Source: an uncultured Chloroflexia bacterium (lineage in GTDB: Bacteria; Chloroflexota; Ktedonobacteria; Ktedonobacterales; JADMIN01). From it: a stretch of 32,000 nucleotides of DNA. The translations under genes and the position numbers were made by a program. How positions within the stretch are numbered: position 1 is the first letter of the stretch; each line of letters opens with the position of its first letter. The notes beneath the pieces are model-generated. The model did no database searches. It worked only from the letters and a program-made list of their open reading frames with translations, and was not told where the DNA came from. Shown piece after piece: positions 1-32,000 of this stretch. Location: positions 990,001 through 1,022,000 of the forward strand of contig CAVRAI010000004.1 of the NCBI GenBank assembly GCA_963718915.1, written 5' to 3'.

Positions 1-1
1 G

Positions 2-739
2 CTACCCCGACTGTCCCCAGAGTTCTGTGGCTATCGTATCGTGCAACTGAGCGACATCCACATGGGAGATTGGATGAACGCTGCCCGGCTGGATGATGTG
101 GTCCGTCTCGCCAATGAGCAATCTCCCGACCTCGTGGCCATTACCGGGGATTTTATAACGCGCCGTGCCGGATCTCATATGCGCGACTTAGCATGTGGAT
201 TAAGCTGTCTGAAAGCGCGCGACGGGGTGGTGGCTGTGCTGGGCAATCATGATCACTGGTCTGGCGCGCAAGCGGTTCGCGATGTGTTGGCTGCCATTGG
301 TGTATGCGAACTCGCGAACGACGTCCGCACGCTTCTCCGCGCTGGAGCGCAACTACATGTCGCAGGGGTAGATGATATCATTGCGGGGCGTGATCGGCTC
401 GATCTGGTGCTTTCCCGGCTGCCAGCGAATGGCGTCGCGATTCTGCTGGCGCACGAGCCGGACTTCGCCGACGAGAGCGCTGCGACCGGCCGATTCGCGC
501 TCCAGTTATCCGGGCACACGCACGGAGGCCAGATCGTTGCGCCGCTGATTGGACCGCTACTGTTGCCCTCTCTTGGGCGCAAGTATCCGTCCGGATGCTA
601 TCAAGTCGGCCGCATGATCCAGCATACCAACCGTGGCGTTGGCGTGGTAAGCCCATTTGTTCGCATGAACTGTCGTCCCGAACTCACTGTTTTTGACCTG
701 CATGCACGGTCTGGCTGTTCCTGTAAGGCAGACAGGTGA
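2..739 (+). CDS. Metallophosphoesterase (calcineurin-like phosphoesterase family), 5' end cut by window edge
   Basis: The frame is open from nt 2 (LPRLSPEFCGYRIVQLSDIHMG...), so the tracked Met at 41 is internal. Ordered metallophosphoesterase motifs are present: SDIHMG, ITGDF, GNHDHW, LLAHEPD, GHTHGGQ. Confidence 0.85.
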   Translation, partial: LPRLSPEFCGYRIVQLSDIHMGDWMNAARLDDVVRLANEQSPDLVAITGDFITRRAGSHMRDLACGLSCLKARDGVVAVLGNHDHWSGAQAVRDVLAAIGVCELANDVRTLLRAGAQLHVAGVDDIIAGRDRLDLVLSRLPANGVAILLAHEPDFADESAATGRFALQLSGHTHGGQIVAPLIGPLLLPSLGRKYPSGCYQVGRMIQHTNRGVGVVSPFVRMNCRPELTVFDLHARSGCSCKADR

Positions 740-751
740 TATATCGGTGGC

Positions 752-1543
752 TTATTTGCTAGGATGTAGCGGCTTACCCCAGACTACTTCCGTCACCAAC
801 TGCACTGTGACTGTACCCGTGCAGTGCTGGCTTACTAACGCACGGATTGCGGCGTCAAAGGCCGATGCCGCAGCAGGCCCCATGCGTTCTCGCGCGAATG
901 ACGCTCTCCCATGGAAAGACTCGATGTATTCGTCGAGTGGTTGGACGAAAGAGACAAGCGTAGTGGTATGTCGGCCAGATGTGTGGAAAAGGCCGCGCGA
1001 TTCCAGTTCGACGACGAGGTCGTAAGGGTGATAGCCACTCACCGTCGAGTAGCGTTGGATAATGGGCAATAAGTGGTCATCCCAGGGTGTCGCTAGTTGG
1101 CCAACGCCGAGAATCGCCAATGAGCCATGTGGTGTCAGCATCGTGGTGAGGCGTGGCATTACCGTGGCCCAGTCCATCCAGTGCAGGCTGTCGCCAGCAG
1201 TAATCAGGCTGTAGGGGGGATTGAGTGGCGCGGTTTCCACGGCGCCAACGATCCATGTGAGCGAAGGCGCATCGCCCCGTGGTAGTTGTTTGCCCTGATC
1301 GATCATCGCGGGTGACATATCGATTGCATCGATATGGACTACTCTATCTACCAATTCGCGCGCGACGAATCCCGTACCGCAGCCGATATCCAGAACTCGT
1401 TGTGGCTTACCTATTGCGAGGTGGACGAGGATGTCGAAGGTGGAATCAGGATACGGCGGACGGAATCGGTATACTCTGGCAACCCCTTCATCTTGAAATG
1501 CAGCGGCCTGCTGCGGCCCCAAGAATACCGGTTTGGGTTTCAC
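752..1543 (-). CDS. Class I SAM-dependent methyltransferase
   Basis: 263-aa ORF with SAM-binding motif I (VLDIGCGTGFVARELV) and a downstream acidic IDAIDMS. GTG start at 1543 has GAGGAG 7 nt upstream. Convergent with the phosphoesterase across a 12-nt gap. Confidence 0.8.
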   Translation of the reverse strand: MKPKPVFLGPQQAAAFQDEGVARVYRFRPPYPDSTFDILVHLAIGKPQRVLDIGCGTGFVARELVDRVVHIDAIDMSPAMIDQGKQLPRGDAPSLTWIVGAVETAPLNPPYSLITAGDSLHWMDWATVMPRLTTMLTPHGSLAILGVGQLATPWDDHLLPIIQRYSTVSGYHPYDLVVELESRGLFHTSGRHTTTLVSFVQPLDEYIESFHGRASFARERMGPAAASAFDAAIRALVSQHCTGTVTVQLVTEVVWGKPLHPSK

Positions 1544-1696
1544 GGCCTTGCTCCTCGTAGTTCGTAGTGATCTTGAGAGACGCGGCGACTCTTGGTAGAC
1601 TATGGTTCGGAATAGATACGATTCAGGAATAACACCTGTTCCATTTGTTGATGTATATCAAGCGCGCAGCCACTGTCAGGTTGGGGAAAGTTGCAA

Positions 1697-2666
1697 ATGC
1701 GCCAGACGTACCAAGAACTTCTGAGCCGCGTGGACATGGCGCAGCCACTGGATGATGTGCTGCGAGATATCGCACGAAACTACAAGCTTGGTCGTATTGA
1801 GCGCTCAAGCATCATCACGCAAGGCTACGACGACCTGAATGTGCTGCTCGTTTGCGAGCGCGGACTATACGTCGCCAAATTCTTCAATAAAAGCAAAGGA
1901 GTTGCCACCGTCGAGGACTATGTACGGGTGCAGACGGCGCTGTCGAAGCGTCACATTCCAGTTCCGCGCATATGCACGATCGACGGCGCGGGGTTGTTTC
2001 GTGTAAGTGGACGTGTCCGGGAGACGTGTGTGTGTCAGCGAGTTTTTTGAAGGCGAGGATTTTGTAGCTGCTCCGCCGCAACGCGATGATATGCTGGCCA
2101 TTACCAGATTTCTGGCGGCATTGCACCGGCTGCCATTCGAGGTTACTCCGAGCTATGACTCGTGGGGAACGCTCAACCTCCCAAGCGAGTTTGCGCGCAA
2201 ACAATCGCTGGTGAGCGATGCGACACGCACGCTGGTTGCGCCATGGGCCGATGCGATTGCCGGTATGAAGTTTGGCCGGGCGCGCCGACGGATCATTCAC
2301 GGAGACTTGCAGCGCAAACATATTCTCAAAGATGGGGCTGGTCGTTATTGTATCCTGGATTTTAGATGTATGGATCTCAGCTATCCCATTGTTGACCTGG
2401 GCATTTTTCTGGCGCTATTTTGTCTGGAAGGCAGTAGTCCATCTCAGGCCCAACACATCATCGCCGATGTTCTCGAAGTGTATACGAGGTGCACTCCGCT
2501 TCCCGGACGACATATCGCGTTGCTCGGCACGTTGATTCGCGCTACCTGGGCGTCATATCTGCTCACGGCTGATTATCTCATGCGAGAGGGTGATCGTCGC
2601 CGGGAAACGCGCCAGTGGCATTGCTTTGCGTTGGCAAGCCTTCGCGCGTTTGACGGCAAATTATGA
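1697..2666 (+). pseudogene. APH/ChoK/CotS-like phosphotransferase (kinase-like fold) with reading frame broken at a (GT)5 tract
   Basis: The N-lobe-like half lies in ORF 1691..2050 and the C-lobe half in ORF 2007..2666, which carries catalytic IIHGDLQRKHIL and metal-binding ILDF. The frames switch at GTGTGTGTGT (2026-2035). Adding one GT unit gives a continuous ...RETCVCVSEFFEGEDF... ORF of about 323 aa. ATG 1697 follows a GGGGAAAG Shine-Dalgarno-like (SD-like) run. Confidence 0.7.
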
Positions 2667-2787
2667 ATGATCATCAACGTTTCCGCTCTTTGCAGGGAAC
2701 TGGTCTATCGGGAAGAAAAATGCTCTTCGTTAGTACGTCCGATTGTGATGAGTGATATTGCTGCTCCTGGTTGATGGAGGGCCACGC

Positions 2788-3261
2788 ATGCGCCTTCGTC
2801 TGGCGGTCGTTCTAGCATTGTCCATATGTTTCGTCTCGATGAGCGCCTGCGCCAACCCGCTCGCTGGTATTCTTGGCGGCTCGGGCGCCGCTACCTCTAT
2901 ATCCAAGCCAACTTCTAGGCTTAGCGGCTCCTCCTGGATGTTGACGCAACTCCAGTCCGATGGGAAGATTCAGACCCTGGTGCCAACGGCGCCTGTCACG
3001 CTGCAATTCCAGCAAAGTGACGGCGCATATATCGGGTCAAGCGGTTGCAACTATTACAATGGGGCGTATATTGTCTCGGGTGACCGCCTCAACCTCAAGT
3101 TCAAAAGCGTCACTCAGGTCGCCTGTGCTGGACCTATCATGAGCCAGGAGGTCACCTATCTCAATACGCTGCAACGGGTACGGAGCTATGAACTCAGCGG
3201 TCATACCCTCATGTTGAAAGATAGCTTCGACGAGGTAGTCCTGGTGTTTACCACAGTATGA
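2788..3261 (+). CDS. META-domain (HslJ-like) lipoprotein
   Basis: ATG 2788 is preceded by GGAGG (2776-2780). Signal peptide MRLRLAVVLALSICFVSMSAC carries a lipobox-like MSAC. The META-domain pattern is present: SSWMLTQL...GSSGCNYYNGAY...RLNLKF..TQVACAGP...YLNTLQRVRSYELSGHTLML. Confidence 0.8.
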   Translation: MRLRLAVVLALSICFVSMSACANPLAGILGGSGAATSISKPTSRLSGSSWMLTQLQSDGKIQTLVPTAPVTLQFQQSDGAYIGSSGCNYYNGAYIVSGDRLNLKFKSVTQVACAGPIMSQEVTYLNTLQRVRSYELSGHTLMLKDSFDEVVLVFTTV

Positions 3262-3764
3262 CTCCTTGATCTATTACGACGGTACGAGCGTCGTGCGTGA
3301 CAACTGGCCAGTTTCAGCCAGCATCCGCTGCTCGGTGAAGAGGGCGGTAACACCGTAATGGTCTTGTACGTTGATGGAATGCCCTGTATGTACCTGATTT
3401 GGTATGCATAATCCTGTGTCTGTGCTGTTGCACATGCGCCCTCAGTCAGGCTATCGCCAACAAACACGATCTGGTCACCCATCGTCGGCGCAATCTGCGT
3501 GACTTGCGCGCTAACTTGTTGTGGCTTCCCCACTGCCATGCCACTCTCGACCCAGAGGAGCGCACTGCCAATGATAGCCAGCCCGGCCAGTAGCAGCAGG
3601 AGCGCTATACGTGCGGCAGGGAATGGCGTCGAATCGAGCGCAGCATCGGTACTTCGCTTTTCAGTGAAATAGCGGTATGTAGCTTCCAGTATGTGCAGGT
3701 AGCCGGTGCTGTCAAGTGCGACGTGCGCTACTTCTCGTCGTTGTATGGGTCGAGAGTCAATGGC
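3201..3764 (-). pseudogene. Decayed SGNH/GDSL-hydrolase-like gene fragment
   Basis: The minus-strand frame is open from 3764 to 3201. It encodes a TM helix (IALLLLLAGLAIIGSALLWV) upstream of the tracked Met, but no ATG/GTG/TTG precedes that helix. SGNH block I (IVFVGDSLTEG) sits near 3440-3470. Downstream of about 3420 the protein-like signal moves to another frame (GHSINVQDHYGVTALFTEQRMLAETGQL, stop 3274-3276). No SGNH block III or V is seen. The 3' tail overlaps the META gene. Confidence 0.3.
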
Positions 3765-3917
3765 CTATCGTTACCCTGAATCTTAAATACCAGCTATCGC
3801 GGTCATAAAAGAAGCCAGGTGAGTAATCCCTGTTCTCGGCCTGTGAATGTGCTTGCTCTGCTAAATGTGGTTGCGCCTGGGTGTGCGCGTTAAATTCAAG
3901 AAACTTAAAGAGGTGAA

Positions 3918-3991
3918 TGGCTCCCGGACGTGGATTCGAACCACGACTGGCTGATTCAGAGTCAGCTGTCCTACCATTAGACGATCCGGGA
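3918..3991 (-). tRNA. tRNA-Gln (anticodon CUG)
   Basis: A 74-nt cloverleaf was folded by hand on the minus strand. Acceptor UCCCGGA/UCCGGGA, D-stem GUCU/GGAC, anticodon stem GCUGA/UCAGC with loop CUCUGAA (anticodon CUG), and T-stem CGUGG/CCACG with loop UUCGAAU. The discriminator is G and CCA is encoded. U1-A72 plus G73 fit bacterial tRNA-Gln identity elements. Tracked ORFs 3757..4026 and 3917..4174 are artefacts of this gene. Confidence 0.9.
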
Positions 3992-4023
3992 TCATGCCGC
4001 GCACATGTGTGGCACGGCATGAT
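3991..4023 (-). promoter_or_regulatory. 9-bp perfect inverted repeat (ATCATGCCG / CGGCATGAT) abutting the tRNA 5' end
   Basis: Arms at 3991-3999 and 4015-4023 flank a 15-nt spacer that contains the palindrome CACATGTG. The element lies between the HAD stop (4064) and tRNA nucleotide +1 (3991). Confidence 0.35.
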
Positions 4024-4063
4024 CATGATACCATACCAGCCTGCGCAAGTTCAAGGGGAAAGA

Positions 4064-4774
4064 CTAAATCGCACGGTTACTCGTTCCCGGTTGCCCGAAG
4101 AGCGGCGCGTCGAGAAGGCCGCCCAGATCCGGAAAGACATAGTCAGGCTGACAGGCGTGCAGGTCTTCCAATGAATGCTCAGGTCCGGTGGCGACGGCGA
4201 TTGTGCGTACTCGTGAGGCAGCGCCACAGGCAATGTCCGCCGGAGTATCTCCGACGACGAAGACCTCATGAAGCGCAAATTGGCGGGCTGTGATCTGTTC
4301 AGCACGTGCGATTGCTCGTGGTGGCAGCTCTTCCCGTAACTCTGCCTCATCGCCGAACGCGCCAAAAGAGAAATATTCATCCAGATGAGCGGCAGCGAGC
4401 TTGCGCCAGGCAATCCGCTCGATATTGCCAGTGACCAGCCCCAGGACAGCCTGATTGCCACGTAACCATTCGAGCGATGCGACAGCATGAGGGGTAAGAT
4501 ATGGCCGCAGATCGTCAGGCACATAGCGTTCGTATGCGTCAGCCGCCGCTGCGAAGAAGGTCGGCAGACCACGTGCCAATTCGTCTGAGCTAACTCCCGC
4601 CTCCAGGAGCATACGACGTGCGATGGCGCTGTCTGTCATCCCTGCGGTCTTGCCCAGATATCTTGGCTCGACAGTCACACCATAAACTTGTTCAGCAGCG
4701 TCACAAAGCGCCATGCGATGGGCAGGCGGCATGCTGCGCAATAACGTGCCATCTATGTCGAAAAGAAAGAGCAT
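4064..4774 (-). CDS. HAD-superfamily hydrolase (phosphatase-like)
   Basis: HAD motif I (FLFDIDGTLL) comes directly after ATG 4774, which has a GGGGG SD 5 nt upstream. Motif II is GLVTGN and motifs III/IV are VVGDTPADI. The 115-aa N-terminal extension of tracked ORF 4064..5119 is not protein-like. Confidence 0.85.
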   Translation of the reverse strand: MLFLFDIDGTLLRSMPPAHRMALCDAAEQVYGVTVEPRYLGKTAGMTDSAIARRMLLEAGVSSDELARGLPTFFAAAADAYERYVPDDLRPYLTPHAVASLEWLRGNQAVLGLVTGNIERIAWRKLAAAHLDEYFSFGAFGDEAELREELPPRAIARAEQITARQFALHEVFVVGDTPADIACGAASRVRTIAVATGPEHSLEDLHACQPDYVFPDLGGLLDAPLFGQPGTSNRAI

Positions 4775-5117
4775 ACGACCCCCTGATGTATCGAGAGAAA
4801 CCTGACACTGATTCCGTCGTATATCATATATTAGGTACCTTGTATAGCCTGCCCCAACTTGCCGCCCGATTGCTTTTGCTTCAACTCGCGATTGGCGACC
4901 CGCCTTCATGGGGCGGCTGGCAAGCACGCGAACCGCGTGATAGCATAAATGTACTTGTATTCGCGGAGACTCGTATTCCCTTTTGCGCATAACGCAGCGG
5001 AAGAGGGTATTGACTGCGGGGAAGTCAGCCTCCTCACACAATGACGACTGGTCTTCGCTCTCTGGGGTGATCTCAGTGGTGTGGATGCGAGAGGCATCCA
5101 GGAGTTTGGGGGTGCGC

Positions 5118-5609
5118 ATGAGGCAAGGGAGACATCGCCAGATGCTCGGAGCAACATCTGGTAACGCCGCGCAGGAGCGGCGGATTAACGCGAGCGTCTT
5201 TCTCGCGCATCTGACCGCCGCCGATGGCGTGTGGCTAAATCAGATACTTCCGGCGCTTCAGCGGGGCGTTCATGCGCGAACGGACGCCGTGCGCGTGGAA
5301 GATATTGTGCTGCGGCATCGCCCTGGGAGGCTCGGCATCGCCGACGCAATGGATGCGACGGCTGAGATTCTTCGTCCCTTTTCGGTTGCTGGCGCGACGC
5401 TGGATCATCGCAGCCAGTGGTTTATCGCGGATGAGGACGATGATGATGACGATGCCGACGAATTGCCTGTGGCGCGCCGCCTGGCCGAACTCATCAAAAG
5501 CACGGATGAGGATCTGCTGGTGAATGCGCGAGTCGTGATCGACGCATCGGTTGAAGATGCTGGTGCGGCAGCCATCTATTGGGCGATACTGGGCCTCAGC
5601 AACGCATAA
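5118..5609 (+). CDS. Hypothetical acidic protein with a poly-Asp tract
   Basis: The ORF has coding-like composition but no recognisable motif. It contains ADEDDDDDDADE. The start is uncertain: ATG 5118 or 5142, both with purine-rich upstream runs. Confidence 0.45.
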   Translation: MRQGRHRQMLGATSGNAAQERRINASVFLAHLTAADGVWLNQILPALQRGVHARTDAVRVEDIVLRHRPGRLGIADAMDATAEILRPFSVAGATLDHRSQWFIADEDDDDDDADELPVARRLAELIKSTDEDLLVNARVVIDASVEDAGAAAIYWAILGLSNA

Positions 5610-5695
5610 CGCTATACGATTGGCGGTACGATGGCGTCCGATCGGTGCGATGATGGCGCCAACCTGGCAACGTGATGGAGAAGAGGAGCGCGCCC

Positions 5696-6511
5696 GTGCG
5701 TGTTGTCATCTGGGTGGATATGGAAGGCATCGCAGGCATCGAGACCTGGGATCAAGTCACCTCGGGTAAGCCTCAGTATGAAGAAGGCAGACGGCTGCTG
5801 ACGGGCGAGGTAAATGCAGCGGTGCGCGGTGCAAAAGCGGGTGGCGCTGACGATATCATTGTGATCGATTGCCACGGCGCGGGCGGCTCTGATAGCTTCA
5901 AAAGTTTGATGCCAGAGCGCCTCGAGCGCGGAGCCACCTATGTGCTGGGACATACCTGGTGTCGCTACATCGAGCCACTCAAAGAGCACTGTGATGCCGC
6001 GCTACTCGTCGGCGCGCATGCCATGGCAGGAACGCCTGACGGTGTCATGTGCCACACCGTCAGCAGCGAGGCCTGGTTTAACGCCTGGATTAACGAGACG
6101 CTGGTAGGCGAGAGCGGTATCGAGGCAGCGATTTGTGGCGTCTGGGGCGTGCCTGTTATTTTCGTCTCTGGCGATGAGGCGACGTGTCGCGAAGTTACCG
6201 AGCTGCTTGGCCCTAAAATAGCAACAGCGCCAGTCAAAGTTGGACTGGGCCGTTATTCAGCACGCTCTCTTAGCCATGCTGATGCGTGCGAACTGATCGA
6301 GGAGCGTGTCCGGCTGGCGGTGACATCCAGAGATTGGCCTGATCCGTGGAAGCCAGCCAGCCCAGTGACATTTACCGTCGAGTTGGCAACGCCGGACCGT
6401 GTCGCCGATTTCGAAGGGCGATCCGGTGTCGAGATTGCTGGCCCGCGAAAAGTTATCGCTCGCGGCGAGACATTCTGGGAACTCTGGGATAATTTCTGGT
6501 ACCGCCGTTGA
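5696..6511 (+). CDS. Peptidase M55 family (DppA-like D-aminopeptidase)
   Basis: The family N-terminus RVVIWVDMEGIAGI is present, followed by VIDCHG and HAMAGT. The preferred start is GTG 5696, with GAGGAG (5683-5688) 7 nt upstream. Alternative starts in the same frame are 5672 and 5675. Confidence 0.8.
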   Translation: MRVVIWVDMEGIAGIETWDQVTSGKPQYEEGRRLLTGEVNAAVRGAKAGGADDIIVIDCHGAGGSDSFKSLMPERLERGATYVLGHTWCRYIEPLKEHCDAALLVGAHAMAGTPDGVMCHTVSSEAWFNAWINETLVGESGIEAAICGVWGVPVIFVSGDEATCREVTELLGPKIATAPVKVGLGRYSARSLSHADACELIEERVRLAVTSRDWPDPWKPASPVTFTVELATPDRVADFEGRSGVEIAGPRKVIARGETFWELWDNFWYRR

Positions 6512-6527
6512 TTCCTTGCGCACAACC

Positions 6528-7253
6528 TCAGTCCCGGGGTGTAAAAAGGCCCGCCTGTATTAGATGGGCAATGTCGTTGAGCGAAAACAGCATCCGACGC
6601 TCGCCCAGCGCGCGCATCACCGAGATGGATGTATTGGCGGTAGGGAAGAAGTAATCATGCGAGATGCCAAGCAGCGTCGCTAGATACGCGTTGATCGCTC
6701 CGGCGTGGCTTACGATGAGTACACGCTCACCCGGATGGGCTGCGATGATGCGATCCATGGAGGTAGTCAGTCTGGCACGCAGAAGCGCGGATGGCTCGGT
6801 TCCAGGAATGCTCTCCCAACTTCCTGTGCTGACCGCGATGTTCGCGATTTCTCGCAGGCGCGTTCGTAGCAGAATCGATACTTCCTCCGCTGTTGCTCCT
6901 GCCAGGTCGTCTGACGCCAACGTCCCCAACGCGATCTCGCGTAGCCCCTCGACTGGCTGAATCTCAAGCTGATGGGATACCGCAGTTGGCTGAGCGGTCT
7001 GAACCGCCCGCGCCATTGGGCTCGTATAGATGGCGGCGAGCGAGAGATCGCGCAGACGATCCGCCAGTGCCTCCGCCTGACGTCGCCCAAGCGCGCTGAG
7101 TGCCTGTGCGTCGTATCCACCATCAACGACCTCATCGGCGTCTGGCAGCGCGTCGGCATGACGCACGATGTACAATTCGACACCACCATGCCTCAGGCTC
7201 ATGAACGGATCTGGCGGCTGTGACTCTTCGTCGGTTGGAGTGGCGCTATTCAT
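6528..7253 (-). CDS. Histidine phosphatase family protein (phosphoglycerate-mutase-like)
   Basis: RHG-type motif LYIVRHADAL and a second catalytic His in LIVSHAGAINAYL. ATG 7253 has AGGAG 5 nt upstream. Lies 29 nt downstream of the phosphotransferase gene on the same strand. Confidence 0.85.
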   Translation of the reverse strand: MNSATPTDEESQPPDPFMSLRHGGVELYIVRHADALPDADEVVDGGYDAQALSALGRRQAEALADRLRDLSLAAIYTSPMARAVQTAQPTAVSHQLEIQPVEGLREIALGTLASDDLAGATAEEVSILLRTRLREIANIAVSTGSWESIPGTEPSALLRARLTTSMDRIIAAHPGERVLIVSHAGAINAYLATLLGISHDYFFPTANTSISVMRALGERRMLFSLNDIAHLIQAGLFTPRD

Positions 7254-7282
7254 TTCAGCTCCTAGAATTGGTGATCGTGCGA

Positions 7283-8371
7283 TCAGGCGAACTGTATCTC
7301 GCCACGGCAGACAGCCAAAGCCCGTTGTGCGAGCGCCGGTACGCCACGGTCGAGTGTCGCGAAGAAAGGGTCATCAGTCGTGCCCGCCAGATGGCGCCGA
7401 TAGCTACCTTCCAGGAGTATCGCGAGTTTCCAGATGGCGAGGGCGACATAAAATGCGACGTGTTCCAGCTGTCGCCCCGAGCGTTCGGCATATCGCGCCA
7501 CCAGTTGTGCGCGAGAAGGAAAGCCCGGCAAAGCAGTAATGCCCCAGGAGCCATCGTCAAGTTCCGGTCCGGCGTCACCCGACTCCTGCCAGAAGGAGAG
7601 GAGATAGCCGAGGTCCGCAAGAGGATCGCCCAGTGTGGCCATCTCCCAGTCGAATATCGCCAGGATTTGTGCTGGTGGCTCCGGCGCGTACATCGCATTG
7701 TCAATGCGATAGTCGCCATGCACGATGGTCGCTGGCCCGGACTCTGGCAGGTGTGTGGTTAGCCACTTCGTCACAGCATCGAGGTCAGGTAGCGGACGAT
7801 TACGAGAGGCGTCGAGCTGACCAGTCCACCGGCGTACCTGTCGCTCAAGATAACCCTGTGGCTTGCCAAAATCGCCAAGTCCGGTCGCCTGCCAATCTAC
7901 CGCGTGCAGGTCTGCCAAACGGTCAATCAGTTCGTAACCCAGGCCAGCACGCGATGCGACATCATTGGTAAACGCCGGTGGTAGCTGTGCCCGGATGACT
8001 TCCCCATGCACGCGCTCCATCAAATAAAATGGCGCGCCGATGACGCTTGTGTCTGTACACAGTAGTATCGGGCGTGGGACAGGCACTGATGTACTCGTGA
8101 GCGCCGTCAACACCCGAAATTCGCGCGTGACATCATGCGCAGTGGGCAATAGCGGCCCGCGCGGAGGGCGGCGTAAGACCAATTCTTGATTGCCGTGTGT
8201 GACGAAGAAGGTCTCATTGGAATGTCCTCCACGGATGCGCTCCACCTTCAGCGGCAGATTCGCGCGCTCTGGGAAAGACTGGCCGAGGTATGTGGCAAGA
8301 GCGCCAGCGTCTACCAATGGCGCTAATGGCGCGCCGGACGCCGCAGAGTCGCTGGAGTTGTCGTTACTCAT
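7283..8371 (-). CDS. Phosphotransferase family protein (APH-like kinase fold)
   Basis: Motifs IVHGDYRIDNAMY and IFDWEMATLGDPLADLGY. The preferred start is ATG 8371 (MSNDNSS...), with AGGAAG upstream. A GTG at 8398 is the tracked alternative. Confidence 0.8.
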   Translation of the reverse strand: MSNDNSSDSAASGAPLAPLVDAGALATYLGQSFPERANLPLKVERIRGGHSNETFFVTHGNQELVLRRPPRGPLLPTAHDVTREFRVLTALTSTSVPVPRPILLCTDTSVIGAPFYLMERVHGEVIRAQLPPAFTNDVASRAGLGYELIDRLADLHAVDWQATGLGDFGKPQGYLERQVRRWTGQLDASRNRPLPDLDAVTKWLTTHLPESGPATIVHGDYRIDNAMYAPEPPAQILAIFDWEMATLGDPLADLGYLLSFWQESGDAGPELDDGSWGITALPGFPSRAQLVARYAERSGRQLEHVAFYVALAIWKLAILLEGSYRRHLAGTTDDPFFATLDRGVPALAQRALAVCRGEIQFA

Positions 8372-8616
8372 GTGTCTTCCTAAGCCTACCCTTCCCACAA
8401 TTACAGACTCAGGTTAGCTTTGATGCAGGCAATCACGCTCGTTTGCTGCGGATTTGTCCTCACTGATACTGCCAGCATTCTATCATCGGCGCGGGGGTGA
8501 GCAACAGAGCGAGAGGGCGGTAGCGCCAACATCTTCGACAAACGGAGACCAACGTAAAACGCCTGCAATCGCCCATTCATTACAGGCTATCGCAGGCGGG
8601 AAGTAGGAGCGATTCC

Positions 8617-10848
8617 TTACTCGAACAACGGACGCTCGATAAGGCGGTAGGACGGGTTGCGCAGGGAGCGTTCGGTAATAGGTTTTGCGGGAACCCCACC
8701 CACAACCGCGAACGGCTCGACATCCTTCGTGACGACAGCCCCTGCCATGACGACAGCCCCCTGACCAATCGTGACACCCTGTAGAATCATTGCCCGTGTC
8801 CCGATCCAGGCATAGTCGTCGATGACGATAGGCCGATAGTCACTGGGGAACCCAGGATCATTGATATCATGGGTTCCAGTAATGAGAGCAACCTCCGCCG
8901 AGATACTGACATTGCTGCCGATAACCAGGCCTCCAGATGTATAGATCAGACATTTCTGGTTAATGACCGTTCCGGTTCCAATCGAGACGCGACGACCGCT
9001 CGTTCGGATACCAGTCATCTGAATGTACGATCCCATCAAGATAGAGGCGTCATGCCCAATGTCCCAACCAAGCGCACGTCGATACCACGCAAGGCGTATC
9101 GTGTGACTTGGCACGTACGCGATGATGTAATTCGTGGCATATTTGATGGATGCCGCGCCAGTGTGGCGAAGTACGGAAGTTCCCCGTCTCACACTCGCTC
9201 GAACGTTGCTTGCAAGATGTGTCCCCCAGAAGGTCACGGCGTTTGCAAGATTCTGGAGCCAGCGCGGCAGTCTATTGGTATCCACCAACTGCACCCTTCC
9301 GCGTTCAACTTGCCAATCCGCACTAGATGAGTATCCGCTGCCACTCAATGCGAGAGCTGTTGACGAACCACTCTGTCTTGTCGCCACTGGCGCATTCACG
9401 GCAGGGGCAACGCTACGTGTCCGCCGAGCAATTGCCAGGTAAAGCGCATCGATGTCCTCGCGCGGAATCGTAGCTAGTGCGGTTGCAATCAACGCATAGG
9501 TAATGCCCGCAGCGGGCAAGATAACCAGGAGCGACAGCTTGCTCAACATGACTACGACGAGAGCCATTGCAAGGCTGGCCGCGAGTGCCTTAACGCCAGT
9601 CGCCATACTTCGTACTGGTAGCATTTTGCGTGGTAAAACGCAGAGCGCAAGCACCATAAGAAGCAGTTCAGTAAATGAGGTCACGATCGCTGCTCCCACG
9701 CCGCCTAAACGCGGAATCAGCAGGACGTTGCCAATGACATTGAATACCAGCGCCGCTCCGGCGATCCATGGCAACTGCTTCTCCATTTTTAAACTCATCA
9801 GGGCTGTTGTCCAGACGGAGTTGAGATAGAGAATCGCCAGTCCAGGCGCAAGAGCCTGCAAGATTGGTATTGACGGGTTAAACTGGTTGTTGTGATAGAG
9901 GTAGCCAATGATATTTGGCGCGGCGACGATAAGCCCCACCATAACAGGAATCCCAGCGACGAGCAGGAAATTCACGGATTTTTCGATAGCCACCTTCATC
10001 TGGCGTTCTGAATTCACCGACAACTTTGCCATCACTGGGTACATCACCGCCACGATGACAATGTTTGGCAGGAAGACCAGGGTGTCAAACAGCCGGTATG
10101 CCGCGCCATAGGTACCAACAGTTGTCGTCGAGGTCATCGCCTGCAAGAACACGGTATCAATGCGATAGTATATGACACCAATGACACCGTAGGTAAGAAA
10201 TGGAATACTCTGCATCACCAGGTTGCGCATGAGTTGGAAGTCGAAGCGCCAATGAATACCCACTAGGCGAATGAACCAGAAGAGTTGCCAGATCGCACCC
10301 GCGCATGCTCCAATCAGCAGTGCGGCCCCCGCAGCGACGACGCCACCTCCCGCGCGCATCCATACGATGGCAATGACCGCGCCGAGACCTTTTTCAATCA
10401 CTAGCGCAATCGCTGGAAATATCTGGCGTTGCGCCGCGGTATGAATCGAACCGAAAGTGCTGCCTGTCGCACTGATAAACAGGACACACCCGCACAGGAT
10501 CACGAGGATACGCTCTTCACGTGCGAAACCAAGCACATTGATCACACCGAGAATGGCGGCAAATAGGGTTGCCCACATCGCCAGTTTCAATATGAGCACG
10601 TTCGCGGGGTAACGCAGCGCCTTTGTTGGGTCTTGCGCCACGTCACGTACTATCTGCTGATTGAAGCCAAATTCGATAGGAAAGCCAACAAGCGCAACAA
10701 AGCTGATAGCGAAGAACAGCTCGCCAAACCGCTCGTCGCCAAGAAAGCGACCATATGCCGCGGTCAGCGCGAGAGTTGATATCCAGGTAATTATTTGACC
10801 GAAGAATGAGACGCCAGTATTGCCGATGACCTTTCGCAAGTTATTCAT
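8617..10848 (-). CDS. Wzx-type polysaccharide flippase (MOP/PST family) fused to a C-terminal left-handed-beta-helix acyl/acetyltransferase
   Basis: 743 aa. Residues 1 to about 470 are polytopic membrane protein with a flippase-like N-terminus (GNTGVSFFGQIITWISTLALTAAYGRFLG). Residues about 471-565 are a Ser/Ala-rich linker without a TM segment. Residues about 566-743 carry hexapeptide repeats (VSIGTGTVIN, LVIGSNVSIS, YAWIGTRAMILQGVTIGQGAVVMAGAVVTKDVEPFAVVGGVPAKPI). The start overlaps the upstream stop as ATGA. Confidence 0.8.
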   Translation of the reverse strand: MNNLRKVIGNTGVSFFGQIITWISTLALTAAYGRFLGDERFGELFFAISFVALVGFPIEFGFNQQIVRDVAQDPTKALRYPANVLILKLAMWATLFAAILGVINVLGFAREERILVILCGCVLFISATGSTFGSIHTAAQRQIFPAIALVIEKGLGAVIAIVWMRAGGGVVAAGAALLIGACAGAIWQLFWFIRLVGIHWRFDFQLMRNLVMQSIPFLTYGVIGVIYYRIDTVFLQAMTSTTTVGTYGAAYRLFDTLVFLPNIVIVAVMYPVMAKLSVNSERQMKVAIEKSVNFLLVAGIPVMVGLIVAAPNIIGYLYHNNQFNPSIPILQALAPGLAILYLNSVWTTALMSLKMEKQLPWIAGAALVFNVIGNVLLIPRLGGVGAAIVTSFTELLLMVLALCVLPRKMLPVRSMATGVKALAASLAMALVVVMLSKLSLLVILPAAGITYALIATALATIPREDIDALYLAIARRTRSVAPAVNAPVATRQSGSSTALALSGSGYSSSADWQVERGRVQLVDTNRLPRWLQNLANAVTFWGTHLASNVRASVRRGTSVLRHTGAASIKYATNYIIAYVPSHTIRLAWYRRALGWDIGHDASILMGSYIQMTGIRTSGRRVSIGTGTVINQKCLIYTSGGLVIGSNVSISAEVALITGTHDINDPGFPSDYRPIVIDDYAWIGTRAMILQGVTIGQGAVVMAGAVVTKDVEPFAVVGGVPAKPITERSLRNPSYRLIERPLFE

Positions 10849-12041
10849 GCATATGCCTCCTTGGCGTGTGGTTTGTGGACAAACCGGGCGGCGAGGACGG
10901 CGAGATCACCACAAGCTGGGAGCGGGTCACGCCAGTTCAGAACAGAGTAGGTGTTGCTGCCAAGCAACGAGCGCGCGTAACTCCAGGGTGTGGTGATGCC
11001 AGCGCGCATCTCCTGGACGCCCGCAAGGAGGTCTGTCGCCGCACGGATCCAGCGCGTGCCATAACGCGGAGCGAGTTGTGGCGATGATTGGCCGATCATT
11101 TGTTGATATTGGAGATAGGGGAGATCAAGCCCACAGGCGATACAGAGTGTATGCCAGCCCCAGGGCCGGATGTTGATATCGAGCAGTTGATACACGCCAT
11201 CGCGGGGATCTTGTTTGAATTCGACTTCTACCATCCCCGACGCGCGCATGTAGCGCAGCAAGCGCTCGGTTGGCTCGATCAGTTCTGGCAGGTATACTGA
11301 CTCAACGAAACTGCTGCCCAGACCGTAATCGATCGGGTATTGGCGTCGGCGACGCGCAGTCATCAACTGTTTGATCTCACCATCAAGACAGAGAGTGGCG
11401 ACTGAAACTTGACTGGCGCCACCACCGGGAATCACTTCCTGTACCATGATCTCATCAGGGCTGACTAAATTTGTCGCGATTCGATATTGTGTATGGAGTT
11501 CTTCGATATTAGCGGCAGGCAGCGCTTTCAAGCGCGCGGCATGTTGCATCCGAATGGAGATGGCGGGCTTGAGGATAACCGGATACCGAAGGTTGAGTTG
11601 ATCCAGGTCCCCTTCATGCGCGGGATACCACGTGCCTGGGTAAGCTACCGCTGATTCGCGCGCCATACGATCAGTGAGCCGCTTGTCGAATGCCCAGCGG
11701 ACGACATCCCATGGCGGCGTTGTTGGTCGATAGATCATCGCTAGCGCATCGCGGTGTTCTGCGACAAGCCCCACTGCGTCATCTTGCGCCGCCACAAGCA
11801 TCCAGTCTTGCAAATGATGCTCGCGCCCAATCTGCACCAGGTAATCAGCAAGCTCGGGGTCTTCCAGTGACCCGTGCCAAGAAAACCGACGTGTCACGTA
11901 GCGCGAAAACCACGCCGAGCGTGGCTGGCTGTCGACGACGATTGCGGGGATGCCATGTCGTCCCAGGCTGCGAATAACACCCAGCGCTTTGAAATCGCTT
12001 CCCAGCACCAGAACACCAGGTATTGGTCTCATATCTCGCAT
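10845..12041 (-). CDS. ATP-grasp carboxylate-amine ligase (COG3919-like, D-aspartate-ligase-type)
   Basis: The N-terminal pre-ATP-grasp segment is GVLVLGSDFKALGVIRSLGRHGIPAIVVD. ATP-grasp core strings are YPVILKP, MVQEVIPGG and MVEVEFKQDPRDGVYQLLDINIRPWG. ATG 12041 has GGAGAAGG 5 nt upstream; the tracked GTG 12080 is less likely. Confidence 0.75.
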   Translation of the reverse strand: MRDMRPIPGVLVLGSDFKALGVIRSLGRHGIPAIVVDSQPRSAWFSRYVTRRFSWHGSLEDPELADYLVQIGREHHLQDWMLVAAQDDAVGLVAEHRDALAMIYRPTTPPWDVVRWAFDKRLTDRMARESAVAYPGTWYPAHEGDLDQLNLRYPVILKPAISIRMQHAARLKALPAANIEELHTQYRIATNLVSPDEIMVQEVIPGGGASQVSVATLCLDGEIKQLMTARRRRQYPIDYGLGSSFVESVYLPELIEPTERLLRYMRASGMVEVEFKQDPRDGVYQLLDINIRPWGWHTLCIACGLDLPYLQYQQMIGQSSPQLAPRYGTRWIRAATDLLAGVQEMRAGITTPWSYARSLLGSNTYSVLNWRDPLPACGDLAVLAARFVHKPHAKEAYA

Positions 12042-12107
12042 CGTCGCCTTCTCCCCCACCTCAACACTTCCAAGGCTCACTCGAGGCGCTCGCCAGCGCC
12101 TTCTCTC

Positions 12108-13337
12108 TCAACCGCGAATCGAGGTTAGACTCTCTGAATTTTCGAGTTCCGTCTGCGCTGTACCACGCGCCAATCGGTGTGTTATGTGGCGAGCCGCAAG
12201 GCCTGTTCCGGCGACAAAGCGCGTCAGTGGGCCGAAGTTGTGGGCCGCTATCGCGCCGACAAAGAACAGACCCGGCACGCTTGATTGGTAGGAGGTATCA
12301 AGCAGCGGCATTGTTCCTGCGCGCTGCACTTGTTCACGCATGACCGGATTAATGAATGTGAGCCGATCAACATCAGGCCGGTATCCGGTACCTGCGAAGA
12401 GATGGTCGACGACTCGCGTTGTTCCGTCTGTGAGCGTCAACTCCAGTTCTTCGCCATGCGGACGAGCTTTTGCAACCTCCGCGCCTGCTGTGATCGCAAC
12501 ATGTCCCTCAACACGATTTCGCAACCATTTCGCGCCAGCTGGCCGTGTTGCGCGCTGGTCAATCTTCGCGCGCAGCTCCTCCGGAAACATGTAATAGAAG
12601 GATGCGAAATGGATAACCCAGGTCAATCCAGCAGGCCCAATGTCGGATGGGGCGTAGAATGCTCGACGAACCAGGCCACCTTTTTCGTAGAGTTTCCGTT
12701 GACTCCAGATGATTGGCCCGTGCGCTATGACCTCTACGTGCGTGGCGCCTGCTTCACTGAGGAATGCCGCAGTCTGGACCGCGCTCTGCCCTCGGCCCAG
12801 AACGGCGACGCGTTTTCCAGCGAACTTGCTGAACTCTTTGTGATCCTGCGTATGTGACGCCAGAGATGGGGGCAAATCGTGGGCAAACGCTGGTAGATGG
12901 GCAAACGATTGAATACCAGTCGCCACGATGGCCGACCCAGCATTAACGCTGCGCCCATCGTTCAGCTCCAGTCGAAACTGGTCACCATCGCGAGCAAGCG
13001 ATTGCACAAAGGCTGAGTCAACGTCTGGAACCGTATTGCGTTGTACCCACCGCCCGTATTCGACGAAATCGGGCAATGGCACTGGCTCCTGCTGTTGATA
13101 TCCGGTAGTAGCAACGTAACGGTCCAGTGTGTAAAGTCTGTGCGGATCGGCAATCGAGGAAGCGGACCAGACGGATTTCAGAAACATCCCATTTGGCATA
13201 CGATCCCAGAAGGCCATAGGCTTGCCGAAAACTAAAGTAGGAATGCCCCGATTTCGTAAATGCGCTGCTATTGAGATGCCATAGGGACCTGCGCCAATGA
13301 TCGCGACTGGATACTGTTTCACCTGTGTTTGCTCCAT
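12108..13337 (-). CDS. FAD/NAD(P)-binding flavoprotein, two-dinucleotide-fold monooxygenase-like (FMO / N-hydroxylase-like)
   Basis: The first Rossmann motif is VAIIGAGPYGISIAAHL and the second is RVAVLGRGQSAVQTAAFL. C-terminal strings FAGTGYRPD and GLFFVGAIAA are also present. ATG 13337 follows a GGTGGGGA run; the GTG 13373 alternative is in the same frame. Confidence 0.7.
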   Translation of the reverse strand: MEQTQVKQYPVAIIGAGPYGISIAAHLRNRGIPTLVFGKPMAFWDRMPNGMFLKSVWSASSIADPHRLYTLDRYVATTGYQQQEPVPLPDFVEYGRWVQRNTVPDVDSAFVQSLARDGDQFRLELNDGRSVNAGSAIVATGIQSFAHLPAFAHDLPPSLASHTQDHKEFSKFAGKRVAVLGRGQSAVQTAAFLSEAGATHVEVIAHGPIIWSQRKLYEKGGLVRRAFYAPSDIGPAGLTWVIHFASFYYMFPEELRAKIDQRATRPAGAKWLRNRVEGHVAITAGAEVAKARPHGEELELTLTDGTTRVVDHLFAGTGYRPDVDRLTFINPVMREQVQRAGTMPLLDTSYQSSVPGLFFVGAIAAHNFGPLTRFVAGTGLAARHITHRLARGTAQTELENSESLTSIRG

Positions 13338-13543
13338 TCCCCACCGCGCGGATGCCGCGCATACGTCCACCACTCATCAGAAATGCGCCCTGTCGCGTGC
13401 CCTCGTTCAAGCGCATCCATGCTCATTCGCACCACGCTGTCGTCGATGCCGCTCATGGCGCCGTTGTCGAGGGCGCGCAGTCTCCGAATTGCGTATATTC
13501 GATAATCAGCGTAATGCGTTTGAGCAGCGATGCCTATATTCAT
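13319..13543 (-). CDS. Possible small hypothetical protein (74 aa) overlapping the flavoprotein start
   Basis: This is the only ORF covering the coding-like, GC-richer stretch 13374-13543. Its stop overlaps ATG 13337 by 19 nt. It has no SD and no recognisable motif. Confidence 0.25.
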   Translation of the reverse strand: MNIGIAAQTHYADYRIYAIRRLRALDNGAMSGIDDSVVRMSMDALERGHATGRISDEWWTYARHPRGGEWSKHR

Positions 13544-13588
13544 CGTGGTAACAAACTGGTGCAGCTAGAATGTTGTCAGTGCAGATAC

Positions 13589-13607
13589 GTATTCGTTTGG
13601 TATTCGT
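13589..13607. repeat. Direct repeat GTATTCGT x2 with 11-bp period
   Basis: Exact copies at 13589-13596 and 13600-13607. Related (A/G)TTCGT(G/T) strings recur near 13675, 13696, 13739 and 13922 in the same intergenic region. Confidence 0.6.
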
Positions 13608-13616
13608 GGTTCTGGC

Positions 13617-13643
13617 AATGTCTCTCGACAAAATGTCTCTCGA
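13617..13643. repeat. Direct repeat AATGTCTCTCGA x2 with 15-bp period
   Basis: Exact 12-nt copies at 13617-13628 and 13632-13643. Confidence 0.6.
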
Positions 13644-14107
13644 TAACATGAGTGCATTCACAGAGAGCTGATTGGTTCGTTACTAGAATGAGGACGTTCG
13701 TGAGGCCTCAATCAGTTCGGTGTGAGAATATCAGTGGATTCGTGCCCTAAGTTGGGTTATCTTCGTCATCATTAACAACGAATCCAACGGCCATTACCAT
13801 TGCGCTTGCACGCTAAGATTTCAGGTTTCCGATGCTCCCTGGGTGTCTTGAGGCGCCTACTTAGCCCTGGCTTGCGTACACGCAGGTGATCTCCACTGTC
13901 TGTTCGCGCTCTCATACCTGTGTTCGTAACGGATTACCCGTAACTTTTCGGACGCATTTATGGCGTGTTTGGATGTACACCTGCGGCACTTCCCATGCAC
14001 CCCTCAAATACATCCGGCCATACCGGGACACCTGCGCTGAGGGGCTACACTGATCTTGTATGTGACTGCTAAACGCCAGCCCATGCTCTATTGGAGGTAC
14101 GAGTAGC

Positions 14108-15118
14108 ATGACCAAATTTCTTGAGATTCTCTTCCGCAATAAAATGAAGCTGGTGGCGCTTCTCCTGCTGCCTGTCCTGGTGAGTGGCATCGTTGTTTTT
14201 TTTCTGCCCCGCACATATCAGGCAACTGCCAGATTGCTTGCGGAGCGACGGTATACCGTGATTGGCGCGACTGGTCCAGAATCTGATCTGCAATCTACGC
14301 CGTCAACGACCCAGGCGACTGCATTGACGGAGTTCTTGCAGACCGAAGACTTTGACGTTGCGGTTGCCAAAGATACCGGCCTCGCAAAGCAGATGAACGT
14401 TCCATCGTCGGATGTACAGCGCTTAAAAGATGCTCTCTATGCTGAGATTTCCACACATGTCTCAGTGACGGCGTCGGGCTCCAACCTGTTTATAATCACC
14501 TACTCAAATAAAGATCCTCTGGTGGCAATGCGGGTGGTGAACGCGGTTGTCAATCAATACGGCGAGCAGAGCGCGTTCTACGCTACCACAGAAGGCCAGC
14601 AACTGCTCAAGAGTCTCCAGGGGCAACTCGACGCCGCCCAGGCGCTTGCAGACAGCAAAACAAAAGCAGCGGCGCAGTACCTCAGTGACCATAACCTCAC
14701 CCCTGCGTCAGCTATTGCCCAAAGCGATCCGCAATATCAAGCGCTCGCCAACGATGCTACCCAGGCAAATACGAATCTCGCGACCATTCGAAATAACTTC
14801 AATAGCTTAGAGTCGCAGGTTAACTCATTAAACCAAGGGCTGTTCCTGACTATCGACGCGCCGACGCTGCCTACGCAACCGGAGTCGCGGGTCAAGTCGC
14901 TACTGGTTGGTGGGGGTGTTGGCCTGGTCATTGGGCTACTTGCGGCCATTGGCTTTTTTCTCATCCTGGTACGGCTAGACCAGTCGGTGTACTCGTCTGC
15001 TGAGATGCCAGCGATTACGGACTATCCTGTGCTGATTCAGATTCAAAAGCTCCCGCGTCGGTCGGCAACATGGATTACCCGCACGAACAGCAAACTGATC
15101 ACAGAAAAGGGAGCGTAG
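14108..15118 (+). CDS. Wzz-type polysaccharide co-polymerase / chain-length determinant
   Basis: N-terminal TM segment followed by FFLPRTYQATARLL. A long coiled-coil-like periplasmic/extracytoplasmic region follows. A proline motif (PTLPTQPESR) sits before the C-terminal TM segment LLVGGGVGLVIGLLAAIGFFLIL. GGAGG lies at 14093-14097. Confidence 0.8.
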   Translation: MTKFLEILFRNKMKLVALLLLPVLVSGIVVFFLPRTYQATARLLAERRYTVIGATGPESDLQSTPSTTQATALTEFLQTEDFDVAVAKDTGLAKQMNVPSSDVQRLKDALYAEISTHVSVTASGSNLFIITYSNKDPLVAMRVVNAVVNQYGEQSAFYATTEGQQLLKSLQGQLDAAQALADSKTKAAAQYLSDHNLTPASAIAQSDPQYQALANDATQANTNLATIRNNFNSLESQVNSLNQGLFLTIDAPTLPTQPESRVKSLLVGGGVGLVIGLLAAIGFFLILVRLDQSVYSSAEMPAITDYPVLIQIQKLPRRSATWITRTNSKLITEKGA

Positions 15119-15201
15119 TCGTGCCCGCAGCCCAGCGGACTGACTGAACCACAGGTTTACTGAATCAACTCATCACATCGGCTGGCTAAAGTGGAGGGAC
15201 A

Positions 15202-16053
15202 ATGAAGACCATTGATTCGCGGAATCATAAGTTGAGACAAGATGGTCATATGAGGGAAGAAGTGATCATCGATGGCGAGAAGGGCACAGAGGACGAAAAC
15301 CTGGCAATGCCAACACGAGCGGTGACATCGCAGTTCATTACTTCGCTATCCCCAAAGAATGGCTCGCTTTCTCCAAAGGGTGCTCCGGTGCTTTCGAAGA
15401 AGCCTCGGCCACTCTCTGAGCGGGAATCTGGCTCTATCGCCCGCCTTCAGGCCGAGTTCCTCCATGTGAGTTTGCCGCTCTTCTTCTCCGACCAGTTTCC
15501 CGTGCGTTCGATTGGAGTTACCAGTGCGGTTGCTGGCGAAGGTAAGACGCTGTCTGCTTTGCTGGCCAGCCATGCATTGGCGACAAGCTCGCGTCGGCCT
15601 GTATTGCTGGTCGAGTGTGACTGGGATCGCCCGACGCTAAGCCGCGACCTCCATCTGCCAGCGTCGCCAGGTCTTTCGGAGTGGCTGCGCGGAACGACCG
15701 ATCGCTCTGATGTCCGCCACCAATTCATGCCTAATCTGACGGTTGTGCCCGCTGGTTTGGGCGGCCCGGATGCGATGACAGCTCTCGCTGAGCTTCAGCG
15801 GCCAGAATTACGTGAGCGATTAGCCGACCCTGATGAGCTGATGATTCTCGATCTACCATCAGTGCTTGGCTCATATTATGGAGTACTTGCCGCACGATTA
15901 GCCGAGGCGTTGTTCTTGGTTGTGCGCGCTGGCTCGACACCGGCCTCATTTATCACTCGCGCAACTGACGAATTGAAGGATCTTCGCATTGAAGGCATCA
16001 TCCTCAACCAGGTTCACACGCGGGTACCACGCTGGCTTCAAAGTCTGCTCTAG
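15202..16053 (+). CDS. BY-kinase-like P-loop ATPase (CpsD/CapB-type) lacking a C-terminal tyrosine cluster
   Basis: Walker A is SAVAGEGKT, Walker A' is VLLVECDWDRP and Walker B is LMILDLPS, followed by IEGIILNQV. The C-terminus ...HTRVPRWLQSLL has no Tyr. The protein has an N-terminal extension of about 95 aa. GGAGG lies 4 nt before ATG 15202. Confidence 0.75.
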   Translation: MKTIDSRNHKLRQDGHMREEVIIDGEKGTEDENLAMPTRAVTSQFITSLSPKNGSLSPKGAPVLSKKPRPLSERESGSIARLQAEFLHVSLPLFFSDQFPVRSIGVTSAVAGEGKTLSALLASHALATSSRRPVLLVECDWDRPTLSRDLHLPASPGLSEWLRGTTDRSDVRHQFMPNLTVVPAGLGGPDAMTALAELQRPELRERLADPDELMILDLPSVLGSYYGVLAARLAEALFLVVRAGSTPASFITRATDELKDLRIEGIILNQVHTRVPRWLQSLL

Positions 16054-16064
16054 GGGGGACGAGC

Positions 16065-16199
16065 ATGGTCACAACCTCAGCCTTGCTCGTGGCTTTTCTT
16101 GCAATAGGCTGCTTCACGCGCAAGTTTTCGGGCCGCACGCGTCTGCTGATGATGGGCGCCATCGTTGTCGGAATTGTCTTGTTAATGCGGGGTCAATAA
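16065..16199 (+). CDS. Small hydrophobic protein, 44 aa, two predicted TM segments (below the ORF-track size cutoff)
   Basis: Hand translation gives MVTTSALLVAFLAIGCFTRKFSGRTRLLMMGAIVVGIVLLMRGQ*. A GGGGGGA SD lies 5 nt upstream of ATG 16065. The ORF fits between the upstream stop (16053) and the downstream ATG (16206). A basic loop (TRKFSGRTR) separates two hydrophobic stretches. Confidence 0.6.
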   Translation: MVTTSALLVAFLAIGCFTRKFSGRTRLLMMGAIVVGIVLLMRGQ

Positions 16200-16205
16200 A
16201 GTGCC

Positions 16206-17906
16206 ATGACAGCCACACTCAAACGACCCGCCGAGACGCCTCCTACGTCGGAGCCAAATTCATCACCCAAATTTGAGCATTCCGTCACCAGAAAGAGTTC
16301 CAGAGCGTATCTCGTTCTGTTTGTGGCAACGCTTCTGCTCACCCCGTTATTGATTCTCGTGGGGGCCGATCAGGGGTATGGCACGATATTGGCCGCACTA
16401 GCCGCGCTGATCGCTTTGGCGCTCGTGCCGTGGAAGCCAATTTGGGGGCTGTATCTGATTGTTATCTGTGCTGTGGTCGTCGAGCAGGAACCGCTTCCGG
16501 GTACGCCGATTGGCACGGATCACCTTAATGTCTTCTACTGGCCAACACACCTGCAGGGGCTACCCGAGCGTCCAATAGGGTTCTTTATCCTGGCGATTCT
16601 GTTCTTCCTGGTGATCACTGCAGTGCTTTTCCGTCGGCGCGCACTCTACGGGGGCAGGCTCTTTTATCCATTCCTGTTCTTCTTCGCCTGTATGGCCGTT
16701 GGTGTGCTTCACGGTCTGGCGACGGGTGGGTCATTTCGCATCATCGTGCTTGAGATTCGACCATGGTGGTACTTCTTCGTCTCATATATTCTTGCCTACA
16801 ATATTGTGTCTGAAGTGAAACATGTGCGAAACATCATCTGGATCACGGTTCTCGGCACAGCTATCAAGGGTGTTCAGGGTGTTTTCATCGTCTACACCTA
16901 CTATAGTGGCCAGATCGAGGGACACAACGAGATCATGGCGCACGAACAGTCATTCTTCTTTGTGCTCGTGCTCCTCCTGCTGGTCATGATGCTGCTACAT
17001 CACTTTCAGCGTGCTCTCTTCATCGCCATCCTCTTCTCACTGCCATGTCTATTGCTGGCGCTGGTGGCAAATAATCGGCGTGCCGACTACGTGGCGCTGC
17101 TGCTTGGAATTCTGATCGCATGGACGATGGTGATTCTGGTGAAACCGGCGTCGCGCCGCGCGCTCATCACTGTGCTTGCCATATGTTTGTTGTTCGGAGG
17201 CGTTTATGTGCTCGCCTTCCAGAAGTCTACCGGCGCTCTCGGCCAGCCTGCGCGCGCGGTGATCTCGGTCTTCAACCCCAGTGCTTCGGATGAACGCGAT
17301 GCGGCCTCAAATGCGTATCGTGTGGTTGAGAACTACGATCTCAAATGGACCGAGCAGACAAGTCCGATCCTGGGTTTTGGTTTTGGCAAGCCATTTCTGC
17401 AACCAGTGGCGCTGCCGAACGTGCTCGAACTGGATCCTTACTACCTCTACATACCCCATAACAACGTCCTTTGGGTCTGGATGCGCCTGGGGCCGTTGGG
17501 ATTTAGCGCACTTTGGTATCTCTTCGGGTCCGCGATTGTAGCGGGGTGCATGATCGTTCGCCGGTTGAGGGATCCACAATTACAATTCTTCGCGATCTTC
17601 ACGCTCGCGACGGTCGTGATGGAGGTCATCCTGGCGTACGGCGACTACCAATTCTTCTTCTATCGCAACATGATATATGTTGGTGTCGCCCTCGGTGTCT
17701 TGATGAAATTACCGGCCATCGAGCGGGCGGCAAGGGGGGAGCCATCGAGCCATACTGACCCGCTGGACGACGCAATTCCCACCGCCCGCAAGAAACCGCG
17801 TCCACGCGCGCGACTCGATATTCCACACTCGCTGCCGATTCCTGTCTCGGCAATGACGGCGCGTGTGACTGGTGACAATTTCAGGTGGAAGTGGTCGTAT
17901 CCATGA
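16206..17906 (+). CDS. O-antigen ligase / Wzy-polymerase-like polytopic membrane protein
   Basis: 566 aa with at least 10 hydrophobic segments. A large loop (SDERDAASNAYRVVENYDLKWTEQ...GFGFGKPF) is typical of the O-antigen ligase (Wzy_C) family. The C-terminal tail is basic. Confidence 0.7.
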   Translation: MTATLKRPAETPPTSEPNSSPKFEHSVTRKSSRAYLVLFVATLLLTPLLILVGADQGYGTILAALAALIALALVPWKPIWGLYLIVICAVVVEQEPLPGTPIGTDHLNVFYWPTHLQGLPERPIGFFILAILFFLVITAVLFRRRALYGGRLFYPFLFFFACMAVGVLHGLATGGSFRIIVLEIRPWWYFFVSYILAYNIVSEVKHVRNIIWITVLGTAIKGVQGVFIVYTYYSGQIEGHNEIMAHEQSFFFVLVLLLLVMMLLHHFQRALFIAILFSLPCLLLALVANNRRADYVALLLGILIAWTMVILVKPASRRALITVLAICLLFGGVYVLAFQKSTGALGQPARAVISVFNPSASDERDAASNAYRVVENYDLKWTEQTSPILGFGFGKPFLQPVALPNVLELDPYYLYIPHNNVLWVWMRLGPLGFSALWYLFGSAIVAGCMIVRRLRDPQLQFFAIFTLATVVMEVILAYGDYQFFFYRNMIYVGVALGVLMKLPAIERAARGEPSSHTDPLDDAIPTARKKPRPRARLDIPHSLPIPVSAMTARVTGDNFRWKWSYP

Positions 17907-19105
17907 AAATTCTCATAGTTGCCCGGTCGCTGCCTCGCCCTACCTGGGGCGCTGGAATCCGCAACTACCATCTGCTGCGCGCCCTGGCGAGCAAACATGA
18001 TGTTTCATTGCTTGCCCTCGTTGATGAACACGAGCGCGAGCAAAGCGCGGCGGCCCATCTGATCCCATACATGCGCGCAGTGCGGCTGGTAGATGCAGCA
18101 CATACTGGCTCCAGGCGATTTGATCAGATTCGCGCGCTGGCGGCCGGACGTTCATTTTACCTGGACTCTCACACAGTACCGGGCGCACAGGCCGCTCTGG
18201 ACGATGAATTGACGCGTAATGCCTATGATGCGGTGTTCTTTGAAGGGTTGTTTGTCGCTGGCTATCAGGTGCCATCCCATATTCGCATTATTCTTGACGA
18301 ACACAACATCGAGCACGAACTACTTTGGCGGAGCTATCAGCGTGCCAACGGTGTTGCGAGACGCGGCTTCAACTGGCTCGAATATCGCCGCCTGAGGCCG
18401 CTCGAAATCGCCTGGTGTCGGCGCGCGGACCTCGTGCTGGTAACCAGCGAGCGTGAACTGCAGGTGTTATGCGCGCTGATGCCAGAGAAAAATGTTCAGG
18501 TGGCGCCGAATGGCGTTGATATTGAGGCTTTTGCGCCCGATGAGTCTCTGACGGAGACGCCTGGGCGAGTCATTTTTACCGCCTCCTTTGACTATTACCC
18601 GAACGTGCAGGGTGCTCTTTACTTCGCCGAGCAGTGTTGGCCGCTCGTTCAAAGCGCATTTCCGGAGGCGACCTGGCATCTTGTCGGGCGCAATCCACCG
18701 CCTGAGATCGTCCGGCTAGGCGCGCTTCGGGGGGTAACGGTGACAGGCAGTGTGCCTGCTATACAGCCGCATCTCGCCACGGCACAGGTCGCTATCGTCC
18801 CGCTTTTGACGGGTGCGGGTACACGGTTGAAGATTCTGGAGGCTCTTTCCTTGCGGCGTGCCGTTGTTTCGACCAGTCTCGGCTGCGAAGGAATCAATTG
18901 TGTTCCAGATCGCGATCTCGTCGTTGCCGATGACCCCCGCGCGTTTGCCACGGCGATTGTCGGCTTACTCCAGGATGGCACGCGCCGGGCAAGCCTTGGC
19001 GCTGCTGGCCGTGCGCTGGTTGAAGAGCAATATAGTTGGGCGCATTGTGGTCAACAATTGCTGCAGGCGCTTGATGATGCCGAGAAGAGAGGGTGGCGCC
19101 GATGA
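17903..19105 (+). CDS. Glycosyltransferase family 4 (GT-B)
   Basis: ATG 17903 overlaps the upstream stop as ATGA. The N-terminus is MKILIVARSLPRPTWGAGIRNYHLLRALAS. The C-terminal EX7E-type region is GAGTRLKILEALSLRRAVVSTSLGCEGI. Confidence 0.8.
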   Translation: MKILIVARSLPRPTWGAGIRNYHLLRALASKHDVSLLALVDEHEREQSAAAHLIPYMRAVRLVDAAHTGSRRFDQIRALAAGRSFYLDSHTVPGAQAALDDELTRNAYDAVFFEGLFVAGYQVPSHIRIILDEHNIEHELLWRSYQRANGVARRGFNWLEYRRLRPLEIAWCRRADLVLVTSERELQVLCALMPEKNVQVAPNGVDIEAFAPDESLTETPGRVIFTASFDYYPNVQGALYFAEQCWPLVQSAFPEATWHLVGRNPPPEIVRLGALRGVTVTGSVPAIQPHLATAQVAIVPLLTGAGTRLKILEALSLRRAVVSTSLGCEGINCVPDRDLVVADDPRAFATAIVGLLQDGTRRASLGAAGRALVEEQYSWAHCGQQLLQALDDAEKRGWRR

Positions 19106-20337
19106 CACTGTTGACTCTTGCACGCGGAGTGCTGCTCGCGCTGGAGATATTGCTGGCCCTACCGCTTCTGTATCTCCTGGCGCTTGCCATTGGCGCAACG
19201 ATAGGCACGATCCGCCGACCTCATGCGCCAGCAGGAGAAGAGCTTGCCAGCCGCTTTGCGATAGTGATACCCGCGCACAATGAAGAAGCGCTGATAGGAA
19301 CTATGCTTAGCAGTCTGGCACGGATCGACTATCCCGCGGATTGCTACGACGTACACATCATCGCTGATAATTGCACTGATCGTACCGCTGAGATTGCTCG
19401 TGCCGCTGGCGTTCACGTCCAGGTGCGAACGGATCTTGAGAATCGTGGCAAGGGCTTTGCTTTGTCGTGGGCGTTCAACCTGTTGATGAATGGCTCAATT
19501 CATTACGATGCCTTTGTTGTGCTCGATGCCGATGCCGTAGTCGATCCGGGACTGCTCAAAGCACTGGCGCGCGGGCTGGCGCGCGGAGGGTCGGCGCTAC
19601 AGTCGCAGAACGCCGTCCTCAATGCCGCTGAATCGTCGGTGAGCGCGCTGCGCTGGCTGGCGCTCTCGCTGATGAACTACATTCGACCTCTCGGCCGTAA
19701 TACGCTCGGCGGCTCATCCACCCTGACCGGAAATGGCATGTGTCTCACCCATGAGTTGCTCGTGCGCCATCCCTGGCAGGCATTTGGCTTGTCCGAGGAT
19801 TATCAATATTATCTATCGATTGTCTCCAGCGGTGAGAAAGTGCTCTTCGTGCCAGATGCGGACGTTCGCTCGGTGATGCCAACGACGGCTCGTCAGCTTC
19901 AGACACAGGATATACGGTGGGAATCGCTTAACCCGGACGCAAGCGCATGGCAGCGACGTATCAGTTGGAGCCTTCTTGGCGAAGGTATTCGCCGACATAG
20001 TTGGTTGCGTTTGGATGCGCTGGCGGAGCTGATGATACCGCCTCTCTCAGTGTTGATAGGAGGTTCCATATCGCTGCTGCTCGCTGCGGTAGTTCTGCAA
20101 GCCCCATTGCAGATTGCGCTGGCGGCGGCGCTGCTAGCGATGTTAGCCGCCTATGTGGCGTCCGCGTTCGTCCTTTTGCACCCGCCCCTCGGTGTGTATC
20201 GCGCGCTGGTCTATGCGCCCGCATATGTGGCCCGGAAGCTCTGGATCTACTTTGTGCTACGCCGCCTGCGTAAGAATACGACGTCATGGGTTCGTACGAG
20301 CAGAACAGTAGAAGCGCCAGGCGATGTCGCGCCGTGA
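19102..20337 (+). CDS. Membrane-embedded glycosyltransferase family 2 with synthase-type motifs
   Basis: ATG 19102 overlaps the upstream stop as ATGA. An N-terminal TM segment is followed by IVIPAHNEE, IIADNCTDRT, VVLDADA, GNGMC, SEDYQY and QDIRW (a QxxRW motif). Several C-terminal TM segments follow. Confidence 0.8.
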   Translation: MTLLTLARGVLLALEILLALPLLYLLALAIGATIGTIRRPHAPAGEELASRFAIVIPAHNEEALIGTMLSSLARIDYPADCYDVHIIADNCTDRTAEIARAAGVHVQVRTDLENRGKGFALSWAFNLLMNGSIHYDAFVVLDADAVVDPGLLKALARGLARGGSALQSQNAVLNAAESSVSALRWLALSLMNYIRPLGRNTLGGSSTLTGNGMCLTHELLVRHPWQAFGLSEDYQYYLSIVSSGEKVLFVPDADVRSVMPTTARQLQTQDIRWESLNPDASAWQRRISWSLLGEGIRRHSWLRLDALAELMIPPLSVLIGGSISLLLAAVVLQAPLQIALAAALLAMLAAYVASAFVLLHPPLGVYRALVYAPAYVARKLWIYFVLRRLRKNTTSWVRTSRTVEAPGDVAP

Positions 20338-20389
20338 TCGATAAAACGATTCGTCTGACTTGAGATATAAGGCGGGGGAGGGTGACGTC

Positions 20390-21616
20390 ATGAATCCGGT
20401 TCGAGTATGCGCAATTGCATATGATTACTATCCATTTGATATCGCGATACGACGCATGGCTGCCGCAACGGTAGACGCTGGCTACGAGATGCACGTCATT
20501 TGCCTGCGCGACAGCGGAGAGTCGTCGTACGAGGTATGTGAAGGCGTCGCGACGCATCGTGTGCCATTGAGTCGTGGATTTGGCCGTGCGCTGCCCCTCA
20601 CCATCCTGAGTTGGATGTGGTTCATGCTCCTTGCTGGTTGGGTGGTGACTTGGCAGCACCTTCGTCATCCTTACAATGTGATCATCGCGTACAACATGCC
20701 TGACTTTCTGGTGTTCGCCGCCATGATCCCGCGTATTTTGGGCGCGAAAGTTGTATTGGATGTGCTGGATCCCAGCCCGGAGTTGATGGCGGCTAAATCC
20801 AGTGGACGAAAAGGACGACTGCTCTATCACCTGGCAGCGATCCAGGAACGCATCTCCACCGCGTTCTCGAACCATGTCATTACCGTTGGCTGGCCGTTTG
20901 AAGAGCGCTTGAAAATGCGTGGTGTGCCGTCGCGCAAGCTATCACTGGTGCTCAACAGCGCCGATCCACGGCTCTTCCCTGCCTCACGACGCTGTCCTCC
21001 GCCGTCTTGGGCGCCGGACTTCGATGGGCCATACATCATCATGTATTACGGCACGGTTGCCGAGCGTAATGGTCTCGACACCGCCGTGCGCGCGCTGGCT
21101 CTGGCGCTGCCGCGCGCTCCACGTCTGCGTCTGGATATCATGGGGCGGGGGGAATACGTACCAGAGGTTTTGAAGCTTGCTGAGTCGTTTGGCATTGCCG
21201 ATCACGTCACGTTTACCGATCCCTGCCCCTCAGAGCGCATTGTGGACTTCATTCTGCATGGTGACGCCGGTATTATCCCCTATCGCCTCGATGGTTTCGC
21301 CGAGCTGGTGTCGCCCACCAAAGCCTACGAGCAGGCGTGGATGCAGCGCCCTATGATTGCCTCTGATACGGTCGCTATTCGCTCGATGTTCCGGCCTGGC
21401 TCGCTGCTACTCTGTGACCCCAATAGCCCTGAGAGTTTCGCCGATGCAATGGTTGAGCTGTGTGAGAGCCGCGAGCTACAGGGAACCCTTATTGAGCGCG
21501 CAGCGGAAGATTACTTGCCATACCGCTGGGAGCAGGTGCGCGCTGAATACCAGGCGTTGCTTGCTACGCTGAGCGGCGGAGCGGAGCAACGGGTTCCCGC
21601 TGCCACTGCTCTCTGA
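20390..21616 (+). CDS. Glycosyltransferase family 4 (GT-B)
   Basis: ATG 20390 has a GGGGAGG SD upstream. The N-terminus is VRVCAIAYDYYPFDIAIRRMAAATVDAGYEMHVI. The C-terminal half carries YYGTVAERNGLD and SPTKAYEQAWMQRPMIASD. Confidence 0.75.
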   Translation: MNPVRVCAIAYDYYPFDIAIRRMAAATVDAGYEMHVICLRDSGESSYEVCEGVATHRVPLSRGFGRALPLTILSWMWFMLLAGWVVTWQHLRHPYNVIIAYNMPDFLVFAAMIPRILGAKVVLDVLDPSPELMAAKSSGRKGRLLYHLAAIQERISTAFSNHVITVGWPFEERLKMRGVPSRKLSLVLNSADPRLFPASRRCPPPSWAPDFDGPYIIMYYGTVAERNGLDTAVRALALALPRAPRLRLDIMGRGEYVPEVLKLAESFGIADHVTFTDPCPSERIVDFILHGDAGIIPYRLDGFAELVSPTKAYEQAWMQRPMIASDTVAIRSMFRPGSLLLCDPNSPESFADAMVELCESRELQGTLIERAAEDYLPYRWEQVRAEYQALLATLSGGAEQRVPAATAL

Positions 21617-21649
21617 GGATAAGGGAATTGTGTACCAGGAGTGCTATTG

Positions 21650-22258
21650 ATGACTGGATCTTCATATTACGTTCACCCAACCGCCGAGGTAGAGTCGGAG
21701 GCTGAGGTTGGTGAGGGGACTCGCATCTGGCGCCAGGCGCATGTGCGTGAACATGCGCGTATCGGCGAGCAGTGCAACATTGGTAAGGGTGTCTTCGTGG
21801 ATGCGCACGTGCACATCGGCTCGCGGGTCAAGATACAGAACCACACGTCAGTCTTTGAGGGGGTTACACTCGAAGATGGCGTCTTTGTTGGCCCACATGT
21901 ATGCTTTACCAACGACCTGTTCCCACGCGCTATCACGCCCGATGGTGACCTCAAGACGGCTGACGACTGGGAAGTTACTCCGACACTTGTGCGCTATGGC
22001 GCGTCAATCGGCGGTGGGTCGGTGATCCGATGTGGTGTGACGATTGGCGAGTTCGCATTGGTAGGCGCTGGCTCGGTGGTGACGCGCGATGTTCCGCCAC
22101 ACGCGTTGGTCTTTGGCAATCCGGCGCGCCCGCATGGCTATGTGTGCCGCTGCGCGCGCCCGTTGTCGCGGCTCGCTCAGGGTGAAGATGGGAGTACGGT
22201 CGGCTGGTGTGAGAGTTGTCAGCAAGAGTGTGTGATACCGCGGATTGCCAGTGAATGA
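21650..22258 (+). CDS. Hexapeptide-repeat (LbH) sugar N-acetyltransferase, WbpD/WlbB-like, with Cys-rich C-terminal tail
   Basis: ATG 21650 has AGGAG (21637-21641) 8 nt upstream. LbH repeats run through YVHPTAEVESEAEVGEGTRIWRQAHVREHARIGEQCNIGKGVFVD...IGSRVKIQNHTSVFEGVTLEDGVFVGP. The tail is CRCARPLSRLAQGEDGSTVGWCESCQQEC. Confidence 0.75.
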   Translation: MTGSSYYVHPTAEVESEAEVGEGTRIWRQAHVREHARIGEQCNIGKGVFVDAHVHIGSRVKIQNHTSVFEGVTLEDGVFVGPHVCFTNDLFPRAITPDGDLKTADDWEVTPTLVRYGASIGGGSVIRCGVTIGEFALVGAGSVVTRDVPPHALVFGNPARPHGYVCRCARPLSRLAQGEDGSTVGWCESCQQECVIPRIASE

Positions 22259-22318
22259 TCTATGGCGCTTGTCATCCGTGTTCGCACGCGGTGAAATCAT
22301 TGCATAGAGGGAAAATGT

Positions 22319-23659
22319 ATGAATCTCGTCGCATTCTCTATCAAAACGAAAGGGGCGCATAACTTCGCCCGCCGCCTATGGACCGTCTTCGCGCGCTTCG
22401 GCTTCTCGGATGCCCGCAGCCGCCGCACACTCCTCTCGATTCTGGCAACTGTCCGCCAGTATGATGGCAATCCGACGTTCTTTATTCCCGCCGTTGTCTT
22501 ACGCCGTCATCATGAATTGATTAACGAGATTGCGCTATGCGGCGCGGAGATAGGCATTCACGGCTATGTCCACAACGATTACCGGAGCCTGAGTGACGTC
22601 AGCCAGCATCAGCAGACTCAGCAAGCCATGGCGGTATTCGATGATGTGCAATTGCCATTTCAAGGATTCCGCAACCCCTACCTTGGCTGGACAGAAGATG
22701 CTGTGCGCTCATTTGCCGCGCTGGGCTTTGGATATGACAGCAATGAAGCTATCGTGCATGATGTCGTCGATCTGACTAAACTCACCCCAACGATCCGCTC
22801 TGGCTGGGTGAAGTCGTTGTCGCTCTTCCAGGCCATCTCTCCCAGCGCGTACACACTCCGCCCACACTTTGAGGGCGAATTGGCCCGCATTCCCACCAGT
22901 ATCCCAGATGATGAAATGCTCTACGACCGGCTTCGGATTACCGATCAGGTAAAGCTGGGTAACATCTGGAGCGAGGTGATGACACGAGTCTATGCGCTCG
23001 GTGGCATATATGTGCTGAACCTTCACCCCGAGCGTGGTGTTTTATGTCGTCTCGCGCTCGCCAAGTTGTTGTCTTTCTCCCAGCAGCAGCCACTACCTGT
23101 CTGGGTGGCTTCGCTGCACGATGTTGAAACGTGGTGGCGCGAGCGAAGAGCGTTCCATTTCTCGTTCGCTCCGTCCGGTGAGGCCAGCTGGAGTGTCACA
23201 GCAACGTGCAGCGCTAGAGCTACTGTGCTTGCGCGGCGCCTCACAGTGGACGGCGCAACGATGCATGAGTGGACGGGCGAGGATCGCAGCGTCAAGGGGC
23301 GAGAATTCACGGTGCATGCGGCCAGTTGTCCATGCGTCGCGCTTTCGCCTCACACGTCCAGCGAGGTAGAAGACTTTTTGGGTGAGCAGGGCTACGCGGT
23401 TCTTCGGATAGATGCTGCCGCGGCGCCAGGCTACTCGCTGTATCTGGATATGCCCAGTGGATTTGGTACGACACGCCAGGAGCAAACCGCCCAGCGCAGC
23501 GCGCTCGTCTCGCAAATCGAGGCGCTCGACAAGCCACTCCTGCGCTTCGGCGTCTGGCCAGACGGTGCTCGCGCAGCCCTCTCAATTACGGGTGACATTG
23601 ATTCGATCACGATTCAGGACTTCTTCCTTCGGATCGTCGAAGCGCGCCAGCATCCGTAG
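22319..23659 (+). CDS. Polysaccharide-deacetylase-like (CE4/NodB-homology) protein with atypical motif layout
   Basis: TFFIPAVV...GAEIGIHGYVH is MT2-like, GFRNPY is MT3-like (RxPY) and YVLNLHPE is MT5-like. No canonical TFDD lies upstream of MT2. A SITGDIDSIT string sits 15 aa from the C-terminus. An AGAGGGA SD precedes ATG 22319. Confidence 0.55.
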   Translation: MNLVAFSIKTKGAHNFARRLWTVFARFGFSDARSRRTLLSILATVRQYDGNPTFFIPAVVLRRHHELINEIALCGAEIGIHGYVHNDYRSLSDVSQHQQTQQAMAVFDDVQLPFQGFRNPYLGWTEDAVRSFAALGFGYDSNEAIVHDVVDLTKLTPTIRSGWVKSLSLFQAISPSAYTLRPHFEGELARIPTSIPDDEMLYDRLRITDQVKLGNIWSEVMTRVYALGGIYVLNLHPERGVLCRLALAKLLSFSQQQPLPVWVASLHDVETWWRERRAFHFSFAPSGEASWSVTATCSARATVLARRLTVDGATMHEWTGEDRSVKGREFTVHAASCPCVALSPHTSSEVEDFLGEQGYAVLRIDAAAAPGYSLYLDMPSGFGTTRQEQTAQRSALVSQIEALDKPLLRFGVWPDGARAALSITGDIDSITIQDFFLRIVEARQHP

Positions 23660-23707
23660 CAGCAGAAAGCTCAGCTCAGGTGGTTTCAGCAGGGATGTTT
23701 TGGCGCG

Positions 23708-23735
23708 GCCAGCGCGCACTTTTCCGCGCGCTGGC
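23708..23735 (+). terminator. GC-rich hairpin between convergent genes (terminator-like)
   Basis: Perfect 10-bp stem GCCAGCGCGC / GCGCGCTGGC with an 8-nt loop ACTTTTCC, followed by TCATTTCGG. It sits in the 85-nt gap between the stops at 23659 (plus strand) and 23745 (minus strand). Confidence 0.5.
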
Positions 23736-23744
23736 TCATTTCGG

Positions 23745-25895
23745 TCAGTTGCATTGCGAGGCGCCCAAACCCAGGTATGACCGGAGTGTCTGGAACCATA
23801 GCGCATTGATCGCCACGGAACCGACGCTGCTTGGATGCAGCCCATCTGGCCCCAGATAGTTAGGATGCGCGCGTACCAGAGAGTAGAGATCAGGGCCGGG
23901 GATCAGGTTGTTCGCTTTCGTGACTTCATCAATAACTTGATTCAACCGCTGGACCTCAGCATCCAGTCCTGGCTGGTTGTGATATGTCGTGTATGGGATA
24001 TGCGCCAGTATTGGAACGTCGCCGTGTTGAAGGATTGCTGTTACCAGGGTCTGCATGTTGGCGTGAAATACATCTGCTGAGACATCGTTGAGGGCGTCAT
24101 TCGACCCCCACCCAAGCAGCCAGTAGTGCATGTCGGGAAGCAGTGACTGCCAGGTGGCGATTTGCTCCACTGCGCCATCGGAAGTCTGGCCGCCGAAGCC
24201 GCCGTCGATCATGAGTGGATAGTGTTTGGGTGCGCAGAGTAGCATGTCTTCCGCGAATGATGGCATGTTCTCAGCATATCGGTTGTAAGACATGCCAGTA
24301 ATCGAATCACCAGAGAAGAAGAAGGTATCTGCGCCAAGGTTCTTTGCATCGAAAATCTCTACTTCATCGATGCGCACAAATGGTTGGCTGGGGTGCGGCT
24401 GCCCTGAGAGGACTGTCATGCGTATCCAGGACATTCCCGCAAAATTAATGAGATGTTCGCGTGCCCGCGCATGATTTCCTGTCACAGAAGCTACCGTCTG
24501 CCAGGTACCATCGCTGCCTGTGGTGCTGTTGTTCGAGACTTCGATGTCATAATCTTGCGGCGCCATCGACGTAGGATCAGTGTAGTCAAATGAGTAGTCG
24601 CTAAACCAGGCAAGCACAACACTACTTGCTTTGCTCGGCAACTGGAAGGCGCACGATCCGGGCAACGAGTTTGTCGCTAGTTCCCAGAAACCCCATGCGC
24701 CAAATTTACCGTCGGTCAGCGCATCTGTTCCACCCGGCCCGGTATTATTCGAGGAACACATGATAGTTGCGCCTTGTGAGAGTAGCGTTGGCCCGGATGA
24801 AACCGTAGGTGAGCCTGGAGTGGGCTTGTATTGTTTGATCAATGAGACGAGCGCGTCGAACTGAGGCTTTGCGAGCCCAGTCTTTACATCGAACATATCC
24901 AGCAGACCGTAACCACCATAACTTGCCGCATCGAACTGACAGGCGAATGCCACGCCTCCATCAATCATCGACTTGATTGCGGCAACGGTGAATTTTGTGA
25001 TGAAGTTGGCGTCGCTGCCATAGGAAGGAGGGGGATTTCTGGGATCGTAGTTCCATTCGGTAAATCCAATGGGTAGATCTTTGCCCAGGATGCTCTTGAT
25101 AAATCCACGCACTTTCTGGGCAGTGCTGGCGTAGGTAGAGGCGCTTGCGAGGCATGTCTGCTCATCCATATGCCAGCAGGGGTAGTAGTGGATGCTGATC
25201 GCATCTGGGAGCACACCCGAGGCTCTCACACCCTGTAAGAAGCGCGGGAGATAGTTGTCGAAACCGGTGGCATTGATGACGCCTGGGCCGATAAACTTCG
25301 CGCTAGGGTTGATTTGGCGCAGCAGTGGGATGGTCTTATTCCAGGCAGACATATATTGTTCAAACGAAGGTCCGTAGTAGTCTGGCTCATTACCGAACTC
25401 GTAGAGCTGGCAGCGATTGCCAAAATAGGAGACTACGTGCTCATTGAAGGTCGTGTTGCTGACGTTTGTCAAGACAGCGAGGCACTGCGCCCCGATATTC
25501 TCGATTGTTTTGATGCGCAGTTCGAGTGTTGCGTCATCGGCATTGTCTGGAATAAACGTGCGCACCAGTGTGAATCCAGCGTTGCGCAGCGCGAGCTGAA
25601 TCGACGGCATAGTTTGAAGGTTCTGATCTGACCATTCATAGCTGTCGTTGGTGCCAAACAGGAACGATGATGCTCCGCTGTTCCAAATCTGCGATCCGGG
25701 GAGCGCGCCTGGCGGTGGAGTTGGCGCTGCCACTGCTGCAGGAGCCGTAGGGAGCGCTGGAGCGGCAGAGGTGCGCGCGGTTGACGAGGGGGTGGATGGC
25801 CATGCAAGCCATCCTGCGGCCACTACTAACAATAACGCGGTGATTGTGCGCCCAAGCGGCAACCAGTGCCGAGCAAACATAAAAATGCGGTCCAT
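23745..25895 (-). CDS. Secreted three-domain enzyme: clan GH-A glycoside hydrolase, discoidin/CBM32-like domain and SGNH esterase
   Basis: N-terminal signal/anchor ITALLLVVAAGWLAW and an Ala/Pro linker. The TIM-barrel GH motifs are YEFGNEPD (acid/base, residue about 170) and IGFTEWNY (nucleophile, residue about 280). A discoidin-like segment spans roughly residues 385-520 (TDALTDGKFGAWGFW ... DYDIEVSNN..GTWQTVA...SWIRMTVL). SGNH blocks are FFFSGDSITG, GGFGGQT, GWGSNDAL and PDGLHPS. Confidence 0.75.
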   Translation of the reverse strand: MDRIFMFARHWLPLGRTITALLLVVAAGWLAWPSTPSSTARTSAAPALPTAPAAVAAPTPPPGALPGSQIWNSGASSFLFGTNDSYEWSDQNLQTMPSIQLALRNAGFTLVRTFIPDNADDATLELRIKTIENIGAQCLAVLTNVSNTTFNEHVVSYFGNRCQLYEFGNEPDYYGPSFEQYMSAWNKTIPLLRQINPSAKFIGPGVINATGFDNYLPRFLQGVRASGVLPDAISIHYYPCWHMDEQTCLASASTYASTAQKVRGFIKSILGKDLPIGFTEWNYDPRNPPPSYGSDANFITKFTVAAIKSMIDGGVAFACQFDAASYGGYGLLDMFDVKTGLAKPQFDALVSLIKQYKPTPGSPTVSSGPTLLSQGATIMCSSNNTGPGGTDALTDGKFGAWGFWELATNSLPGSCAFQLPSKASSVVLAWFSDYSFDYTDPTSMAPQDYDIEVSNNSTTGSDGTWQTVASVTGNHARAREHLINFAGMSWIRMTVLSGQPHPSQPFVRIDEVEIFDAKNLGADTFFFSGDSITGMSYNRYAENMPSFAEDMLLCAPKHYPLMIDGGFGGQTSDGAVEQIATWQSLLPDMHYWLLGWGSNDALNDVSADVFHANMQTLVTAILQHGDVPILAHIPYTTYHNQPGLDAEVQRLNQVIDEVTKANNLIPGPDLYSLVRAHPNYLGPDGLHPSSVGSVAINALWFQTLRSYLGLGASQCN

Positions 25896-25904
25896 GCTAC
25901 CTGC

Positions 25905-26947
25905 CTATCCAAGATGCTTGTACAGAATGCCTCCCAGGGTAGATGCAACGGGCAGAGGAAGACGTTTCCAACATGCTGTCAATACCTGATATTTACGGCT
26001 TGTCTCAGAGGTCGATGCCAGACCAGCCACCTGTGGCCAATAGTAATATGGCAATGGCTCTGCGGTGGCCCCCCATTTGCGCTTGTATTCCATGAGACCA
26101 AGATTGTCCCGCGCGGTTCGCCCCATGTCGAAGATTTGATAGCCCTTACTTGTTGCCCAGGTAATTGACTCCCACATCAGGAGGTTGTTTGGCGCCAGGT
26201 GGAGCGCGTGCTCTTCGGAAGCGCCGTAGGCATACCGTACGGTATCGCCTGAGGCGAAGAGCACCATGCCGGCGATGGTTCTCCCCTCATGCTCGGCAAA
26301 GAGCACCTGCACTGTGCCATCCGCGCCGAAACGATCCCACAGGCCGCGAAAGAAGGCGCGGGGTTGTGCTGGCATGCCGTGTTTGCCCGAGCGTGTGCCG
26401 ACATGCAATCGGTGGTAGGTGTCCATATCTTCGCGCTGCTGGGCGAAGCGGATAGTGACACCCATCTTGCGCGACTTCTTCACCTGGCGTTGCACTGGTT
26501 TCTGCACGCCTGACCAGAGACTCGCTTCATTTGAAGCCAATCCCAGCCGCCAACTGACGAAGTTGTCAGTGGCGACGAAATCATCGCGCCCTTCGAGAAG
26601 CGCTGACGAACCAGTACGCAACTCGACATAACGCGCGCGTTGCTTTTCCCTAGCTCAATGGCCTGGTCAACCAGTCGGTGTGCGGTCGCGCTGTCCGCAG
26701 CAACCAGCGGGCAGGTGTCCGAAAATGGGAGTGAGACGATCCGACGCCCAGTGAGTGGACTGGTCAAGGCGCACACTGGCAGGTAGCCCTGAAGCGCTCC
26801 GTCGCTACTATGTGCCTCAAGCCGCGTTACGGTGAAACCATAGGTTGACTGGATCAGGTCGAGCCAGCGCTCGTCTGTATAAAACCCATTGCCACGTGGA
26901 GCGTGAGCAGACTGAACCTGGCTGATTTCCTGCACAGAAACCTCCAA
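25905..26947 (-). pseudogene. FemAB-family / GNAT-fold aminoacyl(acyl)transferase, reading frame broken at a (CG)4 tract
   Basis: The N-terminal part is ORF 26480..26947, with TTG start 26947 and AGGAGG 7 nt upstream. The C-terminal part is ORF 25905..26621. The second frame is open upstream to about 26650 (AREKQRARYVELRTGSS). Removing one CG from CGCGCGCG (26632-26639) yields a continuous ...AIELGKSNARYVELRTGSSALLEG... ORF of about 346 aa. The FemAB-like core is VLFAEHEGRTIAGMVLFASGDTVRYAYGAS...NNLLMWESITWATSKGYQIFDMGRT. Confidence 0.7.
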
Positions 26948-26986
26948 AATCGTGCCTCCTGCACATGCGACTAACCGTACAACGTG

Positions 26987-27973
26987 TTATGCGATTTGCC
27001 GCTTGCGGAGTGATGCCTCGGCAGCGGTGAGCAGCCGCACGACTTCCAGCCCGATGCGACCGTTTGCTTCAGGCTGATCGCCAGTGCGAATTGAGCGCGC
27101 AAAGTCTTCGCACTCGAGGCGCAGCGGTTCCATCCATTCGATGTGGGGAATCGTGATAGCGCCATGGCGGTACGACACGATAGGATCAACACCGCGATCC
27201 GCGCCCTTATTGAAAATCTTGAGCATCTCGGCGGGATTGGTATCATCATAGATCGCCATGCGCTTGTCGCCGATAACCGTCACTCGTCGAACTTTGTCCG
27301 GGTGCAACCAGCTGACGTGGATATGTGCGGTCGTGCCGCAGTCATATTCGAGATTCAAGTGGGCAACATCGTAAATGGTAGGGTGCAGATGCGCGTGTGC
27401 GTGCGCTTCGATCCGCGACGGCGACTTACCCAGCAACGAAAGCAAGATAGAGGCGTCATGCGGGGCGAGATCCCAGATGACATCAATATCGCTTCGGAAC
27501 AGCCCGAGATTCAGTCGCTCAATTTCCACACAATAGATGTCGCCAAGTTCACCGTCCTGAATCAACTGGCGTAGTTCCCTGACCGCCGGGCTGTATTGGA
27601 ATGTGTGCCCAACCATCAAGATCAGGTTCTCCTGCTCTGCCAGCGCAATGAGCTCCTCCGCCTCGGCGACGCAGGCTGTTAGCGGCTTTTCTACAAGCAC
27701 ATGTTTGCCATGGAGTAGCGCCTTCTTTGCCAAGTCGAAGTGGGTGGAAACCGGGGTGGCGATGACGACAGCATCGACATCCGAGTTGAAGACATCCTCG
27801 ATCCGCTCGGTGATCTTGATCCAGGGGCGCTCATCTTTCGCCTTTTTCAGCGCAAGCGGATTCAGATCGGCTACGATCTCCAGCGAAGCTTGCGGGAGTG
27901 ATTCGAGGTTACGTGCGAGCTTTGGACCCCAATATCCCAAACCAATCAATCCGAATCGCAATTGTTGCATCAT
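26987..27973 (-). CDS. Gfo/Idh/MocA-family NAD(P)-dependent sugar oxidoreductase (WbpB/WlbA-like)
   Basis: The N-terminal Rossmann segment is LRFGLIGLGYWGPKLARNL, and EKPL and MVGHTFQY strings follow. The preferred start is ATG 27973 (MMQQLRFG...); the tracked GTG is 27994. Confidence 0.8.
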   Translation of the reverse strand: MMQQLRFGLIGLGYWGPKLARNLESLPQASLEIVADLNPLALKKAKDERPWIKITERIEDVFNSDVDAVVIATPVSTHFDLAKKALLHGKHVLVEKPLTACVAEAEELIALAEQENLILMVGHTFQYSPAVRELRQLIQDGELGDIYCVEIERLNLGLFRSDIDVIWDLAPHDASILLSLLGKSPSRIEAHAHAHLHPTIYDVAHLNLEYDCGTTAHIHVSWLHPDKVRRVTVIGDKRMAIYDDTNPAEMLKIFNKGADRGVDPIVSYRHGAITIPHIEWMEPLRLECEDFARSIRTGDQPEANGRIGLEVVRLLTAAEASLRKRQIA

Positions 27974-28058
27974 CAAGGCACCATCCTCATTCACTCATTC
28001 GGCCCCTATTGCCGAGATTGTCATCGACGCGCCATCTCACCGCAAACTCTTCGCGTCA

Positions 28059-29174
28059 TCAATGGGTCGGTGTTGGAGTCAACACATCGACCAGGGCATC
28101 GCATACCTGCTGAATTTGTTCGTCGGTTAGCTCCGCGTACATAGGAAGGGAGAGAATTCGCTCGGCGGCTGCTTCGGTGACGGGGAGCGAACCGGGGGCG
28201 TAGCCGTATGTTTGGCATGCCGGCTGAAGGTGGAGCGGAATTGGATAATGGACGCCGGTCAGAATGCCCCGTTCGGTGAGTAGATTACGAACGCGATCGC
28301 GGTTTGGTACCTCGACCACATACACATAAAAGGCATTTTGCGCCCATGGCGCCGATTCGGGCGTCGAAGCGACAACACCGCGCAGTTTGTCAGTGTAGGA
28401 CGCCGCATGTTCCCGCCGCTCCTCATTCCAGCGATCCAGATAGGGGAGCTTGATTCGCAGAATCGCCGCCTGAATCTCGTCCATTCGCCAATTGGCGCCC
28501 ATGACCTCATGTTCGTAACGTACGCGCGAGCCGTGGTCACGCACCACGCGCATCCGCTCAGCCAGGTCGGGATTGTTGGTGACGCAGATGCCAGCTTCAC
28601 CGTACGCTCCGAGGGTCTTGCTGCAGTACAGACTGAAGCAGCCGATATCGCCGATGCCACCGATGGGGCGTCCCTTATAGGTAGCGCCGTGTGCCTGTGA
28701 GGCGTCCTCAATGACGCGCAGCCCATGTTTGCGGGCGATGTCGAGGATCGGATCCATGTCGGCGGGATGCCCAAAAAGATGTACTGGCATGATTGCCCGT
28801 GTCTTTGGGGTAATAACTCGCTCGATGTCATGCCAATCTATGGTGTAGGTGTCGGGGTCGATATCGACAAAAACTGGGGTTGCCCCTACCATTGCGATGG
28901 CTTCAACGGTGGCGATGAAGGTGTTGGCCACTGTAATGACTTCATCACCCGTCCCAATCTCGCAGGCACGCAGCGCCAACGCGAGCGCATCGGTGCCATT
29001 GGAGACACTCACGCTATCGAGACTTTCGCAATACTGCGCGAACTCGCGTTCGAACGCCAGCTGCTCCGGACCTAAATAGAGTGACATCCCGTCGAGCACT
29101 CGTTCAATAGCCGCGAGTACGTCGGGCTTGATCGTCTGATATTGAGCCTTGAGATCAACTAATGGAACCGTCAT
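28059..29174 (-). CDS. DegT/DnrJ/EryC1/StrS-family PLP-dependent sugar aminotransferase (WbpE/WlbC-like)
   Basis: Strings VPLVDLKAQY, SNGTDALALALRA, HLFGHPADMD and DASQAHGA. The PLP-lysine context is CFSLYCSKTLGAYGEAG. The preferred start is ATG 29174; the tracked TTG is 29183. Confidence 0.85.
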   Translation of the reverse strand: MTVPLVDLKAQYQTIKPDVLAAIERVLDGMSLYLGPEQLAFEREFAQYCESLDSVSVSNGTDALALALRACEIGTGDEVITVANTFIATVEAIAMVGATPVFVDIDPDTYTIDWHDIERVITPKTRAIMPVHLFGHPADMDPILDIARKHGLRVIEDASQAHGATYKGRPIGGIGDIGCFSLYCSKTLGAYGEAGICVTNNPDLAERMRVVRDHGSRVRYEHEVMGANWRMDEIQAAILRIKLPYLDRWNEERREHAASYTDKLRGVVASTPESAPWAQNAFYVYVVEVPNRDRVRNLLTERGILTGVHYPIPLHLQPACQTYGYAPGSLPVTEAAAERILSLPMYAELTDEQIQQVCDALVDVLTPTPTH

Positions 29175-29220
29175 ACGTTGCAACCCCCCAATTCACCGCA
29201 TCACATCTTTGCGAGGCGAC

Positions 29221-29257
29221 GTAGATACATGGCGGTGGTGGAGTGCCATGCATCTAC
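29221..29257. promoter_or_regulatory. Imperfect 12-bp inverted repeat / hairpin H1
   Basis: GTAGAT-A-CATGGC (29221-29233) pairs with GCCATG-C-ATCTAC (29245-29257) across an 11-nt loop GGTGGTGGAGT. It lies 47-83 nt upstream of the aminotransferase ATG. Confidence 0.5.
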
Positions 29258-29271
29258 GCCGTTCTCCACTA

Positions 29272-29327
29272 GGCTACCGTAAGGCCAAGTGTGTGTGGGT
29301 ACTTGGTGCTGTGCAATTATGGTAGCC
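29272..29327. promoter_or_regulatory. Nested hairpin H2
   Basis: The outer stem is GGCTACC (29272-29278) / GGTAGCC (29321-29327). The inner stem is CCAAGT (29285-29290) / ACTTGG (29301-29306), closing a GT-rich loop GTGTGTGGGT. Confidence 0.45.
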
Positions 29328-29333
29328 CTCACA

Positions 29334-29375
29334 ACCAGCCTGTGCAGGAACGCTCACCGGCTTCAGATGGCTGGT
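29334..29375. promoter_or_regulatory. Hairpin H3
   Basis: ACCAGCC (29334-29340) pairs with GGCTGGT (29369-29375) across a 28-nt loop. Confidence 0.35.
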
Positions 29376-29473
29376 GTTGTGCCCTCTACTTCTCACCCGA
29401 ACTAGCACACAAATCACCACCCTGTTCGTACAACTTCTTCACCTCAGGCGTGCAGACTGAGTTGTGTATGAAC

Positions 29474-29491
29474 CGTGATGGGAACGTGATG
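29474..29491. repeat. Direct repeat CGTGATG x2 with 11-bp period, just upstream of the priming transferase ribosome-binding site
   Basis: Copies at 29474-29480 and 29485-29491, each in an AAC(C)GTGATG context. The SD GGAGGG is at 29508-29513 and the ATG at 29519. Confidence 0.45.
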
Positions 29492-29518
29492 TGAGGGTGC
29501 GGACAACGGAGGGTTGCT

Positions 29519-30196
29519 ATGGTCGCCCAGGAAGTTTTGGTCAGAGATGACATTAGCATTGAGGGCCGCTATTTGCGCCTCAAGCGAGCAACGGATATCG
29601 TTCTCACGGTGATCGCGCTGATTCCTCTTAGCATGGTCATGCTGGTGACGGCGATTATCATCCGTCTCGACTCTCCTGGCCCGGCGATCTATAGGCAGAC
29701 ACGCTACGGGGTCAACGGCACGCGATTCACGTTCTACAAGTTCCGGTCGATGTACCAGAACGTCGCCAGTGATGTGCATGAGAAAGCTACTGCTACCTTT
29801 ATGGATGGGGCAGGCGAGCTGAATCATAGCGATAAGAACATGCCCTATAAGCTGGGTGACGACTCGCGAGTTACACGAGTTGGCAGGTTCATACGCAAAA
29901 CGAGTATTGACGAACTGCCCCAGTTGTGGAATATAGTGAAGGGCGACATGTCCATCGTTGGACCTCGTCCTCCAGTTGAGTACGAGATCAGGCGCTACAG
30001 TGCGCGACATTTCCTTCGCCTGGCTGGCAAGCCCGGTCTGACAGGTACCTGGCAGGTGTTCGGGCGCGGCCGGGTGACCTTTGAAGAAATGATCGACCAA
30101 GATATTAGTTACCTGGAGACGCAATCACTGCTCTACGACCTCAAGCTGATGGTTCTGACTGTTCCAGTTATGATTACCGGCAGGGGCGGAGCGTGA
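29519..30196 (+). CDS. Bacterial sugar transferase (small monotopic phosphoglycosyl transferase, PglC/WbaP-C-terminal type); priming enzyme
   Basis: KRATDIVLTVIALIPLSMVMLVTAIIIRLDSPGPAIYRQTRYG is the re-entrant helix. FTFYKFRSM, DELPQLWNIVKGDMSIVGPRP and PGLTGTWQV follow. The antisense ORF 29444..30124 is a shadow. Confidence 0.9.
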   Translation: MVAQEVLVRDDISIEGRYLRLKRATDIVLTVIALIPLSMVMLVTAIIIRLDSPGPAIYRQTRYGVNGTRFTFYKFRSMYQNVASDVHEKATATFMDGAGELNHSDKNMPYKLGDDSRVTRVGRFIRKTSIDELPQLWNIVKGDMSIVGPRPPVEYEIRRYSARHFLRLAGKPGLTGTWQVFGRGRVTFEEMIDQDISYLETQSLLYDLKLMVLTVPVMITGRGGA

Positions 30197-30622
30197 GAGC
30201 CTGATTTTCCTCAGTTGATAAGCTGTTGTGCGCGTAGTGTTTGTCCCGTGTAGACACCTGGATCGATAATTCTCCGCTCAGACACAGTTGCTAACTCTCC
30301 GGGAGCCATGAGTTGGTAACTGATCCAGATACGCAAACAGGACTAATTTGTGTGATGTCCGTCGCAAACTGTTCCCAAGAGTGTGGCCATGTGGGCGCTT
30401 GACCGTTATAACATAGTGGATGAGGAAATGTGCCTGCCCTAGGTTCTTCCCCAAGCGTCACCGGTGTCAATGTCCTCGGTGAGACACTATGTTGTGCGAT
30501 GGGTTCAAGAAACGTCCTCAGATGCCAGACGCAACGCCGCTTCCTGGAATCAGCATCAGTTTCTGCTTTCCCGCAGGAGCATTGAGCAGGTTTTCCCATT
30601 CACCTTCAACATTCCAGCGCAC

Positions 30623-30654
30623 CCTGGGCAACTCGCTCCATGACGTTGCCCAGG
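30623..30654. promoter_or_regulatory. Perfect 10-bp inverted repeat CCTGGGCAAC / GTTGCCCAGG
   Basis: Arms at 30623-30632 and 30645-30654 with a 12-nt spacer. It lies 77-108 nt upstream of the response-regulator ATG. No U-run follows on either strand. Confidence 0.5.
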
Positions 30655-30730
30655 CATGGAAGCCTTCTGGGAACAGGATGTACGTTCATGCAGTATGTCT
30701 AATTAGTAAGCGACCGCAGTGGAGGGCGAG

Positions 30731-31534
30731 ATGAAGCTGTTGGTGGTGGACAGCGATCGCGACATGGTGGAGATGGTAACAGGCTGGCTAAGAACTCGAG
30801 GTTACGAAGTTCACCATGCCTTTACCCACGAGCGTGCAAGACAGGTTTGGCTTGACAAGCGACCAGATGTTGTCATTATTGACCCTGAGAATCACGGCAA
30901 TGATCCGCTAGCCATGTGTCGTGAGATGCGCGATGCACATGATGCGCTGGTGCTCGTGTTTACTACGACAAATGGTGAAGATGCCGAGTCGGCATACCTC
31001 GAAAGTGGTGCGGATAGCTTCCTCGCAAAGCCTTTTCTCCCACGACAACTGCTCGCGCATCTGCGCGCGTTGAGTCGTCGCGTCCGTTCGACGCTGGTGC
31101 GCAATCCTTCAACAATCATTGATGTTGGTCCACTGCGTGTGGATACTGTCCGACACGAGGTCGTGCGTGATGGCAAGGTTGTACGCCTGACGCCGACGGA
31201 AAGCCGATTGTTGCACCTGCTTGCGGCGAACGCCAACGATATCTGTACGCTCGATCAGATCGTGGTGCATGTCTGGGGATTTGGCGAATCTGGTGACAAC
31301 TATTTGGTGAAGGCGCACATTCGCCATCTTCGCGAAAAGATTGAGCCTGTGCCGGGCAAGCCCCAGTTCATTCTGACATCGCCTGGTGTCGGATACATGC
31401 TCAAGCGCCATGTTGTTGAGGTAAGTCCATCCTTTGAGGAAGCGCACAGCCACGAAGAGCGACAGGCTCCTTCTGCAAGCTCTGCGCCTGCCAGTCCAGC
31501 ACCGTCGCGGGTCATCCCAGGATTTGTACCGTAG
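30731..31534 (+). CDS. OmpR/PhoB-family response regulator (receiver plus winged-helix domain) with Ser/Ala/Pro-rich C-terminal tail
   Basis: ATG 30731 has GGAGG (30721-30725) upstream. Receiver strings are KLLVVDSD, DVVIIDP, LVFTTT and LAKPF. The wHTH region is LRVDTVRHEVVRDGKVVRLTPTESRLLHLLAANANDICTLDQIV..VWG......YLVKAHIRHLREKIE...ILTSPGVGYMLK. No histidine kinase flanks it within the window. Confidence 0.85.
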   Translation: MKLLVVDSDRDMVEMVTGWLRTRGYEVHHAFTHERARQVWLDKRPDVVIIDPENHGNDPLAMCREMRDAHDALVLVFTTTNGEDAESAYLESGADSFLAKPFLPRQLLAHLRALSRRVRSTLVRNPSTIIDVGPLRVDTVRHEVVRDGKVVRLTPTESRLLHLLAANANDICTLDQIVVHVWGFGESGDNYLVKAHIRHLREKIEPVPGKPQFILTSPGVGYMLKRHVVEVSPSFEEAHSHEERQAPSASSAPASPAPSRVIPGFVP

Positions 31535-31571
31535 CATGTTGTGAAGCGCGCATTGTCTGGTGATTAAGAGT

Positions 31572-31604
31572 TGCCCCATACGTTCTACCAGCGCGTGTGG
31601 GGCA
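31572..31604 (+). terminator. Weak terminator-like hairpin after the response regulator
   Basis: TGCCCCA (31572-31578) pairs with TGGGGCA (31598-31604) across a 19-nt loop, followed by TTGTTATAT. It starts 38 nt after the stop codon. Confidence 0.3.
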
Positions 31605-32000
31605 TTGTTATATCACCGTCACACAATGACGCTGAATCGCCATTGCCCGACTTGCGTCCGCTAAGTATCTCCTCCAGCTTGCTGAAATAATGTTGATTAT
31701 TGCCACATCATGACATAATTGCCTCTTGACAGGTATACACTCATCGATCCAGGCGAAGACATCTGGACATGTTGCGAAATCGCCTCGCTCTGCCGATTTG
31801 ACGTCCCACCACTTCAGAACATATAGTGTTGGCAAACGACCATGCACACTCCATGAGAACCCCGCTCTGGACTTGTGCGCGCTGCAAACTCATCGTCGCA
31901 GGCTCACGTACTGTTTCAGATCACCGACGGCGAAGTCGGCTTGCAGCTGATAATGTCATGTAGCGCAAACCGTGTAGTGCGAGGTTGGGTCTACGTACAC

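Follow-up and report, generated by a model that had tools for sequence, protein, structure and literature searches.

A Wzx/Wzy-type glycan locus of a Ktedonobacterales bacterium with a 3-amino-sugar pathway and a putative cytoplasmic tailoring module

The PEP-CTERM system has been reported solely from bacteria with an outer membrane (PMC1569441). Among the loci examined here, exosortases next to homologs of the FemAB-like transferase described below occurred only in Acidobacteriota and Aminicenantes, where distant FemAB homologs adjoin bona fide exosortases (TIGR02602 above cutoff). The exosortase gene lies inside the EPS locus in L055, L057, L067, L070, L071, L079 and L084. A literature search yielded no paper giving the chemistry of any TIGR03019 (FemAB) member or of the ATP-grasp/FMO pair.

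Content of the locus

The window, i.e. the whole stretch of 32 kb of DNA analysed, originates from a Ktedonobacterales (Chloroflexota) bacterium and carries a single Wzx/Wzy-type glycan locus of 16 genes at positions 8617-30196:

8617..10848, minus strand: Wzx flippase fused to a left-handed beta-helix (LbH) domain (PF01943 72.7 bits, PF13440, PF03023, Hexapep; NCBIfam WcaF-family 85 bits)
10845..12041 (ORF to 12080), minus strand: ATP-grasp carboxylate-amine ligase of 398 aa, starting at Met14 (PF15632 38 bits, cutoff 29.1)
12108..13337 (ORF to 13373), minus strand: FMO-like protein resembling class B flavoprotein monooxygenases, 409 aa (PF13738 75.6 bits, PF13434 34.1 bits)
13374..14107, no strand: divergent intergenic region of 734 bp between the FMO/ATP-grasp/Wzx operon and the operon from Wzz to CE4
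14108..15118, plus strand: Wzz-like chain-length determinant (PCP; PF02706 27.3 bits vs 25.5; best NCBIfam model TIGR03007 68 bits, cutoff 279)
15202..16053, plus strand: BY-kinase-like P-loop ATPase (TIGR03018 78 bits, TIGR01007 50 bits, both below cutoff)
16206..17906, plus strand: Wzy_C-domain polymerase or ligase-like membrane protein (PF04932 42.4 bits vs 31.7; NF041870 Wzy_EPS 80 bits)
17885..19105, plus strand: GT4 glycosyltransferase, stp1-like (full-length match to TIGR03087 with 245.6 bits, cutoff 316.65; PF13692, PF13439)
19093..20337, plus strand: membrane-associated GT2 glycosyltransferase, EpsU-like (NF041865 252.7 bits, cutoff 700; PF13641 93.6 bits)
20360..21616, plus strand: second GT4 glycosyltransferase (PF00534, PF13692, PF13579; TIGR04063 stp3 61.6 bits, below cutoff)
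21641..22258, plus strand: LbH 3-amino-sugar N-acetyltransferase, WlbB/WbpD-like (PDB WlbB 3mqg, E=1.8e-40)
22319..23659, plus strand: cytoplasmic CE4-like deacetylase (PF01522 38.4 bits; HxxxH and RNPY motifs)
23745..25895, minus strand: GH39-like glycosidase with F5/8-type C (CBM-like) and SGNH esterase modules (PF13472 50.9, PF01229 26.3, PF22633 22.7 bits)
25905..26935 (outer limit 26947), minus strand: FemAB/FemX-like tandem-GNAT transferase (TIGR03019 183.9 bits when intact, cutoff 260.35; PF13480, PF02388; PDB FemX E=1.8e-7)
26987..27994, minus strand: Gfo/Idh/MocA oxidoreductase, UDP-GlcNAc 3-dehydrogenase-like (GnnA/WlbA-like; best NCBIfam model NF040723, 164.8 bits)
28059..29183, minus strand: DegT-family sugar 3-aminotransferase, WbpE-like (PF01041 417 bits)
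29519..30196, plus strand: PGT, small monotopic phosphoglycosyl transferase, the priming enzyme (Bac_transf PF02397 202.6 bits; TIGR03025 259 bits)

A preliminary description of this DNA had listed these components as one contiguous glycan block, and all of them are present where it placed them, with Pfam matches above the gathering score except for the kinase-like protein, which matched NCBIfam models but no Pfam family. Its count of 20 proteins is to be corrected to 16 genes, and of the three to four glycosyltransferases named there, exactly three are found in addition to the small priming PGT.

The Wzx protein comprises a MOP flippase (~aa 1-490) and a C-terminal left-handed beta-helix O-acetyltransferase (~aa 590-743). 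Since the fused ORF of 744 aa occurs in two independent assemblies (L086 and L087), the fusion noted before is considered real; in 13 more distant relatives, Wzx and LbH are encoded by separate, adjacent genes. The stp1-like GT4 carries the N-terminal motif PRPTWGAGIRNYHLLRALA. The ATPase has both Walker motifs (A, AVAGEGKT; B, ILDLPS), but the C-terminal tyrosine cluster is absent, with no Tyr among the last 30 aa, and the orthologs conserve an IPRW..QLL tail. In the intergenic region 13374..14107 no supported ORF was found, the corresponding gap is likewise uncalled in L086, and a search against Rfam gave zero matches.

Amino-sugar pathway and tailoring genes

The 3-amino-sugar pathway proposed before was confirmed by the PDB sequence matches of its three enzymes. 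The dehydrogenase showed 3c1a and 7bvj as top matches. The single best match of the aminotransferase was 7b0d (E=4.2e-116), named glutamine--scyllo-inositol transaminase, and the C3-aminotransferases DesV, QdtB and WbpE were near the top (E 1e-103 to 1e-79). In the case of the acetyltransferase, WlbB was followed by FdtD and QdtC, which are also 3-amino-sugar N-acetyltransferases. The GH39-like/CBM/SGNH protein is N-terminally anchored or secreted; its PDB matches to GH39 xylosidase and SGNH esterases are weak, and in some relatives its modules are separate genes.

Four further proteins, the FemAB-like, CE4-like, FMO-like and ATP-grasp proteins, are regarded as tailoring enzymes. None of the four sequences contains an N-terminal signal or TM segment, which is consistent with a cytoplasmic use of tRNA, ATP and NADPH. 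Contig L001, with 99.84% identity, has the FemAB-like gene intact (343 aa); in the window itself the loss of 1 bp from a T4/T5 homopolymer (~26643-26647) splits it into two ORFs, and this frameshift counts against the function proposed below. The CE4-like protein is apparently circularly permuted, with a motif-1-like WPDG..SITGDIDS at the C-terminus; in alignment, this stretch corresponds to the N-terminal WPEG..THDVE part of the ~450-aa homologs adjacent to FemAB. The AF2 model of the ATP-grasp protein (pLDDT 79.7) is nearest to 2pn1, RizA, BL00235, PylC and LysX; its orthologs comprise 398 aa, and homologs are labelled 'D-aspartate ligase' by JGI. In the fold comparison of the FMO-like protein, the best TM-scores (0.67-0.69) were obtained for amine N-hydroxylases, whereas by E-value YpdA and small FMOs rank on top, which speaks against an N-hydroxylase.

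For comparison, 80 related GTDB loci were examined to +/-10 kb, 48 of them ktedonobacterial, including those of the cultured Ktedonobacter sp. SOSP1-85 and Ktedonosporobacter rubrisoli. The gene set is kept in related loci at 35-95% identity with shuffled order, and with the locus of another species it is colinear, flanks included, at 82.7% nucleotide identity. Among the matches listed, FemAB, ATP-grasp and FMO homologs are ~50-90% identical, and the named ones belong to Ktedonobacterales. All lineages examined have FMO directly upstream of, and in the same orientation as, the adjacent ATP-grasp gene, an arrangement conserved across phyla; in L005 and L013, FemAB joins the two in a single run. 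Linkage of FemAB to the dehydrogenase and/or the aminotransferase was observed in loci of Anaerolineales, Thermoleophilaceae, Solirubrobacterales, Ignavibacteria and Acidobacteriaceae. In most of 18 of the 32 loci from outside the Ktedonobacteria, a ~450-aa CE4-like homolog is found no more than ~3 kb from FemAB, and in roughly half of them no more than ~250 bp away. The context described as unusual for this gene set is the norm in Ktedonobacteria and is found in Thermoleophilia too.

Proposed function and alternatives

Altogether, this is probably a lineage-conserved, Wzx/Wzy-dependent locus for a surface heteropolysaccharide with a 2,3-diamino-2,3-dideoxy-hexose, derived from UDP-GlcNAc, in its repeat unit, which would be modified by an exosortase-independent, cytoplasmic tailoring module. 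By homology, UDP-GlcNAc3N would be made by the GnnA/WlbA-like dehydrogenase and the WbpE/QdtB-like aminotransferase, with possible N-acetylation by the WlbB-like enzyme. The small PGT would prime undecaprenyl phosphate and the three GTs would extend the repeat unit, which the Wzx-fused LbH domain may O-acetylate at the cytoplasmic face just before the flip. Wzy, Wzz and the tyrosine-less P-loop ATPase would then bring about polymerisation and set the chain length, and outside the cell the anchored GH39-like/SGNH enzyme may trim or de-O-acetylate the polymer.

The most likely role of the tailoring genes is cytoplasmic N-acylation or aminoacylation of an amino sugar, in line with the FemX similarity, the ATP-grasp ligase fold and the class B monooxygenase fold. 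As we infer, the target would be a free sugar amine: the newly introduced 3-amine, or a 2-amine uncovered by CE4-like deacetylation. An aminoacyl residue or another acyl group would take the place of acetate, supplied to the FemX-like enzyme by an activated donor, e.g. aminoacyl-tRNA; the ATP-grasp enzyme may form a second amide at the expense of ATP, and the flavoprotein may oxidise, possibly N-hydroxylate, the substituent. The case for this putative decoration with amino acids is strengthened by the conserved linkage.

Tandem-GNAT FemAB-like proteins could, however, use acyl-CoA instead of aminoacyl-tRNA, and with a dedicated WlbB-like enzyme in the locus the 3-amine may simply be acetylated. 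In a conventional glycan with N-acetyl or simple acyl groups only, the FemAB-like protein would act as a GNAT that depends on acyl-CoA, and the role of the ATP-grasp/FMO pair would be to make or modify a small-molecule side group that has nothing to do with amino acids, or to serve another pathway encoded in the same place by chance. The strongest Pfam match of the FemAB-like protein, PF13480 (GNAT acetyltransferase domain, 76.9 bits) vs PF02388 (FemAB, 47.2 bits), the frequent JGI label 'CelD/BcsL family acetyltransferase' on its homologs and the missing PDB match of the ATP-grasp at sequence level fit such a glycan. Nonetheless, we regard it as rather unlikely: the protein has two-domain length and matches TIGR03019 and FemX over its full length, FMO, ATP-grasp and FemAB stay together in three phyla, and a deacetylase beside FemAB implies that acetate is removed and something else put on.

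A glycan linked to protein (S-layer or cell-surface glycoprotein), with the Wzy_C protein as O-oligosaccharyltransferase rather than polymerase, appears improbable. PF04932 is common to O-antigen ligases and O-OTases, and the related acidobacterial locus L067 encodes a protein matching TIGR03097 'putative O-glycosylation ligase'; however, the combination of Wzz with a BY-kinase-like ATPase and a GH39-like hydrolase directed at the cell's own product is typical for polymerised EPS or capsule, Wzy_EPS is the top NCBIfam model of the Wzy_C protein, and a second Wzy_C paralog is absent from the locus. It is very unlikely that the FemX-like, D-Asp-ligase-like and CE4-like proteins act on precursors of peptidoglycan, in cross-bridge formation and GlcNAc deacetylation, and are merely co-located with EPS genes. 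The closest characterised relatives do use UDP-MurNAc-pentapeptide (FemX; the labels 'FemX' and 'D-aspartate ligase' also occur on homologs), but the genes sit within Wzx/Wzy/PGT/GT loci in 48/48 Ktedonobacteria loci and in diderm exosortase EPS loci, and peptidoglycan deacetylases work outside the membrane, whereas an export signal is missing from the CE4-like protein.

Comparison with exosortase-linked loci

Five proteins have a PEP-CTERM/XrtA-associated family as their best NCBIfam model (FemAB-like, TIGR03019; GT4, TIGR03087 stp1; Wzz, TIGR03007; kinase-like, TIGR03018; CE4-like, TIGR03006 at 38 bits). The affinities named in the preliminary description therefore stand as best models, but since every score lies below the curated cutoff, these proteins are not counted as family members, and the O-antigen-ligase-like affinity fell away, the Wzy/ligase-like protein having no match to TIGR03097. 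The split of Wzz and kinase had been taken for a monoderm feature but does not mark monoderms: the acidobacterial kinases of exosortase-linked loci are stand-alone as well (305-332 aa), and the host is inferred to be monoderm from its taxonomy (Ktedonobacterales).

As described before, no exosortase is present in the window, and none was found in the 48 Ktedonobacteria loci (+/-10 kb) or in any Thermoleophilia locus. A true but dispersed system, with a divergent exosortase/archaeosortase-like enzyme and its substrates encoded elsewhere in the genome, is highly improbable. In its favour, inspection spanned 32 kb from the source genome and, for the related loci, +/-10 kb, with an HMM built from six XrtA/XrtC-like sequences; but genuine systems keep the exosortase within the EPS locus, the remaining multi-TM ORFs of monoderm loci are Wzx, Wzy, MFS, PMT, FUSC or histidine kinases by Pfam, and the reported distribution of PEP-CTERM stands against it.

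The tailoring genes recur across phyla with an exosortase present or absent, and since none was found near the module in the monoderm lineages examined, the module is taken as glycan tailoring and not as protein-sorting machinery. It is of the same kind as the module in EPS loci with an exosortase (PEP-CTERM) from diderm phyla. The surface-polysaccharide cluster common to the soil Chloroflexota class Ktedonobacteria carries this four-enzyme tailoring set, so far named for a Gram-negative protein-sorting system.

Organisation of the locus and its predicted amino-sugar pathway

ORF listing and translation together with Pfam and NCBIfam scans showed that positions 8617-30196 of the window form a single contiguous glycan-biosynthesis block of 16 genes, arranged in four transcription units.

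Transcription units of the glycan locus (window coordinates)
13373 down to 8617, minus strand: unit 1, with flavin monooxygenase (FMO)-like protein, ATP-grasp protein and Wzx fused to a left-handed beta-helix (LbH) domain
14108-23659, plus strand: unit 2, with Wzz, P-loop kinase-like protein, Wzy_C protein, GT4, GT2 and GT4 glycosyltransferases, LbH N-acetyltransferase and CE4-like protein
29183 down to 23745, minus strand: unit 3, with DegT aminotransferase, Gfo/Idh/MocA dehydrogenase, FemAB-like protein and a 716-aa protein
29519-30196, plus strand: unit 4, with a small Bac_transf priming phosphoglycosyl transferase (PGT)

Every component named in the preliminary description was recovered by these scans, while its figure of 20 proteins has to be corrected to 16 genes, and its three to four glycosyltransferases to exactly three. 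The ATP-grasp and Wzx-fusion ORFs overlap by 4 bp. PGT, Wzx, Wzy and a PCP/Wzz protein occur together in the locus, as in Wzx/Wzy-dependent pathways, and the scores of PF02397 (202.6 bits), PF01943 (72.7 bits), PF04932 (42.4 bits) and PF02706 (27.3 bits) lie above the Pfam gathering scores. A role of the Wzy_C protein in protein glycosylation is a much less probable alternative; it is encoded in the same unit as Wzz and the three glycosyltransferases.

Upstream of the locus, a tRNA-Gln (CTG; 3918-3991, minus strand) was the sole Rfam/ARAGORN match in the 32 kb. The flank at the Wzx end (5672-8398) encodes three proteins that are syntenic in the related contig L086, namely an M55 D-aminopeptidase, a histidine phosphatase and an APH-like kinase. 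An OmpR/MtrA-like response regulator (30719-31534, plus strand) directly downstream of the PGT may regulate the locus. Up to the end of the window, no cognate histidine kinase was seen.

The proposal of a 3-amino-sugar pathway was borne out by homology for all three steps, comprising a Gfo/Idh/MocA 3-dehydrogenase, a DegT C3-aminotransferase and a 3-N-acetyltransferase. For the dehydrogenase, the best NCBIfam model was NF040723 (UDP-GlcNAc 3-dehydrogenase), and the PDB matches were 3c1a followed by 7bvj, which is named 'Oxidoreductase, NAD-binding' and which we take to be GnnA. The aminotransferase showed its best PDB match to 7b0d (glutamine--scyllo-inositol transaminase), followed by the C3-aminotransferases DesV, QdtB and WbpE. 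The closest solved relative of the N-acetyltransferase was Bordetella WlbB (3mqg, E=1.8e-40), and the next matches were likewise N-acetyltransferases of 3-amino sugars. Since neither a UDP-GlcNAc 6-dehydrogenase (WbpA) nor a 2-epimerase (WbpI) nor a 4,6-dehydratase was found in the locus, the product would most simply be UDP-GlcNAc3N or UDP-GlcNAc3NAc and not a uronic acid. UDP-GlcNAc (GnnA or archaeal type) is thus the more likely substrate compared to a uronic acid. Altogether, there is good support from homology for the prediction that the product of the locus is a surface heteropolysaccharide, polymerised by the Wzx/Wzy route and containing a UDP-GlcNAc-derived 2,3-diamino sugar.

Three further proteins of the block deserve a closer description. 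The Wzx-LbH fusion (8617-10848, minus strand, 743 aa), the C-terminal part of which is a hexapeptide-repeat O-acetyltransferase, recurs in L086 (9194-11428, 744 aa) and in the related contig L087, while in 13 more distant ktedonobacterial loci the two parts are encoded by separate adjacent genes; the fusion is confined to this sublineage. An assembly artefact was ruled out, since two independent assemblies of the relative both contain the 744-aa ORF. The fusion represents a Rosetta-stone link of O-acetylation with flipping. The kinase-like protein (15202-16053, plus strand) contains Walker A and B motifs and a variant A' motif (ECDWDR), and the C-terminal tyrosine cluster of BY-kinases is missing. 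The protein and about 20 orthologs (related loci between L005 and L052) comprise no tyrosine in the last 30 residues, the ktedonobacterial C-terminus being a conserved IPRW[IL][RQ]Q[IL]L, compared to 5-6 tyrosines in the last 25 residues of the homologs from Acidobacteriota exosortase loci. These sequence features suggest a non-autophosphorylating regulator. The separation of Wzz and kinase, which had been read as a monoderm marker, gives no such evidence, since the exosortase-linked acidobacterial kinases are stand-alone as well. In the 716-aa protein, a hydrophobic anchor at the N-terminus precedes GH39-like, F5/8-type-C and SGNH domains, whereby the GH39 similarity is borderline (26.3 bits vs a cutoff of 26).

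Enzymes of the proposed tailoring module

In the window, the loss of one base from a T4/T5 homopolymer at 26643-26647 breaks the FemAB-like gene into two minus-strand ORFs (26480-26947 and 25905-26621). In the metagenome contig L001, which is 99.84% identical over 5.5 kb, the gene is intact and encodes 343 aa. This indel is the only one between the two sequences, which otherwise differ by 8 SNPs in the 5.5 kb, and all other genes of the locus have the same lengths as their orthologs. The frameshift is likely a homopolymer error of long-read assembly. It may also be a real inactivation in the source strain; a true pseudogene was set aside as unproven, given that the sole indel is a 1-bp homopolymer change and the other genes are intact.

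The FemAB-like protein showed the tandem-GNAT signature of FemABX (PF02388, 47.2 bits vs 24; PF13480, 76.9 bits) and matched Weissella viridescens FemX in the PDB with E=1.8e-7. FemX attaches an amino acid to an amine of its UDP-linked substrate. Less probably, the protein is a plain acyl-CoA GNAT; the two-domain length and the full-length match to FemX speak against this alternative.

The ATP-grasp protein scored 38 bits on PF15632 (vs 29.1). By sequence, comparison with the PDB yielded no match for the single sequence and marginal matches with a profile. Its AF2 model (pLDDT 79.7) superposed on the L-amino-acid ligases RizA and BL00235 as well as on PylC, LysX and CPS domains, with E-values of ~1e-14 to 1e-17.

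The FMO-like protein exceeded the threshold of PF13434 (34.1 vs 21.3 bits), the signature of amine N-hydroxylating flavin monooxygenases (PvdA/SidA/DesB type), yet PF13738 scored higher. Its model (pLDDT 78.3) showed the fold of a class B monooxygenase with two dinucleotide-binding domains. By E-value, YpdA and small FMOs ranked first, while the top global TM-scores (0.67-0.69) were obtained for amine N-hydroxylases from siderophore biosynthesis. The top NCBIfam and fold matches pointed to a bacillithiol disulfide reductase of the YpdA type, which was rejected as unlikely because of the GAGPYG FAD motif, about 80 extra residues and the better global TM-scores to N-hydroxylases. The GAGPYG motif presumably lacks the YpdA active-site cysteine.

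The CE4-like protein (22319-23659, plus strand) scored 38.4 bits on PF01522 (vs 23.1) and contains HGYVH (HxxxH) and RNPY. Its N-terminal Asp motif is replaced by TFFIPA, and a motif-1-like ITGDID is located at the C-terminus. An alignment with L067:11000-12364 (Acidobacteriota) and L064:10705-12033 (Thermoleophilaceae) placed WPEG..THDVE at the N-terminus of the ~450-aa homologs and WPDG..SITGDIDS at the C-terminus of the window form, while the HxxxH and RxPY motifs keep their position in both. The alignment suggests that the ktedonobacterial form is circularly permuted compared to the ~450-aa homologs of other phyla.

Conservation of the module and the question of an exosortase

For the FemAB-like, ATP-grasp and FMO-like proteins, hundreds to thousands of homologs were found. 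The best 120 listed for each showed ~50-91% identity, apart from a few truncated fragments, and those with a named organism all belonged to Ktedonobacterales or Ktedonobacteraceae, except one labelled just Chloroflexota. Scanning a FemAB alignment against one genome per GTDB species yielded 80 loci, 48 of them ktedonobacterial, including those of Ktedonobacter sp. SOSP1-85, which is in culture, and of Ktedonosporobacter rubrisoli, whose genome is complete. When all window proteins were compared with the loci by tblastn, the gene set recurred at 35-95% identity in shuffled order, in agreement with the called genes. L086 is colinear with window positions 3910-20052 at 82.7% nucleotide identity, flanking housekeeping genes included. 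Therefore, the locus is a stable and widely conserved feature of the class Ktedonobacteria and not an island. No ktedonobacterial glycan structure and no characterised member of these proteins was found in the literature.

In a relative of 70% identity, the GDSL/GH and CE4-like genes are separated by an insertion (L002/L003:13377-17423, minus strand), which encodes a 1348-aa protein comprising DMFA2_C, CBM_4_9 and Ig-like (Cep192/HYDIN/ASH) domains. In L002, a pair of serine recombinases is present as well and the left half of the locus, which is kept in L003, is missing; this suggests a rearrangement.

Across the loci, the tailoring genes are closely linked. In all lineages examined, including Thermoleophilaceae (L064) and Acidobacteriota (L067, L084), the FMO-like and ATP-grasp genes lie side by side in the same orientation, and in the related loci L005 and L013 FMO, ATP-grasp and FemAB form one run in that order. 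Among the 32 loci from outside the Ktedonobacteria, most of a set of 18 contain a ~450-aa protein at most ~3 kb from FemAB, and in roughly half of those it lies at most ~250 bp away; this protein is a remote homolog of the window CE4-like protein. FemAB was also repeatedly linked to the dehydrogenase and/or the aminotransferase, namely in loci of Anaerolineales, Thermoleophilaceae, Solirubrobacterales, Ignavibacteria and Acidobacteriaceae.

Concerning the proposed affinity to PEP-CTERM loci, a model associated with XrtA/PEP-CTERM was indeed the best NCBIfam match for five proteins, but all five scores were below the curated cutoffs.

Best NCBIfam models of five locus proteins (score vs curated cutoff, bits)
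FemAB-like protein (intact): TIGR03019, 183.9 vs 260.35
GT4: TIGR03087 (stp1), 245.6 vs 316.65
Wzz: TIGR03007 (chain-length determinant), 68.4 vs 278.85
Kinase-like protein: TIGR03018 (autokinase), 78.2 vs 230.65
CE4-like protein: TIGR03006 (deacetylase), 37.8 vs 276.2

The affinity also claimed for the ligase-like family did not hold, as the Wzy_C protein gave no match to TIGR03097. Therefore, the accessory-protein scores do not place the locus among the XrtA-type PEP-CTERM EPS loci. Such systems are further characterised by an exosortase (EpsH/Xrt; TIGR02602, TIGR04178, PF09721) encoded in the locus or close to it, by several secreted proteins with a PEP-CTERM tag and by a diderm envelope. 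Among the distant FemAB homologs of other phyla (28-36% identity), a bona fide exosortase was present in seven Acidobacteriota/Aminicenantes loci, several directly adjoining FemAB. Scores on TIGR02602 were 114-132 bits (cutoff 105.55), and a custom HMM built from six verified exosortases added the one of L070 to complete the seven. With this HMM, no match was obtained in the window, in agreement with the preliminary description, and none in the 48 ktedonobacterial loci or in ten loci of Solirubrobacterales/Thermoleophilia. The remaining multi-TM ORFs there were Wzx, Wzy, MFS, PMT, FUSC or histidine kinases. The acidobacterial FemAB proteins next to exosortases reached 112-138 bits on TIGR03019 compared to 184-207 bits for the ktedonobacterial ones. 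Since true exosortase neighbours score even lower, a sub-threshold score says little about function.

In the Acidobacteriota locus L067 (8503-16659), a co-oriented run comprises a pyruvyl transferase, FemAB-like, CE4-like, FMO-like and ATP-grasp proteins, an exosortase and an FkbM methyltransferase. The exosortase comes directly after the ATP-grasp gene, which makes L067 the clearest case of the tailoring module directly beside an exosortase.

An exosortase encoded elsewhere in the genome is considered improbable; the search covered 32 kb of the source genome and the related loci to +/-10 kb. Ktedonobacteria and Thermoleophilia possess a Gram-positive-type envelope. PEP-CTERM proteins have been reported solely in bacteria with an outer membrane (Haft et al. 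2006, PMC1569441). As the module is conserved in lineages in which no nearby exosortase was found and is linked to the 3-amino-sugar pathway, it is separable from protein sorting, and its likely role is narrowed to N-(amino)acylation of amino sugars. To our knowledge, families of the kind of TIGR03019, this one included, have carried the label 'PEP-CTERM system-associated' since 2006 with no known function, and the module exposes a naming bias in automated annotation.

While this kind of locus, the pathway to a 3-amino sugar and each of the families were already known, the conserved module formed by the 'PEP-CTERM-associated' tailoring genes and the FMO-like/ATP-grasp pair is new. The same applies to its common occurrence in the Ktedonobacteria loci fetched and its presence in Thermoleophilia, in both cases with a negative search for exosortases within 10 kb, and to three lineage-specific variants, namely the fusion of Wzx with LbH, the kinase-like ATPase without a tyrosine cluster and the CE4-like protein in its apparently permuted form.

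Proposed function and comparison with known systems

Based on linkage and family chemistry, the CE4-like, FemX-like, ATP-grasp and flavoprotein enzymes would free or use a sugar amine in the cytoplasm, and the module would then add an aminoacyl or other acyl group to this amine. The substituent could possibly be lengthened by a second amide bond and oxidised. With good support from homology, the LbH domain fused to Wzx is predicted to O-acetylate the repeat unit on the cytoplasmic side, and the anchored GH39-like/SGNH enzyme to remodel the polymer outside the cell. A more specific version is conceivable, though we consider it improbable: that in Ktedonobacteria, Thermoleophilia and exosortase-bearing Acidobacteriota the 2,3-diamino sugar of a surface polysaccharide bears a short peptide-like or hydroxamate-type substituent, built by the tRNA-dependent FemX-like and the ATP-grasp enzymes and oxidised by the N-hydroxylase-like flavoprotein. 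If true, peptidoglycan-stem or siderophore-style chemistry would have been transferred to an exopolysaccharide, and the long-orphan 'PEP-CTERM-associated FemAB' family would receive its first function. If an amino-acid- or hydroxamate-bearing EPS were confirmed, a new class of glycan modification would have been found in bacteria that are abundant in soil, and since culturable organisms carry the module, the chemistry is testable there.

Among the known systems, FemX and the D-aspartate ligase Aslfm of Enterococcus faecium are a tRNA-dependent tandem-GNAT and an ATP-grasp enzyme, respectively, which transfer an amino acid onto the amine of a UDP-precursor; the likeness to Aslfm rests only on the JGI annotation 'D-aspartate ligase'. 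Both act in cell-wall synthesis, whereas the window homologs are located in a Wzx/Wzy glycan locus and their acceptor is probably an amino sugar. Action of the tailoring enzymes on peptidoglycan precursors is an improbable alternative. In the NodB/NodA system, a CE4-type deacetylase and a cytoplasmic N-acyltransferase likewise deacetylate GlcNAc and then re-N-acylate it, but this is an analogy of logic alone, as the transferase families are unrelated.

The dehydrogenase, aminotransferase and N-acetyltransferase are of the same type as WbpB/WbpE/WbpD of P. aeruginosa, WlbA/WlbC/WlbB of Bordetella and GnnA/GnnB of Acidithiobacillus. Compared to the pathways for UDP-2,3-diacetamido-2,3-dideoxy sugars, the set in the window is accompanied by extra acyl-transfer enzymes. 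An EPS locus of Pseudomonas aeruginosa encodes the GH39-like hydrolase PslG. The window also encodes a GH39-like glycosidase within a biosynthetic locus, presumably acting on the polymer of the cell itself, but here a CBM-like domain and an SGNH esterase are part of the same protein.

The models of the Myxococcus xanthus EPS pathway (NF0418xx: EpsZ, EpsU, Wzx_EPS, Wzy_EPS) were best or second best for GT2, Wzx, Wzy and PGT, with scores far under the cutoffs; that pathway is diderm, and its outer-membrane export components are absent from the window locus. The XrtA/PEP-CTERM EPS loci share with the window the best models for five proteins, and in Acidobacteriota (L067, L084) the same tailoring module stands beside true exosortases. 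They differ in that the search for an exosortase was negative for the window and the 48 ktedonobacterial loci, in that the host is taken as monoderm, and in that the window CE4-like protein belongs to a different, apparently permuted family.
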